Shown piece by piece: positions 1 through 64,000 of a stretch of DNA of 64,000 bases. The stretch's first letter is position 1; each line of letters starts with the position of its first letter. Source of the stretch: a bacterium (GTDB lineage: Bacteria > SAR324 > NAC60-12); NCBI GenBank assembly GCA_965233585.1, contig CBDDTI010000747.1, positions 352,001 to 416,000 on the forward strand. Direction: 5' to 3'. The translations under genes were made by a program, and so were the position numbers. Below the pieces are notes generated by a model, which saw only the letters and a list, made by a program, of their open reading frames with translations, did not search any database and had not been told where the DNA came from.

Positions 1-882
1 CATTCCTTTAGTGTATAAAGTTTTTGTTGTTCTACCTCCCATAAGTAAGCTATCAATCTTACGAGAATAATCAATTCCTAACCATTGATTAGAAAACATA
101 GAAAATTGACCATAAGCAACCGTGGTTTTACTATCTCCATAAGGTGGGCTTGTTAAAACCACATCATAATACTTTTTTCTCTTTTTGAAAGAATGAGAAT
201 CAACATCTATTTTTACAGCAGATAAGCGAGGCAAGTAATATTTTTGATAGATTTCAATCGTTCTATTCAATTTATCAAAGTACAGACCAAAAACATCTGG
301 ATTAAAATTCAAAATATCTTCCGTTTTCATTTTATAAAGTTTAAACTCATGATTTCTTGTATAAGAACATTCACGAATAGTTTCAGAAAAAGGAATTAAA
401 AAAAGTCTTCTTAAGTCTTTATTTTTTATCTTATTTAAGAAATATTTTATCACTGAAAGATTTTTTAAAGCTATATCAGAAAACCAAAAATTTATATTAT
501 AAAAATTTGGAATTTCTAAATTCTTTAAATTTTCTTCTTTTTTAATAAATTCATAAATAGAATTTCTTAGATTTTGCTTACAAGAAGTTACTTTTAATGA
601 ATCCACTTTTGTAAATTTTGCTCTTGAGATTAAAACAGCTAAAGGATTGATATCAAATCCATCCATTTCTGAAATTCCACAATCCAAACCAGCAATGAAA
701 GAAGAACCAGAGCCACAATAAGGATCAAGCAATTTTCCACCTTTTATCTCTAATTCTTTCAAAATTTCAATTCCTATTTGGGGAAGCATGGTTGCTGGAT
801 ATTTATGTAAATTGGGATACACACTTGCATAAGATTGTCCGATAAAGTCATACTTATCATTTCTTCTTACTGGATATTTCAT
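1..882 (-). CDS. N4-cytosine DNA methyltransferase (MvaI/MjaII-like), runs off window start
   Basis: Manual translation from ATG at 882 gives MKYPVRRNDKYDF...LHKYPATM...LLDPYCGSG (motif I)...VLTSPPYGDSKTTVAYGQFS (motif IV SPPY). ATGA overlap with the stop of the upstream endonuclease. Confidence 0.9.
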   Translation of the reverse strand, partial: MKYPVRRNDKYDFIGQSYASVYPNLHKYPATMLPQIGIEILKELEIKGGKLLDPYCGSGSSFIAGLDCGISEMDGFDINPLAVLISRAKFTKVDSLKVTSCKQNLRNSIYEFIKKEENLKNLEIPNFYNINFWFSDIALKNLSVIKYFLNKIKNKDLRRLFLIPFSETIRECSYTRNHEFKLYKMKTEDILNFNPDVFGLYFDKLNRTIEIYQKYYLPRLSAVKIDVDSHSFKKRKKYYDVVLTSPPYGDSKTTVAYGQFSMFSNQWLGIDYSRKIDSLLMGGRTTKTLYTKGM

Positions 883-1646
883 AATGTTTGGTTGACAAAA
901 TCTACTAAATTAGATAGAGAAGAAATAAAGTTTTTGTTTATAGGCTTAGCTATAAATGATTTATCAAAAAACTTAAACATTCCTCTATGTTGAGGACTAT
1001 CAATTTCATCATAAAAATTAACTGTAGCAAAACATATAACTGGCATTTTACTTGGATTATAAGAAATATTGTATTTCTTTTTAATAGGATTTTCAGTATT
1101 TGCAATTTCCATTAAAAGTTTCCACTTATATGTCTGACCAGCTCTTTCACGAAGTGAAGTTTTAAGAGATAAAATCATACATTCATCTATTTCTTCATTT
1201 TTCTTTTTAGTAAAAATGATCAAATCACAATCTGGTTTCTGTGTCTCTCCATCTACATTGATAGTGGATATACTGTCAAAACCTTTTACTTGAGATTTTT
1301 GACTTGTAATAAAAATATGCGGTTTGATATTTTCTATAATTTTATTATTTAAAAAAATATAGATAATAGTATTTGAAAAAGTATTTCCAGCAATTGATTT
1401 CATTGCTTGACGAACATCTTTTATTTCTCCTTTCCTTTTTCTTTCTTCTAAAATTTGTTCCACGTCATCTTTAGCTTCAACTAAAATAGTATAAATTTCA
1501 TTAAATACTTCTTGCCATGCTTTTTTAAGATTTTGGTTTGAATCTACAAAATCATTTATTCTTTTTAAAGTCGGTGGCATATAGAAAGATTTTTCAATAT
1601 CTAAAAGAATCTTTTGTTCTTGAGTATTTAATTCGTATTTATTCAT
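879..1646 (-). CDS. Type II restriction endonuclease, PD-(D/E)xK, CCGG/CCNGG-family-like
   Basis: KPDCD...SLKTSLRER motif as in PspGI/EcoRII/BsaWI-type enzymes. Translationally coupled to the MTase; very AT-rich. Confidence 0.8.
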   Translation of the reverse strand: MNKYELNTQEQKILLDIEKSFYMPPTLKRINDFVDSNQNLKKAWQEVFNEIYTILVEAKDDVEQILEERKRKGEIKDVRQAMKSIAGNTFSNTIIYIFLNNKIIENIKPHIFITSQKSQVKGFDSISTINVDGETQKPDCDLIIFTKKKNEEIDECMILSLKTSLRERAGQTYKWKLLMEIANTENPIKKKYNISYNPSKMPVICFATVNFYDEIDSPQHRGMFKFFDKSFIAKPINKNFISSLSNLVDFVNQTL

Positions 1647-1733
1647 GCTTTAAACAAATGCTTTAAAAATATCAAAAGATTTAGAGACATTTTCTAATTT
1701 CAAGAGACTTATTTGGTATTCCTATTGACGTTC

Positions 1734-1913
1734 CTATGTTTTTTTGAAAAAGAACAATCGGTTTGCCCAGAGAACGAAGCTAATCAGGACGATAAAGGCA
1801 AAAGCAGAACCAGCATAAAAGTTGATATATTCTTCAAGTCCTCCGAGTAATAAAAAGTGGATTCCAATAAAAATCAGCATTCCCCAAAAAATTCTGTCCA
1901 TTAAATCTAGCAT
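1734..1913 (-). CDS. Small membrane protein (59 aa, DUF2160-like) of the ABC operon
   Basis: Not in the ORF track. MLDLMDRIFWGMLIFIGIHFLLLGGLEEYINFYAGSAFAFIVLISFVLWANRLFFFKKT has two hydrophobic segments and starts immediately after the permease stop. Confidence 0.65.
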   Translation of the reverse strand: MLDLMDRIFWGMLIFIGIHFLLLGGLEEYINFYAGSAFAFIVLISFVLWANRLFFFKKT

Positions 1914-1914
1914 G

Positions 1915-2757
1915 TTATCCTTTCACTGCACCAAAGGTGAGACCGCGAATGATATGTTTTTGCATCAGCCATGCGGCAAGAAGTGTTGGTAAAACGGCAA
2001 TACCCATCATGGCAGCCATAGGACCCCACTGGATTTCAACAGAACCCCAAAAGGTGGATTGCCCAACAGAAATGGTTCTGGCATTGGTGCGTGTGAATAA
2101 AAAAGCGAATAAAAACTCGTTCCATGACCAGATTAAGCAAAACATGGTCGTGATAGCAATGCCCGGTTTGATTAAAGGAAACACGATTTTACGCAAGATA
2201 GACAGGCGATCATAGCCGTCTAGCATAGCAGCATGTTCCAAACTTTCTGGAATTTCACGGAAGAAGCCATACAGCAGAAAAGTTGCAAAACTCATGTTGA
2301 AGTAAACATACAACAAAATCAGTCCCAAATGTGTATCTAATAGATTTAATTCTCTAAACAATAAGAAAAATGGAATTGCTGCGACGACACCAGGGAACAT
2401 TCGTGTAGAAATTGTGATGAATAAAATATGCCCATTGCCTGTGTTGAATCTTGCAAAACTGTATGCGGCAGGAATGGAAACCAGCATCACAAAAAGAGTA
2501 CTGATGACACTGATGATCAATGAATTGACCAATTCCGTCAAAGAAGGTCTGACATTGATGAGGTAGTCAAAGTTCTCCAAAGTCGGCATGAAGACAAAAG
2601 GATTTTCTGCAAAGATGTCATCAGGTGCTTTCAGAGCAGTGACATAAATCCAAAAGACAGGAAAAACAAAGACAAAGACCATCAAACCGACTGACAGCCA
2701 AAATAAAAACTTTTTCATGCGTTCGTTTGATTCAGGCTTGATCCATGGCTTTGACAA
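1915..2757 (-). CDS. Carbohydrate ABC transporter permease (MalG-like)
   Basis: EIPESLEHAAMLDG EAA motif, WNEFLFA, LTFGAVKG C-terminus. Confidence 0.95.
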   Translation of the reverse strand: MSKPWIKPESNERMKKFLFWLSVGLMVFVFVFPVFWIYVTALKAPDDIFAENPFVFMPTLENFDYLINVRPSLTELVNSLIISVISTLFVMLVSIPAAYSFARFNTGNGHILFITISTRMFPGVVAAIPFFLLFRELNLLDTHLGLILLYVYFNMSFATFLLYGFFREIPESLEHAAMLDGYDRLSILRKIVFPLIKPGIAITTMFCLIWSWNEFLFAFLFTRTNARTISVGQSTFWGSVEIQWGPMAAMMGIAVLPTLLAAWLMQKHIIRGLTFGAVKG

Positions 2758-3619
2758 GTTGTTTAAACATCAACGACCCCACAATCAAGGTCATGTACAA
2801 GGCAAATAAGGCATACGCTGCACCTTGACCAATGTCAAAAAAGACAAAAGAGATGCGATAAATCATCCAATCCAATAATTCTGTCCCCAATCCACCACGT
2901 GTTGTTCCATAAAGGGGGTCAAACAACCGCATCAACCACATTGTCCTTAACAGAATAATAATGATGATGAGAGGCTTGAGCATTGGTAACTGCAAACGAA
3001 AGAAGACCCTGATGGCTGAAGCACCGTCTATTTGTGCCGCTTCAAATTGGTCACGTGGCAGTCCCCTTAATCCTGCAAGAATGACAAAAATAGAAAAAGG
3101 CAACCACTGCCAGACTGTAATAAAAACGATAGTATTCAACGCTAAATTAGGGTCTGACAGAAAAGGCACTGCTTGAAAACCCAACCACGTCAAAACCGTA
3201 TTGACGACACCAAACTGAATATGAAGCATGTAATTCCACATCAGCGACATGGACAAAGGAGAGATGAGTAAAGAAATCAAACACAATCCACGCACCAATC
3301 CCTGCCCATAAAAATTACGATTGAGCAACAGGGCAAAACCCATTCCCAGCACTAGCTCAATGATAATACAGACTACCAAAACGTAAATCGTGTTACCCAA
3401 CGCCTTCCAAAACACATCATCTTGCAGAATATCACGATAATTCTCCAGACCAATAAATTCAGGCTCGCCCCGCATGACATAGTCCGTGAAGGACATGTAC
3501 AAGCTATAAAGAGTAGGATAAAGCATGAAACAGATTAAAAACACCACCATCGGCGCAATTAAAATCCATTTCATCACCCGATCGTCATTGAAGAACGAAA
3601 CGTGTCTTTGCTCAAACAT
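2732..3619 (-). CDS. Carbohydrate ABC transporter permease (MalF-like)
   Basis: FIGLENY, WQWLPF, FEAAQIDGAS motifs. Confidence 0.95.
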   Translation of the reverse strand: MFEQRHVSFFNDDRVMKWILIAPMVVFLICFMLYPTLYSLYMSFTDYVMRGEPEFIGLENYRDILQDDVFWKALGNTIYVLVVCIIIELVLGMGFALLLNRNFYGQGLVRGLCLISLLISPLSMSLMWNYMLHIQFGVVNTVLTWLGFQAVPFLSDPNLALNTIVFITVWQWLPFSIFVILAGLRGLPRDQFEAAQIDGASAIRVFFRLQLPMLKPLIIIIILLRTMWLMRLFDPLYGTTRGGLGTELLDWMIYRISFVFFDIGQGAAYALFALYMTLIVGSLMFKQLVKAMDQA

Positions 3620-3654
3620 AAAGGTTCATTGAGAAATTGCAAAAGAGAAGGTCA

Positions 3655-3677
3655 AGGTGCTATTGATCTAGCACCCC
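3655..3677 (-). terminator. Intercistronic stem-loop after the binding-protein gene
   Basis: GGTGCTA-ttgatc-TAGCACC hairpin between the SBP stop and the permease start. Confidence 0.45.
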
Positions 3678-3689
3678 GATTATTAACTC

Positions 3690-5165
3690 TCAACGTTGAG
3701 CAGGCAAATCTCCAAACTTCCTTTGGAGCTTTCTAAAGGATTTTTCCCACGCCTTCAAACTTTCTTCTGGGGTCGTTTCTCCGATGGCATTTTCATGTCC
3801 AATGATGGTCATTTGCTCATAGAGTTTTCCAAAAGCGGAGCTGTTGAAGTGCAGATAACCATTCACATCTTGATGTTGAACCTGCCATTGCTCAAGCGTG
3901 GGCTGAATCCAACCATAGCTTTTGTAATTATTTTCAATGGTTTTATCAGGCTCACTCAAAGCTGTTGAACTAGTTCCAGCCCAGCCTCCATCAATCATTT
4001 CTTTTTGAGTCTTGTAAGACCCAATGTACTTAAGCAACCAATACGTTGCCTCAGGGTTAGGACTATCTAAACTTGGTGCAAAGTGAAAAGCACCGGTATA
4101 AGGACGTTCGCCCACCACAGGAGCGGCAGCGGCTTTTGCCCCTGCGACTTCCAGCTTCACATCAGAAGCCCAGTTCCACAATCCGTTGTACATCAAAGGA
4201 ATGATAGCAGTTTTGCCTTCTACAAATTGAGCAGTAGCAAAATCCCAAAACGCATTAGATGACCCAGGAGGAGAAAATTGCATCATGTCTTGATAGTAAG
4301 CAAATGCCCACTTTAGGGTGTCTCGGTCTTTTTTGGTGATTTTAAAACCAACAACCTTGCCATTTTCCCTGACAGAAGTTGCCCAGTGTGCGTTTTTGCT
4401 CCAAATCATTGCAGCCAATTCATCTTGAACATGAGGGAAACGTCCTGCCATCAGAGACACACCATAAAAATCATGTTTCAGTGTTTCTCCTTTCAGCTTC
4501 TCTCCTTTTTGACGAGTAAAAAACTCTGCTTGGTCTCTTAACTGCTCCCAAGTTTTGGCAGGGTAGAGATTGTAGCCATACTTGGCTCTAAATGCTTTTC
4601 TCTCATCAGGGTTTGTAAATAAATCTTCACGGTAGATAGAAACCATCGTATAGGTGTAATAAGGCATACCCATCAGTTTTCCCTCTCGTGTTGAGGACAT
4701 TCTCAACAAGCCGGGGTCAATGCCGTCTAGCACCTTTTGAATCCCCGCACGTCCTTCAGGGTCATACTTTTCTGCAAGGTCATAAATGGGGTATAAGTAA
4801 TTTTGCCACTCATTTGTCCAAGACGTTTCAGTAATGACCACATCATACGCCCCTGTTCGTCCTTGCAACTCCACCACCTCCTTAGAGTAAATGGTTGCAA
4901 AAACCATAGATTCAGAAGTGACGGGAACACCTGTTGCCTCTGAAAAACGTTTGAGGTAAGTCAGAATGAGGTCAGCTGACCCCCCTGCCTCCAGTGCGAC
5001 GTGAATAGGTTCTTTGTTCTTGATTTCTGGAATATCTTCCAACGTGAAGCCATCAGCAGCATAAGCCATACTTGCAACGAACGAGAAAGCAACTAAACTG
5101 CTGACAGATTTGATTAAGTTTTGCAAACGATTGAAATAATAATGCTTGTACACAAAGTTCTCCAT
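3690..5165 (-). CDS. Sugar/polyol ABC transporter substrate-binding protein
   Basis: Signal peptide (SMAYA/A), YREDLF...PAKTWEQLRDQAEFFT SBP_bac_1-type motifs; first gene of the permease operon. Confidence 0.9.
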   Translation of the reverse strand: MENFVYKHYYFNRLQNLIKSVSSLVAFSFVASMAYAADGFTLEDIPEIKNKEPIHVALEAGGSADLILTYLKRFSEATGVPVTSESMVFATIYSKEVVELQGRTGAYDVVITETSWTNEWQNYLYPIYDLAEKYDPEGRAGIQKVLDGIDPGLLRMSSTREGKLMGMPYYTYTMVSIYREDLFTNPDERKAFRAKYGYNLYPAKTWEQLRDQAEFFTRQKGEKLKGETLKHDFYGVSLMAGRFPHVQDELAAMIWSKNAHWATSVRENGKVVGFKITKKDRDTLKWAFAYYQDMMQFSPPGSSNAFWDFATAQFVEGKTAIIPLMYNGLWNWASDVKLEVAGAKAAAAPVVGERPYTGAFHFAPSLDSPNPEATYWLLKYIGSYKTQKEMIDGGWAGTSSTALSEPDKTIENNYKSYGWIQPTLEQWQVQHQDVNGYLHFNSSAFGKLYEQMTIIGHENAIGETTPEESLKAWEKSFRKLQRKFGDLPAQR

Positions 5166-5252
5166 AAATGAGTTAATGAGATTTTAATAAAATGAATTAG
5201 TTTAGAACGTGGTCGTTTAATGTTTCATAGGCAATTTTTTAAATAGCAAAAA

Positions 5253-5496
5253 AAGATAGCGTTACTATAATTTTTGGATTTTTCTTTGTCAAGAACTATT
5301 TTCAGAAAAAATTAAAAATATTTCAAAAAGCTAAGATTTAAATAGCTAAAACATTGTTTTTTATGATTATCTAAAACATCTATCAAAATAAAATTCTCTT
5401 GATTGAATCTGATTCGGGTGAATTAAGGTTAACTTTTTTAGTAGTATTACTATTTCTTGAAAAAAATCAAATTAAGTAAAACTGGCAAATGTTTTT
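5253..5496. repeat. Copy 1 of a ~245 bp duplicated regulatory region
   Basis: Diverged direct repeat of 6776-7031 (aagatagcgttactataatttttgg...gcaaatgttttt). Confidence 0.9.
5255..5292 (-). promoter_or_regulatory. Sigma70 promoter for the ABC operon with overlapping operator-like site
   Basis: Minus strand TTGACA-17 nt-TATAGT; near-palindrome ATAGTAACGCTAT overlaps the -10/+1. Confidence 0.7.
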
Positions 5497-6605
5497 TAGA
5501 TGTCATGGTCGGTACGATTTGCAAGCTCAACCGCATCAGCAATATGCACGGTGGATGTAGGAAAAGCAGTTTCTGCCCCGTGATGTGCAATAATTTCTAA
5601 TACCTTGAGCAATACCTTCTCTTTCACCTGATGATACTGCACCCAGTCAGTCGTTTTGGTGAAGGTATAAATAAAAAAATCCAAAGACGACGGGGCAAAG
5701 CTATTAAAATTGACGATGAGTGTTTTATTCTTATCAATGTCCTCGTGTTGCTCTAGCATCTGCCGCACATCTGCCACAATGGTTGCCATTTTGTTTGCAT
5801 CACTGTAACGAATACCAATGGTTTCATAAATTCGTCTATTGAGCATTCGCGAAGGATTTTCTACGGCTATTTGATTAAAAACGGCATTGGGTACATATAG
5901 CGGACGTTGGTCAAATGTACGGATACGAGACAACCGCCAGCCAATATCCTCAATCGTGCCTTCAATTTCTCTATCTGGTGAACGCACCCAATCACCGACT
6001 TTGAAAGGTCTGTCCAAATAAATCATCAAACCGCCAAAGAAGTTAGCCAGTAAATCTTTAGCTGCCAAACCAACAGCCAAGCCACCCACACCGCCAAACG
6101 CCAAAATACCAGAGATGCTATAACCTAACTTTTGCAAAATCACCAAAGATGAGGTAATCAGAACAGAAATCCTCAGCAATTTACCCACAGCCATCACCGT
6201 GGTGGTGTCCATTGGTTTTTTGCTAAATGCTGGATCAATGTACCTAGGTTCTACACGGTGAATGAACCGCACGACAAACCAAGTCAATAGCAAAATAACA
6301 CCAACCTGACGAACAGGCACAGCCGATTTGAGCAAATTAATCTCTGATTGAGCCGCTGCTATTTGAGCCGACAGACTCAAGCCCAACAGCCAAATCATCC
6401 AATGCAGTGGTTTAGCAGCAGCCTCTATCAGCGCATCATCCCATAACGTTTGACTCTGTTTTGCTTGTTGCAATAATTTTATCAATAGATGTTTAACCAA
6501 CAAGGCAGCTATGGTGGTCAACAAAACCAGCACAAACACTTCTATAATCCAAAGCCATTCACTATCTATGAGTTGACTGACCCATTCAGGCAATATCTCG
6601 CTCAC
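5496..6605 (-). CDS. Mechanosensitive channel, MscS family (YnaI-like)
   Basis: GLAVGLAAKDLLANFFGG...DRPFKVGDWV...PNAVF...NPSRM; AFPTSTVH C-terminus. Confidence 0.95.
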   Translation of the reverse strand: MSEILPEWVSQLIDSEWLWIIEVFVLVLLTTIAALLVKHLLIKLLQQAKQSQTLWDDALIEAAAKPLHWMIWLLGLSLSAQIAAAQSEINLLKSAVPVRQVGVILLLTWFVVRFIHRVEPRYIDPAFSKKPMDTTTVMAVGKLLRISVLITSSLVILQKLGYSISGILAFGGVGGLAVGLAAKDLLANFFGGLMIYLDRPFKVGDWVRSPDREIEGTIEDIGWRLSRIRTFDQRPLYVPNAVFNQIAVENPSRMLNRRIYETIGIRYSDANKMATIVADVRQMLEQHEDIDKNKTLIVNFNSFAPSSLDFFIYTFTKTTDWVQYHQVKEKVLLKVLEIIAHHGAETAFPTSTVHIADAVELANRTDHDI

Positions 6606-6775
6606 CGTTCATTAACCTCGCTTGTATTGTTATCATCACACAGCTGCAATGCCCAACAACAGGCTTGCAACCACTGGGAAGATTGCTGTAACTGCTGCCA
6701 ATTCACTGACTTGCGGCTTATCATCTTACTCAAACGTTCGGCTGATTAGGAAGCTACCAAAAACTTCCTCAAATC

Positions 6776-7031
6776 AAGATAGCGTTACTATAATTTTTGG
6801 GTTTTTATTTATCAAGAACTATTTTGAAAAAAATTAAAAAAGATTTAAAAAAGTGATTTTTAAATCCTTAATACATTGTTTTATATGATTTTTATAAACA
6901 TCTATCAAAATCAAATTCTCTTGATTAAATCTGATTTGAGCGAATTAAGGTTGAATGAGATTGGTAGTATTACTATACTTTCCAAAGAATTAAGCAAAGA
7001 ATCAAGTCAGATGAAACTAGCAAATGTTTTT
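6776..7031. repeat. Copy 2 of the duplicated regulatory region
   Basis: Direct repeat of 5253-5496; retains TTGATA-17-TATAGT on the minus strand, pointing into mscS. Confidence 0.9.
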
Positions 7032-7075
7032 GAGTTGTGCCATCATCTGTAACACTTTTTGAATGGAGAAAATCA

Positions 7076-8257
7076 ATGAATGCTCAAATAATGAATGACC
7101 AAATCAACCAACTTCCTTCTGAATCAATTTTGCTGGGTCGTGTGTGGCGTCCTGACGTTGAAGGACCTGCTGTGTGCTTTATGCAAAACAACCAAATCTA
7201 TGACATTACATCGGTTGAAGCCCCCACAATGAGCGATGTCTTGGAAAAGCCTGACCCCGTGGCTTTTGTTCAAGAAAAGCTCTCTCATGCGTCACTTCTG
7301 GGGGAATGGAGTGAGGTTGTCAAAAACAGTTTAGACTCATCAGGAGACTTATCAAAAGTCCATCTGTTAGCCCCTTGTGATTTACAGGCAATCAAAGCCT
7401 GTGGAGTGACCTTTGCCCAATCTATGGTGGAAAGAGTGATAGAAGAGAAAGCATCAGGAGACTTTGCCAAAGCCGAAGCAATCCGAGACCAGCTGACCCA
7501 GTCCATTGGTGAATCCTTGAAAAATGTCAAAGCAGGTTCTCAACAAGCCGCAAAGCTGAAACAAGCCCTGCAAGAACAAGGACTTTGGAGTCAATACCTT
7601 GAAGTTGGAATCGGACCAGATGCTGAAGTGTTCACCAAGAGTCAAGCCATGTCAGCAGTGGGCTTTGGTGCAAAAGTTGGCATTCACCCCATGTCTAACT
7701 GGAACAACCCCGAGCCTGAAGTCGTTTTGGCAGTGTCTTCCAAAGGGAAAATTGTTGGGGCAACTTTGGGTAATGATGTGAATTTACGAGACGTTGAGGG
7801 ACGTTCTGCTTTGCTTTTGGGAAAAGCCAAAGACAACAATGCTTCTTGTGCGATGGGCCCATTAGTCCGATTGTTTGATGAGCATTACACCCTAGATGAT
7901 GTCCGTCATGCTCATTTGGATTTAATCGTTCAAGGTCAAGATGGCTTTATGTTGAAAGGAACATCAACCATGAGTCAAATCAGCCGAGACCCTGAAGAGT
8001 TAGTCAAACAGACGATTGGCGAGCATCATCAGTACCCTGATGGCTTCATGTTGTTCATGGGGACTCTGTTTGCACCCACTCAAGACCGAGACACACAGGG
8101 GCAAGGCTTCACTCACAAAGTCGGTGATGTGGTGTCTATTTCATCGGAAAAACTGGGGACGCTTGTCAACACTGTTGAGCTTTCTACAAAATGCCCTCAA
8201 TGGACTTTTGGCATCAGGGCATTGATGAAAAACCTTGCTCAACGACATTTACTTTAA
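7076..8257 (+). CDS. Fumarylacetoacetate hydrolase family protein (XylX-like 2-keto-3-deoxy-pentonate dehydratase)
   Basis: CDLQAIKACGVTF, WNNPEPE, GNDVNLRDVEGRSALLLGKAKD. Start moved to the ATG after GGAG. Confidence 0.85.
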   Translation: MNAQIMNDQINQLPSESILLGRVWRPDVEGPAVCFMQNNQIYDITSVEAPTMSDVLEKPDPVAFVQEKLSHASLLGEWSEVVKNSLDSSGDLSKVHLLAPCDLQAIKACGVTFAQSMVERVIEEKASGDFAKAEAIRDQLTQSIGESLKNVKAGSQQAAKLKQALQEQGLWSQYLEVGIGPDAEVFTKSQAMSAVGFGAKVGIHPMSNWNNPEPEVVLAVSSKGKIVGATLGNDVNLRDVEGRSALLLGKAKDNNASCAMGPLVRLFDEHYTLDDVRHAHLDLIVQGQDGFMLKGTSTMSQISRDPEELVKQTIGEHHQYPDGFMLFMGTLFAPTQDRDTQGQGFTHKVGDVVSISSEKLGTLVNTVELSTKCPQWTFGIRALMKNLAQRHLL

Positions 8258-8297
8258 GGGATAAGAAAAATTGAAAAATTGAAAATAGGATAAATTT

Positions 8298-9254
8298 ATG
8301 AACAAAATTGTTTTTTTAGACCGCAACACGATTGGTCTTTCTGCTAAATTGAATACTCCACATGCACCGCATGAATGGACAACTTATGACAATACTGACC
8401 CAGAACAAGTTGCAGAAAGACTGCAAAATGCAGACATTGCCATCACAAACAAAGTGCCATTAAGAACAGAAACCTTAGCACAACTTCCCCAACTGAAAAT
8501 GATTGCCGTTGCTGCAACAGGTTATGACAATGTGGACATTGAAACCTGTGCCAAACAGGGCATTGTTGTTTCCAATGTACGAGGCTATGCCTTGCATACC
8601 GTGCCAGAACAGACCTTTGCTTTCATTTTTGCGTTAAGAAGACGTTTGATTCACTACCGCCAAGATGTTCTCAATGGAGAATGGCAGAAGTCTGGGCAGG
8701 TGTCTTTTTTTCAACACCCCATTCAAGACTTACACGGACAACGTTTAGGAATTATTGGCGAGGGTGTCATTGGGCAAGAAGTGGCACGTATTGGACAGGC
8801 TTTGGGCATGAAGACCATGTTTGCCTCTCATAAAGGAGTGAAAGGATTGGGACCACTCTACACAGATTGGCAGGAGGTTTTAGAAACCAGTGATGTCATT
8901 ACGATTCATTCACCATTGATGCCTGCAACTAGAAACATGATTGCAGCTGCCGAGTTTCAGATGATGAAAAAACAGCCGTTGCTCATCAATACAGCACGTG
9001 GCGGATTGGTTGATGAAGTGGCACTAATTGAGGCGTTTAAACAAGGTTTAGTTTCAGGAATTGGCTTTGATGTGTTGGCAACAGAACCCCCGCAAAATGA
9101 TAATCCTTTGCTGAGCATTGCAGACCACCCTGACGTCATCATCACTTCTCACGTCGCTTGGGCATCTGACGAAGCCATGCAAACTTTGTGGGACCAAGTG
9201 ATTGAACACATTGACAACTTCATCAAAGGCACACCAAGCAATCAAGTGTTTTAG
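8298..9254 (+). CDS. D-2-hydroxyacid (glycerate/hydroxypyruvate) dehydrogenase
   Basis: ATGYDNVD, GIIGEGVIG, INTARGGLVDE, HVAWAS motifs. Confidence 0.92.
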   Translation: MNKIVFLDRNTIGLSAKLNTPHAPHEWTTYDNTDPEQVAERLQNADIAITNKVPLRTETLAQLPQLKMIAVAATGYDNVDIETCAKQGIVVSNVRGYALHTVPEQTFAFIFALRRRLIHYRQDVLNGEWQKSGQVSFFQHPIQDLHGQRLGIIGEGVIGQEVARIGQALGMKTMFASHKGVKGLGPLYTDWQEVLETSDVITIHSPLMPATRNMIAAAEFQMMKKQPLLINTARGGLVDEVALIEAFKQGLVSGIGFDVLATEPPQNDNPLLSIADHPDVIITSHVAWASDEAMQTLWDQVIEHIDNFIKGTPSNQVF

Positions 9255-9435
9255 CTTTTTTAATGAACAACCTGCTTATTCAATCAAACAACCTCGCTTG
9301 GGCATCTGACGAAGCCATGCAAACTTTGTGGGACCAAGTGATTGAACACATTGACAACTTCATCAAAGGCACACCAAGCAATCAAGTGTTTTAGCTTTTT
9401 TAATGAACAACCTGCTTATTCAATCAAACAACCTC
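9154..9435. repeat. Perfect 140-bp tandem duplication
   Basis: tcgcttgggcatctgac...caatcaaacaacctc occurs at 9154 and again at 9294; it spans the dehydrogenase 3' end and the MTase 5' end. Confidence 0.95.
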
Positions 9436-10446
9436 AAAGGATTGCAATACCTTCTGAATGAAAAGAATCTTCAAAATCAAATAGACCTTGCTTATATTGA
9501 CCCGCCTTATGCAACAGGTTCAAACTTCACAGTGTCAGATACAAGAGCCTCAACGATTAGCAGTTCCAAGACTGGGAAGTTGGCTTATTCAGACAAAATT
9601 GTTGGGATAGATTTTTTAAACTTTCTCAAAGAACGGCTTCTTTTGTTAAAAGAATTATTGTCTGAACAAGGCTCTATTTATCTACACATTGATTACAAAA
9701 TAGGGCATTATGTCAAAGTCCTCATGGACGAAGTGTTTGGCGTCAAAAATTTTAGAAATGACATCACAAGAATCAAATGTAATCCCAAAAACTTTCAAAG
9801 AATTGGCTACGGCAACGTCAAAGATTTGATCTTGTTTTATTCCAAGTCAAGCAAACCCATCTGGAATGAACCCAAAGAACAATACACTGAACAAGACTTC
9901 AAAAAACTCTTTCCTAAAAAAGACAAACAAGGCAGAAGATACACCACCGTGCCAATTCATGCACCGGGAGAGACCCAAAGCGGAAAATCCAGCCAGCCTT
10001 TTCATGGAAGGCTTCCACCAGAAGGCAGGCATTGGAGAACAGATGTAGAAACTTTGGAACAATGGGACAAGGCTGGATTGATTGAGTGGTCAAAGTCTGG
10101 AAATCCTAGAAAAATCATCTTTGCAGATGAGAAAGAGGGCAAACGTGTTCAAGATATTTGGGAGTTTAAAGACCCCCAATATCCGACATATCCCACTGAA
10201 AAAAATGCAGATTTACTAGATTTGATCATTGGCACTTCTTCTAATGAAGAAAGTCTTGTCTTAGACTGCTTTTGTGGCTCTGGAACAACCCTAAAATCTG
10301 CACAATTACACAACAGAAAATGGATAGGCATTGACCAATCTGAACAAGCCATTCAAACCACCATTTCTAAATTACAAACAATTCAAGAAAATCTTCTGAC
10401 TCCTCAAGTTCTCTACGATTTTGTTGACCTTAAGCATCTTAAATGA
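9403..10446 (+). CDS. Site-specific amino-DNA methyltransferase (beta class, Mod-like)
   Basis: YIDPPY precedes YPTEK...VLDCFCGSGTT; no cognate endonuclease adjacent. Confidence 0.92.
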   Translation: MNNLLIQSNNLKGLQYLLNEKNLQNQIDLAYIDPPYATGSNFTVSDTRASTISSSKTGKLAYSDKIVGIDFLNFLKERLLLLKELLSEQGSIYLHIDYKIGHYVKVLMDEVFGVKNFRNDITRIKCNPKNFQRIGYGNVKDLILFYSKSSKPIWNEPKEQYTEQDFKKLFPKKDKQGRRYTTVPIHAPGETQSGKSSQPFHGRLPPEGRHWRTDVETLEQWDKAGLIEWSKSGNPRKIIFADEKEGKRVQDIWEFKDPQYPTYPTEKNADLLDLIIGTSSNEESLVLDCFCGSGTTLKSAQLHNRKWIGIDQSEQAIQTTISKLQTIQENLLTPQVLYDFVDLKHLK

Positions 10447-10490
10447 TGGGCTTGACTGACCAAATAGATTCCTTTCCTCTAAAGACTCAA

Positions 10491-13400
10491 ATGCAACTTC
10501 ACATCTCCAATCATTTAGAACCACTGGCAGAAAAATTAGCAGACTCTGTTCACTCTCTCCAAAAACAAGACTGGTCTGCGTCTCTCACAATTTTGACCCC
10601 TAACTTTAATCTGGACAAATGGATTTCATTGACACTTGCCAAGCAGAACCAAATTGCAATCAACCTGCAATTCATGCCCATTGAAAAATTTTTACAGCAA
10701 CAAACTGATGACCCACAAACTCCTATTTGGACTCTTGAAAAGCTACAACTGGCTTTGATTTTTGAGCTGGAACAGATTCTTGAGCTGGAACAAGTCCAGT
10801 CTTCTGACCCTTCAGTCTTTCAGCCTCTTCAAAACTATTTCTCCTCAGTACCAAACATTCCTGAACTCCAATCTGCCAAAGCAAGCCGTGTGACGACACT
10901 GGCTTTACATCTTGCCAAAGTCTTTCAAGGGTATTCCATTTTTAGAGACACTGACATTTTGCAAAAATGGGAAAAAGGAGAGTCTTTTTTGACAGATTTA
11001 AAAGAGTCAGCAAGCCGTTTTCAACAAGACACTGAACAATGGCAAAGCAAACTTTGGGAAGGATTGCTACAACATGGAATCAGCTTGCCTCGTCATCTCA
11101 GTCAAAGCCAATACAACAAACCTGAAGGTCATGTGTTTGTCTTTGGGTTTTCTTATCTGCCCCCTTTTCAGTATCAAGCATTGAAAAAACTTGCTGACAC
11201 AGGTTGTCAAATTCAATTTTACGCACTTTCTCCTTGTCAAGAATTTTGGCAAGATTTGCCAACGGGGAGAAAAGTGCCTCAATTTTCTGTGAACCAACAA
11301 GAAGAATCGTTGCTCAATTCATTTTTGCAATACTGGGGAAGACCTGCACAGGAACATCTCAATCAGTTGCTAAAACAAACAGATTATGACTTTACTGATT
11401 GCTTCCAAAGTGAAGAATCTAAAAAAACCTTTTTATCCCACATTCAAAAGCAGTTGTTTCATTTGCAAGAAAAGCCGTATCAAGGCGACTTAGAACATGA
11501 CCAAAGTCTGAATTTTTGGGCGGCATCTAGCATTCAGCACGAGGCAGAGGCAGTTGTCGGGGAAATCTGTCATCGCTTGGCAACAGACCAGACGTTAAGG
11601 ATTGACCAAATCGCCATCATCACTCCCAACCTTGCTGACTACCAAAGAACTCTTGAAGACACCTTTGCAAAGATAGGCAAAGAAGCATTGACATACAACT
11701 TGATTGATGCGGTATCAGAGCAAGCCTGTCAACTTGTGAAAGGTGTCTTGCTTTTGTTAGATTTAGCAAACAGCCCAAAGACTCGCAAGACTGTTTGGAG
11801 GCTCGTCTCTCATTCTCATTTCATGGCACGTTTTCAAATTTCTCAAACTCTCCTTAAACAATGGGAAGGCTGGTTGATTAACGCAGGCATTTTTGACGAT
11901 TCTGCTGATGACAACATCGCACCATTTGGCTGGGAACATGCTTTTAGAAGAATGGAACTAGGTGCCTGTTTTGAAGAATTTTCAGCAAACCAAGATTTTG
12001 TGATTGGCGACAACAACTATCCTCCTCTTGCCATGATGGACTCCCACGTCCCAGAAGTTTTACAAATGGTCTCTATTTTACGAGAGCTTTTTGAAAAACT
12101 GGCAACCCTTCAACAGCGTAAAAAGATCACGGACTGGGCAGACTTCTTTGCCAAGCTAGTTGAGCGGTTTCTCGCTCCACTCAATCCACCCAATCAGTAT
12201 GAAGAAAATATGTTCCTTTTAGTTGTTCAAAAATTAAGAAGTTTGGAAGACCTTGAAGACATAGGACAAGGCAGAGAACTTGATGGCGTGTATGCCCTCC
12301 AAATGGCACGATTACGAATACAAAAAATCACAACAGAAAAAGGATATTATCTGGCAGGTGGGGTTAGTATTTCTTCCTTCCAACCAATGCGTCCCATTCC
12401 TTTTAGAATAATCTTTATGATGGGACTCAGCGAAGACGCTTACCCCAGACAACAAGAAGTCAATCAGCTAGATTTAGCAAGTCTGCTGCCACCCCAATCG
12501 TGCGACTTCACCAATCGTGAAAAAGACTCCTATGCTTTCCTAGAAACCCTCACCTGTGCAAGAGATGCCGTGTATGCAAGCTACGTCAACCAAAACAACA
12601 AAGGAGAAGAAGCCTTGCCCTCGCCTCTTTTGCAATCAATGGTCAGGATTCTCAACGAATCTTATTTGCAACCGAACAATCAGATGAGTATCAAGGAACT
12701 CCCTGATTACACGTCTCAAGACACCCCTGAATTTGCAAAATACTCTCAAGAATGGATTGAACTCACCAACATTTGGCAAACCAGACAAGCACTAAAAGAA
12801 GAGCTAAAAAACCAAGGAACAAACATTGAGCAAATCCCTTTAGACCAACTGCAACAATGGAAGGAACAACAATGGAAAGACCAACTCAAACAACCACAAC
12901 CAAGTGAAGACTCCCAAAAACTTTCCCCTTCTGACAACGGTGCTGAAGACTCTCAAAATCCTACCAAACGGCATAGCCCCTCCGTCATGTCATACACTCT
13001 CAAAAACTTTTTGGACAACCCCGCTCAGGCAACTTTCCAATTTTATACAAGGAAAACCGCCAACGACGCCATTTACCATGAAATCCCTATTTGGAATGTG
13101 GAAGCAGATTTGAAGTATGAAACACTGGCAAACCTCTGGCATCTCATCATTGAAAACCCTGCGACCTGCTTGCAAACACACATCAAAGACTATCAAAAAT
13201 ATCTCAAAGACCGTTCACTTTGGAATGACCATTTACTTGGAACTTTGAGCTTTCAATGGATTCAAAACACATTAGAACACTGGCAAAAAGTGATTGAAGG
13301 CAAAGCAGGCAAAAAACAAAGCCATGCCATTTATAAAGATTGGAAAGACTTTGCCAACGATGTTTGTTTTTGGCAGATAGGGGATAGCCCGCCAAACATG

Positions 13401-14036
13401 GGCAAAGGCACTAAAAGCAAGGTACTTCCGCCTTTAATCATTCAACAAGTCCAAGTGGGTGATGACAAAATAGATGTTGAAATTAAAGGAGACATCGGTT
13501 GGGTCAGTCCAAATGCCATTTTTTCCTTTCAAGCAAGCAAAACTAATATGTTCACCAGCATCAAGGAATGTTTGCTCCCAGCCGTTTTGATTGCCGCCTG
13601 TGAGTCTCAAGACTGCCACGACTTCAAAAATACTTTACAAAATGCCTATGTGATAGGGGAAGAAACAAAACCAAGACGCACCACATTTAACATGCCCTCT
13701 ACTGATGACGCCAGACAATTTTTACAAAGCATGTTAGAAAACTTATTGAACCAAAACGACATTCAATACTATCCCCTATCAGCAGTGGATAAATTTAGAG
13801 CAAAGTCTTTAAAAGACTGGTGGGGAACATTTCAAGAAAAAGGCAAAGCAGAAGCAGACAAAGAAGCATTTCACCAAAAAGTCTTAACAGAACTTGACAA
13901 AACACCTGACAATCCAAATACTGACTTCATTTCTAACTTGGAAAAACAAGCTGTACATGAGTTTTTCCCACAACCAGAAAATACATATCAAGCTCTTGAC
14001 AATCGCCTCTCTTTCCTCATGACGTTACTCACATAA
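10491..14036 (+). CDS. recC: Exodeoxyribonuclease V gamma subunit
   Basis: N-terminal SNHLEPLA, FVFGFSYLPP, SPCQEFWQD, PMRPIPFRIIFMMGL, YAFLETL motifs. Confidence 0.88.
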   Translation: MQLHISNHLEPLAEKLADSVHSLQKQDWSASLTILTPNFNLDKWISLTLAKQNQIAINLQFMPIEKFLQQQTDDPQTPIWTLEKLQLALIFELEQILELEQVQSSDPSVFQPLQNYFSSVPNIPELQSAKASRVTTLALHLAKVFQGYSIFRDTDILQKWEKGESFLTDLKESASRFQQDTEQWQSKLWEGLLQHGISLPRHLSQSQYNKPEGHVFVFGFSYLPPFQYQALKKLADTGCQIQFYALSPCQEFWQDLPTGRKVPQFSVNQQEESLLNSFLQYWGRPAQEHLNQLLKQTDYDFTDCFQSEESKKTFLSHIQKQLFHLQEKPYQGDLEHDQSLNFWAASSIQHEAEAVVGEICHRLATDQTLRIDQIAIITPNLADYQRTLEDTFAKIGKEALTYNLIDAVSEQACQLVKGVLLLLDLANSPKTRKTVWRLVSHSHFMARFQISQTLLKQWEGWLINAGIFDDSADDNIAPFGWEHAFRRMELGACFEEFSANQDFVIGDNNYPPLAMMDSHVPEVLQMVSILRELFEKLATLQQRKKITDWADFFAKLVERFLAPLNPPNQYEENMFLLVVQKLRSLEDLEDIGQGRELDGVYALQMARLRIQKITTEKGYYLAGGVSISSFQPMRPIPFRIIFMMGLSEDAYPRQQEVNQLDLASLLPPQSCDFTNREKDSYAFLETLTCARDAVYASYVNQNNKGEEALPSPLLQSMVRILNESYLQPNNQMSIKELPDYTSQDTPEFAKYSQEWIELTNIWQTRQALKEELKNQGTNIEQIPLDQLQQWKEQQWKDQLKQPQPSEDSQKLSPSDNGAEDSQNPTKRHSPSVMSYTLKNFLDNPAQATFQFYTRKTANDAIYHEIPIWNVEADLKYETLANLWHLIIENPATCLQTHIKDYQKYLKDRSLWNDHLLGTLSFQWIQNTLEHWQKVIEGKAGKKQSHAIYKDWKDFANDVCFWQIGDSPPNMGKGTKSKVLPPLIIQQVQVGDDKIDVEIKGDIGWVSPNAIFSFQASKTNMFTSIKECLLPAVLIAACESQDCHDFKNTLQNAYVIGEETKPRRTTFNMPSTDDARQFLQSMLENLLNQNDIQYYPLSAVDKFRAKSLKDWWGTFQEKGKAEADKEAFHQKVLTELDKTPDNPNTDFISNLEKQAVHEFFPQPENTYQALDNRLSFLMTLLT

Positions 14037-14132
14037 CTTTTTCAAAAAAAGCAAAAGCCTCAGTCAAGCAATCGTCTGGCATGGTTTTTGATTCAAGGTC
14101 AAAATCAATCGTTGACCTTTACAGAATGAATT

Positions 14133-15323
14133 ATGTCAGAGAACACACCACAAAATGCCTATCAAGATTTATATTGGGGAGTCTTGAATGACTGCATTTT
14201 GCGTCTGGGAGAAGTAGAGCTTGCCCGTCAGCTGCTGGGATTGGAAAAACAAGAAGACATTCTTACAGGCTGGGAGGTCATTCGTTCATGGCATCAAGCA
14301 GGCATACCAGAACACTATTTTGAACTGATTAAAAAAATTTGCCATGTCCACCTTAAAGAAGCGGTTGAGCATCACATTGAACTAGAAGAACCTGAAAAAC
14401 AACTACTTGACCTCCTTTCCAATGTAGAATCCAACTTTTTTTTAGAACCTCAAACTGTCTTCTTGATTTGCGTCACTTTGTTGGGAGAAAAAAACCTTGC
14501 CTATTGGTCTTTGATTGAACAGACCACCTTGAGAAAGTGGCGGATTTTTGGCGTCCCAGAAGAAAGCAGAGACCAAATTTTAGGATTTGAAGATATGGTC
14601 GTAGGAGGCTTTGAAAAAGAATCAGAACAAGACCAACACCCCAAACTTGACGAGGTGAAAAAAGAGGTGCATCCAGAATTAGAGATGTATCGCCAAGCCT
14701 ATCAAGACTTTTATCAAGAACTCTCGCAAAACGACTTACTTGCCATTTATAATGCCGAACAAACCATTGCCTCCAATCAAATCGCCATGGGGCAACAAAT
14801 TTATCGTGTCAGAATTATCTTGAACATCTACGGACAACGTAAATTTCTGGAATGGCTCAAAATGATTTGTTGCAAAATTTGTCACATCTCATGGCGAAAA
14901 GCCTATGACCTCATGTACGCCTATGAAGCAAGGTATTTTGTTGAAAAATCACGACCTGATTTGTTGCCCATTTTTGACTACCAGCTCAGACACTTCCAAA
15001 CAGAAGCCAGACGTTCCAAAGATGATTTGATTCCCGCTTTAGAAGAAGCCAAAGAAGCGAACAAACGGTACACGCTTGATGAAGTTAAAGCATTGTTTAC
15101 CACAGAACAAGAAACCCACCAAACCGAAGAAACTGACGAAGAAAAGCAAGAAAAACAAATCATCGGTGAACTCAAAATGCCTGTGAGAAGACTCCTTGAC
15201 GAACCTTTGATTCGTAGCATCTCTTCTTACATTCATCAAAATCCTCAATTTACTGTACAAGTTATCCTCTCCACAGCACTACAAGACTGGTTTTCTCAAA
15301 ATCACGCTACAAAACTGACTTAA
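14133..15323 (+). CDS. Hypothetical, probably multi-domain DNA-binding protein
   Basis: Long ORF with two W-x3-G[IV]PE helical repeats, a DUF3102-like segment and an RHH-like C-terminus. Confidence 0.7.
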   Translation: MSENTPQNAYQDLYWGVLNDCILRLGEVELARQLLGLEKQEDILTGWEVIRSWHQAGIPEHYFELIKKICHVHLKEAVEHHIELEEPEKQLLDLLSNVESNFFLEPQTVFLICVTLLGEKNLAYWSLIEQTTLRKWRIFGVPEESRDQILGFEDMVVGGFEKESEQDQHPKLDEVKKEVHPELEMYRQAYQDFYQELSQNDLLAIYNAEQTIASNQIAMGQQIYRVRIILNIYGQRKFLEWLKMICCKICHISWRKAYDLMYAYEARYFVEKSRPDLLPIFDYQLRHFQTEARRSKDDLIPALEEAKEANKRYTLDEVKALFTTEQETHQTEETDEEKQEKQIIGELKMPVRRLLDEPLIRSISSYIHQNPQFTVQVILSTALQDWFSQNHATKLT

Positions 15324-15364
15324 GTCTTCAGTCACCTGCGTGCGTGTTTAAATCATTCTGATTC

Positions 15365-15865
15365 TTGACCCGCAATCTCACTTTTTTCCTAAACTAACCC
15401 GTCATTGCGGGACCTGACCCGCAATCTCATTTTTCCTAATTTCTTCATTTTTCCAAACGACTCTTGTTTTTTGAGATTCCTCATCAAGCACGGAATGACA
15501 GTTTGCTCTTTTTTTCATTACTCTGTCATTGCGGGCTTGACCCGCAATCTCTCTTGTTTTTTGAGATTCCGCATCAAGTGCGGAATGACGGGAGGTTGTA
15601 GGCTTGTTCCGCAATCTCTACACGACCGTCATTGTGGGCTTGACCCGCAATCTCTTTTTTTCATTGTGTTGACATTCTTTTTTGAGATTCTGAATCAAGT
15701 TCAGAATGACTAAGAGAGGCATAGAATGACGGGAGTGTTGAGATTCCGCACACGTCTCTTTGTCACTCTTGCGTCAGCAGGAATCCATACCTTGATTGAC
15801 GATAGATTCCGTGTCAAGCACGGAATGACAGCTTTTGTCATGGTTCACCTTGACCCTGTCATCTC
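15365..15865. repeat. REP/REPIN-like palindrome cluster
   Basis: Repeated GTCATTGCGGGCTTGACCCGCAATCTC paired with GAGATTCCGCATCAAGTGCGGAATGAC. Confidence 0.9.
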
Positions 15866-16007
15866 ATTCTTTCCCTCTTGTTTTCAAACTTTTTTCAACT
15901 TTTTTCAAACTTTTTTGATTTTGTTGCAAGTCTTTGATTTTCCAGTCTCATAGACTTGTCAATTTGCTGAATTTGCCACGTTTTTTCACAAAAAATGATC
16001 GCTTTCT

Positions 16008-16047
16008 CTGAGTTGGGACTTGTTTTTTTTTTTTGTACGTGCATAAT
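16008..16047 (+). promoter_or_regulatory. Promoter-like motif with T12 tract (shared with the SBBP genes)
   Basis: ctgagttgggacttg-T12-gtacgtgcataat matches the motifs at 40923 and 58083. Confidence 0.6.
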
Positions 16048-16165
16048 CTCTTCTGCTTGTTTGACTGTAATCTCATCTTGTTACAAAGATACCCTTTTTA
16101 TGAAACAACTCTTGGTTAGTCTGCTAGCTTGAGATTTTGCTGCTTGATGCAGAATCTCAAAACTC

Positions 16166-16425
16166 GCAATGAGATTGCGGATCAAGTCCGCAATGACGGC
16201 TGTGTGGAGATTGCGGGTCAGATCCTCAATGACACTTTTCAAGCCCGCAATGACGGTTTTGTGGAGATTGCGGATCAAGTCCGCAATGACGGCTGTGTGG
16301 AGATTGCGGGTCAGGTCCCGCAATGACGGTTTTGTGGAGATTGCGTGTCAGGCACGGAATGACGGGGAACGTCAGATGGCGTGTCAGGCACGGAATGACC
16401 AAAATCCACGCCCGCAATGACGGCT
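16166..16425. repeat. Tandem array of ~36-37 bp REP units
   Basis: gagattgcggatcaagtccgcaatgacgg(c/t)t(g/t)tgtg repeated with variants. Confidence 0.9.
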
Positions 16426-16555
16426 GTCATCAGGTCTTTGTTGTGATTTTTGAGTGTTGCAGTGTGAAACAAGCAAATGTTGTATGAGTCCCGTCCCGTG
16501 AGTCGCATCTCACATGAGGGGGCTTTTCTTTAAACCTCTATCCAAAGGATAATTT

Positions 16556-19500
16556 ATGAATCTGTTAAAAAGATTTGCTCAAATCAGCTCCATCGCCCTA
16601 GCTTCTGCGATGATTGCTTCTTGTGCCAGCGACTCCAGTAGTTCTGGCTCTTCTTCTGAAGCTGAAACGACCGAAAACCCGACCGCTCAACAAAAAAAGG
16701 CAGAGGCAAAGCCGTCATACGCTTATGCCAAAACTGCTTTTGATGCCAGCAGTGACGCAGACTCTATGTCTATGAAAGAGTGTCAAGGGCGTGCAGGCGT
16801 GGAAATCAAAATGGGCATAGACAAAAATGCCGATGGCAAGCTGGAAGGCGATGAGGTCGCAAAAACCGAATACGTCTGCGATGGGGAGAAAGGTGCTGCA
16901 GGCGCTGCTGGTGCAAAAGGCGACTACACCAAAGTCCACACTGTCAGCTTTGACGGAGCTGGAGCTGCTGCTGCTGGGCAAACCCTAGTCAAAGACAACA
17001 CGAAATTCAAACCAGCCGTCACTTATGCAGGCACAACAGCCGCTTACTGCCAAACTGTTGGAGGCGTCCAAGTCAATTTCTACACTGAAAGTGGAGACAC
17101 TGCAGGATTTGATGCCAAAGACACCGTCCTCAAAACCACTTACGTCTGTAATGGTGTTGCTGGGGCAAAAGGTGATAAAGGTGACACTGGCAACAACGCC
17201 CCTGCTCAACTTGCCTATCAAGCTAAGTTTACTAAGAATTTAGCCACTGGCGTTAAAGGTACATCAGTTGCTGATGTCAATGTCATCACTAAAACTGGAC
17301 AATCTGGCTACAGCCGTGTCCTTTTTGATTATGATGAGGATGTTGGTACCGATGGTGCTGATAGCGACGGTAACAAGGCTAATGATTTTGTGAAAATCGG
17401 AGTGTTGAATGATGGCAAAGCTAGTGTGTTGGAAAACTGGAGCGCTTTGGGTGTAGTAACTAACTATTACAAAACAACAGCAGGCACACCTCCAACTGTG
17501 TTCTTCAATGTGACTAATGACCTCTATTACGTCAATGCTGATGACACGGCTGTCAAAGTAGATTTAACTGCAACCATAAGCCAAATCGTTTCAGCAGCAA
17601 CAGGCGTCTTTGTCATTGATAATTCTGACGGTGCGAGCGGTCTTTTCTTTGTTAAAACAGATGGCACCGTTGAAAACCTCAAAGGAAAAGGTATGGATTT
17701 CACGGGCGAAACTCCTAAAAACATAGAAGTCGTTGGTGATACTTTGTTTCTCAATGATACTTCTACAAAAACAGCATCGTTTATCGCTTCTTCCAAAAAC
17801 ATTCGGGAAAACGTCGGAATCGTCACAGGAGGAAAGGGAGCAACACTGGCAGCAGTTACTTTAACAACAGGCAGAACCATTGCAACAGGAGACACCACAC
17901 TTGAGAAAGGAAAGACAGGAGTCTTTGTGATTGACAAAAAAACTGGAGCTGATAGCGATCTATTCTTTATTAAAACCGATGGCAGTGTTGAAAACCTCAA
18001 ACCAACAGGTATGGACTTCAAAGGTGCAACCCCAGCAAACAGAGTTGTCATTGGTGATACCTTGTTTCTCAATGATAGTACGCAAGCAGCAGCCACTGTT
18101 GCCAGCGGTAAAACTCTTGTTGCAAACGTCGGAATCGTCACAGGAGGAAAGGGAGCAACACTGGCAGCAGTTACTTTAACAGCAGGCAGAACCATTGCAA
18201 CAGGAGACACCACACTTAAGGAAGGAAAGACAGGAGTCTTTGTGATTGACAAAAAAACTGGAGTTGATAGCGATCTATTCTTTATTAAAACCGATGGCAA
18301 TGTTGAAAACCTCAAACCAACAGGTATGGACTTCAAAGGTACAGCTCCTACCTCAGCCGTAGTTGATGATACTTTGTTTCTCCATAGTAGTAACGACGCT
18401 GCAGTGCTTGCCACTGCAGGCACCGCAGCACTTGATGAAAAAATTGGAAGAGTCCAAGTAACAGGAAATTCTCCAAAACTAGAAGCAGTTGGAGTGGCAG
18501 CCGTAACAAAAGACAATGTCTCCTTTGTGAAAGGAGAGACAGGAATCTTTGTCATTAAAAGCACAGGTGGTGGTAGCAAACTTTACTTTGTTGGTAAAGG
18601 TCAAACAGACGATGCTGATAGCCTAGCACCAACAGGTATGGATTTCAAAGGCGAGACCCTTGTCACAAAAGCAGTTGACGATACTTTGTTTCTCACGACT
18701 CAAGGAGCCTCTGCAGTGGTCACTAGTGTTGGTACCGTTGAACTTACTAAAAAAGTCGCAAGAGCCGCTAAATTGAAAAACGGCAACGTTTCCAATCTAG
18801 CGTTAGTTACAGGATTAGCTGCTAGCACAGCAACCAATGTCTCCTTTGTGGAAGGAAAGACAGGAATCTTTGTGGTTGATAAAACTACAGGTGCTGATAG
18901 CAAACTTTACTTTGTTGGCAAAACTGACAATGCTGAAGACCTCACTGATAGCATAGATTTCAAAGGTAAGGCAGTGGCAAAAAAACAAGTTGTCAGCACT
19001 TTTGACAAAAATGGTGTTGCTACAGGAGACAAGCTACATCTTCTTGGCGATGGAACAAACGCAGGTACAACATACAAAGACAACCCTGGTATTGCCTTTT
19101 CAAGTGGTGAGACCAAACATCGCTTACTCAATCCACAACACGGCACTATCGTCGATAGGCAAGCAGTGCATTTTGGAGGCAAGTTGTATTTTGGCAGCGG
19201 TTCGTATCTCTGGGAAAGTGACGGAACAAAAGCAGGCACTAAAGTTCTTGGCAAGCACACTGTCACGTCTATCACCACAGACGGCACTGACGTTTATTTT
19301 GCAACATCGGCAGACCTTTATAAGCTCACTGTTTCTACTGGCGCCATTGCCACTTTTGGAGGCAGCAATGCTGCTGTTGGTGACATGACCCACCTCAAAG
19401 TGATTGATGGAAAACTTTTTGGTGTGAAGAAAGATGGATCTAACAAACTTGACTTGGTTTACGTCAAATCAGATGCCAATGCTGTTGTTGTTGGAAAATC

Positions 19501-20170
19501 TGATGGCGTTCTTGGCGATGTTGCTTCACTGCATGTGCTAGGTTCAGGAAACACTGCCAAAGTCATTGCTGTTGGTGCTAGCAAACTTGCTTATGCCGAT
19601 AAAGATGACGATGGTAGCGGTAATGACAAGAAAGCAACAGAAATCAAAAACGGTTCAAATGCTATTGCCGCAAAAAATCCTGTAGTTGCTGGTGATGTGT
19701 TGTTTTTCTTACAAGCTAGCAAAGCTCTCTTTGTGACTCAAGGTGCAACAGACACAACCTTTCAAGTGAAAGATGATGCTGGTGCAGTGAAAATTGGTAC
19801 CGTTGGTGCGTTCCCAGCCTCCAAAGTAGGCAGTTCTTACTATGTGCTAATTGACAAGAAATTGTACGAAGTTGATAAGTCTGATGGTAGTGCAGAGGTT
19901 GTAGATTATGGTGCTGATAGTGGTAGCAATTTGGCAGTGGTCAAGAAAGGTAGCGATTATTACTTGTTTGTCACTGGTCGTGGTGAGGTGTTTGTGAAAA
20001 AAGAAGCTGCTAATGAAGTTTTTAAAGCAACCAATCTCGCACGTTATGGGCTGACTGGAGTCGATCAACCCACTGTTGTTGGCAGTAAACTTTATTTCTT
20101 GGCAAATAGTAGCGCCAGTGCTTACTTTTCAAATCACGGAATAGAGTGGTTTTACACAGAACAGAAATAA
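16556..20170 (+). CDS. Large surface lipoprotein with collagen-like GxY stretches, ~105-aa repeats and ELWxxDGT-type propeller motif
   Basis: Lipobox MIAS/C; GIDKNADGKLEGDEV..YVCDG motif; GAAGAAGAKGD; YLWESDGTKAGT. DNA repeat 17809-18025 recurs 315 bp later. Confidence 0.85.
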   Translation: MNLLKRFAQISSIALASAMIASCASDSSSSGSSSEAETTENPTAQQKKAEAKPSYAYAKTAFDASSDADSMSMKECQGRAGVEIKMGIDKNADGKLEGDEVAKTEYVCDGEKGAAGAAGAKGDYTKVHTVSFDGAGAAAAGQTLVKDNTKFKPAVTYAGTTAAYCQTVGGVQVNFYTESGDTAGFDAKDTVLKTTYVCNGVAGAKGDKGDTGNNAPAQLAYQAKFTKNLATGVKGTSVADVNVITKTGQSGYSRVLFDYDEDVGTDGADSDGNKANDFVKIGVLNDGKASVLENWSALGVVTNYYKTTAGTPPTVFFNVTNDLYYVNADDTAVKVDLTATISQIVSAATGVFVIDNSDGASGLFFVKTDGTVENLKGKGMDFTGETPKNIEVVGDTLFLNDTSTKTASFIASSKNIRENVGIVTGGKGATLAAVTLTTGRTIATGDTTLEKGKTGVFVIDKKTGADSDLFFIKTDGSVENLKPTGMDFKGATPANRVVIGDTLFLNDSTQAAATVASGKTLVANVGIVTGGKGATLAAVTLTAGRTIATGDTTLKEGKTGVFVIDKKTGVDSDLFFIKTDGNVENLKPTGMDFKGTAPTSAVVDDTLFLHSSNDAAVLATAGTAALDEKIGRVQVTGNSPKLEAVGVAAVTKDNVSFVKGETGIFVIKSTGGGSKLYFVGKGQTDDADSLAPTGMDFKGETLVTKAVDDTLFLTTQGASAVVTSVGTVELTKKVARAAKLKNGNVSNLALVTGLAASTATNVSFVEGKTGIFVVDKTTGADSKLYFVGKTDNAEDLTDSIDFKGKAVAKKQVVSTFDKNGVATGDKLHLLGDGTNAGTTYKDNPGIAFSSGETKHRLLNPQHGTIVDRQAVHFGGKLYFGSGSYLWESDGTKAGTKVLGKHTVTSITTDGTDVYFATSADLYKLTVSTGAIATFGGSNAAVGDMTHLKVIDGKLFGVKKDGSNKLDLVYVKSDANAVVVGKSDGVLGDVASLHVLGSGNTAKVIAVGASKLAYADKDDDGSGNDKKATEIKNGSNAIAAKNPVVAGDVLFFLQASKALFVTQGATDTTFQVKDDAGAVKIGTVGAFPASKVGSSYYVLIDKKLYEVDKSDGSAEVVDYGADSGSNLAVVKKGSDYYLFVTGRGEVFVKKEAANEVFKATNLARYGLTGVDQPTVVGSKLYFLANSSASAYFSNHGIEWFYTEQK

Positions 20171-20229
20171 GCTGACTCTTTCTGGCTTGTGCATATCGGG
20201 TGCAATCTCCTTAAATTGCCCCTTGCGTT

Positions 20230-20691
20230 TAAGTCATTGCAGGCGTGTTTTTGTCATAGCTCACCTTGAAAACCGTCATTGCGGGCTTGACCCGCAATCT
20301 CATTCTTTTTTTGAGATTCCGCATCAAGTGCGGAATGACAGAGGGCGTTTGAGATTCCGCATCAAGTGCGGAATGACGGAGGACTTTTGAGATTCCGCAT
20401 CAAGTACAGAATGACGGAGGACTTTTGAGATTCCGCATCAAGTGCGGAATGACGGAGGGTCGCACAGAATGACGAAAAGCCAAGCCAACTCTTACCTTTC
20501 TCTTGCTTGTGTGGGGTGCTGTCTTTCAGAGACTGTCCTTGCACAAGTCAGCCTTTTCCTTTCTCATTCCCCTCTTTTTGAGGGGTCTCACCTTCTTTCA
20601 CCTGATAACTTGTTTTTGAGTCCCTACACCACCGTCATTGCGGGCGTGTCTTGGTCATTCGGAGCGAAAGAACGTCACCCCTGTGAAAACA
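20230..20691. repeat. REP/REPIN-like palindrome cluster
   Basis: Four tandem gagattccgcatcaagtgcggaatgac-type units plus other hairpins. Confidence 0.9.
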
Positions 20692-21461
20692 GGCAGTGTT
20701 CACTTGGTGTTATTGCATGTGAGAGTGAATTTGAGGAATGGGGATGAGAAGTTGTCATCATTGTGGGAGTCAGAATGACATCAAGAATGGAAGTTGCAAA
20801 GGAGTGCAGAGATATGTTTGCAAATCATGTGGGAGGTCGTTCAGTTCAAATGGGTTGAGAATCCCACTAGAGACGAAGCGTCAAGCGTTAGAAATGTCTG
20901 TCAATAGTGTAGGCATCAGAAAGATAGCTCGTTTTGTGCAGGTGTCTCCAACTTCTGTTCTCAACTGGATCAAAAAAGCCAGAGTGTCTCAAATCCCAAA
21001 AGACGCACCAAGTTTCCATGAACAAGTAGATAGTATAGAGATGGATGAGATCTATACTTTTGTTCAAAAAAAAGTCAAAGAGTAGCCGTTTGGACAGCAG
21101 ACTCTCGTAGAAAGCAATGTGTGATTGCCTTTGTGATAGGCAAAGGATTGGCAGCTGCCCAAAAGTTGTATGCACTAGTCAAAGAACAGCGACCTAGAAT
21201 GAAGACGATCTATACCGATGCCAACTCATGCTATCAAGTGGCATTTGCTCAATGACAAATTCAACAGAACCACGAAATAGGCAAGAGAAATACTCATCTC
21301 ATTGAATCTTCTAATTCTTCCATCAGAGATAACCTAGCTCGCTTGATGAGAACATCTAAACGACATTCTAAAACTTTGGACATGCTGGAACACTCTCTCA
21401 AACTCTTCTTTGACTATAAAAGACTTGAAAAATATCATGCCAACACTAAGTGAACACTGCC
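20692..21461 (+). mobile_element. IS1-family element, copy 1 (defective)
   Basis: Terminal IRs ggcagtgttcactt...aagtgaacactgcc; InsA-like ORF 20738-21085; InsB frame has a premature TGA at 21253. Confidence 0.9.
20738..21085 (+). CDS. IS1-family InsA-like N-terminal part (Zn ribbon + HTH)
   Basis: CHHCGS..KNG...QRYVCKSC, GIRKIARFVQVSPTSVLNWIKK, EMDEIYTFVQKK. Confidence 0.85.
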   Translation: MGMRSCHHCGSQNDIKNGSCKGVQRYVCKSCGRSFSSNGLRIPLETKRQALEMSVNSVGIRKIARFVQVSPTSVLNWIKKARVSQIPKDAPSFHEQVDSIEMDEIYTFVQKKVKE

Positions 21462-21469
21462 TCACAGAA

Positions 21470-22240
21470 GGCAGTGTTCACTTGGTGTTGTTATTGCATG
21501 TGAGAGTGAATTTGAGGAATGGGGATGAGAAGTTGTCATCATTGTGGGAGTCAGAATGACATCAAGAATGGAAGTTGCAAAGGAGTGCAGAGATATGTTT
21601 GCAAATCATGTGGGAGGTCGTTCAGTTCAAATGGGTTGAGAATCCCACTAGAGACGAAGCGTCAAGCGTTAGAAATGTCTGTCAATAGTGTAGGCATCAG
21701 AAAGATAGCTCGTTTTGTGCAGGTATCTCCAACTTCTGTTCTCAACTGGATCAAAAAAGCCAGAGTGTCTCAAATCCCAAAAGACGCACCAAGTTTCCAT
21801 GAACAAGTAGATAGTATAGAGATGGATGAGATCTATACTTTTGTTCAAAAAAAAGTCAAAGAGTAGCCGTTTGGACAGCAGACTCTCGTAGAAAGCAATG
21901 TGTGATTGCCTTTGTGATAGGCAAAGGATTGGCAGCTGCCCAAAAGTTGTATGCACTAGTCAAAGAACAGCGACCTAGAATGAAGACGATCTATACCGAT
22001 GCCAACTCATGCTATCAAGTGGCATTTGCTCAATGACAAATTCAACAGAACCACGAAATAGGCAAGAGAAATACTCATCTCATTGAATCTTCTAATTCTT
22101 CCATCAGAGATAACCTAGCTCGTTTTATGAGAAAATCTAAACAACATTCTAAAACTTTGGACATGCTGGAACTCTCTCAAACTCTTCTTTGACTATAAAA
22201 GACTTGAAAAATATCACACCAACACCAAGTGAACACTTCC
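21470..22240 (+). mobile_element. IS1-family element, copy 2 (defective), tandem to copy 1
   Basis: Separated from copy 1 by 8 bp (tcacagaa); same premature TGA (22034); mutated right IR (cacttcc). Confidence 0.9.
21519..21866 (+). CDS. IS1-family InsA-like N-terminal part
   Basis: Protein identical to 20738-21085. Confidence 0.85.
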   Translation: MGMRSCHHCGSQNDIKNGSCKGVQRYVCKSCGRSFSSNGLRIPLETKRQALEMSVNSVGIRKIARFVQVSPTSVLNWIKKARVSQIPKDAPSFHEQVDSIEMDEIYTFVQKKVKE

Positions 22241-22545
22241 CTGACAAGAGGGGTGTCCCAAAGGGACGGGGTGTTTCAATTTCCCTCTCTTTTTTTCTGT
22301 CACTTGAGTGCTTGACACGGAATCTCAAAAAAAGGAGTTGTTGGCAAAAAGACAAGGGAGATTGCGGGTCAAGCCCGCAATGACTTTTTTTCAAGGTCAG
22401 CAATGATGAAAAGACACGCCTGCAAAACCTCTCAGTCATTCCGCACTTGATGCAGAATCTATCGTCAACATCGCATGGATTCCTGCTTTCGCAGGAATGA
22501 CGGCAGTACAGAGATTGCTCGTCAAGGTGAGCAATGACAGCGAAA
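22241..22545. repeat. REP/REPIN-like palindrome cluster
   Basis: GTCATT/AATGAC-bounded hairpins and a gaggggtgtcccaaagggacggggtg element. Confidence 0.85.
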
Positions 22546-22553
22546 TCATGCCT

Positions 22554-23723
22554 TTAGAAAAAGGGCAGTAGTTGCTCAATGATAGCAGCACCGCCAAGTA
22601 TTGTGCCAATGTTACTGCCGATGTTAGCAAAAATGACAATCAACAAAACACGAGTGATCTTATTTTTCCAGAAGCCAGACAACGAAAAGACATCATCAGA
22701 TAAACTTTCAAAATCCTTGACTTGAGGTTTTCTGACGTAAAGTTCCACAAATCCTGCAACCCAACCTGCAGCTAACATTGGATTGAGTGAAGTAATGGGT
22801 GCAGCAATAAATGCGGCAATAATCGTCAAAGGGTGTGCCAGTGCAAACAAAGTTCCCAGTGCTGACAAGCCTCCGTTAATCAAAACCCAACGCCACACCA
22901 GTTCATAACTCTGTTGCAAATCTATTTTGGTAAATCCGTAAATAAACAATCCAATAATGGCAGCAGGGATTCCCCATTTTAAAATTTTTGATAGATTGCT
23001 TGAATCAGGCAAGGTCTCTAGCTCGCTACATGATGGGGCATCTTGCTCTGATTCAAGATGTCGTTTGACCCCCTCTAAATGACCTGCTCCAATGACTGCA
23101 ACAATCTTGCTTCCTTGTGCATGACGGATTTTTTCTGCAAGATATTGGTCTCTTTCATCAACAACAACTTGCTTCACCGTAGGAGAGATGTCTTCAAACT
23201 CTCGCATGGATTCAGAAAGGATGTCTCGTGATTGGAATTGTTCTATTTGATCTTGGTCAATTTGTTGGTTGTTAAAGATGGAGGAAAAAAAGTAGGTGAG
23301 TGTTTTAGACTTTTCTTTGGCAGGCATCATTCGCCAAGCCCTTTTAAATGTGACTTCAATAGGACGGTCTGCCATAATAACCTGTGCATGATGAGTTTTG
23401 GCTGTTTGAATCGCCTCCAACATTTCTTGACCCGGAGACACTCCCAAACCCTCACCTAGCCTTTTTTGAAAAGACCTTAAAATCAAATTTGCAAGCAGTA
23501 ATGCTGTTTTGTTTTCTTTCACCACTTTGAAAATATCTTGTTCTTGCCAATGCGTTTGACCAGTCAGTGCATCAAATCGGCTCTGGCATAACTCCACACA
23601 GACACAATCAGGCTTTTCCTGCTCTATGACCTCTCTCACTTCTACTACACTTGCTTGTGAAATATGTATAGAACCGATTAAAATGATTTTTTTATTGTCA
23701 ACTGAAAGAATATGATGCGCCAT
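22554..23723 (-). CDS. TraB/GumN (pheromone shutdown) family membrane protein
   Basis: IGSIHIS, CVELCQSR, PGQEM, DERDQYLA, VIGAGH, APITSLNP motifs. Confidence 0.9.
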   Translation of the reverse strand: MAHHILSVDNKKIILIGSIHISQASVVEVREVIEQEKPDCVCVELCQSRFDALTGQTHWQEQDIFKVVKENKTALLLANLILRSFQKRLGEGLGVSPGQEMLEAIQTAKTHHAQVIMADRPIEVTFKRAWRMMPAKEKSKTLTYFFSSIFNNQQIDQDQIEQFQSRDILSESMREFEDISPTVKQVVVDERDQYLAEKIRHAQGSKIVAVIGAGHLEGVKRHLESEQDAPSCSELETLPDSSNLSKILKWGIPAAIIGLFIYGFTKIDLQQSYELVWRWVLINGGLSALGTLFALAHPLTIIAAFIAAPITSLNPMLAAGWVAGFVELYVRKPQVKDFESLSDDVFSLSGFWKNKITRVLLIVIFANIGSNIGTILGGAAIIEQLLPFF

Positions 23724-24467
23724 TTAAAAGTCGTTTTTGATCAAATCAAGAAAAGTCAAAGCTGCCATTATACTGGAGATTTTTTGAGAAAGAAACACTT
23801 GCAAGATTCTTTTCACACTCAAGAATTGCAAGAACTGATTCCCATTGTCTTAAAAATGTTAGATGTGCTTCACACTCTACCTTTTCAAACAGACTGGCAA
23901 AGGTCTCATTTGATTCAAACGGTCATCAAATTCTTAAAATCTGCTGAATTGCTGACATTGACTGCGTGGAAGTCTCCCAATCCTAAAAAATATCTTCAAT
24001 CTTGGAATTTGTCACAAAAACGTCATCAAGAATCTCTCTTTAATCTTTACTGTCGGATTGCTGAACAGCTGCTGTCTTGGTCAAGTCAGGTGTCTGAAGA
24101 ATGGATTAGCTCCAAAGATTTATGGCAGGATTATGGTTTTTTCGTGTTAGTGAATGACCCACGAGTTAAAAACTATTTTCACGCCTTACCTCACCAAGAA
24201 CACCAAATTGCAAGATATTATTTGCATTGCACACAATCTGTGTTTCAGGTTCACTTTGAAGAACTCATCAGACGCTTGTTCATCTGGATTTCCCATTGGA
24301 CAAAAGAAAGCTATTTTTTACCAACACTCAAAAGCCAAGCCAACGCAAATAATCCCAACCAATTATCAGATCTTCAAAAATGGAAGGCTCACTTGTTTGA
24401 GTCAGAAGATTGGGGACTCTTTGCCAGTGACTATCTGACCCTACTACAACCTAACCAAATGGAATAG
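23712..24467 (+). CDS. Hypothetical protein
   Basis: 251-aa ORF filling the gap between genes; true start probably downstream of the overlap. Confidence 0.55.
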   Translation: MMRHLKVVFDQIKKSQSCHYTGDFLRKKHLQDSFHTQELQELIPIVLKMLDVLHTLPFQTDWQRSHLIQTVIKFLKSAELLTLTAWKSPNPKKYLQSWNLSQKRHQESLFNLYCRIAEQLLSWSSQVSEEWISSKDLWQDYGFFVLVNDPRVKNYFHALPHQEHQIARYYLHCTQSVFQVHFEELIRRLFIWISHWTKESYFLPTLKSQANANNPNQLSDLQKWKAHLFESEDWGLFASDYLTLLQPNQME

Positions 24468-24582
24468 TCCAAGTTATTGTTCGCTCAATATAGTCTTTTC
24501 AGAAAGACGTTTTTTCAAAAAGACGTCAAGATTTAAAAAATCCTTAATGATTCAAGCTGGGAAAAGTTTTTATAGTGGAAGG

Positions 24583-26964
24583 TTACCACTCTATGGCTTC
24601 TGTACTTTGTGGCTTTGCAAGAGGAGACGCACAATCGGAGGAGGATTGGTAGTTGAGAGGAGGGATTTGATTTTTGCGAAAAAGCTCATAATAGACATCT
24701 TCTGGAGGGTCGCAAGGCACAGCTCTGCGTCCTGATTTATGGATTTTTAGGCTGATAATAGATTGGGGCTGTCTAAAGGATTCTCTTGGGTAGGATTTGA
24801 TGGCATGTTTCATAAATTTAAGCCAAATAGGTACAGCTGCACCTGAACCTGTGCCTGTTCTGCCCATAGAACGTGGTTGGTCAAACCCAACATACACTCC
24901 TGTCAATAATTGAGGAATATATCCAATATACCAAGCATCAACATAAGAATTGGTTGTTCCTGTCTTCCCTGCAGAAATACGAGGAATGGCACGACGGACA
25001 CGCCGACCTGTCCCATGCTGCACGACCTCTTTCAAAGCCTCTGTCACTAAAAATGATGTTTCTTCAGAAATGACTTGTTCCACATGGGGCTGTGCCTCTT
25101 CCAACAAATCTCCCTGACTATTTTCAATTTTCAGAATATAAGTAGTGTCTGTCAGCTTTCCAGAGTTAGCAAAAACATTGTAGGCACGCACCAATTCTGC
25201 CAACTTCAGTGAATGGGAACCCAGTGCGATTGTCAAATCTTTGGGCATGGGAGAAGTGATTCCTAGACGTCTGGAATAGTCAATCACTCTGTCAATCCCC
25301 AAATCTTCCACAAGACCAATGGTTGGTAAATTCAGACTTTTGGCAAGAGCGCTTTTTAACCTCACAGCACCCAGTAATTTGTTGCCATAGTTTTTGGGAG
25401 TCCAGACATTGGCTTGTTCGTTGCCTTGAGCTTTTTGTTCTTTGTAGAGACGAGGGCTATCTACAAGCATTGAGGACAGCTGATAGCCAGACTCCAGTGC
25501 TAAGGCATAGACAATCGCTTTGAAGGCAGACCCCGGTTGTCGTAAACCTTGAACAGCACGATTGAACTTGCTGTCGCGGTAGCTGTAGCCACCAACCATC
25601 GCCAGTGCTTCTCCCGTTTTAGGGTCAAGGGCTAAAATGCCTCCATTGACTTCAGGTTTCTGATAAAGCGTTGCGGCAAATTGTTTTTTTTGTGCGTCCC
25701 AGTCTTTGAGTTTGACCCAAATGACATCACCTTTTTTTAAGAGATCAGCAGGTTTCTTGATGGTTAAACTTGATTTTTTTTGGCGAGATTTCCACTTTTT
25801 TAAAGTATCCCATTCTATCAAAGCCCTTTGATTACCGACATTCACCATGACATCTTTTGGGGACACTTTCTGCACAACTCCTTTGACAGTTCCCCCAAGC
25901 AACAAACGATTCTTTTGGGTGACCCATTGAATCTGTTCTTTTGGTAAAACTCCTGATTCATCAGCTGGAATGGTCTCCATGGCTCCACGAAACCCAAGCC
26001 TTTGACTCACTTCTAAAATTCCCTCACGCAAGGCATTGTGTGCAGAAATCTGTTTGTCTAAATCCATTGCAAGATGCACCTTTAAACCTCCGTTGTAAAG
26101 CTCATCTGCACCATATTTTTTAATGAGATACTGCCTTACGTGTTCCACATAATAGGCAGTGGCTGGTGATGCCGCATCATAGGTTTTGCGAATCTTCAAG
26201 GGTTCTAGTGTGGCATTTTCATATTCTGCAGGGGAAATGAACCCAGAATCTAGCATACGTTTAAGGACTAAATTCCTTCGCTTAATCGCTCGTTCAGGAT
26301 TGACCGCCGGAGAATAAAGGGAGGGGGCTGGTAAGATTCCAACTAACAAGGCACTTTCTCCCAATGTCAACTCTGATGTGTGTTTTCCAAAATAACCTTG
26401 TGCAGAGGCTTCCACTCCTTCGGCATTGCCTAAAAATGCTTTGTTTAAGTAAAGCGTCAAAATTTCTTCTTTGGAAAATTGCATCTCAATCCGCAATGCC
26501 AAAAGAAGCTCTTTCAGTTTTCTCACCAGTTTTTTCTCTGGAGTGAGTAAGAAAAGCCTTGCCGTTTGTTGTGTCAAAGTACTTGCACCCTGTACAACAC
26601 GCATGGCTTTAAGGTTAACAAACAAGGCTTGCATGACACGGACAGGGTCAAAACCCCAATGGTAAAAAAAACGCCCGTCTTCGCTGGCAATCAAGGCTTG
26701 AATCAAATGAGCAGGAAATTTATCATAAGAAACTACAATCCTTCTTTGAATGTAAAACTCCCCAATTTGCGCACCATTTCGGTCGTAAAGGACGGTAGGC
26801 AAAGAGTAGTCAGGGTGTTCCAACTTCACTAAATCACTTGGAAGTTGCTGATGAAGTTGGTACAAGTAGTAAGCAGTCCAGCCTCCCAAGAGCAGAAGCA
26901 AAACAGTGAGAATTTGCATTGTCAAAAGAGTGCGTTTCCAAAAACTGCTCATAAACCTAACCAA
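24583..26964 (-). CDS. mrcA: Penicillin-binding protein 1A
   Basis: EDGRFFYH, GASTLTQQ, RQPGSAFK (SxxK), SLN, KTGTT. Confidence 0.93.
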   Translation of the reverse strand: MVRFMSSFWKRTLLTMQILTVLLLLLGGWTAYYLYQLHQQLPSDLVKLEHPDYSLPTVLYDRNGAQIGEFYIQRRIVVSYDKFPAHLIQALIASEDGRFFYHWGFDPVRVMQALFVNLKAMRVVQGASTLTQQTARLFLLTPEKKLVRKLKELLLALRIEMQFSKEEILTLYLNKAFLGNAEGVEASAQGYFGKHTSELTLGESALLVGILPAPSLYSPAVNPERAIKRRNLVLKRMLDSGFISPAEYENATLEPLKIRKTYDAASPATAYYVEHVRQYLIKKYGADELYNGGLKVHLAMDLDKQISAHNALREGILEVSQRLGFRGAMETIPADESGVLPKEQIQWVTQKNRLLLGGTVKGVVQKVSPKDVMVNVGNQRALIEWDTLKKWKSRQKKSSLTIKKPADLLKKGDVIWVKLKDWDAQKKQFAATLYQKPEVNGGILALDPKTGEALAMVGGYSYRDSKFNRAVQGLRQPGSAFKAIVYALALESGYQLSSMLVDSPRLYKEQKAQGNEQANVWTPKNYGNKLLGAVRLKSALAKSLNLPTIGLVEDLGIDRVIDYSRRLGITSPMPKDLTIALGSHSLKLAELVRAYNVFANSGKLTDTTYILKIENSQGDLLEEAQPHVEQVISEETSFLVTEALKEVVQHGTGRRVRRAIPRISAGKTGTTNSYVDAWYIGYIPQLLTGVYVGFDQPRSMGRTGTGSGAAVPIWLKFMKHAIKSYPRESFRQPQSIISLKIHKSGRRAVPCDPPEDVYYELFRKNQIPPLNYQSSSDCASPLAKPQSTEAIEW

Positions 26965-27458
26965 TGTTCAATAGTCAGGAGAATACGCAACTTCTCTGCT
27001 TCAGAAAAATTGCCCCAGTCAAAGTCATTCAAAAAGACACGTATGTCTTTCAGGTTGTTTGATTTGACTGCAAATAAGATTTTCTTAAGAGATTGTGCTT
27101 GCTTATATTTTAATAAACCCATAAATGTTTGATGCTGTGAATCCTTGCGTAAACTGCCATGAAAGACTTCATCAGATGAGTATTGTAAAGGGACTTTTTC
27201 ACACCGACATTGCTTGCAATGAGGCAAAGCAGCAGTGTGCTTGACACGGAAACTTTCCCCAAATCGCAACCCATCGTGACGCAAACAAATAACAGGAGTG
27301 GACAACTCAAGAGGCGTCCTGATTTCATAACCTGCAATTTTTGTAACGACTGGTTCAATGGGACGATGCCTGCGAAAGATGCCTTGCTTTTTCATTCTGC
27401 GAAGCCAGTATAACAAAGCAAAGGCAACAACAATCAGAAGAATCTTTTCAAATGGCAT
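26949..27458 (-). CDS. Hypothetical membrane-anchored protein
   Basis: N-terminal TM segment; LPHCKQCRC cysteine motif. Confidence 0.6.
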   Translation of the reverse strand: MPFEKILLIVVAFALLYWLRRMKKQGIFRRHRPIEPVVTKIAGYEIRTPLELSTPVICLRHDGLRFGESFRVKHTAALPHCKQCRCEKVPLQYSSDEVFHGSLRKDSQHQTFMGLLKYKQAQSLKKILFAVKSNNLKDIRVFLNDFDWGNFSEAEKLRILLTIEHWLGL

Positions 27459-27484
27459 GTCTAAAAAATCTAAAAAATAGATAG

Positions 27485-27820
27485 ATGCACTATTTTACAA
27501 CAATTACCATCTTCTTTCTTGTGAATATTTTTGGTAGTCTTGTGTTGGCACAAGAAACGGTGTTTGAGTGCAAAAAGGTCTTGCCTTTGGAAAGTGCCGA
27601 AGATGTGCTAGAATTACGCCGATGCCTGAAAGAAGTCCGAACACAAATTAAGCAAAAAGCCCAAGAAGATGAGAGACAGTTAATCTTTGAAGGTTCAAAA
27701 AAACTTTCAGAATCTAAGCAAGGTCCTTATTGCATTTATATCAAAAATGTCAACGAATGTCGTGGCAATATCATTCCTCCTAATGCACAAATGCCAAATC
27801 AAGCTGAAGAAACACCATAA
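27485..27820 (+). CDS. Hypothetical secreted protein
   Basis: Signal peptide (VLA/Q); four cysteines. Confidence 0.6.
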   Translation: MHYFTTITIFFLVNIFGSLVLAQETVFECKKVLPLESAEDVLELRRCLKEVRTQIKQKAQEDERQLIFEGSKKLSESKQGPYCIYIKNVNECRGNIIPPNAQMPNQAEETP

Positions 27821-27832
27821 CTTTGAGCGAAC

Positions 27833-28561
27833 ATGGAGACAAAGTTAATCTTAGAACATTTAATTTTCAGTCCTTTTTTGTTTGGTCTTTTCATTCTGGC
27901 TGGTCTGGGACTCTGTTCTTATTGGAGAAAATCATACTCGGTCTGGCTCTTATCTATGTGTGTTGCCTTGCTATTTTTCAGCAGCAACCTCTTCTTTCAG
28001 CTATTCTCACTTCAGTTACAAAGCTGGACTCCTGCTAGTCAAGAAAAACCTGTAGATGCCATCATCGTTGCTCTGGCAGGAATCCATGAAACAGGCATTC
28101 CCACACAAAGTTCTGTCACAAGAATTTATGCAGCAGCAAAACTCTATCACAAAGGGGTTGCTCCACTTCTTTTAGTTTCTGGAGACGTCAAAAGTTCTCA
28201 TCTATCATATCATCATGGTGCAAAAATTATTTTGCAAGGTATGGGTGTGCCTGAAGATGACGTAATCTATGAATACCAATCGTTTGACACACACACCAAC
28301 GGAACGATGAGTGCAAGAATTTTAAAAGAACACAACATTCAAAACATTCTGTTAGTGTCCCACGACTACCATTTATACAGGCTTGCTCGTGTGTTCCAAA
28401 AGCAAGGATTTGAACCTCTTGTCTATGCTGCAAATTCTGGAAACTGGTCAGAGACAAAGGATTGGTGGACATTTTTGTCTTGGCACAATTTAGACAGAAT
28501 CCGCACCATTGCTCACGAATATGTAGGGCTTTTAAGTTACTGGTTTCTTGGCTATATCTAA
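27833..28561 (+). CDS. YdcF/DUF218 family protein
   Basis: DAIIV, LLVSG, SFDTHTN, LVSHDYHLYR, HEYVG motifs. Confidence 0.88.
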   Translation: METKLILEHLIFSPFLFGLFILAGLGLCSYWRKSYSVWLLSMCVALLFFSSNLFFQLFSLQLQSWTPASQEKPVDAIIVALAGIHETGIPTQSSVTRIYAAAKLYHKGVAPLLLVSGDVKSSHLSYHHGAKIILQGMGVPEDDVIYEYQSFDTHTNGTMSARILKEHNIQNILLVSHDYHLYRLARVFQKQGFEPLVYAANSGNWSETKDWWTFLSWHNLDRIRTIAHEYVGLLSYWFLGYI

Positions 28562-28566
28562 TCTGA

Positions 28567-29685
<1,119 letters not shown>

Positions 29686-29709
29686 CTAACTCCACCTTAA
29701 GAAGAATTA

Positions 29710-30603
29710 ATGAAAGCAGTCATTCAAGAATTAAAACAAGACTTTAGAACTTGGTCATTCTGGAAGGTGATTTTTGCCACTACAATCGGTTTGATTTTAC
29801 CAAGCCTTGTCATCAATGGAATTTTGATTCCTCACAACTTTTTTTCTGGGGGAGTGTCGGGTCTCTCATTGCTGGCTTACTCTTTTTCTGATGGTGCGAT
29901 TCCATTGGGCTTGATTTATTTTTTACTCAATTTACCACTCTTTTTTATTGGTTTTCGCGAGTTTTCTCCACGTTATCTCTTGTTCAGTGTCTTTGGCATG
30001 AGTATTTTTTCTGTTCATGTCTCTGTCTTCACCTTTGACTTTGGTCTCAAAGACCCAATGCTTGCTGCTATTTTTGGGGGAGTTGTGACAGGCATTGGAG
30101 CGGGTACCTATTTGAAGATGGGAGGTTCTGCAGGTGGATTGGATATTGTGGCAACAGTGATTAAAAAAAAGTTTTCTATCCCCATTGGGACAACCTTCAA
30201 CGTGATCAACTTTTTCATTTTGCTAGCAAATGCTTTGTATTACGAGTTAGAAATCGCATTGTACACTGGGATTTATATCTTCGTCTTTTCATTGGTTGTC
30301 AATAAAGTACAGACAGGTTTTTCGCAAAGAAAATCTATTTTTATCATCACCGAAAAACCTGATGAAGTGCTGGAACATGCTGTGAGAAAGCTAGACCGTG
30401 GGGCAACATTCTTCTTGGCACAAGGGGCATACAATCAAACAACAAAACGTGTTGTTTATACTGTGATTAACATGCTGGAGTTAGGTCGTTTGAAACAATA
30501 TCTTTTCCAAGTTGACCCGCACGCCTTTATCATCGTCAATGATGCTTCAGAGGTCATTGGCACAAAATTTCTGACGTGGGAAAGCGAAGGCTTTCGTCAA
30601 TAA
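29710..30603 (+). CDS. YitT family membrane protein
   Basis: SGGVSGL, GGSAGGLDIVA, LDRGAT, VDPHAFI. Confidence 0.9.
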   Translation: MKAVIQELKQDFRTWSFWKVIFATTIGLILPSLVINGILIPHNFFSGGVSGLSLLAYSFSDGAIPLGLIYFLLNLPLFFIGFREFSPRYLLFSVFGMSIFSVHVSVFTFDFGLKDPMLAAIFGGVVTGIGAGTYLKMGGSAGGLDIVATVIKKKFSIPIGTTFNVINFFILLANALYYELEIALYTGIYIFVFSLVVNKVQTGFSQRKSIFIITEKPDEVLEHAVRKLDRGATFFLAQGAYNQTTKRVVYTVINMLELGRLKQYLFQVDPHAFIIVNDASEVIGTKFLTWESEGFRQ

Positions 30604-30722
30604 TTTCAATCAAAGACTCATTTCACTCAAAAGTCGTCTTTCTTTTCACTTGTGAAAAACAAAGAAGCCATTTATACTCAAGAGTTTTTATTTTTAAGCT
30701 ATAAAAATTTATAAGGATTTGT

Positions 30723-31139
30723 ATGTTAAAAAGTATTAGCCAATGGATTTGTGTTGTCTCACTAGCTGTCATCTTGTCTGTTGTTCCATCGTTTGCCAAA
30801 GGGGCAGAGTTGAAGACCGTGTTCTTTTCTACAATGTGGGGGGCAATGATTGGGACAGTCACAGGGATTGCAGTCTGGGCAATTAAAGATGATGACGCTG
30901 ACGGAGAGCTTTTGGCAAAGACTACTGTGAGGGGTGCAGCATTGGGAATCTTCTTTGGATTCGGCTATGGCATGTATGAAGTGAACAGAGACGACAGCTT
31001 TACTGATTCTGCAATTCACTACGATTTTCAAAAGAAGCAGTGGAGTTTTTCACCAGATGCACTTTTTGCATCTGCAGTCAATGGCTCAATGGACTCACAA
31101 AAAAATTATTCTATGAGTCTTTTTGAAATGAAGTATTAG
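30723..31139 (+). CDS. Hypothetical exported/membrane protein
   Basis: Signal peptide and Gly-rich hydrophobic segments. Confidence 0.65.
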   Translation: MLKSISQWICVVSLAVILSVVPSFAKGAELKTVFFSTMWGAMIGTVTGIAVWAIKDDDADGELLAKTTVRGAALGIFFGFGYGMYEVNRDDSFTDSAIHYDFQKKQWSFSPDALFASAVNGSMDSQKNYSMSLFEMKY

Positions 31140-31459
31140 CACAGACATCAAGCATTTTTGTCAAATCTTGTTTGTCCATGACTTGAATGAACAGACTCTA
31201 AAAAATCAAAAGACAAACAAGATTCCCTCCACCAAAGTATCCAAGCGTCCAAAGTCTCCAATTTGCAGCTTCCAACAAATTGTGATGTTGTCAGTTCAAT
31301 ATGGCTTTTCCCAAAATACTTTTAGTTTTTCACTCGTTCAAAATCTGGATGACTGATTTTGAACGAATTGCGACATCTGGTAGATGATTCATTTTTCTAA
31401 TATCAGTCTGACATGTACCCTGAAAAGCAATCTCAAAATCACATTTCAAGTAAATCTTT

Positions 31460-34123
31460 ATGAAAACGATTGACAAATCTTATCAACCCCAAAACTTTGA
31501 AAAAGCCATCTATCAGCAATGGGAACAAAGCAACTCCTTTCAGGCTGATTCTCAATCTGATAAACCTGCTTTTTCTATCTCAATGCCTCCCCCCAATGCC
31601 ACAGGCAGGCTCCATGCAGGTCATGCTGTCATGCTGGCAGTAGAAGACATTTTAGTCCGTTGGAAACGTATGTCTGGCTTTGAAGTCTTATGGCTACCGG
31701 GAACAGACCATGCCGCCATTGCAACAGAAAATGTTGTCATCTCTAAAATTCAAAAAGAAGAGGGCATTGCAGACCCACGTCAGACTTTAGGACGTGAAAA
31801 ATTACTTGAAAAAATTCATGAGTTCGTTGCTGATTCTCGTGATGTGATGAGGCAACAAATTCGTGCGATGGGTGCAAGCTGTGACTGGAGTCGTGAACGA
31901 TTTACGATGGATTCCGCATTGGATCGTTGCGTGAAAGAAACCTTCCAAAAAATGTTTCAAGATGGCTTGATTTATCGTGGGCAAAGAATTGTCAACTGGG
32001 ACCCCAAATTACAAACGAATGTTTCTGATGACGAAGTAGAACATCTTGAAGCCATCTCTCCATTTTACACATTTCAATATGGTCCTTTTCAAATTGGAAC
32101 TGTCAGACCTGAGACTAAATTTGGTGACAAATACGTGGTTGTCAACCCAGATGATGAACGTTACGCACACTTTGAACATGGACAGCAATTTGAATGTGAG
32201 TGGATCAATGGGAAAGTGCAAGCAACCTTAATCAAAGATGACGCTGTGGATCCCCATTTTGGCACGGGCGCCATGACCATCACACCATCACATGACCTGA
32301 ATGATTTTGAGATTGCACAGAGGCATCAACTGGATTATGAGCCCGTTATTGGTCTTGATGGCAAACTGCTGGGTATCGCTAATGAATTTGAGGGGCAAGA
32401 CATAGAGGCGGCACGTCCCCAAATTGTCAAAAAACTAGAATCTAAAGGGCTGTTAGTCAAAGTGGACAAAGACTACAAACACTCCAAAGCATTTAACAAA
32501 CGGGGGCTTGGCGTCATTGAACCCCAAGTGCGTGAACAATGGTTTGTCAATGTCAATACTCCCAAAATTCAGTGGAAGGGTCAAAAGCGGAGTTTCAAAG
32601 AGATTTTGCTTGATGTCATTCATTCGGGAGACATTCAAATCACACCTTCTCATTTTCAAGCAACGTATTTTCGTTGGGTGGACAATTTAAAAGACTGGTG
32701 TATTTCTCGTCAAATTTGGTGGGGGCATCGCATTCCCGTTTGGTATCATCGCCATTCTAACGAAATGGCTGTTGGTCAAGCTCCAAATGAAGACTTCTGG
32801 CAACAAGACCCTGACACGTTAGACACGTGGTTTTCTTCTGCCCTTTGGACGTTCTCAACCCTTGTGAACCCAAAACTAGCACAAGACCAGACACTTTCCT
32901 TTGAAGACATTTTAAAGCAAAGCACCGACCTGCAAAAATTTCACCCAACCAGTGTCATGGAAACAGGTTATGACATTTTGTTTTTTTGGGTGGCGAGAAT
33001 GATTTTAGTGACAACTTACATGCTGGGAGAAGTCCCCTTTTATGATGTTTATCTTCATGGGTTAGTGCGAACAAAAGACAATAAAAAAATGTCTAAATCT
33101 GACCCTGAGACATGTATGGATCCACTGGATTCCATTGAGCAGTGCGGAGCAGATGCCTTTCGTCTAGCCTTGATTGTTGGCACAGCACCGGGCATGGATT
33201 CTAAATTATTCCCTGAAAAAATAGAGTCTTGCAGACGCTTCACCAATAAAATCTGGAATGCGGGACGTTATGTTTTAATGACACTTGAAAACGTCAACAC
33301 CACACCACCAACACAAGTGAATGACCTCATTTCAAGATGGATTTTAAGCAGGCTAAATACTCTGATTGCTGATGTCAATTTGAATCTGGAAAAGTTTCGG
33401 CTGGCAGAAACCATTGAAATTTTGCGTAGCTTTTTATGGAATGAATTTTGTGATTGGTATCTTGAAATGTCTAAAAAGCCTGAACGTTCTGCTGAAGATG
33501 ACCATGTTTTAGCTTACGTTTACACATCATTGTTGAAGCTACTCCACCCTTACGTTCCTTTTGTCACAGAAACATTGTGGCAGTCTTTTGAACAAGACCA
33601 ACATTTGGTCAAGTCAGAATTTCCTCAAGTGCTACCACAATTTGACTTTGCCCACGATGAAGCCCAAATTTCACTCATCAAAGAAGTCATCTCACAAATC
33701 CGCATCTTACGGGACAAAGCAAAATTGGGGTTAAACCTGAAAATTCAGGCAAAGGTGGCATCAACAACAAAAAACAAATTGTTTTTTCAGTACGAAGAGA
33801 CCATCAAAAGACTGGCAAGATTAGAGTCTTTAGAAGTTTTGGAGCAAAAACCAGAAGGGGGACTCACTGCCTCTTTCCAAGATTGTCATGTGAGTATTGA
33901 AAGTCAAGTGGTTGACTGTGAAGAAGAGTTAAAAAGTTTAAAAAAGAAACTTCAAAAAGAACAAGCATTCATTCACAAAAGCGAGGTAAAACTTTCAAAT
34001 CAAGATTTTTTATCAAAAGCCCCACAAGCAATCGTTGAAGAACTCCAACAAAAAATCCAAGTAGCTCACGAAAAAGCTCAACAACTTCAAGACCAAATTG
34101 ACAAATTGCAAAGCCAGTCTTAA
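31460..34123 (+). CDS. valS: Valine-tRNA ligase
   Basis: PPPNATGRLHAGH, DWCISRQIWWGH, DTWFSS, KMSKS, C-terminal coiled coil. Confidence 0.97.
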   Translation: MKTIDKSYQPQNFEKAIYQQWEQSNSFQADSQSDKPAFSISMPPPNATGRLHAGHAVMLAVEDILVRWKRMSGFEVLWLPGTDHAAIATENVVISKIQKEEGIADPRQTLGREKLLEKIHEFVADSRDVMRQQIRAMGASCDWSRERFTMDSALDRCVKETFQKMFQDGLIYRGQRIVNWDPKLQTNVSDDEVEHLEAISPFYTFQYGPFQIGTVRPETKFGDKYVVVNPDDERYAHFEHGQQFECEWINGKVQATLIKDDAVDPHFGTGAMTITPSHDLNDFEIAQRHQLDYEPVIGLDGKLLGIANEFEGQDIEAARPQIVKKLESKGLLVKVDKDYKHSKAFNKRGLGVIEPQVREQWFVNVNTPKIQWKGQKRSFKEILLDVIHSGDIQITPSHFQATYFRWVDNLKDWCISRQIWWGHRIPVWYHRHSNEMAVGQAPNEDFWQQDPDTLDTWFSSALWTFSTLVNPKLAQDQTLSFEDILKQSTDLQKFHPTSVMETGYDILFFWVARMILVTTYMLGEVPFYDVYLHGLVRTKDNKKMSKSDPETCMDPLDSIEQCGADAFRLALIVGTAPGMDSKLFPEKIESCRRFTNKIWNAGRYVLMTLENVNTTPPTQVNDLISRWILSRLNTLIADVNLNLEKFRLAETIEILRSFLWNEFCDWYLEMSKKPERSAEDDHVLAYVYTSLLKLLHPYVPFVTETLWQSFEQDQHLVKSEFPQVLPQFDFAHDEAQISLIKEVISQIRILRDKAKLGLNLKIQAKVASTTKNKLFFQYEETIKRLARLESLEVLEQKPEGGLTASFQDCHVSIESQVVDCEEELKSLKKKLQKEQAFIHKSEVKLSNQDFLSKAPQAIVEELQQKIQVAHEKAQQLQDQIDKLQSQS

Positions 34124-34159
34124 ATCCCAAAAAACAAAAGTAAAATTGCTCACTTAAGC

Positions 34160-34700
34160 TCCCCAATGACGATTTTCAAGATGAGCAATGCAGAAAAGAC
34201 ATGTCTGAAACCCAGTCACTTGAGTGCTTGACACGGAGTCTCTCTTAAACCAAGCACAGATTCCTACATGATTTGATTCCTGCCCCTGTTTTCACAAAGG
34301 TGACATTCTTTCGCTCCGAATGACTGTAGTAGTCATTCCGTGCTTGACACGGAATCTCAAAAAACAAGAGTCTTTTGGGAAAATAAAGAGAGATGCGGGT
34401 CAAGGTCAGCAATGACTGTTTGCAAGGTGAACCATGACAAAAAAAGTGTTCCAATTCCCCTCTCTTTTTTTCTGTCATTCCGCACTTGATGCGGAATCTA
34501 TCAGCAATTAGAGGATAGATTCCTGCTTTCGCTCCGAATGACAAAGAAAGAGGAAAGAATGACCAAAGGCAACTCAGCCAAATCCTCCCGTCACTTGAGT
34601 GCCTGACACGGAATCTCAAAAAAAGGAGTTGTTGGCAAAAAGACAAGGGAGATTGCAGGTCAAGGTGAGCAATGACTAAAACACGTCTGCAATGACAGGG
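34160..34700. repeat. REP/REPIN-like palindrome cluster
   Basis: Multiple gtcattccgcacttgatgcggaatct and gtcacttgagtgcttgacacggaatctc units. Confidence 0.85.
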
Positions 34701-35009
34701 GAATGAACAAAATAAAACGGGTGGTCATTGTCAAAACACTGCACCAAAAAAGTTGCACTAAAAATGACTTGAACTTTGAAGGACATTTCTCTGGGATTCT
34801 GTTCTGATGATTTTTTAAAAAGACGTTGAAAGGCAACAGGCACTCCTTGTCTCTGGCAAATTACATGAGCTTTGAGTCTGTAACACTCTGTGTTTTTGCT
34901 TGGAATGTAGCCTCTAAATTGTTGTTCCTGAAAGAGTTTGCAACGAGGGATTCTGATGTTGTGGCAAGCTGCAATACGGACTACTTCTTACTAGCAACTT
35001 GGGTTAGGA

Positions 35010-35852
35010 TTATTCTTTGACAGCACCAGCGGTTAACCCTGACATGATTTGTCGTTGTAAGACCACAAACAACAAAAGCACAGGCAACACCGACAAGATA
35101 GAAGCTGCCATGAGTTCATTCCATATCACTTGTTGTCTTCCAGCAAACTGGAACAAGCCTTGTGGGATTGGCATGATTTCAGTCCTATTATTGAAAGTCA
35201 CTGCAAAAATAAATTGGTTGGCATAAGCACTAATGAAGGTATATGCGGCAACAACTGCAATCCCCGGTGCGGCTAATGGCACAATCACTTTCCAGATGGT
35301 GTAAAACGGTGAAGCTCCGTCTATCCATGCCGCTTCTTCTAATTCTTTGGGAATCCTTTCTATGTAGGGTTTTAACAAAAAAACAGATGTGGGAATCAAA
35401 AATGCTGTCCCTGGGATAATCATTGCGGCATAAGTGTTGAGCAAGCCTAATGCTTTCAGCTGACGGTACAAGGGAATGAGCAAAACTGCACCTGAAAACA
35501 TGTTGACCAGAAGCATAGAAGCAAGGATTTGTCTGCTCCCTGCAAATTGCAATCTTGCAAAAGCATAGGCAGCTGGAATACACAAGAGCAACACCAACAC
35601 TGTCACAAAACCCCCAATGTACAAGCTGTTGAGCATGTAACGTCCTAGCATGGGAACAGTTGACCACATCTGAAGATAGGATTGAAAACTAAACCTTTCT
35701 GACCAGAATTGATAAGGTGATGAAAACAAGTGGTCTAGCGGACGCAACGAGACAAAAAACATCTCTACAAAAGGCAGCAAGACAAACGTTAGAAAAACAA
35801 AGGTGAAGAAGTAGATGATGATTTTGAGATAGAGCGGATAGCGACTAATCAT
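35010..35852 (-). CDS. Carbohydrate ABC transporter permease (MalG-like)
   Basis: IPKELEEAAWIDGAS; GLTAGAVKE C-terminus. Confidence 0.95.
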   Translation of the reverse strand: MISRYPLYLKIIIYFFTFVFLTFVLLPFVEMFFVSLRPLDHLFSSPYQFWSERFSFQSYLQMWSTVPMLGRYMLNSLYIGGFVTVLVLLLCIPAAYAFARLQFAGSRQILASMLLVNMFSGAVLLIPLYRQLKALGLLNTYAAMIIPGTAFLIPTSVFLLKPYIERIPKELEEAAWIDGASPFYTIWKVIVPLAAPGIAVVAAYTFISAYANQFIFAVTFNNRTEIMPIPQGLFQFAGRQQVIWNELMAASILSVLPVLLLFVVLQRQIMSGLTAGAVKE

Positions 35853-36742
35853 TTTTGGACTCCTGAATCACGATTTGCCAGATATTTGAGTAATTGGAAA
35901 TACAAGAAAATGAAAGAAGACAGAATCAAAACAATGACCACAGCACGTGCAGAGCCTTCTCCATATTTAAACCTCCGTAAACCGACTTTAAACATATCTA
36001 TAATCATGGTGGTTGTTGCCTTGCCGGGTCCGCCTTTGGTTAAAATCCAAATCGGTTCAAAAGAGTTAAACGTCCAAATGGCAGACAGAATAGACATGCT
36101 ACTTAAAACAGGAGCAATTTGAGGGATTGTAATCTCCCAGAACCGATGCCAGCGAGACGCCCCATCTACCCATGCGGCTTCGTACAAATCTTTTGGCACT
36201 CCCTGCATGGCAGCCAATAAAAACAAGGTGACCATTGGAGTCCCTATCCAAACATCAGTGACCATCACCGACCAAAAAGCAGATACACGATGCCCCAAAA
36301 ACTCATAAGGTCCATCTAAAATTCCTAAATTTTGCAACGTTCCACTAATCAATCCAAAATTTCCTTGATACAGCCAAGTCCAGCCTATGATGCCAATCGC
36401 AATCGGCACAACCCAAGGAGGCATGAGTAAAATACGAAAAAGCGTTGTACCACGAAGGGAAGCATTGAGAAGTAAAGCCCCCAAAGTGCCAATCACCATT
36501 TTTAGCCCAACCCCAAGGAACATCCACAGGAAAGTTAAACCAATCACTTGATGAAAATTTCTGGAAAAGATTTTGGTGTAATTTTGGAATCCGATGTACT
36601 CATAGGTTGGTCTGAGTGAGGCATTTGTGAAAGATAGACGTATTGTCTCTATGAGGGGAACAGCCACAATGAATAACAAAAATCCCACAGCGGGAAAAAT
36701 CAAAAGATACGCAAAAAAAGCCTTAAACTGCCTTCTGGTCAT
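35849..36742 (-). CDS. Carbohydrate ABC transporter permease (MalF-like)
   Basis: YIGFQNY, LYEAAWVDGAS, LTKGGP. Confidence 0.95.
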   Translation of the reverse strand: MTRRQFKAFFAYLLIFPAVGFLLFIVAVPLIETIRLSFTNASLRPTYEYIGFQNYTKIFSRNFHQVIGLTFLWMFLGVGLKMVIGTLGALLLNASLRGTTLFRILLMPPWVVPIAIGIIGWTWLYQGNFGLISGTLQNLGILDGPYEFLGHRVSAFWSVMVTDVWIGTPMVTLFLLAAMQGVPKDLYEAAWVDGASRWHRFWEITIPQIAPVLSSMSILSAIWTFNSFEPIWILTKGGPGKATTTMIIDMFKVGLRRFKYGEGSARAVVIVLILSSFIFLYFQLLKYLANRDSGVQK

Positions 36743-36782
36743 TGTCTTAGATGTATCTCTAAATTGATTAATGTCTTTACAA

Positions 36783-37931
36783 CTAAACTAAAGCATAGGA
36801 ATCCAGTTGATTCCAAGTGTTTTGTAAATCAATCATTGTTCCTGTCTTTCTGGATTCGTCTGCTTTTAAGGCAACTAGACCTGCAATCATGGCATCTACC
36901 ACAGAGACAGGTTGTTCGGCAGAGTCTCTCCAGAATGCCAGTAAATCTTTCACCATGAGTTCATCTGCTCCATAATGCCCGGAGCCATCTTTGCTATATT
37001 GCTGGTCAAACAATATCTTGCCACTGTGTGCATCATGGATTTTTAAGAAACCCCGCATAAAGTCGCCTTCTGCCATGCCACTGCTTCCAATCACAGCAAA
37101 ACGTCTGTATTCATCAGGAACATTAAGGTTGGTATGAAAGGATAAGTTTGCACCGTTTTCATATTCCATAAGCACAGTTTGATAGTCAATAATGTCCCCT
37201 TGAGAGTCAAAAACTTGGTTGCTTCCTTGCCAGCCACTTGGCTTGCGATGGAACACTTCTATTGAAGACCCAGCAGGGGGTTCATTGCCTTTGACAAAAG
37301 ATTTTCTTCCACCAAAACTTGCAATTTTCTTGGGTCTTGAATTGACAATCATGTTGTAAATGTCAAAATCATGGCAGCATTTCTCTATCAAAAATCCCCC
37401 TGAGTACTTCTCAAACCGTCGCCAATCTCTCATAAAAAAGGCGCCATGGTAGGGTGCAATGTGTTCTGTGGCTTCCATGCCTCCAATTTGTCCAAGTTTT
37501 GGTAGGAATTTTTTGAGGTCTCGCATGTGTTGGGAATATCTTAAAACTAAGCCAACGCTCATTTTTTGAGTCCCATGCTTTTGCAAAAGTTCTGCAAGTT
37601 GCCACGTTTGTTGTTCAGACACCACAATTGGCTTTTCTGAAAAAATTTGATAGCCTGCCTCAAGTCCTTTTTGGATATGTTCCAGATGCAAATGATTCGG
37701 AGAGCCAATCATCAAAATATCAAAATCTTCTTTGGCAATCATTTCATCAAGCGTGTCATATCCCTTTGGGGACGCCCCCGCTTTTTGAAGAGTCTCCAAT
37801 CCTGCAGGTTGCGGGTCAGCGTATGACACCATTTCAACATCTGAATCTGCTTGCATCAAGAGTCTGCCAAGATGCCCCAAACGGAATCCCAGACCTACCA
37901 TTCCAAAACGAATTTTCTTTTGATGTGTCAT
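36783..37931 (-). CDS. Gfo/Idh/MocA family oxidoreductase
   Basis: GMVGLGFR, SPNHLH, FSEKP, EKCCHDFD. Confidence 0.92.
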   Translation of the reverse strand: MTHQKKIRFGMVGLGFRLGHLGRLLMQADSDVEMVSYADPQPAGLETLQKAGASPKGYDTLDEMIAKEDFDILMIGSPNHLHLEHIQKGLEAGYQIFSEKPIVVSEQQTWQLAELLQKHGTQKMSVGLVLRYSQHMRDLKKFLPKLGQIGGMEATEHIAPYHGAFFMRDWRRFEKYSGGFLIEKCCHDFDIYNMIVNSRPKKIASFGGRKSFVKGNEPPAGSSIEVFHRKPSGWQGSNQVFDSQGDIIDYQTVLMEYENGANLSFHTNLNVPDEYRRFAVIGSSGMAEGDFMRGFLKIHDAHSGKILFDQQYSKDGSGHYGADELMVKDLLAFWRDSAEQPVSVVDAMIAGLVALKADESRKTGTMIDLQNTWNQLDSYALV

Positions 37932-37959
37932 GTGTGGTTTGTGATAGATTGAAAGTGTA

Positions 37960-38919
37960 TCATTGACAAAGAGTGTGCATGTAGAGTTCTAGTAATTTTT
38001 CATTGTCAACTTGAGTGCAAATTTTTTGACTAGGTTGGTCGCTCCATTCATCAATGGCATAGCGACGTTGGTCTTTTTTCAACATTGTGTGTCCAACAGC
38101 AACACCTTCTTTGACCACGCGTATTGGACCTTCTTGAATAGTGAAAAGTTCAGGGGCAATCAAGTAAGCAAGAGCAGAAAAGTCATGCACACAAAACCCT
38201 AAGGCATTTCGTTCTCTTTTGTAAAAATCGGAATAAAGACGGCTGATGTCATAAACGAATTGACCATATTCTTTTGAATTTTGACGCAAGACTTCCATGT
38301 AATCATCACTCATCACAGATTGATGAGTGACGTCTAAACCAACCATCGTCACTTGCCAGTTTGACGTGAGAACCATGTCAGCGGCATGAGGGTCGCAAAT
38401 GATGTTTGCCTCCGCAAAGGGTGTGACGTTTCCTGCATGTCCATTGTATCCAAAAGCACCTCCCATCAAGACCACTTCTTTGGCTAGTTTGATGATGCTT
38501 GGTTCTTTTTGAAGAGCCAAAGCCAGATTAGTCAGACTTGCCACACCAACGATTGTGATTTCCTGAGGGTGTGCTTTGAGTGTGTCAATGATGTAGTCAT
38601 GGGCAGGTCTTGGGTCAGGTTGACCATAATCTTTATCAGGAATGTCAATGTCACCTAAAGCATTTTGACCATGGATAAAGGTCGGAGGAGGATGAAGTTC
38701 ACGAACTAATGGCTGACCTGCACCTTTGGCAACATCGGCAGTCAGTCCAAATTTTTGCTTCACAAACAAGGCATTTCTCGTAACGTTTTCAATCGTGCCA
38801 TTGCCAAAAACAGTGGTCATGCCAAGCAAATCTATTTCTGGGCAGGCATGAGCAAAGAGGATTGCCATCGTGTCATCTACACCAGGGTCTGTGTCAAAAA
38901 TAATTTTATGCTTTGTCAT
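37960..38919 (-). CDS. Nucleoside hydrolase (IU-NH family)
   Basis: DTDPGVDD, TVFGN, MGGA, AEANI, GLDVT, VHD motifs. Confidence 0.93.
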   Translation of the reverse strand: MTKHKIIFDTDPGVDDTMAILFAHACPEIDLLGMTTVFGNGTIENVTRNALFVKQKFGLTADVAKGAGQPLVRELHPPPTFIHGQNALGDIDIPDKDYGQPDPRPAHDYIIDTLKAHPQEITIVGVASLTNLALALQKEPSIIKLAKEVVLMGGAFGYNGHAGNVTPFAEANIICDPHAADMVLTSNWQVTMVGLDVTHQSVMSDDYMEVLRQNSKEYGQFVYDISRLYSDFYKRERNALGFCVHDFSALAYLIAPELFTIQEGPIRVVKEGVAVGHTMLKKDQRRYAIDEWSDQPSQKICTQVDNEKLLELYMHTLCQ

Positions 38920-40166
38920 AAAATTTTCCTTACTTTGAGGATTGAATTTTTAGAGGGTTGAATTTTCATCTGTTCTAATAGCAAACAAACCATGACTAAA
39001 GTGCTGACTATCACAAAAAGAATGGCAACCATGACCATTGCTCTTGAGACTCCAAAGTTTTCTACTACTTTTGCAGAAAATGCTGGTGCTAGAGTCGTCC
39101 CAGTTGCCCCACAGGTCAGCAAAAAAGTGACTAAGACAGGAGGGGCGTTTTTAACTTGTTGAGATCCTAAAGAAACAGTCAATTTATAGGCGCAAACTGT
39201 GAAGAATCCAAACCCTAAAGTCACCATTAAAAATAAATCTGCACGGTCTGTCATGCTTAAAAAAGCAGTGGCAACAACTGCAATGGAAAGGACACCAATC
39301 AAGACGAATCTGGCAGGAACTTTGCTGACCAAGACAGCAATCACCATCAGTCCAAACACTGCAGGTCCCCAATAATTGCCCACAGCTGCCCCTGCCTCAT
39401 TTGCTGATAATCCAAAAGTCTCTTGTAAGTAACTCGGTGACCATGTGATAAACGTCGCTTGACCTGCAGTATAAAAACACAGAGCAAAGCCAATCAGTAA
39501 AACCCTGACGTTCAAGACGTTTTTGAACAGTTTGAACATTTGACTCGGCTTAACCGACTGTTCTTGTAATGCTTTTTCAGGGTAATTCAAAAATAAAGTA
39601 CTCACAGCAACCATGAGAGCAACAACTGCCACTGCACCATAAGAATAAACCCAAGAGATGTTTTTAAAAATAATCCAAGTAGCTAGTGTAGAGAATAGGA
39701 AACTTGAGGCACTAAACGCCGCATCTGCTGTGATGAATGCTGATGCTCGTTGAGCTTCAGTAAAAATTTTGGAAATCACAACTGCCCCACCAGAAAGCCC
39801 AATGCCTGCACAAAAACCTATTGCAAGTAAGTACAAAGAAATGACAGATTGCTCACGAATATCCAATAAAGTCAATGCAGACACGACTAATATGAAAAAC
39901 AAATAAGCAACACGCAACACTTGACGAATTGCAAATTTAGAATACACCAACATTGAAAGGGTCGTCCCCACCAAAACCCCACCTGTGAGATATGAGAACA
40001 TTGCCGCAGAGTCAGTCATGCTAATACCTAGATAACCAGCAACGGGTTGGATAATGATTCCTGTCTGCATGATTAAACCTGACATGATTGCATAAGTCAG
40101 GCAAGCCGCAGTCATCAAGCTGATTTTGTGAAATGTCATCGCTTTCAAAAGTTGTTTTTGAATCAC
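38916..40166 (-). CDS. MFS transporter, TsgA-like
   Basis: About 12 hydrophobic segments; TAACLTYAIMSGL N-terminal motif resembling TsgA. Confidence 0.8.
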   Translation of the reverse strand: MIQKQLLKAMTFHKISLMTAACLTYAIMSGLIMQTGIIIQPVAGYLGISMTDSAAMFSYLTGGVLVGTTLSMLVYSKFAIRQVLRVAYLFFILVVSALTLLDIREQSVISLYLLAIGFCAGIGLSGGAVVISKIFTEAQRASAFITADAAFSASSFLFSTLATWIIFKNISWVYSYGAVAVVALMVAVSTLFLNYPEKALQEQSVKPSQMFKLFKNVLNVRVLLIGFALCFYTAGQATFITWSPSYLQETFGLSANEAGAAVGNYWGPAVFGLMVIAVLVSKVPARFVLIGVLSIAVVATAFLSMTDRADLFLMVTLGFGFFTVCAYKLTVSLGSQQVKNAPPVLVTFLLTCGATGTTLAPAFSAKVVENFGVSRAMVMVAILFVIVSTLVMVCLLLEQMKIQPSKNSILKVRKIL

Positions 40167-40246
40167 CTCAAAGTCTGCCAGTTAACCCCAACATAGTCAG
40201 TCTTCCAAGACAAAGATTGATTTTTCTAGTAAAAATTGAACACGCT

Positions 40247-40275
40247 ATCATGCAACATTCACAATCAGTTGTCAA
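40247..40275 (-). promoter_or_regulatory. Sigma70 promoter of the MFS/nucleoside hydrolase operon
   Basis: TTGACA-17 nt-CATGAT on the minus strand. Confidence 0.6.
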
Positions 40276-40429
40276 GTTTTTATCAAATCATCTTTCTTTA
40301 TAGCTAATCAGGTTCTCAGCACAATACGTTGCTCTCTTATCATTCCTAATTCTTTAGAACGAGTTCCTGTTTAGGCTGTAAAACTTTAAACCTTGCCCTG
40401 CAACCTCACTTGTCTTTTTTCCAAACTTC

Positions 40430-40862
40430 CCGTCATTGCTCACCTTGCCCACAATTTCTTTTTGTTTTTTGAGATTCCGTGTCAATCAAGGAATGACTGA
40501 ATCGTCATTGCTGACCTTGAAAATTGTCATTGCGTGCTTGACCCGCAATCTCTCTTTTTTTCTTCAAACACAGGACAAACACTTGGGTTTGTCCCTACGT
40601 TGTGACCTGATGGCTTGCCTTTTCGTCATTCTGTGCTTGACCCGCAATCTCTCTTTTTTTCTTCAAACACAGGACAAACACTTGGGTTTGTCCCTACGCT
40701 GTCACCTGCTGACGTGTCTTGGTCATTGCGGGCTTGACCCGCAATCTTGTTTTGTTTTTGGGATTCCGCATCAAGCACGGAATGACTGCTACTGTCATTC
40801 CTGCGAAAGCAGGAATCCATGCTTGGTTTGGTGATAGATTCCGCATCAAGTGCGGAATGACC
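40430..40862. repeat. REP cluster including GTAG-type hairpins
   Basis: GTCATT-family units plus two copies of aggacaaacacttgggtttgtccctac. Confidence 0.85.
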
Positions 40863-40922
40863 AAGAGAGATTTTGAGAAATCTTAAAAATTCCTTAAAAA
40901 ACCAAAAAATTCCCTCAAAATT

Positions 40923-40963
40923 CTGAGTCGTGGCTTGTATTTTTTTTTGTACTTGCATAGTAT
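40923..40963 (+). promoter_or_regulatory. Promoter with T9 tract upstream of SBBP gene 1
   Basis: TTGTAT-17 nt-TAGTAT with a homopolymer T run in the spacer. Confidence 0.7.
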
Positions 40964-41090
40964 GGGTTTGGTTTTTCTTCAACTCTTTCCCCTGAAAATT
41001 AGATGATGTTTTTTCAAACCAAGAGTTGTTCCCACGAAAGCACCCGTTGGGTATTTTCTTTTTGTTCAACCTCTACATGGAGTCCATCAA

Positions 41091-42710
41091 ATGTTTGCAT
41101 GTCATACAATCCAGATTTTCTCAAAAGCACTTGTTGCCTGCACCGATGCTTTTGCATCATTTCTTAAACCTTCTTCTTTGAAGAAATGTTCAATCCTGCT
41201 TGGTTTCAGTGTCCTTGTTGCCTGCACTGACAAACGTAGTCCATCAGATGAAAACACTGCCTCTGTCTCACCAAAGCCACCAAAACCATCAACTAGATTG
41301 TCAGTGTCAGCCAGAACATTCACTTTTACTGAAGAATCAGGCAAGAGTTACGAATGTTCCAAAGATGGAGGCACAACTCCTACTGATTGCAGCAGTCCTT
41401 TTAGTTTTGGAGACAATGCCATTGCCAAAGACAAGCTCTGCGTTCGTGTCAAAGCATCAGGTAATACGCCTGCTTCTGATTGGAGTTGCTACAACCAAGC
41501 CATTGCTGAACACTTGGCTAAACAATGGTCTCGTCTCCTTGGCACTGGTGGTATTGATATTGGATTTGGAGTGAGTGTGGATTCTAAAGGAGCAATCTAT
41601 GTGACAGGATACTCTTCAGGAGCTTTTGATGGAAAGACCAATCAAGGAAGTGCTGACTTGTTTTTAATCAAGTATGACAGTTCAGGCAACAAGCAGTGGT
41701 CTAAATTGCTTGGCAGTAGCAATTTTGATTTTGGCTGGGCAGTGAGTGTGGATTCAGCAGACAATGTCTATGTGTCAGGAATGCTTGCAGGAAATTTTGA
41801 TGGACAGACCAATCAAGGAGGTAGGGACATGTTTTTAATCAAGTATGATGCTTCAGGCAATAAGCAGTGGTCTAAGTTGGTTGGCACTAGCGGTACTGAT
41901 CAAGGATATGGGGTGAGTGTGGATTCAGCAGGCAATGTTTACGTCACTGGAGAGTCTGAGGGAAATTTTGATGGACATACCAATTCAGGAGGTAAGGACA
42001 TGTTTTTAGTGAAGTATAACACTTCAGGTGTCAAGCAGTGGTCTAAGTTGGTTGGCACTAGCAGTGATGATGAAGGATTTGGAGTGAGTGTAGATTCATC
42101 AGACAATGTCTATGTGACTGGAGAGTCTGAGGGAAATTTTGATGGACATACCAATTCAGGAGGTAAGGACATGTTTTTAATCAAGTATGACAGTTCAGGC
42201 AACAAGCAGTGGTCTAAATTGCTTGGCAGTCGGTTTCGTGATGAAGGATTAGGAATGAATGTGGATTCATCAGGCAATGTTTACGTGACAGGATTCTCTG
42301 CAGGAGCCTTTGATGGACACACCCATTCAGGAAATGAGGACATGTTTTTAATCAAGTATGATACTTCAGGCAACAAGCAGTGGTCTAAGTTGGTTGGCAC
42401 TAGCAGTGGTGATAGAGGAAAAGGAGTGAGTGTAGATTCAGCAGGCAGTGTTTACGTGACAGGATACTCTGCAGGAGCTTTTGATGGACACACCAATCAA
42501 GGAAGTACTGACATGTTTTTAATCAAGTATGACAGTTCAGGTGTCAAAAAGAGGTCAAAACTGCTTGGCACTAACGCTACTGATGAAGGATTAGGAGTGA
42601 GTGTGGATTCATCAGACAATGTCTATGTGACAGGATACTCTCAAGGAGCTTTTGATGGACACACCCGTTCAGGAGACAATGACATGCTTTTAATCAAGTT
42701 TGGGAAGTAG
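41091..42710 (+). CDS. SBBP-repeat 7-bladed beta-propeller lipoprotein, paralogue 1
   Basis: Lipobox VLVA/C; seven ~57-aa repeats QWSKLxG...VSVDSxGNVYVTG...DMFLIKYD. Confidence 0.9.
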   Translation: MFACHTIQIFSKALVACTDAFASFLKPSSLKKCSILLGFSVLVACTDKRSPSDENTASVSPKPPKPSTRLSVSARTFTFTEESGKSYECSKDGGTTPTDCSSPFSFGDNAIAKDKLCVRVKASGNTPASDWSCYNQAIAEHLAKQWSRLLGTGGIDIGFGVSVDSKGAIYVTGYSSGAFDGKTNQGSADLFLIKYDSSGNKQWSKLLGSSNFDFGWAVSVDSADNVYVSGMLAGNFDGQTNQGGRDMFLIKYDASGNKQWSKLVGTSGTDQGYGVSVDSAGNVYVTGESEGNFDGHTNSGGKDMFLVKYNTSGVKQWSKLVGTSSDDEGFGVSVDSSDNVYVTGESEGNFDGHTNSGGKDMFLIKYDSSGNKQWSKLLGSRFRDEGLGMNVDSSGNVYVTGFSAGAFDGHTHSGNEDMFLIKYDTSGNKQWSKLVGTSSGDRGKGVSVDSAGSVYVTGYSAGAFDGHTNQGSTDMFLIKYDSSGVKKRSKLLGTNATDEGLGVSVDSSDNVYVTGYSQGAFDGHTRSGDNDMLLIKFGK

Positions 42711-42718
42711 TTTTTTTG

Positions 42719-43109
42719 GTAGGGACAGACCAACGTGTCTGTCTTCTTATACAGAACTTTGAACTTAGTCATTCCTGCGAAAGCAGGAATCTATCTTTTT
42801 TTCTTCATTGCTCACCTTGAAAGCCGTCATTGCTGACCTTGACCCGCAATCTCTTCTTTTGTTTTTTTGAGATTCCGTATCAAGCACGGAATGACGAGAG
42901 GACGTTTGAGATTCTGCATCAAGTGCGGAATGACAAAGAATATCTTCATTTTTCCCTAATTTCCTCACTTCCTTCGTCATTGCGGGCTTGACCCGCAATC
43001 TCACTTTTTCTGATTCCCCTTCACTGAAGGGGTGCTTGAGCAAGCAAGCGGGGTAGTCCAAGAGGGAAATTGAAACACCCCGTCCCTTTTGGGACACCCC
43101 TCTTGTCAG
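42719..43109. repeat. REP cluster (GTAG-type, GTCATT-type, CCCCTC-type)
   Basis: gtagggacagaccaacgtgtctgtc, REPIN pairs, acaccccgtcccttttgggacacccctc. Confidence 0.85.
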
Positions 43110-43882
43110 GGCAGTGTTCACTTGGTGTTGGTATAATATTTTTCAAGTCTTTTATAGTCAAAGAAGAGTTTGAGAGTGTGATCCAGCATGTGAAAAGTTT
43201 TAGAATGTCGTTTAGATTTTCTCATAAAGCGAGCAAGGTTATCCCTAATAGAAGAGTTTGAAGATTCAATGAGGTGAGTCTTGTCCTTGCCTATTTCATG
43301 CTTCTCTGGAATTCGGAGTTGCGCAAATGCGACTTGATAGCAAGAGTTCGCATCTGTATAAATCGTTTCAATTCTAGCTCGTTGTGCTTTGACGAGTGCA
43401 TAGAGCTTCTTGGCAGCTGCTAATCCTTTGCCTATCACAAAGGCAATCACACATTGTTCTCTACGAGAGTCTGCTGTCCAAACGACTACTCTTTGACTTT
43501 TTTTTGAACAAAAGTATAGATTTCATCCATCTCTATGCTATCTACTTGTTCATTGAAACTTGCTGCTCCCTTTGGGAGTTGAGCCACTCTGGCTTTTTTG
43601 ATCCAGTTGAGAACAGAAGTTGGAGACACCTTGAGAAAACGAGCTATTTTTCTGATGCCTACGCTATTGACATACATCTCTAAGGCTTGACGCTTCGTCT
43701 CTAGTGGGATTCTCAACCCATTTGAACTGAATGACCTCCCACATGATTTGCAACCATACCTCTGCACTCCTTTGTAACAACCATTCTTGATATAATTCTG
43801 ACTTCCACAATGATGACAACTTCTCATATTCATTCCTCAAATTCACTCTCACATGCAATAACAACACCAAGTGAACACTGCC
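43110..43882 (-). mobile_element. IS1-family element, copy 3 (apparently intact) with 9-bp TSD
   Basis: IRs ggcagtgttcacttggtgttg at both ends; tcttgtcag duplicated at 43101-43109 and 43883-43891. Confidence 0.93.
43118..43833 (-). CDS. IS1-family transposase InsAB via -1 frameshift at A8 run
   Basis: InsA 43486-43833 ends FVQKK; the -1 frame continues SQRVVVWTA...IYTDANSCY...IESSNSSIRDNLARF with no stop. Confidence 0.85.
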
Positions 43883-44185
43883 TCTTGTCAGAGGGGAATT
43901 GGAACGCTTCATCCTCCGTCATTGCGGGCTTGACCCGCAATCTCACTCTTGCTTTTTGAGATTCCGCATCAAGTGCGGAATGACGGTTTGCTCTTTTCCC
44001 ATTCCCCCGTCATTGCTGACTTGACCCGCAATCTCCCTTTTTCATCGTCTTCACACTCTTTTTTGAGATTCCGCATTAAGTGCGGAATGACAAAGAGAGT
44101 TTGCTCACCTTGACCCGCAATCTCTCTTTTTTCATCGTCTTTACACTCTTTTTTGAGATTCCGTATCAAGCACGGAGGGACTGAG
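43883..44185. repeat. REP/REPIN cluster
   Basis: Three REPIN pairs, two with a near-identical spacer (ttcatcgtct..acactctttttt). Confidence 0.85.
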
Positions 44186-44239
44186 ATGGCAGGTGTTGAA
44201 GATTTAACCCAACTTGAAGACCAGCAAGTCTAGGCTTTG

Positions 44240-45364
44240 CTAAGTTTTAGCAACACAAGATTTGCTAATGTTCAACAAAATTCCTACCATCAAACAAGAA
44301 ACGATGAAGGAACTCCCACCATAACTTAAAAATGGCAGAGGAATCCCCTTTGTTGGTATGAGACCCGTTACAACCAACAAATTAAATAACATTTGCAGGC
44401 TGAGAGAAATAGACAATCCCAGAGCTAAAAAACGGGCAAAGACATCTTCAGCATTGATAGCAATCCAAAAAGAACGAAAGACAAAGGAAACAATCAAGGC
44501 TAAGACGAAAGAGACCCCAAACCAGCCCCATTCTTCAGCAAAAATAGCAAAAATAAAATCGGTGTGAGCATCTGGTAAAAACAGCATTTTTTGACGACTT
44601 TCTGTAAACCCTTGACCTGTCCAACCTCCTGACCCGAATGCAATGAAAGATTGAATTACTTGAAAGCCTGCACCTAGAGGGTCTTGCCATGGATTCAGGA
44701 ATGCCAAAATTCTTCTCATACGATAGGATTCAGCAAAAATCATGATGCTGGAGGCAGCACCACATGCCAACAAGCTGACGACCATGTGAGACACCTTTGC
44801 CCCGCCTACAAAAATCATCAACAACGCAGTCATGGCAATCAACGCCGCTGTTCCAAAGTCAGGTTGCATAGCAACGAGCGAAAGGAATCCACCAATCACA
44901 ATCAAGTTGGGCATCACTCCGCGAACAAAATCTGTCACTTGTTCCCGCTTGCGGGTCAAATAAGCGGACATGTAAATCACAATCACCACTTTCAGTAATT
45001 CTGATGGCTGGAATCCTAGCCCCGCAAACCTCACCCAACGCCTTGCCCCTTTGATTTCGCTGCCGATGCCAGGTACTAGCGTCAATGCCAGAAAAATCAA
45101 CATGCCTGCCATGAGCAAAAAACGGTGTTGCCTCCACCTGATGTAAGGAACCTTAGCACTGAAGTATAAAACTGAAACACCTAATGTGACATGCAACAAA
45201 CGTTTTTTCAGAAAAAACATGCTATCTTGATAACGGATTTCTCCCAATGCTGCAGTAGCACTGAAAATCATCACAGTTCCAAGCAATGTCAGTAATACCA
45301 GTTGCCACAGAAGAACTGAATCGTATCTTTGATGAGGTGGTGTTTGATTTGTTGAGCGAAACAT
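44240..45364 (-). CDS. ftsW: Cell division peptidoglycan polymerase FtsW
   Basis: GARRW, FQPSE, QPDFG, LPDAHTDFIFA, PTKGIPLPFLSYGGSS. Confidence 0.93.
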   Translation of the reverse strand: MFRSTNQTPPHQRYDSVLLWQLVLLTLLGTVMIFSATAALGEIRYQDSMFFLKKRLLHVTLGVSVLYFSAKVPYIRWRQHRFLLMAGMLIFLALTLVPGIGSEIKGARRWVRFAGLGFQPSELLKVVIVIYMSAYLTRKREQVTDFVRGVMPNLIVIGGFLSLVAMQPDFGTAALIAMTALLMIFVGGAKVSHMVVSLLACGAASSIMIFAESYRMRRILAFLNPWQDPLGAGFQVIQSFIAFGSGGWTGQGFTESRQKMLFLPDAHTDFIFAIFAEEWGWFGVSFVLALIVSFVFRSFWIAINAEDVFARFLALGLSISLSLQMLFNLLVVTGLIPTKGIPLPFLSYGGSSFIVSCLMVGILLNISKSCVAKT

Positions 45365-45433
45365 ATTACAATCTCCTGTTTGCTTGTGATTTTTTCAAGA
45401 CTTTTTTATTTAACTTTTATCACTGGGTAGCTG

Positions 45434-45838
45434 ATGGGACAAAAAGCAAAAATTTTGGTAGTAGATGACGACCGAGATATGACATTGATTTTGAAAGAAA
45501 TTTTGACAGATTTAGGATTAGATGTCACTGTTGCCAACAATGCTGAAGACGCGATTGAACATATTGAAACAGAAGAATTTTATGTAGTCATCACAGATAT
45601 TCACATGCCCGGCATGTCTGGCATTGACCTTCTGCGATTCTGCCGACAATTCAACAATTTAATTCAGGTCTTTATTATGACCGCACACAGCAACAAGCAA
45701 AGCATTGTTGAATGCTTAAAAGCAGGGGCAGTGGATTATTTTGAAAAACCCTTCCACACAGAAGATGTGATCTCATCAATTCAAGCCGCTCTTCATAAGA
45801 TGCACAAATGGGCAAAACTTGTCATCAATGCTTCGTAA
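45434..45838 (+). CDS. Single-domain response regulator
   Basis: ILVVDDD, TDIHMPGMSG, MTA, EKPF. Confidence 0.92.
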   Translation: MGQKAKILVVDDDRDMTLILKEILTDLGLDVTVANNAEDAIEHIETEEFYVVITDIHMPGMSGIDLLRFCRQFNNLIQVFIMTAHSNKQSIVECLKAGAVDYFEKPFHTEDVISSIQAALHKMHKWAKLVINAS

Positions 45839-46041
45839 AATTGCACCACATTATCCTTTTACTGACGACCACGGTGAGTGCTTGTTCCAGTTCCACACAC
45901 GTTTGGAAAATTTCAGGTCAGCATTGTGTGTATGACCAGAATCCGCAGTTCAAAGTCACCAACCACGACGACCCTGAACTATGCGGACGCTTCGTTCCAA
46001 CCAGTCAGCACAAGCCTCAGAAACTTCGTGGTATGTTTTAG
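45808..46041 (+). CDS. Possible small lipoprotein (start uncertain)
   Basis: IILLLTTTVSA/C lipobox-like segment; ends just before the lolD start. Confidence 0.4.
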   Translation: MGKTCHQCFVKLHHIILLLTTTVSACSSSTHVWKISGQHCVYDQNPQFKVTNHDDPELCGRFVPTSQHKPQKLRGMF

Positions 46042-46043
46042 AG

Positions 46044-46736
46044 ATGCTACCACAAATTCAAGTCAATCGCTTGTGCAAATCGTTTGTCAATGGTCAAGGT
46101 GAGTCATTGCAAGTTTTAAATGATTTGGATTTTGAGGCAGAGACTTCTACCTTTCATTCTATCATTGGTGCTTCAGGTGCAGGGAAATCTACTTTAATCA
46201 ACCTGCTTGGAGGGCTAGATTTGCCAACTTCTGGAGAGGTTTTGGTTCAAGGGCAAAGTCTTTCTACTATGACACGCAAACAGATTGCAACATTTAGAAA
46301 TCAAAACATCGGCTTCGTCTTCCAGTTTCATCACTTATTGCAAGACTTCTCTGCTCTTGAAAATGTAGCAATGCCTTTGTTGATTCATGGTGCTTTGAGA
46401 AAAGAAGCATTTGAGAAAGCCTCTCGTGCATTGCAGCAGGTGGGTTTGTCTCACCGAAGCACGCACAGACCTGCACAGCTTTCAGGTGGGGAACAACAGC
46501 GCACAGCCATTGCACGTGCCATTGTCAATTCTCCTGCTATCTTACTTGCTGATGAACCGACAGGCAATTTAGACCAACACAATAGCAAACAAATCTTTGA
46601 CCTACTTTTGCAGTTGAACCAAGAGACGCAAATGACTCTCATTGTCATTACGCATAATTTAGAACTTGCCAAACAAGCACCTTTTCAATTAAAAATGTCT
46701 TCAGGAAAACTCTGTTTTGTTTCTAATCAAGCATGA
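46044..46736 (+). CDS. lolD: Lipoprotein-releasing ABC ATPase
   Basis: [36 protein letters not shown]; directly upstream of bamA. Confidence 0.88.
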
Positions 46737-49129
46737 AATTTCAACATTTATGTATCACATTCTTAGGCTTTTTGTTGCCATTAGGAGTTTGGGCGCAAGT
46801 CATTGAACAAATAGAGGTGGAAGGCACAAATCGTCTGGAACGTTCCCAAATTCTCTTCAGAATTGAAACAAGAGTTGGTGAACAATTTAACAAGCGCAAG
46901 ATCATTCGTGACGTCAAGACCGTTTATAAGATGAGAAAGTTCACCTTTGTCAGCATTCAATCTAGTCAGCAAGCGAATGGAAATTATATTCTGACCTTTG
47001 TTGTCAAAGAACGTCCGCGTATTGGAAAGATTACAATCACTGGACGCACCAAAGTTTTGGAAAGTGAAATCACTAAAATTCTGACTCTTAAAGAAGGCGA
47101 TATTTTCAACCAATCCAAAGTCTTGCAAGACCGCCTTGCGATTCGTAACATCTACTACAAGGCAGGCTATACTCGTGTCAAAATCACACACAGCACTCAA
47201 GAGATTGCACCCTCCAAATATGAGGTCGTTTTTCGTATTGAAGAATCTGCCAAAATTTACATCACGCGATTAGGATTTCATGGCAACAACGTCTTTCCAG
47301 ACTTAAGGCTTGAAAGAATGATGACCTCAGGAGAAATAGATTGTATTTCATGGGTCAATGAATCTGGAGTTTTCCAAGAAGACAGAATCAATCAAGACCT
47401 TGCTTTAATTACAAGACTTTACCTAGAAAATGGCTACATCAAAGTCAGGATTGCCAGACCTAAAATTGTGCTGACGACCAACCCTGATTATGGCTCACTT
47501 GAAATAGACCTCACTTTCACTGAAGGCAATCAATATTTTACAGGTCAAATAGAACTGACAGGAGATTTGCTTGATTCCAAAGAGGAGTTGACCAACCTTT
47601 TAGAGCTTAATAAAAGCGAGGTTTACAATCCTTTTTTACAAAATCGTGACAGGGCTGCACTCAATGATTTTTTTCAAGAAAGAGGTTATGCCTTTGTTCG
47701 TGTGATTCCTAAAACAACCATCCATGAAGATACACGCAAAGTGGACGTCACTTACCAAATCATCAAAGGTGAAAAGGCGTATCTTGGTCGGATTGATTTT
47801 GAAGGAAACACCGTGACGCATGATTACGTCATCAGACGCGAATTTGAATCCCGAGAACGTGATTTATACAATGGCAAAAAGCTCCAAAAAAGCCAACGAA
47901 ACCTTGAAAGGTTGGGATTCTTTGAACAAGGTTTGAGCATTGACAGGTTACCTGAAGAGGAGGAGGACAACATTCTCAATATGCTGTTAAGACTCAAAGA
48001 AGCCTCAACAGGTTCGTTTAACATTCAGGTCAGTTACAGTGAAGTTTCTAAGCTGGCAGGCAGTGTGACCATTTCCAAAGGAAACTTATTTGGTCGTGGT
48101 TATACCATTCGCTTCAGAATGAACTTTGCCCAACAAGGCTCACGTTCTGCAAGTTTGACCTTCATTGAACCAAGATTGCTACACAGCAGGATTTCTGCAG
48201 AAGTTTCGCTGGGATACAGCATTGTCAAATCAAACTTTGAAAGTAGATTTGACCGCAGAGAAATTTCTTTTGGACTGGCTTTTGGGATTCCTCTCATCTT
48301 TGAAGATTGGAGTTTGGGGGTTGGATATTCTGCCATCAACCGCCTGTTTAACGATTCAGAAAATCCAGACCTTGAAAAAAGAACTGCTTATGTTGAATTA
48401 AAGTATGACACCGTAGACCACCCTATTTTTCCTTCTAGCGGGATTCGTTCCAGTGGTAGTGTCTCGCAAACAGGGGATTATGTTTTAGGTGGGAATACTC
48501 GCTTGCGTGAATATGCGTACACTTATCGTCAATTTTGGAGTTTAAACAAAAGCCGCAGCGTGATTGTTATGGCACAGGCTAGGTTGGGATTTTTGGAAAA
48601 ACAAGGGGACTCTGCCATTCCTGAAGAAGACCGCTATCGTATTGGTGGGATTTCTACGGTGCATGGACATTTTAACGGGGATATTTCAGGACCTTCATCA
48701 GGCACAAATGTCCAAGATTCCATAGAAGAAAGAACAATTATTGGCGAACTTGGCACAAAAGAATCTGACACCGTTGACGAACGTCGTCTGGAGCTGACTC
48801 GTGAGGAATTAGAACAGTTGATTCCCGGTGGGATTTCTCAACGTATCTTTAATCTGGAACTGTTGTTTCCTCTTGGTGGTGATAGTTCGTCAAGGAATAT
48901 TAGAGGTGCGCTTTTTTATGATGCTGGAAACGTCAATGCAGAACCTGCCCAATACCGAATCTTGAAGGAAGAAGAACCAAAATTTTGGGATTTGAGGCAA
49001 AGCACAGGTATCGGTGTCAGATTGATTACACCGATGGGCGTTTTGCATTTTGACTATGGACGTAAGCTAGATGCCAGAAAACATGAAGCAGATGACAAGT
49101 TTGATTTTAATATTTCAGGCTTGTTCTAA
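46733..49129 (+). CDS. bamA: Outer membrane protein assembly factor
   Basis: POTRA repeats, barrel with VHG(H) loop, ITPMGVL, C-terminal Phe. Confidence 0.93.
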   Translation: MKFQHLCITFLGFLLPLGVWAQVIEQIEVEGTNRLERSQILFRIETRVGEQFNKRKIIRDVKTVYKMRKFTFVSIQSSQQANGNYILTFVVKERPRIGKITITGRTKVLESEITKILTLKEGDIFNQSKVLQDRLAIRNIYYKAGYTRVKITHSTQEIAPSKYEVVFRIEESAKIYITRLGFHGNNVFPDLRLERMMTSGEIDCISWVNESGVFQEDRINQDLALITRLYLENGYIKVRIARPKIVLTTNPDYGSLEIDLTFTEGNQYFTGQIELTGDLLDSKEELTNLLELNKSEVYNPFLQNRDRAALNDFFQERGYAFVRVIPKTTIHEDTRKVDVTYQIIKGEKAYLGRIDFEGNTVTHDYVIRREFESRERDLYNGKKLQKSQRNLERLGFFEQGLSIDRLPEEEEDNILNMLLRLKEASTGSFNIQVSYSEVSKLAGSVTISKGNLFGRGYTIRFRMNFAQQGSRSASLTFIEPRLLHSRISAEVSLGYSIVKSNFESRFDRREISFGLAFGIPLIFEDWSLGVGYSAINRLFNDSENPDLEKRTAYVELKYDTVDHPIFPSSGIRSSGSVSQTGDYVLGGNTRLREYAYTYRQFWSLNKSRSVIVMAQARLGFLEKQGDSAIPEEDRYRIGGISTVHGHFNGDISGPSSGTNVQDSIEERTIIGELGTKESDTVDERRLELTREELEQLIPGGISQRIFNLELLFPLGGDSSSRNIRGALFYDAGNVNAEPAQYRILKEEEPKFWDLRQSTGIGVRLITPMGVLHFDYGRKLDARKHEADDKFDFNISGLF

Positions 49130-49287
49130 ATACTAATTCTCCAGTTTGTGAAAACACATCTTAAAAAGTAGGAATGAGGTTGGAAGCCAAACAAATTCAC
49201 TTGAGATGACAAATCAACAAAACATTTGATTCAAATGATTCAAAAGAGTCTTTGACTCTTGAAAATTGGCAAGCAGAGGCTATCACT

Positions 49288-49878
49288 ATGAACGTTCCCA
49301 ATATTAAGCAACTTTGCGACATGCAACTTTCTCTCATTCAAAAATGGTATGATGAGGAGAATTTTGTTGCAGAAGAAGATTTTTTGTCACAGGCACTGCA
49401 ACAGCATTGCTACAATTACAAACTTTGGAAGCAAGAAGATTTAGCCAGAGACCCTGATTCATCTGATGCTGTGATTGCAGACGTCAAAAGAAAGATAGAC
49501 CGACTCAATCAGCAACGCAATGACCAAATTGAAAAACTTGATGCGTTACTTCTTGCCAGCCTGCCACCTGTCCATCAAGACACTCCATTGCATAGTGAAA
49601 CTCCCGGAAATATGATTGACCGTCTGTCTATCAATGCCTTGAAAATTTATCACATGCAACTGCAAACGCAACGTCAAAGTGCAAGCGATGCACATCGCAC
49701 CCAATGCACCCAAAAACTCAATATCTTAAAACAACAACGACATGATTTGATTCAATGCCTCAACACATTGATTGGCGAACTGTTTAGTGGAAAAAAACAA
49801 ATCAAAGTGTACTACCAGATGAAGATGTACAATGACCCCTCTTTAAATCCTGTTCTCTATGGCAAGAGGGATTTATGA
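49288..49878 (+). CDS. DUF4254 family protein
   Basis: LWKQEDLARDP, KRKIDRLNQQRND, SETPGNMIDRLSI, QMKMYNDPSLNPVLY. Confidence 0.85.
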   Translation: MNVPNIKQLCDMQLSLIQKWYDEENFVAEEDFLSQALQQHCYNYKLWKQEDLARDPDSSDAVIADVKRKIDRLNQQRNDQIEKLDALLLASLPPVHQDTPLHSETPGNMIDRLSINALKIYHMQLQTQRQSASDAHRTQCTQKLNILKQQRHDLIQCLNTLIGELFSGKKQIKVYYQMKMYNDPSLNPVLYGKRDL

Positions 49879-49999
49879 GTCGTCATTTTGTGAGGCACTT
49901 CCAGCTCAACACGATTTAAGTTATGATATGGTCAGGATTTTGTTACAATTCTAAGTACTAGGAATTTTTTAACTCGTTCAAACAATTAGGAGTCATTCA

Positions 50000-50521
50000 A
50001 TGGCAGAAGAAGAAGGCGGAGGAAGTGCTGGCGGAGGAAAGCTCAAATTGATTATCATTATCGTTGCAGTTTTATTGCTTTTGTTGGGTGGTGCAGGTGC
50101 GGCATACTTTTTTCTGTTTTCCTCACCACCCACTCCTGAAGAAGAGGAACAGGCTTTGGCAGAAGCAGAAAAAGCACTTTCTCAAGAAGTTGAACCATTA
50201 GAGACGCCTATTTTTGTTCCCTTAGGCACCTATACTGTCAACTTGAAAGATGGAAGACGTTACTTGCGTGCCAAAATTCAACTAATGATGAGCGAATCAT
50301 CAGCAGCAGACTATTTGACGCTGAGGCTTGTTGAAATCAAAGACATCGTCAACAGTGAATTACAACTGCTATCGGTTGAGGCATTATCTACGCCAGAAGG
50401 CAAGGAAGAATTGAAAAACGAATTGACCAAAAAAATAACGGCTTTGTTCCCCAAAGAGCCAGATTGGGACGACCCCCACGTTTTACGCAAGGTTCTATTT
50501 GAAGAATTTTACATGCAGTAA
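50000..50521 (+). CDS. fliL: Flagellar basal body protein FliL
   Basis: N-terminal TM segment, YTVNL..RYL, LSTPEGKEELK, VLFEEFYMQ. Confidence 0.88.
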   Translation: MAEEEGGGSAGGGKLKLIIIIVAVLLLLLGGAGAAYFFLFSSPPTPEEEEQALAEAEKALSQEVEPLETPIFVPLGTYTVNLKDGRRYLRAKIQLMMSESSAADYLTLRLVEIKDIVNSELQLLSVEALSTPEGKEELKNELTKKITALFPKEPDWDDPHVLRKVLFEEFYMQ

Positions 50522-50523
50522 AA

Positions 50524-51015
50524 GTGGCTGAAGAAGTTCTTGAAAACTTTGGAGGGAAATCAGGAGGGAAGTTTAAAATCATTTTGATTTTGCTTCTCTT
50601 AATCATCGCAGGAGTTGTTGCCTTTTTCTTTTTAAATCAAGAAGAAGAAGAGCAAGAAGAGGTGTTTCAGAAGGTTGAAAAACAACCTGAAGTCACAGAA
50701 CCTTTTTATCTGGATTTAGGAGAGTTTGTGATTAATCTGTCTGACAGAAAATATTTTCTTAAAACGACTGTCTCTTTGGTTTTTCATGCAGAAATTTACA
50801 AAAATTGGCTCAACCTAAGGTTACCTATCGTCAGAGATACCATCATCAGCTATTTGGAACTCTTTAGTGCCAGACAACTTTCTGACGAAAACACACGGCA
50901 ACAAATTAGACGTTCTTTGACAAAACGCCTCAATTCTCTTTTCTCAAATCGTATGCTCCGAGAAGAATCTGAACCTGTCAAAAAGATTCTTTTTCAAGAA
51001 TTTTACACACAATAG
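50524..51015 (+). CDS. fliL: Second FliL paralogue
   Basis: TM segment, FVINL..YFLK, PIVRD, ILFQEFYTQ. Confidence 0.82.
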   Translation: MAEEVLENFGGKSGGKFKIILILLLLIIAGVVAFFFLNQEEEEQEEVFQKVEKQPEVTEPFYLDLGEFVINLSDRKYFLKTTVSLVFHAEIYKNWLNLRLPIVRDTIISYLELFSARQLSDENTRQQIRRSLTKRLNSLFSNRMLREESEPVKKILFQEFYTQ

Positions 51016-51024
51016 CAACACCTC

Positions 51025-51486
51025 ATGGCAGACGAAGGATTTGACGCACTGGATAGTTTAGACGATCTGGATTGGTCTGATATTGAAGATGAACTTGCTG
51101 CAAACAAGAGTCAAATTGTAGCAGATGCTGAACCTGTTGCAGAAAGCAATGACGCTCCTACTTTAGCACAAGATGCGATTGATCAAATTGTGCAAGCAGG
51201 TACCCAAGACAGCGACATCAAAGACCATCTTGACATTGACTGCCTGCTTGATGTGGAGCTTCAGATTGTTGTAGAGGTTGGAAGAACCAACATCATCATA
51301 GAACGTGTCTTGGAACTTGACAAAGAATCTGTTGTTGAACTTGAGACTTTGGTTGGGCAACCTTTAGATGTTCGTGTCAATAACCGTCTGGTTGCAAGGG
51401 GTGAGACTGTGGTCATCAACGACAAATTTGGAATTAGGATCACTGAAATCATTCCGCCAGAGCAACGAGTCAGTGTGTTAGGCTAA
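51025..51486 (+). CDS. fliN: Flagellar motor switch protein FliN
   Basis: LLDVELQIVVEVGRT...ARGETVVINDKFGIRITEI SpoA domain. Confidence 0.92.
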   Translation: MADEGFDALDSLDDLDWSDIEDELAANKSQIVADAEPVAESNDAPTLAQDAIDQIVQAGTQDSDIKDHLDIDCLLDVELQIVVEVGRTNIIIERVLELDKESVVELETLVGQPLDVRVNNRLVARGETVVINDKFGIRITEIIPPEQRVSVLG

Positions 51487-51488
51487 CG

Positions 51489-52574
51489 ATGAAACCATTC
51501 CTTTTCTTCTGGGTTTTCTTTCTTTATTACTCTGTCCATGCAAATTCTCTTGCAGACATCACCTTCCCAATTCAAGATCAATTTGACAAAATTCATCTTC
51601 AATTCCATCAAGCCATAGAATCTGAACCTGTCATCACAGTGAGTGAAGGAGCTATCAACATTTACCTTGCATCTAGTTCACAATCACCCAAGCCTAGCAA
51701 AACTTACAAACCGATCCAAGAACACCTTGTGCATTCTGCTGTTGTGATTCAAAACAAAAACTCAATCCGCATTGATATTGCTCTTAAATCGCTGTGGAAT
51801 GTCCAAGACCAAATTCAGCTAGAACGAGATGCCACCTCTCTTTTTTTAGCAATCAATAGAAATGCTTTGATTGAGTCATTACAATCCAAAAAAGGCAATT
51901 CTCAACTCCAAGAAGATGAAGTCAGGCAAAGGATTCAACAAGATTATTTATTGACGGTGCCTGCTTCTAGTAATAAGCCCTCAAATAACAATTTTTACAC
52001 AAATTCACTGACTAATTCTGAGGACTGGCTTCCCTTTTCTATCACTGTCTCTCTGACTTTACTGGCGTTTCTTTTGTTCCTTTACATCATTTTGTATCTG
52101 TATCAAAAGTTGTCTTCTGGCAAGATAGGTAGTTCAGGAAGTTTAAAAATACAAGTTGCGGCAACTTATCACCTTGGGGCAAAGCAAAAAGTGGTGATTT
52201 TACAAATAGAAGATCGTTTTTTTGCCTGTGGTGTCACTCTGCAAAGTATCAATTTTCTCACAGAAGTTGGAGGGGCTAAGGATCAGGCATTTCTCAACGA
52301 CCTTTCTTTGACCAATGGAATCCAGCTGGAAGCACGTTCTGAGTTTGAACAAGTTTTGAAAGCGGCTCAAGCACCTCATCAGGAGTCTCCTTCAAAAGAA
52401 CTTCCCAAACAAAATGTTCCCACAACAGAAGCACCACTGACAGAGGAAAGTTTAGTTGTGAAAGCACCCCAAAAAGAAGCAGCAACACCATTCAGCCATG
52501 ACCCTGCAATGAATCAATTTGCAAAGGTTTTGAATCAAAAAATCCAAAAACTCAAACCTCTTGGGTCAACATGA
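51489..52574 (+). CDS. fliO: Extended FliO-domain protein
   Basis: Located between fliN and fliP; TM segment followed by LKIQVAATYHLGAKQKVVIL..FACGVT; long N-terminal periplasmic part. Confidence 0.7.
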   Translation: MKPFLFFWVFFLYYSVHANSLADITFPIQDQFDKIHLQFHQAIESEPVITVSEGAINIYLASSSQSPKPSKTYKPIQEHLVHSAVVIQNKNSIRIDIALKSLWNVQDQIQLERDATSLFLAINRNALIESLQSKKGNSQLQEDEVRQRIQQDYLLTVPASSNKPSNNNFYTNSLTNSEDWLPFSITVSLTLLAFLLFLYIILYLYQKLSSGKIGSSGSLKIQVAATYHLGAKQKVVILQIEDRFFACGVTLQSINFLTEVGGAKDQAFLNDLSLTNGIQLEARSEFEQVLKAAQAPHQESPSKELPKQNVPTTEAPLTEESLVVKAPQKEAATPFSHDPAMNQFAKVLNQKIQKLKPLGST

Positions 52575-53311
52575 TGCAAAAAGTTTTATTGCTTGTTGTT
52601 TTGACATCGTTCGCATCAGTGCTACATGCACAGATTCCGGGAATCAAGATTGGTGTTGACTCTGCCTCTAATCCAGAAGAAGTTGTCGGTTCGTTGCAGG
52701 TCATTTTTTTACTGACCATTCTCACCTTTGCCCCTGCTATTTTGGTGATGACCACTTCATTCACACGGTTTGTCATCGCTTTGTCTTTTTTAAGGCAAGC
52801 ATTAGGGACACAGGCAGTGCCTTCTAACCAAATCATTATCGGACTTTCTCTTTTTTTGACGTTATTTGTCATGCGTCCTGTCTGGGACGAAGTCAATAAT
52901 GTTGCTCTTGAACCTTATTTACAAGGAGACGTCTCGCAAGAAGTGTTTCTTGAAAGGGCATCGTTGCCATTGAAAAACTTCATGAGAAAATTCACCCGTG
53001 AAAAAGACCTTGCTTTGTTTTTGAGGATTTCTAACCAGCCGAATCCCCGCACCATCAACGACGTTCCGATTTGGGTGATGATTCCTGCCTTCATCATCAG
53101 TGAGCTGAAAACAGCCTTTCAAATCGGATTTTTGATTTACATGCCGTTTTTGGTGATTGACATGGTGGTGTCTTCTATCTTAATGGCAATGGGTATGATG
53201 ATGCTCCCACCTGTGATGATTTCTTTACCTTTCAAACTGATGTTGTTTGTCTTAGTGGACGGCTGGCATTTGATTGTTGGCTCACTTGTCAGAACTTTTG
53301 TAGATTTATGA
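52571..53311 (+). CDS. fliP: Flagellar export gate protein FliP
   Basis: MTTSFTR, PAFIISELKTAFQIGF, MGMMMLPP, LVDGW. Confidence 0.97.
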   Translation: MMQKVLLLVVLTSFASVLHAQIPGIKIGVDSASNPEEVVGSLQVIFLLTILTFAPAILVMTTSFTRFVIALSFLRQALGTQAVPSNQIIIGLSLFLTLFVMRPVWDEVNNVALEPYLQGDVSQEVFLERASLPLKNFMRKFTREKDLALFLRISNQPNPRTINDVPIWVMIPAFIISELKTAFQIGFLIYMPFLVIDMVVSSILMAMGMMMLPPVMISLPFKLMLFVLVDGWHLIVGSLVRTFVDL

Positions 53312-53366
53312 AGAAAAATTTAAATCAAGTGAAAGATTTTTTGTTTGCTAATCTAACCAAGTATTA

Positions 53367-53552
53367 ATGACAATTATGAAAAAATTAGCTTTTTTAGTGA
53401 TTGGATTGGTTGTTGCTGGCTTAATCATTAGAGGATTGATTTCTCTCATTTTCTGGGGAGGCGCTGCAGTTTTATGTTATTTCATTTATAAAACCTTATC
53501 GGGGGGCAAAAAAAAGTTGCAAGGTAAGGGGAAAGACCGAGAGAAGTTATAA
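53367..53552 (+). CDS. Small membrane protein
   Basis: Two hydrophobic stretches and a basic tail. Confidence 0.6.
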   Translation: MTIMKKLAFLVIGLVVAGLIIRGLISLIFWGGAAVLCYFIYKTLSGGKKKLQGKGKDREKL

Positions 53553-53562
53553 AACTGCGAAG

Positions 53563-54201
53563 TCATAAAACGGCTTTGATTCTTTCAAAGACCTCATCAA
53601 GTTCTCCTATGCCGTCAACTTGTACCAGTTTGTTTTGCTTTTGGTAGTAGTCAATTAACGGGCTGGTCTGTTCGTGATAAGTTTGAAGGCGTTGCCTAAC
53701 CACTTGCTCTTGGTCATCTTTTCTTTGAATCAGAGGTTCTCCTGTGAGGTCATCTTGATCTTCTACTTTGGGAGGGTTGAAGTCCACATGATAAATCCTT
53801 CCGCTGTCCTCATGGATTCTTCTACCTGTGATCCTTTTGACCACCACATCATCTTCAACTGCAAGGTAAATCACCAAATCAACAGCCTGATTTTGTTCAG
53901 CTAGCATTTGGTCAAGTCCTTCTGCCTGACCAATGGAGCGGGGGAAGCCATCTAGTAGGTATCCATTTTGACAATCACTTTGTGTCATTCTTTCTTGAAT
54001 CACATCAAGGACAAGCCTGTCTTCCACTAATTTTCCAGAATCCAGTATTGATTTGACCTGAAGACCCAATGCGGTACCTTGAGCCACAGCAGAACGGAAA
54101 ATGTCTCCTGTGGAAAGTTGTATGATGTTTAAATGTTGTGTCAATTTTTTTGACTGCGTCCCTTTTCCTGCTCCTGGAGCCCCCAGTAAAATGACCCTCA
54201 T
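53563..54201 (-). CDS. adk: Adenylate kinase
   Basis: GAPGAGKGTQ, LDGFPR, LID domain. Confidence 0.97.
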   Translation of the reverse strand: MRVILLGAPGAGKGTQSKKLTQHLNIIQLSTGDIFRSAVAQGTALGLQVKSILDSGKLVEDRLVLDVIQERMTQSDCQNGYLLDGFPRSIGQAEGLDQMLAEQNQAVDLVIYLAVEDDVVVKRITGRRIHEDSGRIYHVDFNPPKVEDQDDLTGEPLIQRKDDQEQVVRQRLQTYHEQTSPLIDYYQKQNKLVQVDGIGELDEVFERIKAVL

Positions 54202-54674
54202 GCTCTTTCTCCCATTTTGAATAATTTAAAAATTTGAATCACTAAAAAAACTATAACCATTTTACTTACTTTGGCATTTTTTTCACCTTTTATGTTTTGA
54301 GCAGGTTTTGACAAGGGGTGTTTGTTTTTTTGAGCATCTCACCTTCTCGTTTTTCACGTTGGACTTCTAGCTCTTTTTTCCCATTTGAAAAACTCGGCTT
54401 CACGCTGGGCTTTGCTTTTGATGTCACGATATTTCTTAAAAAGAGAATCATCTGCCTTCCTTTCCAAAATGATTTGTTTCCAGCCACAACTTCCACTCCT
54501 CAAAAAAGCCCGTCTTTTCAAAAACTAACCAGCTTGCTTCTTTGACCGATTGCTCAAGCCATCAAAAATAATCAAAAAAAACGATTTTGAAGTTGCATTT
54601 GTTTTTCAAGGTTTGCTAAAATCGTCACCTTGTTTTTGTTCGTTCTGATTAACCATTTATCAAAGGAGATTTTT

Positions 54675-55722
54675 ATGTTAGAACAAATCAAATCCATTCA
54701 ATCCCGATTGTCAGGGGGGGGCTTTTTATGACAAGATAATCGTTTTCCTGACACTTCTGATCTTGGCAGGTTGCACACCGCCTGCTGAAGAAGAGGAAGA
54801 GGAAAACACCCAGAACCAAGCCACCTGCGAGGTCTCCTCTGGCAATTCTTTGACAACAGGTCAAGAACTGGTTGCCAACCTCACCTGCACCGCATCAACC
54901 ATCTACCAAGGTAAAAAATTAAGCATCACTTACGATGAAAGTTTGACTTCCTTGAAGCTGGTCGTTGGAGAAAAAGAGACAGTCGGTCAAAGCGGAACAC
55001 TCACCCACACCTTACCCAAACAAGAAAAATTTCAAGCCAAGTTGAAGCTCACAGGAGTCACAGCAGGCAAGGGGCAACTCAAGTTCAACATCTTGAGAAA
55101 AGAATCAAACTGGGCTTTTACAGTAGTCAACAACGAACTTGACATTTCCAAATACACTTGGAAACAAGTCGCCTCTTCAGCAGGTTGGTCTGCTCGGGAT
55201 TCTCACACAAGCGTCGTGTTCAATCACAAAATCTGGGTCATAGGAGGTTCTGCTAGTCCTTTTGTCAAGAAAAACGATGTTTGGAGTTCTTCTGATGGTA
55301 AGAATTGGACAAAAGCTACAGATTCAGCAGGTTGGTCTGCTCGGGATTCTCACTCAAGCGTTGCATTCAATAACAAAATCTGGGTGCTAGGAGGAATTGC
55401 TGGTGGCAGGAAAAACGATGTTTGGAGTTCTTCTGATGGTAAGAATTGGATAAAAGCTACAGATTCAGCAGGTTGGTCTGCTCGTTCTGCTCACGCAAGC
55501 ATTGCGTTCAACAACAAAATCTGGGTCATAGGAGGTTCTGATGGTGGCAAGAAAAACGATGTTTGGAGTTCTTCTGATGGTAAGACTTGGACAAAAGAAA
55601 CTTCTGCAGCAGGTTGGTCTGCTCGTGCTGGACACACAAGCGTCCTGTCCAATCACAAAATCTGGGTCATAGGAGGTTCTGATGGTGGCAGGAAAAACGA
55701 TGTTTGGGAATTTGGTCCCTAA
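54675..55722 (+). CDS. Kelch-repeat lipoprotein, frameshifted at G8 tract (phase-OFF or pseudogene)
   Basis: RBS aaggag plus ATG 54675 reads MLEQIKSIQSRLSGGGFL*. The +1 frame after G8 (54714-54721) reads FYDKIIVFLTLLILAG/C and later four GWSAR..H..KIWVIGG..NDVW repeats. Confidence 0.85.
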
Positions 55723-55754
55723 ATTCCGCCTCACGTCAACTCATCTTCTCTAAA

Positions 55755-55795
55755 AAAACACCTCGCTTGAATGACCAAGCGGGGTGGTTTCTTCT
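55755..55795 (+). terminator. Likely intrinsic terminator after the Kelch gene
   Basis: cacctcgctt-gaatgacc-aagcggggtg hairpin followed by a T-rich run. Confidence 0.5.
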
Positions 55796-55819
55796 TACGC
55801 AAAACCAAACCTTCCTTTT

Positions 55820-56290
55820 CGTCATAGCACATCTTGAAAATCGTCATTGCGGGCTTGTTTTTTGGTCATTGCGGGTTTAACCGACAATCTCTATACAACC
55901 GTCATTGCTCACCTTGACCCGCAATCTCATCTTGTTTTTTTTCAACAATTCCTTTTTTTGAGATTCTGTATCAAGCACTCAAGTGACGGGAGGGTTTGGC
56001 TGGGTTGTTTTTTCTCGTCATTGCGGGACCTGACCCGCAATCTCATCTTGTTTTTTTCAACAATTCCTTTTTTTGAGATTCTGTATCAAGCACTCAAGTG
56101 ACGGGAAGGGCTTTGAGATTCTGAATCTCCCTTTCAATTCCTCTTCAGTGAAGGTCAACAAACCAGCGCTTGTTGCTAGCGGCAAAGCCTGACGGGATAG
56201 TTTTGCACAAAAAAAGAATGAGATTGCGGGACAAAGTGTGGTTGTCTTGTTTTGTATAAGAAGACAGACACGTTGGTCTGTCCCTACCAA
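55820..56290. repeat. REP/REPIN cluster between convergent lipoprotein genes
   Basis: Duplicated REPIN (55900-55990 and 56017-56105) and GTAG-type hairpin at 56260-56288. Confidence 0.85.
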
Positions 56291-56295
56291 AAACA

Positions 56296-57912
56296 CTACC
56301 TCCCAAACTTGATTAAAAGCATGTCATTGCCTCCTGAATGGGTCTTCCCACCAAAATTTCCTCCAGAAAATCCTGTCACGTAAACATTGCCTTTAGAATC
56401 CACACTCACTCCTAACCCTTGATCATCCTTGTCAGTGCCAAGCAGTTTTGACCTCTTCTTGACGCCTGAACTGTCATACTTGATTAAAAACATGTCAGCA
56501 CTTCCTTGATTGGTTTTTCCATCAAAAGCTCCTGAAGAGAATCCTGTCACATAGACATTGCCTGCAGAATCCACACCCACTCCGTATCCCAAATCATCAT
56601 CGCTAGTGCCAACCAATTTAGACCACTGCTTGACACCTGAACTATCATACTTGATTAAAAACATGTCATCGCCTCCTTGATTGGTCTTTCCATCAAAAGC
56701 CCCTTCAGAGAGTCCTGTCACGTAAACATTGCCTGAAGCATCCACGCTCACTCCATGTCCTCTATCATCACCGCTAGTTCCAACCAACTTAGACCACTGC
56801 TTGTTGCCTGAACTGTCATACTTGATTAAAAACATGTCCTCTTTTCCTGAATGGGTCTTTGCATCAAAAGCTCCTTTAGAATATCCTGTCACGTAAACAT
56901 TGCCTGCTGAATCTACACTCACTCCTAATCCTTCATCAAAACCGCTAGTTCCAAGCAGTTGAGACCACTGCTTGACACCTGAAGTGTTATACTTCACTAA
57001 AAACATATCCCTCTTTCCTGAATTGGTCTTCCCATCAAAATTTCCTTCAGAGAATCCCGTCACGTAAACATTGCCTGCTGAATCCACACTCATTCCCTCT
57101 CCTATATCATTATCGTCAGAGCCAAGCAATTTAGACCACACCTTGTTGCCTGAAGTATCATACTTGATTAAAAACACGTCAGCACCTCCTTGATTGGTCT
57201 TTCCATCAAAACTTCCATCAGAGAATCCTGTGACATAGACATTATCTGATGAATCCACACCCACTCCTAATCCTTTTGTGGAAAGGCCACTGGTAACCAA
57301 CTTAGACCACTGCTTGTTGCCGTCCTTGTCATACTTCACTAAAAACATGCCTTCAAATGCTGGATTGGTCTTTCCATCAAAATTGCCATCAGAAAATCCT
57401 GTCACGTAAACATTGCCTTTAGAATCCACACTCACTCCTAGTCCATCATCACGAGATCGACTGCCAAGCAGTTCAGACCATTGTTTAGCCAAGTGTTCAG
57501 CAATGGCTTGGTTGTGGCAAGCCCACTCAGAAGCAGGCGTATTGCCTGATGCTTTCACACGAACACAGAGCTTGTCTTTGGCAATCGCATCATCTCCAAG
57601 ACTAAAAGGGCTACTGCAATCAGTTGGAGTTGTGCCTCCATCTTTGGAACATTCGTAACTCTTGCCTGAAGTGGTGGTAAAAGTGAGTGTTCTGGCTGAC
57701 ACTGACAAGCTAGTTGGTGGCTTGGGTGGCTTGGTAGCTTCAGCAGTGTTTTCATCTGATGGACTACGTTTGTCAGTGCAGGCAACAAGCACACTGAGAC
57801 CAAGCAAGATTGAACATTTCTTCAAAGAAGAAGGTTTAAGAAATGATGCAAAAGCATCGGTGCAGGCAACAAGTGCTTTTGAGAAAATCTGGATTGTATG
57901 ACATGCAAACAT
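56296..57912 (-). CDS. SBBP-repeat 7-bladed beta-propeller lipoprotein, paralogue 2
   Basis: N-terminus nearly identical to 41091-42710; seven SBBP blades. Confidence 0.9.
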   Translation of the reverse strand: MFACHTIQIFSKALVACTDAFASFLKPSSLKKCSILLGLSVLVACTDKRSPSDENTAEATKPPKPPTSLSVSARTLTFTTTSGKSYECSKDGGTTPTDCSSPFSLGDDAIAKDKLCVRVKASGNTPASEWACHNQAIAEHLAKQWSELLGSRSRDDGLGVSVDSKGNVYVTGFSDGNFDGKTNPAFEGMFLVKYDKDGNKQWSKLVTSGLSTKGLGVGVDSSDNVYVTGFSDGSFDGKTNQGGADVFLIKYDTSGNKVWSKLLGSDDNDIGEGMSVDSAGNVYVTGFSEGNFDGKTNSGKRDMFLVKYNTSGVKQWSQLLGTSGFDEGLGVSVDSAGNVYVTGYSKGAFDAKTHSGKEDMFLIKYDSSGNKQWSKLVGTSGDDRGHGVSVDASGNVYVTGLSEGAFDGKTNQGGDDMFLIKYDSSGVKQWSKLVGTSDDDLGYGVGVDSAGNVYVTGFSSGAFDGKTNQGSADMFLIKYDSSGVKKRSKLLGTDKDDQGLGVSVDSKGNVYVTGFSGGNFGGKTHSGGNDMLLIKFGR

Positions 57913-58043
57913 TTGATGGACTCCATGTAGAGGTTAGACAAAAAGACAACACCCAACGGGTGCTTTCGTGGGAACAACTCTTGGCTTGGAAAAAAAACAT
58001 CATCTGATTTTTAAGGAAAAGAGTTGAATAAAAAACAAAGCCT

Positions 58044-58083
58044 ATACTATGCAAGTACAAAAAAAATACAAGCCACGACTCAG
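58044..58083 (-). promoter_or_regulatory. Promoter with T8 tract upstream of SBBP gene 2
   Basis: TTGTAT-16 nt-TAGTAT; otherwise identical to 40923-40963. Confidence 0.7.
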
Positions 58084-58164
58084 AATTTTAAGGGATTTTT
58101 TGGTTTTTAAGGAATTTTTAAGATTTTTCAAAAAAATTTGAAAAAAAAGGAGTCAGTGAAGAAA

Positions 58165-58580
58165 ATGAGATTCCGTGTCAAGCACGGAATGACAAAGAAC
58201 GTCTTTACCTTGAAAGCCGTCATTGCGGGCTTGACCCGCAATCTCTCTTTTGTTCTTCTTTTGTTTTTTCTCATTGTATTTGCATTCTTCTTTTGAGATT
58301 CCGCATCAAGTGCGGAATGACTGAGAGAGTTTGCAGGTGTAGCTTTTCGTCATGGCTCACTTTGACCTGCAATCTCTATACGACAGTCATTCCTGTGAAA
58401 GCAGGAATCCATGCTTGGTTTAGTGATAGATTCCGCATCAAGTGCGGAATGACGGAAGAGGGAGAAAAGCTGAAAAATGAGAAGTTTGTTAGTCTGATCT
58501 GCTTAGATAAACTCGAGATTGTTTGAACTGCTCAATGTTTTCTATAAGAGTTACCGCATCAAGCACTCAAATGACTGAGA
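58165..58580. repeat. REP/REPIN cluster
   Basis: GTCATT-family units; gtcattcctgtgaaagcaggaatccatgcttggttt is also present near 40795. Confidence 0.85.
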
Positions 58581-58619
58581 GAGGGTGCAAAGCTAAAAAA
58601 TGAGAAAGTTTTTTTGAGC

Positions 58620-61600
58620 TTACTTGCTCAGATAAACTTGAGATTGTTTGAACTGCTCAATATTTTCTATCAAAGTTGCATGAGGAATGTCTTTGGAAGT
58701 TTGTAGTTCTTCGTCAAGAACATGAAAGCTGACGGTTCTGCGTTTTTCTTTGGGGAAAACTTGTTGGGCAAAGTCTATTAGGTCTTGTTTTGTGATTTGG
58801 TCAAGCACTTGGAGCAACTGACTGACATCACCAAAATCTTTTTCTTTGTTCACAATAGCAGCCCATCTCATCTCTTCTACATCTTCTATTGATGCAGGCA
58901 ATTCAAGCAAGGCATCTCGTATAGATTGTTTGGTTTGCCGAAATACTTCATCAGGTAGTGAATTGATTTTTGCTTCAATTTGTTGTACGAATGTCTCAAT
59001 TTCTTGGTGTAACCTCAAGGCAGGATAGTCTGCAGATTGTAGGACAAACACAAGATGCCAAAACTTTTGGTTAGGGGAGAGGTACATGCTGGCAGTATAT
59101 CCTAGCTGTTTTTGGGTACGTAATTCTGTATAAAACGATGCTTTTAGAAGTCTTGACAAGAGAGAACCTTTGATATGCACTTGAGGGTTGTCTTGCCCTA
59201 GCTGAATGATGTACTTGACTGCAGAATTTTTGACGTTTGAGGGATATTGGAAGACGTGAGTTTTTTGGGGGATTTGCAAAAAATGTCTTTGAAAAATCTG
59301 GTCTTCAGTGAGTGGTTGAATTTTTAGTTTTTTCAATGATTGTCTAATGGCTAGGCGAGTCATGCGGGGGTCAAGGTTTCCATAGGCAAAGCCTTCAATG
59401 AATGACTCTTTCAAAAGTAATTTTGCAAATTTTTGGACATCACGCAGACGAATTGTTGCTAACTCTTTTTGATACTCCTGCACGGGTTGGGCATCTTGCC
59501 TTGTTAGAAGGTTTTCAAAATAGCTTGCTTGAGCCAATGGAGAACGTTTCCATAAATTGCGATACCCCCGTGAGTAGTCTTTTTTGATTTCCTCAAATTG
59601 TTTTTGTGGGAGGTTCAGTTCATGGAGTTGCCCTGTGACAAAATCCAAAACTTTCCATAGCTTATCTGAATATCCATAGACTTGGAGGAAAAACCCTTGT
59701 TTGCTGGTATAAAAAGAGACACCTGCCCCTGCAATGTTTAGCTCTTGACGGAATCCACTTAATTTTTTGCGTAAGACAGAAGTATAAAGTTCTCCCAATA
59801 AATCAGAACGGACGTTTTGTGAAATTTGGGGGTTGTGAAACATGAGTCGCACGCTTGCCTTGGGAGTGTCAAAACTAGTGTCTTGTGCAAACCATAAGCG
59901 CATACTTTTTTTATTGACTAAGCGATAAGGTTCATTGAACGCATGTTCCATGATTTTCTCTTGGGGTGCTGATGGACCGAGCTTGAGTTTCGCTTGCAAC
60001 TCCTCCCAAGTTTCAAAACGTTGGTCTTGCATCTGCTTCAATTTTTCCAAAATTTCTGTATCCAAATCACTTTCAGCCAGACTCAGCAGGGAGGCATGAG
60101 AAAAATAAAAAGGTGTTTGCTTGGGAAACTTAAACAAAGAATCTGGAAGCCAATGATTCTTAGGTGGTAATCTGAGGGAGCGATTCTGTTTGACATTCTT
60201 CAGACTCTTCAGCCATTTTTGGTCATTGTTTGTGTAAGTGTATTCTGTTTGATAAAAAGGGGTGACAGAGTTTGTTTGAACGGAAGTGTCAGTGAGAACA
60301 ATTAATAAGTTTTCTGGTCTTAGCCAAAAAAGGAATCGGTCAATAATTTTTTCATCAAACTGAATATAGGAAGAGGGAGTCTCGTATAAAGCGCGGATTG
60401 GAATTTTGCGTTGCATGATGCCCACAGCACTTGTTGTGATAGAAGAGCCATCTTCTCTACCAGAATATTTGAACTCCAAATCTGACAACTTCAATAATTC
60501 TTCCAGTCTGTTTTTTGGGATTCCTGTGTAGCGAAGCATTTTAATATATTGAAAGGTTTCTTTGACAATTTGCTGATAGTCTTTCAGTCCTTTTTTGGTC
60601 AATTTGACGTTTAAGTTGAGTGTAGAATAGGCTTTTGATGAATGACTAAAGGTCCATAATTCAGAGATGAGGTTCTTTTTTTTCAATGTTTCAGCAAGTC
60701 CACCTTTGCCTTGATGTCCCAAAAAGAAATTGATGGCGTTCACTGGTACCGAACGATAGTAGCGATCAGATGGGGGAAGGTAGAAGCGCAGCAAAAGTTG
60801 TTGAGTCTCTTTTTGGGGTTTGATTTGTAAAAATTTGACGCCTTTTGTGGGTGGCAAGATTTTTTGGTTAATTTGAAGTGGTTGAGTCTGGCGTCTAGGA
60901 ATTTGCTGAAAATATTTAAGTGCCAGTTCTTGTAACTCATCAAGGCTTTCACGTCCAAGAATGGCTAGAGTCATCACATGGCTAGAATAATTTGAGTGAT
61001 AAAAATCAATGACTTCTTGACGAGAGATTTGTGCCAGTGTTTCTCTGTTGCCTGTGGTAAACCTTGAGGCAGGGTGTTTGGGGTTTAAAACGGAACGAAT
61101 GGCAGACTGACGTAAGCGGTAGTCGCTGGATAAGCCATTGGAAAACTCTGAATGAACAATTTTAGCTTCACTTTCTACAAATTTAGGGTCAAAGAGTGGG
61201 GCAATGAAAAACTGAGACCAGCGGTCAAGCACTGCTTCAAGATGTTCTGGGTCAACTTCAAAAAAATATCTTGTGGCTTCATTGTACGTGGTGGCATTAG
61301 TATAGCCCCCTGTCTGTTGAAGAAATTCTGTGAGTTCTCCAACCTTGGGGTATTTTTCTGTTCCTAAAAACAAGAGATGCTCTAAAAAATGAGCCATACC
61401 TTGCCGACCTTTTGGGTCATGGAAGCTCCCTACTGAGACTTGCAAAGCTGCTGATGCTTTTTCAACATCAGGGTCAGAAATCAGTAATGTTGTGATTCCA
61501 TTGGGAAGCAGGACGTTGCGATATTGACGACGTTCATCACGTTCGTCTGGAATATCTTGAGGGGGAGCTGCATGTAAAAAGGTTGTAGCGAAAAATAATA

Positions 61601-61625
61601 CAAATCCAACTAGTCGTTTCGTCAT
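58620..61625 (-). CDS. M16A insulinase/pitrilysin-like metallopeptidase
   Basis: Signal peptide, HFLEHLLFLGTEKYP (HxxEH), NATT, LRTQKQLGY. Confidence 0.93.
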   Translation of the reverse strand: MTKRLVGFVLFFATTFLHAAPPQDIPDERDERRQYRNVLLPNGITTLLISDPDVEKASAALQVSVGSFHDPKGRQGMAHFLEHLLFLGTEKYPKVGELTEFLQQTGGYTNATTYNEATRYFFEVDPEHLEAVLDRWSQFFIAPLFDPKFVESEAKIVHSEFSNGLSSDYRLRQSAIRSVLNPKHPASRFTTGNRETLAQISRQEVIDFYHSNYSSHVMTLAILGRESLDELQELALKYFQQIPRRQTQPLQINQKILPPTKGVKFLQIKPQKETQQLLLRFYLPPSDRYYRSVPVNAINFFLGHQGKGGLAETLKKKNLISELWTFSHSSKAYSTLNLNVKLTKKGLKDYQQIVKETFQYIKMLRYTGIPKNRLEELLKLSDLEFKYSGREDGSSITTSAVGIMQRKIPIRALYETPSSYIQFDEKIIDRFLFWLRPENLLIVLTDTSVQTNSVTPFYQTEYTYTNNDQKWLKSLKNVKQNRSLRLPPKNHWLPDSLFKFPKQTPFYFSHASLLSLAESDLDTEILEKLKQMQDQRFETWEELQAKLKLGPSAPQEKIMEHAFNEPYRLVNKKSMRLWFAQDTSFDTPKASVRLMFHNPQISQNVRSDLLGELYTSVLRKKLSGFRQELNIAGAGVSFYTSKQGFFLQVYGYSDKLWKVLDFVTGQLHELNLPQKQFEEIKKDYSRGYRNLWKRSPLAQASYFENLLTRQDAQPVQEYQKELATIRLRDVQKFAKLLLKESFIEGFAYGNLDPRMTRLAIRQSLKKLKIQPLTEDQIFQRHFLQIPQKTHVFQYPSNVKNSAVKYIIQLGQDNPQVHIKGSLLSRLLKASFYTELRTQKQLGYTASMYLSPNQKFWHLVFVLQSADYPALRLHQEIETFVQQIEAKINSLPDEVFRQTKQSIRDALLELPASIEDVEEMRWAAIVNKEKDFGDVSQLLQVLDQITKQDLIDFAQQVFPKEKRRTVSFHVLDEELQTSKDIPHATLIENIEQFKQSQVYLSK

Positions 61626-61907
61626 GGAGTTACAGAGTGAAAAGAATTGATACTAAAGGAGACACAAGAATCACAGCGACAATAGGTGCAATTAACATAA
61701 TCATCTTCCATTGAAAAAGGTTCAAAATTAAAAACTTCAATGAAAGATTATATTTAAGATTACATATACAAGCAACAATTAATCATAAAATAGGAATTTT
61801 TTATAAAACCTTACTTTAACTAAAAGTGAAACAGAATGCTTAACGCAGGGACAACTATTGCCAGAGAAACAAGAGTCGCAACTAACATAAAAAAACTCCA
61901 AAGATAA

Positions 61908-62978
61908 TTAACCATACAAGACACCTTGTTTTTCAAAGTGTCTCAAGGTTTCAAGGTTTCTTAAATCGCCGGGTTTGAGAATCACAGCATCTGTGGTGGT
62001 TTTCCCGTTGCTATGAACAACTGACCCATTGACGGCTAGACGATAAGGAGGGATAACAGGGACAAGAAATTGTTTTTCCCCCACTTGAATTGACAAAGGT
62101 TCTATGGCTGTGCCTGTTTCTTCATCAATCACTTTTTTGCCTGACGCCATCACAACACCACTAGCAATGACAGCACCTTCTTTGATGATTCCACAAACTT
62201 CACACATGGCACCAATTTTAACGTTGTCTTCTACAATAGAAGGCAGGCGACCAGCAGGCTCTAAAATTCCTTCAATTCCCGAACCTGCACCAAACTTGAC
62301 ATTTTTGCCAATTTGAGCGCAAGAAGCAATTCTTGAGGCTGAATCAATCATGCAGCCATCACCTGCAATGTATGCCCCAATGTTGACAAACGATTGGCTC
62401 ATCACCACTGTACCACTTCCAATATAAGCTCCCATTCTCGCAACAGCACCCGGTACAAACCTCACACCACTTGCACGATAATCCGCATCACTCCAAGCCT
62501 CTGTCTTCAAAGGGACTTTGTCCCACGAGTCAGCTGTGAGTTGACGATTTTCACTGCATGCAAAATAATTGAGAATGCCATCAATGACATAGGTTTGAGG
62601 AATCCATTGTGTCCCAACCTTTTCAGCAGCACGAACCAAGCCTTGATCCAGTAATTGGATAAAATGCTGAACCTGCGAGGCATCTGCTTTTCTTTCATTG
62701 ACTAACTCAATTAGTTTGGGAATAGGTGTTGCGACAAATTCCAGTTGAACCATTTCATGGGGTTTAACTAGAGTGGAAAAAGGGGAATTGGCTAAATCTG
62801 GATAGCTTCTAAGAAGGTCTTCAAACAAGGACTGACCTGCATTTACATTTTGATAAAGTGTTTGAACAATATTTTGGTGTTCTCCCAAATTTGGAAAGAC
62901 TGCCAAAGTTTGAGAATGTTCATCAAAAATCTTGGTAATGAGGACTTCATCAGCAGATTGTGCAATGTAGTTTTTCAT
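61908..62978 (-). CDS. dapD: Tetrahydrodipicolinate N-succinyltransferase-like protein with N-terminal extension
   Basis: LDQGLVRAAE, WDKVPLK, RFVPGAVAR, FVNIGAY, ASCAQIGKNV, GILEP. Confidence 0.82.
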   Translation of the reverse strand: MKNYIAQSADEVLITKIFDEHSQTLAVFPNLGEHQNIVQTLYQNVNAGQSLFEDLLRSYPDLANSPFSTLVKPHEMVQLEFVATPIPKLIELVNERKADASQVQHFIQLLDQGLVRAAEKVGTQWIPQTYVIDGILNYFACSENRQLTADSWDKVPLKTEAWSDADYRASGVRFVPGAVARMGAYIGSGTVVMSQSFVNIGAYIAGDGCMIDSASRIASCAQIGKNVKFGAGSGIEGILEPAGRLPSIVEDNVKIGAMCEVCGIIKEGAVIASGVVMASGKKVIDEETGTAIEPLSIQVGEKQFLVPVIPPYRLAVNGSVVHSNGKTTTDAVILKPGDLRNLETLRHFEKQGVLYG

Positions 62979-63185
62979 CGTGCTATTTGATGTTTGAAAA
63001 AAAGACCATTGAAACCAGCCCAATAATATAACATACAACTTGAATGATGTCACCCATTAAAAACACTAAAAATTAAAAATGTTTCATTTCTGGCTTGGGT
63101 AAACCATCACTCCATTTTGCATGACCCATTTTTCAGAAAACCCGACATGAGAAATGGCATTGCGACTTTTGTCTTTTGACAGATT

Positions 63186-63995
63186 TCACGTGCCATAAGA
63201 CAAGTTGAAATGGGCTTGTTTTTCTTCTACTTGCAGAAGTCTTTTTTGTGCTTGTTCAACAAATTCTGGTTGCATCTCAAAGGCGATAAAATTCCTTTCG
63301 CTTTTTTTACACACGACTGGGCATGTTCCCACGCCAGCAAAAGGATCAAGCACCAAATCTCCTTTTTGCGAACTGGCTAAAACCAATCTTTCAATCAATT
63401 TGAAAGGTTTTTGAATGGTATTGAGTGCATGTCTTGAAACAAGCTCTTTGGACTTATATGTGAGTTGCTTAATGTCTCCCCAAACATCACCGGGATTTTT
63501 TCCTTTTTGATGAAATTTGGTTTTGCCATATTGTCCATTTGTCACAGATGGGACTTTCTCACAACGCAAACGGTGTTCTAACTCCACAAGCTGTGAGACT
63601 CGGATGGCATCAAGGTTGTAGCAAGAGGGTCTATTACCCTTGGTCAAATAAGCAATGATTTCATAGTTATTGGTATAATTCAGACGACCTTGTGCCAAAC
63701 GGCTTGGTTGATACCAAACAATCTTAGATTTTAAATTGAGATAAGGACGATAGTCTATGAAGTCAAGGCAATCAGGCTTTCCAAATAAATAAAGTGAACC
63801 TCCATTTTTTAATTTAGAAGAAAAAATCTTAATAAGATTCAGGTTAAATTCTTGAATAGAAGGAATTTTATCCCAGCTGTTTTGAGTGACTCCATAAGGA
63901 CCATCACACACGATAAGGTCAACAGATTCGCTTTCAACTTGTTTTAAGAGTTCAAAAGCATCTCCACAATAAATGTGATTCTGTTTCAGAGGCAT
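63186..63995 (-). CDS. Amino-DNA methyltransferase (beta class)
   Basis: IVCDGPY, GKNPGDVW, TIQKP, VLDPFAGVGT. Start may lie at or beyond the window edge. Confidence 0.9.
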   Translation of the reverse strand: MPLKQNHIYCGDAFELLKQVESESVDLIVCDGPYGVTQNSWDKIPSIQEFNLNLIKIFSSKLKNGGSLYLFGKPDCLDFIDYRPYLNLKSKIVWYQPSRLAQGRLNYTNNYEIIAYLTKGNRPSCYNLDAIRVSQLVELEHRLRCEKVPSVTNGQYGKTKFHQKGKNPGDVWGDIKQLTYKSKELVSRHALNTIQKPFKLIERLVLASSQKGDLVLDPFAGVGTCPVVCKKSERNFIAFEMQPEFVEQAQKRLLQVEEKQAHFNLSYGT

Positions 63996-64000
63996 CTGAT

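Follow-up and report, generated by a model that had tools for sequence, protein, structure and literature searches.

A candidate phase-variable repertoire of modular lipoproteins headed by homopolymer tracts in an uncultured bacterium

To our knowledge, homopolymer phase variation is known almost exclusively in cultured, host-adapted pathogens. The porA, opc, and opa genes of Neisseria are examples of contingency loci. As outlined in PMC4081817, homopolymers lie in the promoter or 5' coding regions of surface-protein genes in Neisseria, Haemophilus, Campylobacter, and Helicobacter (including the T-tract of the sabA promoter), and slipped-strand mispairing at these loci gives rise to mixed populations. 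The Vlp lipoproteins of Mycoplasma hyorhinis are described in PMC10502178, citing Citti and Wise 1995, as having a homopolymeric tract in the promoter region of each member, where insertions and deletions switch transcription on and off; according to the same source, the members share conserved 5' ends but vary in their repetitive bodies.

We analyzed a 64,000-nucleotide stretch of DNA (the window) holding four lipoprotein genes whose relatives recur throughout the genome. As in Vlp, the members have lipoprotein signal peptides (a lipobox was found by pattern in 38 of the 42 genes downstream of the switch cassettes), and in 22 copies a homopolymer lies between the TTG and CATAAT elements of a putative promoter. 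The likeness is one of analogy only, with no sequence relation expected. Judging by BamA and Fli genes within the window, the organism here has two membranes (diderm) and flagella, its poly-T tracts are 8 to 12 nt long, its proteins are modular (Kelch, SBBP, fn3), and it has, in addition, a translational poly-G cassette and REP arrays. As at simple-sequence contingency loci, the tracts occupy a promoter spacer or a 5' coding region, and length differences, here among paralogues, alter spacing (12 to 16 nt) or frame (G9 or G8). In contrast to those scattered, unrelated loci, two conserved cassettes are common to about 40 paralogous lipoprotein genes, and the bacterium that carries them is uncultured and lives in the environment or in association with eukaryotes. 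Judged from sequence, the repertoire is a strong candidate for phase variation and would be another case of the homopolymer-switching kind already known.

All four window genes encode lipoproteins, as originally predicted. Gene 1 (16556-20170, plus strand; 1204 aa, lipobox IASC) contains 315-nt internal repeats with as much as 96% identity and has a pair of paralogues measuring 1236 and 1268 aa. Gene 2 (41091-42710, plus strand; 539 aa, lipobox LVAC), whose blades recur with a period of 171 nt and whose ATG is preceded at 8 nt by a GGAG ribosome-binding site, and its paralogue gene 4 (56296-57912, minus strand; 538 aa, lipobox LVAC) encode SBBP beta-propellers with 6 to 7 repeats each (E values of 3e-55 and 4e-54), scoring 184 and 181 bits, respectively, against Pfam SBBP (PF06739; cutoff of 20.5 bits). 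The Kelch lipoprotein gene (54675-55722, plus strand; lipobox LAGC) carries Kelch repeats (E value of 4e-23), and its segment 54763-55722 scores 81 bits against Pfam Kelch (PF01344; cutoff of 20.1 bits). Propeller repeats had been predicted in all four proteins; they were recovered in these three but not in gene 1, for which an ELWxxDGT propeller had been proposed. That label gained no support: DUF7151 was the sole Pfam match, a search of the NCBIfam library, which presumably includes an ELWxxDGT family model, returned zero matches, and the AF2 model is all-beta with a pLDDT of 43.

In agreement with the original prediction, a homopolymer also occupies a potential control site of each gene: T12, T9, and T8 tracts in a promoter-like motif for genes 1, 2, and 4 and a G8 tract in the signal-peptide coding region of the Kelch gene. 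The motif shared by the three poly-T sites is TTG..Tn-GTAC(G/T)TG-CATA(A/G)T. For gene 1 (16020-16047, plus strand) it comprises TTG, T12 (16023-16034), GTACGTG, and CATAAT, with a spacer of 16 nt from the TTG hexamer to the -10 element; for gene 2 (40935-40961, plus strand), TTGTA, T9 (40940-40948), GTACTTG, and CATAGT, with a spacer of 15 nt; and for gene 4 (58046-58071, minus strand), TTGTA, T8 (58059-58066), GTACTTG, and CATAGT, with a spacer of 14 nt. In gene 1 the motif and the start codon are 508 nt apart and separated by a REP array, a point against the promoter reading; the corresponding distances in its paralogues are 447 and 794 nt.

Genome-wide searches for the motif and for paralogues both proved positive, yielding 22 copies of the motif (T8 to T12) and 18 poly-G paralogues. 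The poly-T motif is nearly always 5' of lipoprotein genes and was found only in the present genome, with all copies on the organism's own contigs; a stricter pattern gave 21 matches versus 0 for a reversed control pattern. Spacers measure 16 nt in 12 copies, 15 nt in three, 14 nt in five, and 13 and 12 nt in one each, and none is longer than 16 nt. The 16-nt spacer arises from T12 after TTG, T11 after TTGG, and T10 after TTGTA or TTGCG, indicating that spacing is conserved and tract length is not. A consensus promoter scan did not call the motif at the window sites of genes 1, 2, and 4, since its -35 element agrees at only 3 of 6 positions. We infer that the motif is an active promoter. A TTGACT or TTGGCT hexamer upstream of it is a possible second register, which makes the assignment of ON and OFF states by poly-T length uncertain.

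The second cassette, which heads the Kelch gene, begins with a predicted sigma-70-like promoter (54593-54622, plus strand; TTGCAT, 18 nt, TG-n-TAAAAT), followed by an AAGGAG ribosome-binding site and ATG start that are conserved in paralogues (54663-54677, plus strand; ATG at 54675). The G8 tract (54714-54721, plus strand) falls 39 nt after this ATG, where the n-region of the signal peptide is encoded, and is of out-of-frame length. The ATG frame runs for 18 codons to a stop at 54729-54731, and the lipobox frame, with its Cys codon at 54772-54774 and open to 55722, is accessible only by loss of one G or gain of two. This arrangement of promoter, ribosome-binding site, ATG, G-tract, and lipobox heads all 18 paralogues; TGCTA(A/G)AAT is kept in 17 and replaced by TGCTACAAT in the remaining one. 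Within the standard context, the four G9 copies are without exception in frame and the four G8 copies without exception out of it. Four further copies have a fully decayed tract, and all are in frame with differing encoded residues (RGGA, RRNS, RRGF, and RRRS), which shows that the upstream ATG is the real start and that it is the DNA sequence of the G-run, not what it encodes, that is conserved.

The four window genes probably belong to a repertoire, specific to this lineage, of some 42 genes for modular lipoproteins, the products of which are predicted to be surface exposed. Their bodies include fn3, Kelch, SBBP, laminin-G, Lcl_C, and unknown domains. One cassette type heads bodies with differing domain sets, and cassettes and bodies are combined mosaically. 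At the head of each repertoire gene stands one or the other of two portable cassettes, which we propose to be switches. In the first (22 copies; window genes 1, 2, and 4), the poly-T tract would form the spacer between the TTG -35 and the CATAAT or CATAGT -10 element, and slipped-strand gain or loss of T would shift the spacing and turn transcription up or down, the full state corresponding to 16 nt. In the second (18 copies; window Kelch gene), a fixed promoter, ribosome-binding site, and ATG are followed by poly-G in the signal-peptide coding region, and G9, which reads through to the lipobox, would be the ON state and G8, which leads to a stop after 18 codons, the OFF state. In living populations, tract length presumably changes often enough to be useful. 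Homopolymer on/off switching of the repertoire, as read from sequence comparison, is well supported by the cassette families, the frame and spacing logic, the intact out-of-frame copies, and the enrichment of long tracts. On/off switching had been part of the original prediction; comparison of paralogues upholds it at the level of gene families (G9 in frame and G8 out, spacers of 12 to 16 nt, intact bodies), and switching inside a population follows as a prediction.

If true, this reading would extend homopolymer phase variation, at comparable or larger scale, to an uncultured lineage, in which about 40 genes in 3 Mb would be involved. The reading gives clear, testable rules (G9 ON, G8 OFF; 16-nt spacer for the full state) and defines loci at which metagenomic reads could directly show population heterogeneity. 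Gene callers are liable to miss or truncate such tract-bearing genes.

REP arrays had been predicted to adjoin all four genes, and seven were mapped within 15350-58460. Three surround gene 1: one 5' of its motif (15350-15850; repeat families D3, D4, D9, and D10, three copies being terminator-like), one between the motif and the start codon (16160-16425; family D12), and one 3' of the gene (20249-20500; families D3 and D5). Repeat searches placed the others 5' and 3' of gene 2 (40380-40861 and 42825-43040), between the Kelch gene and gene 4 (55817-56100), and 5' of gene 4 (58150-58460). Across 2.96 Mb there are 466 REP copies in 207 arrays. They are imperfect palindromes of the form ATTCCG/ATTGCG-N9-CGGAAT/CGCAAT (commonest cores ATTCCGCACTTGATGCGGAAT and ATTGCGGGTCAAGCCCGCAAT), often paired in opposite orientation around a T-rich spacer and terminator-like. 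A REP lies near 37 of 43 target genes (a set that includes one false target, dnaA) versus 189 of 2017 other genes. Among gaps of at least 300 bp, 48/61 target-adjacent gaps hold REPs versus 63/437 others. The predicted enrichment at surface-protein genes is thereby strongly positive genome-wide, with 181 of the 369 intergenic REPs adjoining 42 target genes, although Fisher P values overstate the case because the paralogues are not independent. This amounts to an unusually sharp link to variable surface genes.

As with the REPs and BIMEs of Enterobacteria and Pseudomonas, these are hundreds of intergenic imperfect palindromes in arrays, often as opposite pairs and terminator-like; here, however, half of the intergenic copies lie beside 2% of genes, and no REP-associated tyrosine transposase (RAYT; Y1, PF01797) was matched in the genome, which is 92% complete. 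The concentration of short inverted-repeat arrays beside variable surface-protein genes also resembles the dRS3/NIME arrays of Neisseria. The dRS3 consensus, ATTCCC-N8-GGGAAT, differs from that of the present REPs, and no IS110-type transposase was found in the same 92%-complete genome. The arrays bracketing the lipoprotein genes are most likely terminators or insulators, and they may also have served as substrates in the duplications from which the families arose, or have been left behind by them.

Whether the REPs instead act as recombination machinery in the manner of Neisseria NIME, driving duplication, cassette swapping, and gene conversion among lipoprotein genes, is doubtful. Their concentration beside these genes persists after gap-length control, array content differs between paralogues, cassettes and bodies form mosaics, and SBBP paralogues share patches of 99 to 100% identity. 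These observations must be set against the lack of both transposase types and against an orientation bias of 2:1 (the first REP 3' of a gene is T-tailed in 78 cases versus 37 in the opposite orientation) that, with the T-tails, fits terminators. Further, contig joints at REPs have sides of only 20 to 31 nt, as repeat collapse predicts, and co-duplication of REPs with genes would yield equal enrichment. The original suggestion of repeat shuffling via REP arrays thus gains no direct support. A broader reading, which we consider unlikely, is that about 47 loci form a combinatorial system of surface variation in which three portable cassettes (poly-T promoter, poly-G signal peptide, and a CCGCAAT heptamer) would be recombined onto interchangeable adhesin-like bodies, with REP/BIME arrays as cassette boundaries that act both as insulators and as recombination sites, in a roughly 3-Mb uncultured bacterium binned with eukaryote-like DNA. 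If true, its organization would exceed the scattered contingency loci of known pathogens.

The tract differences could also be static, that is, ordinary fixed indels among old paralogues, in which case the copies that are out of frame or have short spacers would be weak genes or recent pseudogenes and reversible switching of an adaptive kind would not occur. The flanks of the seven closest cassette pairs are only 90 to 95% identical, so the differences may indeed be old fixed changes. Several members are clearly degenerate (C746:325515, C746:638969, C747:469053, and C746:288558, which has an ATA start and is truncated to 234 aa), and intact MutS and MutL argue against a mutator background. A search for strain-level relatives of the organism found none. 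Contigs over the G8 or T9 tract have no indel, a weak point in favor of static divergence given that these are low-depth contigs from four runs of one study and that contigs drop rare variants. We nevertheless regard static divergence as improbable: seven of the eight out-of-frame poly-G copies have an uninterrupted body (346 to 442 codons) and no other lesion, frame state in the standard context tracks a single G, and 10 of 18 copies retain a pure G-tract even though nothing constrains the residues that it encodes. Moreover, the longest tracts of the genome cluster at exactly these control positions. Of 25 A/T runs of at least 10 in 2.96 Mb, 17 are inside the poly-T motif, including all seven T12 runs, and 10 of 31 G/C runs of at least 8 belong to the Kelch-gene cassette family. 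Consensus errors in homopolymer length, which would produce apparent frame and spacing differences, are a far more remote explanation. Three contigs of 0.6 to 1.07 Mb in a metagenome bin do suggest long reads, prone to homopolymer miscalls, and the T-tract spacers all deviate toward shorter lengths. Yet 16 of 20 other G/C runs of at least 8 and 21 of 48 other A/T runs of 9 to 11 lie mid-ORF with the frame intact (one possible split gene among the latter), making assembly error unlikely, and one short-read contig, from run X4, crosses the G8 tract at 54714-54721 without an indel.

Reversible switching of the lipoprotein genes is our preferred reading. An SBBP lipoprotein of the window aligns with the Leptospira LipL53-type SBBP lipoprotein model (NF047494) over residues 144 to 537, at 252.9 bits and so under its 400-bit cutoff; its N-terminal 140 residues are specific to the present genome. 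In favor of the preferred reading, the dN/dS ratio is 0.76 to 0.82 for the SBBP blades versus 0.30 to 0.33 for the leader and N-terminal domain (three usable pairs of six, the others being left out for a frame error in their coordinates).

The window comes from an ordinary stretch of chromosome in a bacterium that is diderm and flagellated. Its genes encode ValRS, TGT, PBP1A, RodA/FtsW, BamA, FliL/N/O/P, adenylate kinase, and RecC, and four lipoprotein genes are dispersed between these housekeeping genes. Gene 1 (16556-20170, forward strand) encodes a 1204-aa protein with an IASC lipobox and contains internal repeats of 315 nt that are up to 96% alike. Genes 2 (41091-42710, forward strand) and 4 (56296-57912, reverse strand) are paralogues encoding SBBP propeller lipoproteins, and gene 3, with its ATG at 54675 and an AAGGAG, is a Kelch lipoprotein gene. 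All four had been proposed to encode beta-propellers; the SBBP and Kelch labels hold, but the ELWxxDGT propeller assigned to gene 1 is not supported, as its sole Pfam match is DUF7151. Fold predictions for gene 1 were unusable, both from single-sequence AF2 (pLDDT of 43) and from the ESM Atlas (matches of at most 0.90, to unnamed clusters).

Each gene carries a homopolymer at a position where it could control expression, as the original prediction stated. Genes 1, 2, and 4 share the upstream motif TTG..Tn-GTAC(G/T)TG-CATA(A/G)T, with T12, T9, and T8, respectively. The lipobox and body of gene 3 do not share a frame with its ATG at 54675. The break occurs at a G8 tract in the leader (54714-54721), and removing one G from this tract would give the product MLEQ...FYDKIIVFLTLLILAGC. 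A repeat search of the window likewise places arrays of REPs, short intergenic palindromic repeats, beside all four genes, in agreement with the earlier claim. No Rfam family matches the window.

The source bin is large (12.0 Mb, 747 contigs), and REPs are confined to six contigs totaling 2.96 Mb: C745, C746, C747 (which carries the window), C295, C729, and C723. The other 741 contigs are small (~9.05 Mb in all), lack REPs, and have a very different homopolymer spectrum, with poly-G/C runs of up to 31 nt. Open frames of at least 100 codons cover a mean fraction of 0.34 in 40 sampled contigs of this group, compared with 0.89 to 0.94 on three of the bacterium's own contigs. These 741 contigs resemble eukaryotic DNA that ended up in one bin with the bacterium of 2.96 Mb. 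The ValRS gene is single copy in the bin and 54 to 62% identical to those of same-family genomes, indicating that the taxonomic placement belongs to the 2.96-Mb organism.

Searching this genome for the poly-T motif identified 22 full copies, and the genes downstream are almost all lipoprotein genes; a stricter pattern gives 21 copies versus none for a reversed control. The pattern was absent from the 63 other same-order genomes searched. Several leader families lie downstream, including MQKLINRC..LFAC, MFACHTIQ..LVAC, MFAFRT..IGC, MNLLKRF..IASC, and MNMLKKF..LSC. The T-tracts range from T8 to T12. Twelve of the 22 copies have 16 nt between the TTG hexamer and the -10-like hexamer, which is also the maximum; three copies have 15 nt, five have 14 nt, and single copies have 13 and 12 nt. 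Because 16 nt is reached with T12, T11, or T10, according to whether TTG, TTGG, TTGTA, or TTGCG precedes the tract, it is the spacing and not the tract length that is conserved, as a promoter-spacer function would predict. Among the window genes, the spacer has its full 16 nt at gene 1, 15 nt at gene 2, and 14 nt at gene 4. The genes that follow the 12-nt copy and one of the five copies with 14 nt are 5'-degenerate. Seventeen of the 25 A/T runs of at least 10 nt in the organism fall inside the motif, including all seven T12 runs. A promoter consensus scanner did not call the motif as a promoter, and a TTGACT/TTGGCT hexamer lying upstream provides an alternative possible register. In gene 1, 508 nt separate the motif from the start codon, with a REP array in between. 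The frameshift in C747:469238 does not fall at the G7 run that the MQKLINRC genes contain.

The 5' region of gene 3 has 18 paralogues, several in tandem arrays, which share TG-n-TAAAAT (17 of 18), AGGAG, ATG, MLEQIKSIQ, a G-tract, and an LAGC-type lipobox. Ten copies read in frame, whereas the other eight do not. In the standard context, G9 is in frame (4/4) and G8 is out of frame (4/4), and two more G9 copies are out of frame due to a separate indel. All four copies with a fully decayed tract are in frame with differing encoded residues, which shows the upstream ATG to be the true start and the G-run itself to be dispensable for the protein. Seven of the eight out-of-frame copies retain an unbroken body of 346 to 442 codons, as expected of reversible switches rather than decaying pseudogenes. 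Of the organism's 31 G/C runs of at least 8 nt, 10 belong to this family and an 11th to a related family. Six further long G/C tracts, at C295:21866 (C13), C729:57424 (C14), C746:532648 (G9), C747:876597 (C8), C746:776286 (C9), and C745:319800 (G9), are found where long ORFs have their 5' ends or, within a gene, at an apparent frameshift; they are candidate switch loci outside both cassette families.

The differences in tract length could instead stem from assembly error. This is unlikely, because other long runs keep their frames: an unbroken frame continues, mid-ORF, through 16 of the 20 G/C runs of at least 8 nt outside these families and through 21 of 48 other A/T runs of 9 to 11 nt, and one gene in the latter set is possibly split. 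We also compared contigs over the window, at depth 3 to 5, from two samples of a single study (four runs, contigs only). The G8 and T9 tracts show no indel among these contigs, with one contig of run X4 spanning G8. At the T8 tract, some contigs have one or two additional Ts, which speaks neither for nor against switching, since the similar T9 and T10 paralogous promoters can cross-map. Where contigs join at REPs, the sides of the joint measure only 20 to 31 nt, which we attribute to repeat collapse. Only seven cassette pairs have flanks at least 0.90 identical, and five of these differ in tract length, a set too weak for relating flank identity to tract difference. We infer that the tracts probably switch in real time.

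A total of 466 REP palindromes make up 207 arrays in the organism, and they are often paired in opposite orientation around a T-rich spacer. A REP lies near 37 of 43 cassette-headed genes (counting the false target dnaA) versus 189 of 2,017 other genes. Controlling for gap length (gaps of at least 300 bp), REPs occur in 48 of 61 gaps adjacent to these genes versus 63 of 437 others, bearing out genome-wide the predicted concentration at lipoprotein switch genes; gaps adjoining the 42 true targets hold 181 of the 369 gap REPs. The effect is large, although p-values overstate the case because paralogues are not independent. One REP orientation is T-tailed and terminator-like, and is favored downstream of genes 78 to 37. 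No REP-associated tyrosine transposase or IS110 transposase was found in the genome. In our reading, the arrays serve as terminators or insulators and accompany duplication, with a possible role in recombination.

The protein bodies are modular, with Pfam matches to fn3, Kelch, SBBP, laminin-G-like, and Lcl_C domains alongside unknown domains, and the same leader and cassette can head different bodies. The N-terminal domain of the Kelch lipoprotein has 35 copies in this genome and was not found in 44 same-family genomes. Homology between the SBBP paralogues extends from ~200 nt upstream of the ATG to the stop codon. Across three usable pairs (three others were left out because of a coordinate error), dN/dS is 0.76 to 0.82 in the blades versus 0.30 to 0.33 in the leader plus N-terminal domain, which amounts to relaxed or diversifying evolution and not proven positive selection. 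A search of 40 relatives did not recover the 5' cassette DNA, and a contig scan of other genomes gave matches limited to the SBBP repeat part. A metagenome scan with adenylate kinase had a best match of 48% identity. The only full-length outside relative in a protein search, P0008 (54% identity), has a similarly long leader without the G-run-encoded residues.

The design matches known homopolymer contingency systems, and the system is a strong candidate for a further case of this kind, now in an uncultured lineage. The layout is nearest to the Vlp lipoprotein family of Mycoplasma hyorhinis, in which every member has a promoter tract (PMC10502178); Helicobacter pylori sabA has a promoter T-tract (PMC4081817). 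Notable here are the scale, the presence of two cassettes that are both conserved, the rule of a 16-nt spacing, and the degree to which REPs are concentrated. Our literature search found nothing joining SAR324 with phase variation and nothing on homopolymeric contingency loci in metagenome-assembled genomes; related work, by title, concerned known pathogens.

Repeats of (GATTGCG/ATCCGCA)n, with n of 8 to 24, occur at C745:167236, C746:71141, C746:488283, C747:156519, and C295:101577. All five adjoin a conserved TTGACT-17-TATAAT-like promoter and an ATG, and the heptamer unit matches the REP core. Repeats also occur at C747:846356, where the unit has 8 nt, and at C295:240617, where it is another sequence of 7 nt. 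The heptamer loci are candidates for a third class of slipped-strand switches.

The leaders of the two SBBP genes (41091-41228 and 57775-57912) each contain two lipobox-like segments, ..FSKALVAC|TD.. and ..FSVLVAC|TD.., as though a portion of the signal peptide had undergone tandem duplication; the MFAFRT leader family has a third such unit. The window also contains short IS1-like elements (20738-21085, 21519-21866, and 43118-43833) with one InsA-like (115 aa) and one InsB-like (110 aa) ORF, whose Pfam scores are slightly under the cut-offs. About 35 copies at least 85% identical are dispersed across the genome, several near lipoprotein genes, and there is a second family at 33%. A BsaWI-like restriction endonuclease gene and two N6/N4 DNA methyltransferase genes are present in the window (879-1643, 9403-10443, and 63186-63992). 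A 140-nt tandem duplication at 9151-9430, called perfect (99% identity), sits at the end of a 2-hydroxyacid dehydrogenase gene, preceding a methyltransferase gene.
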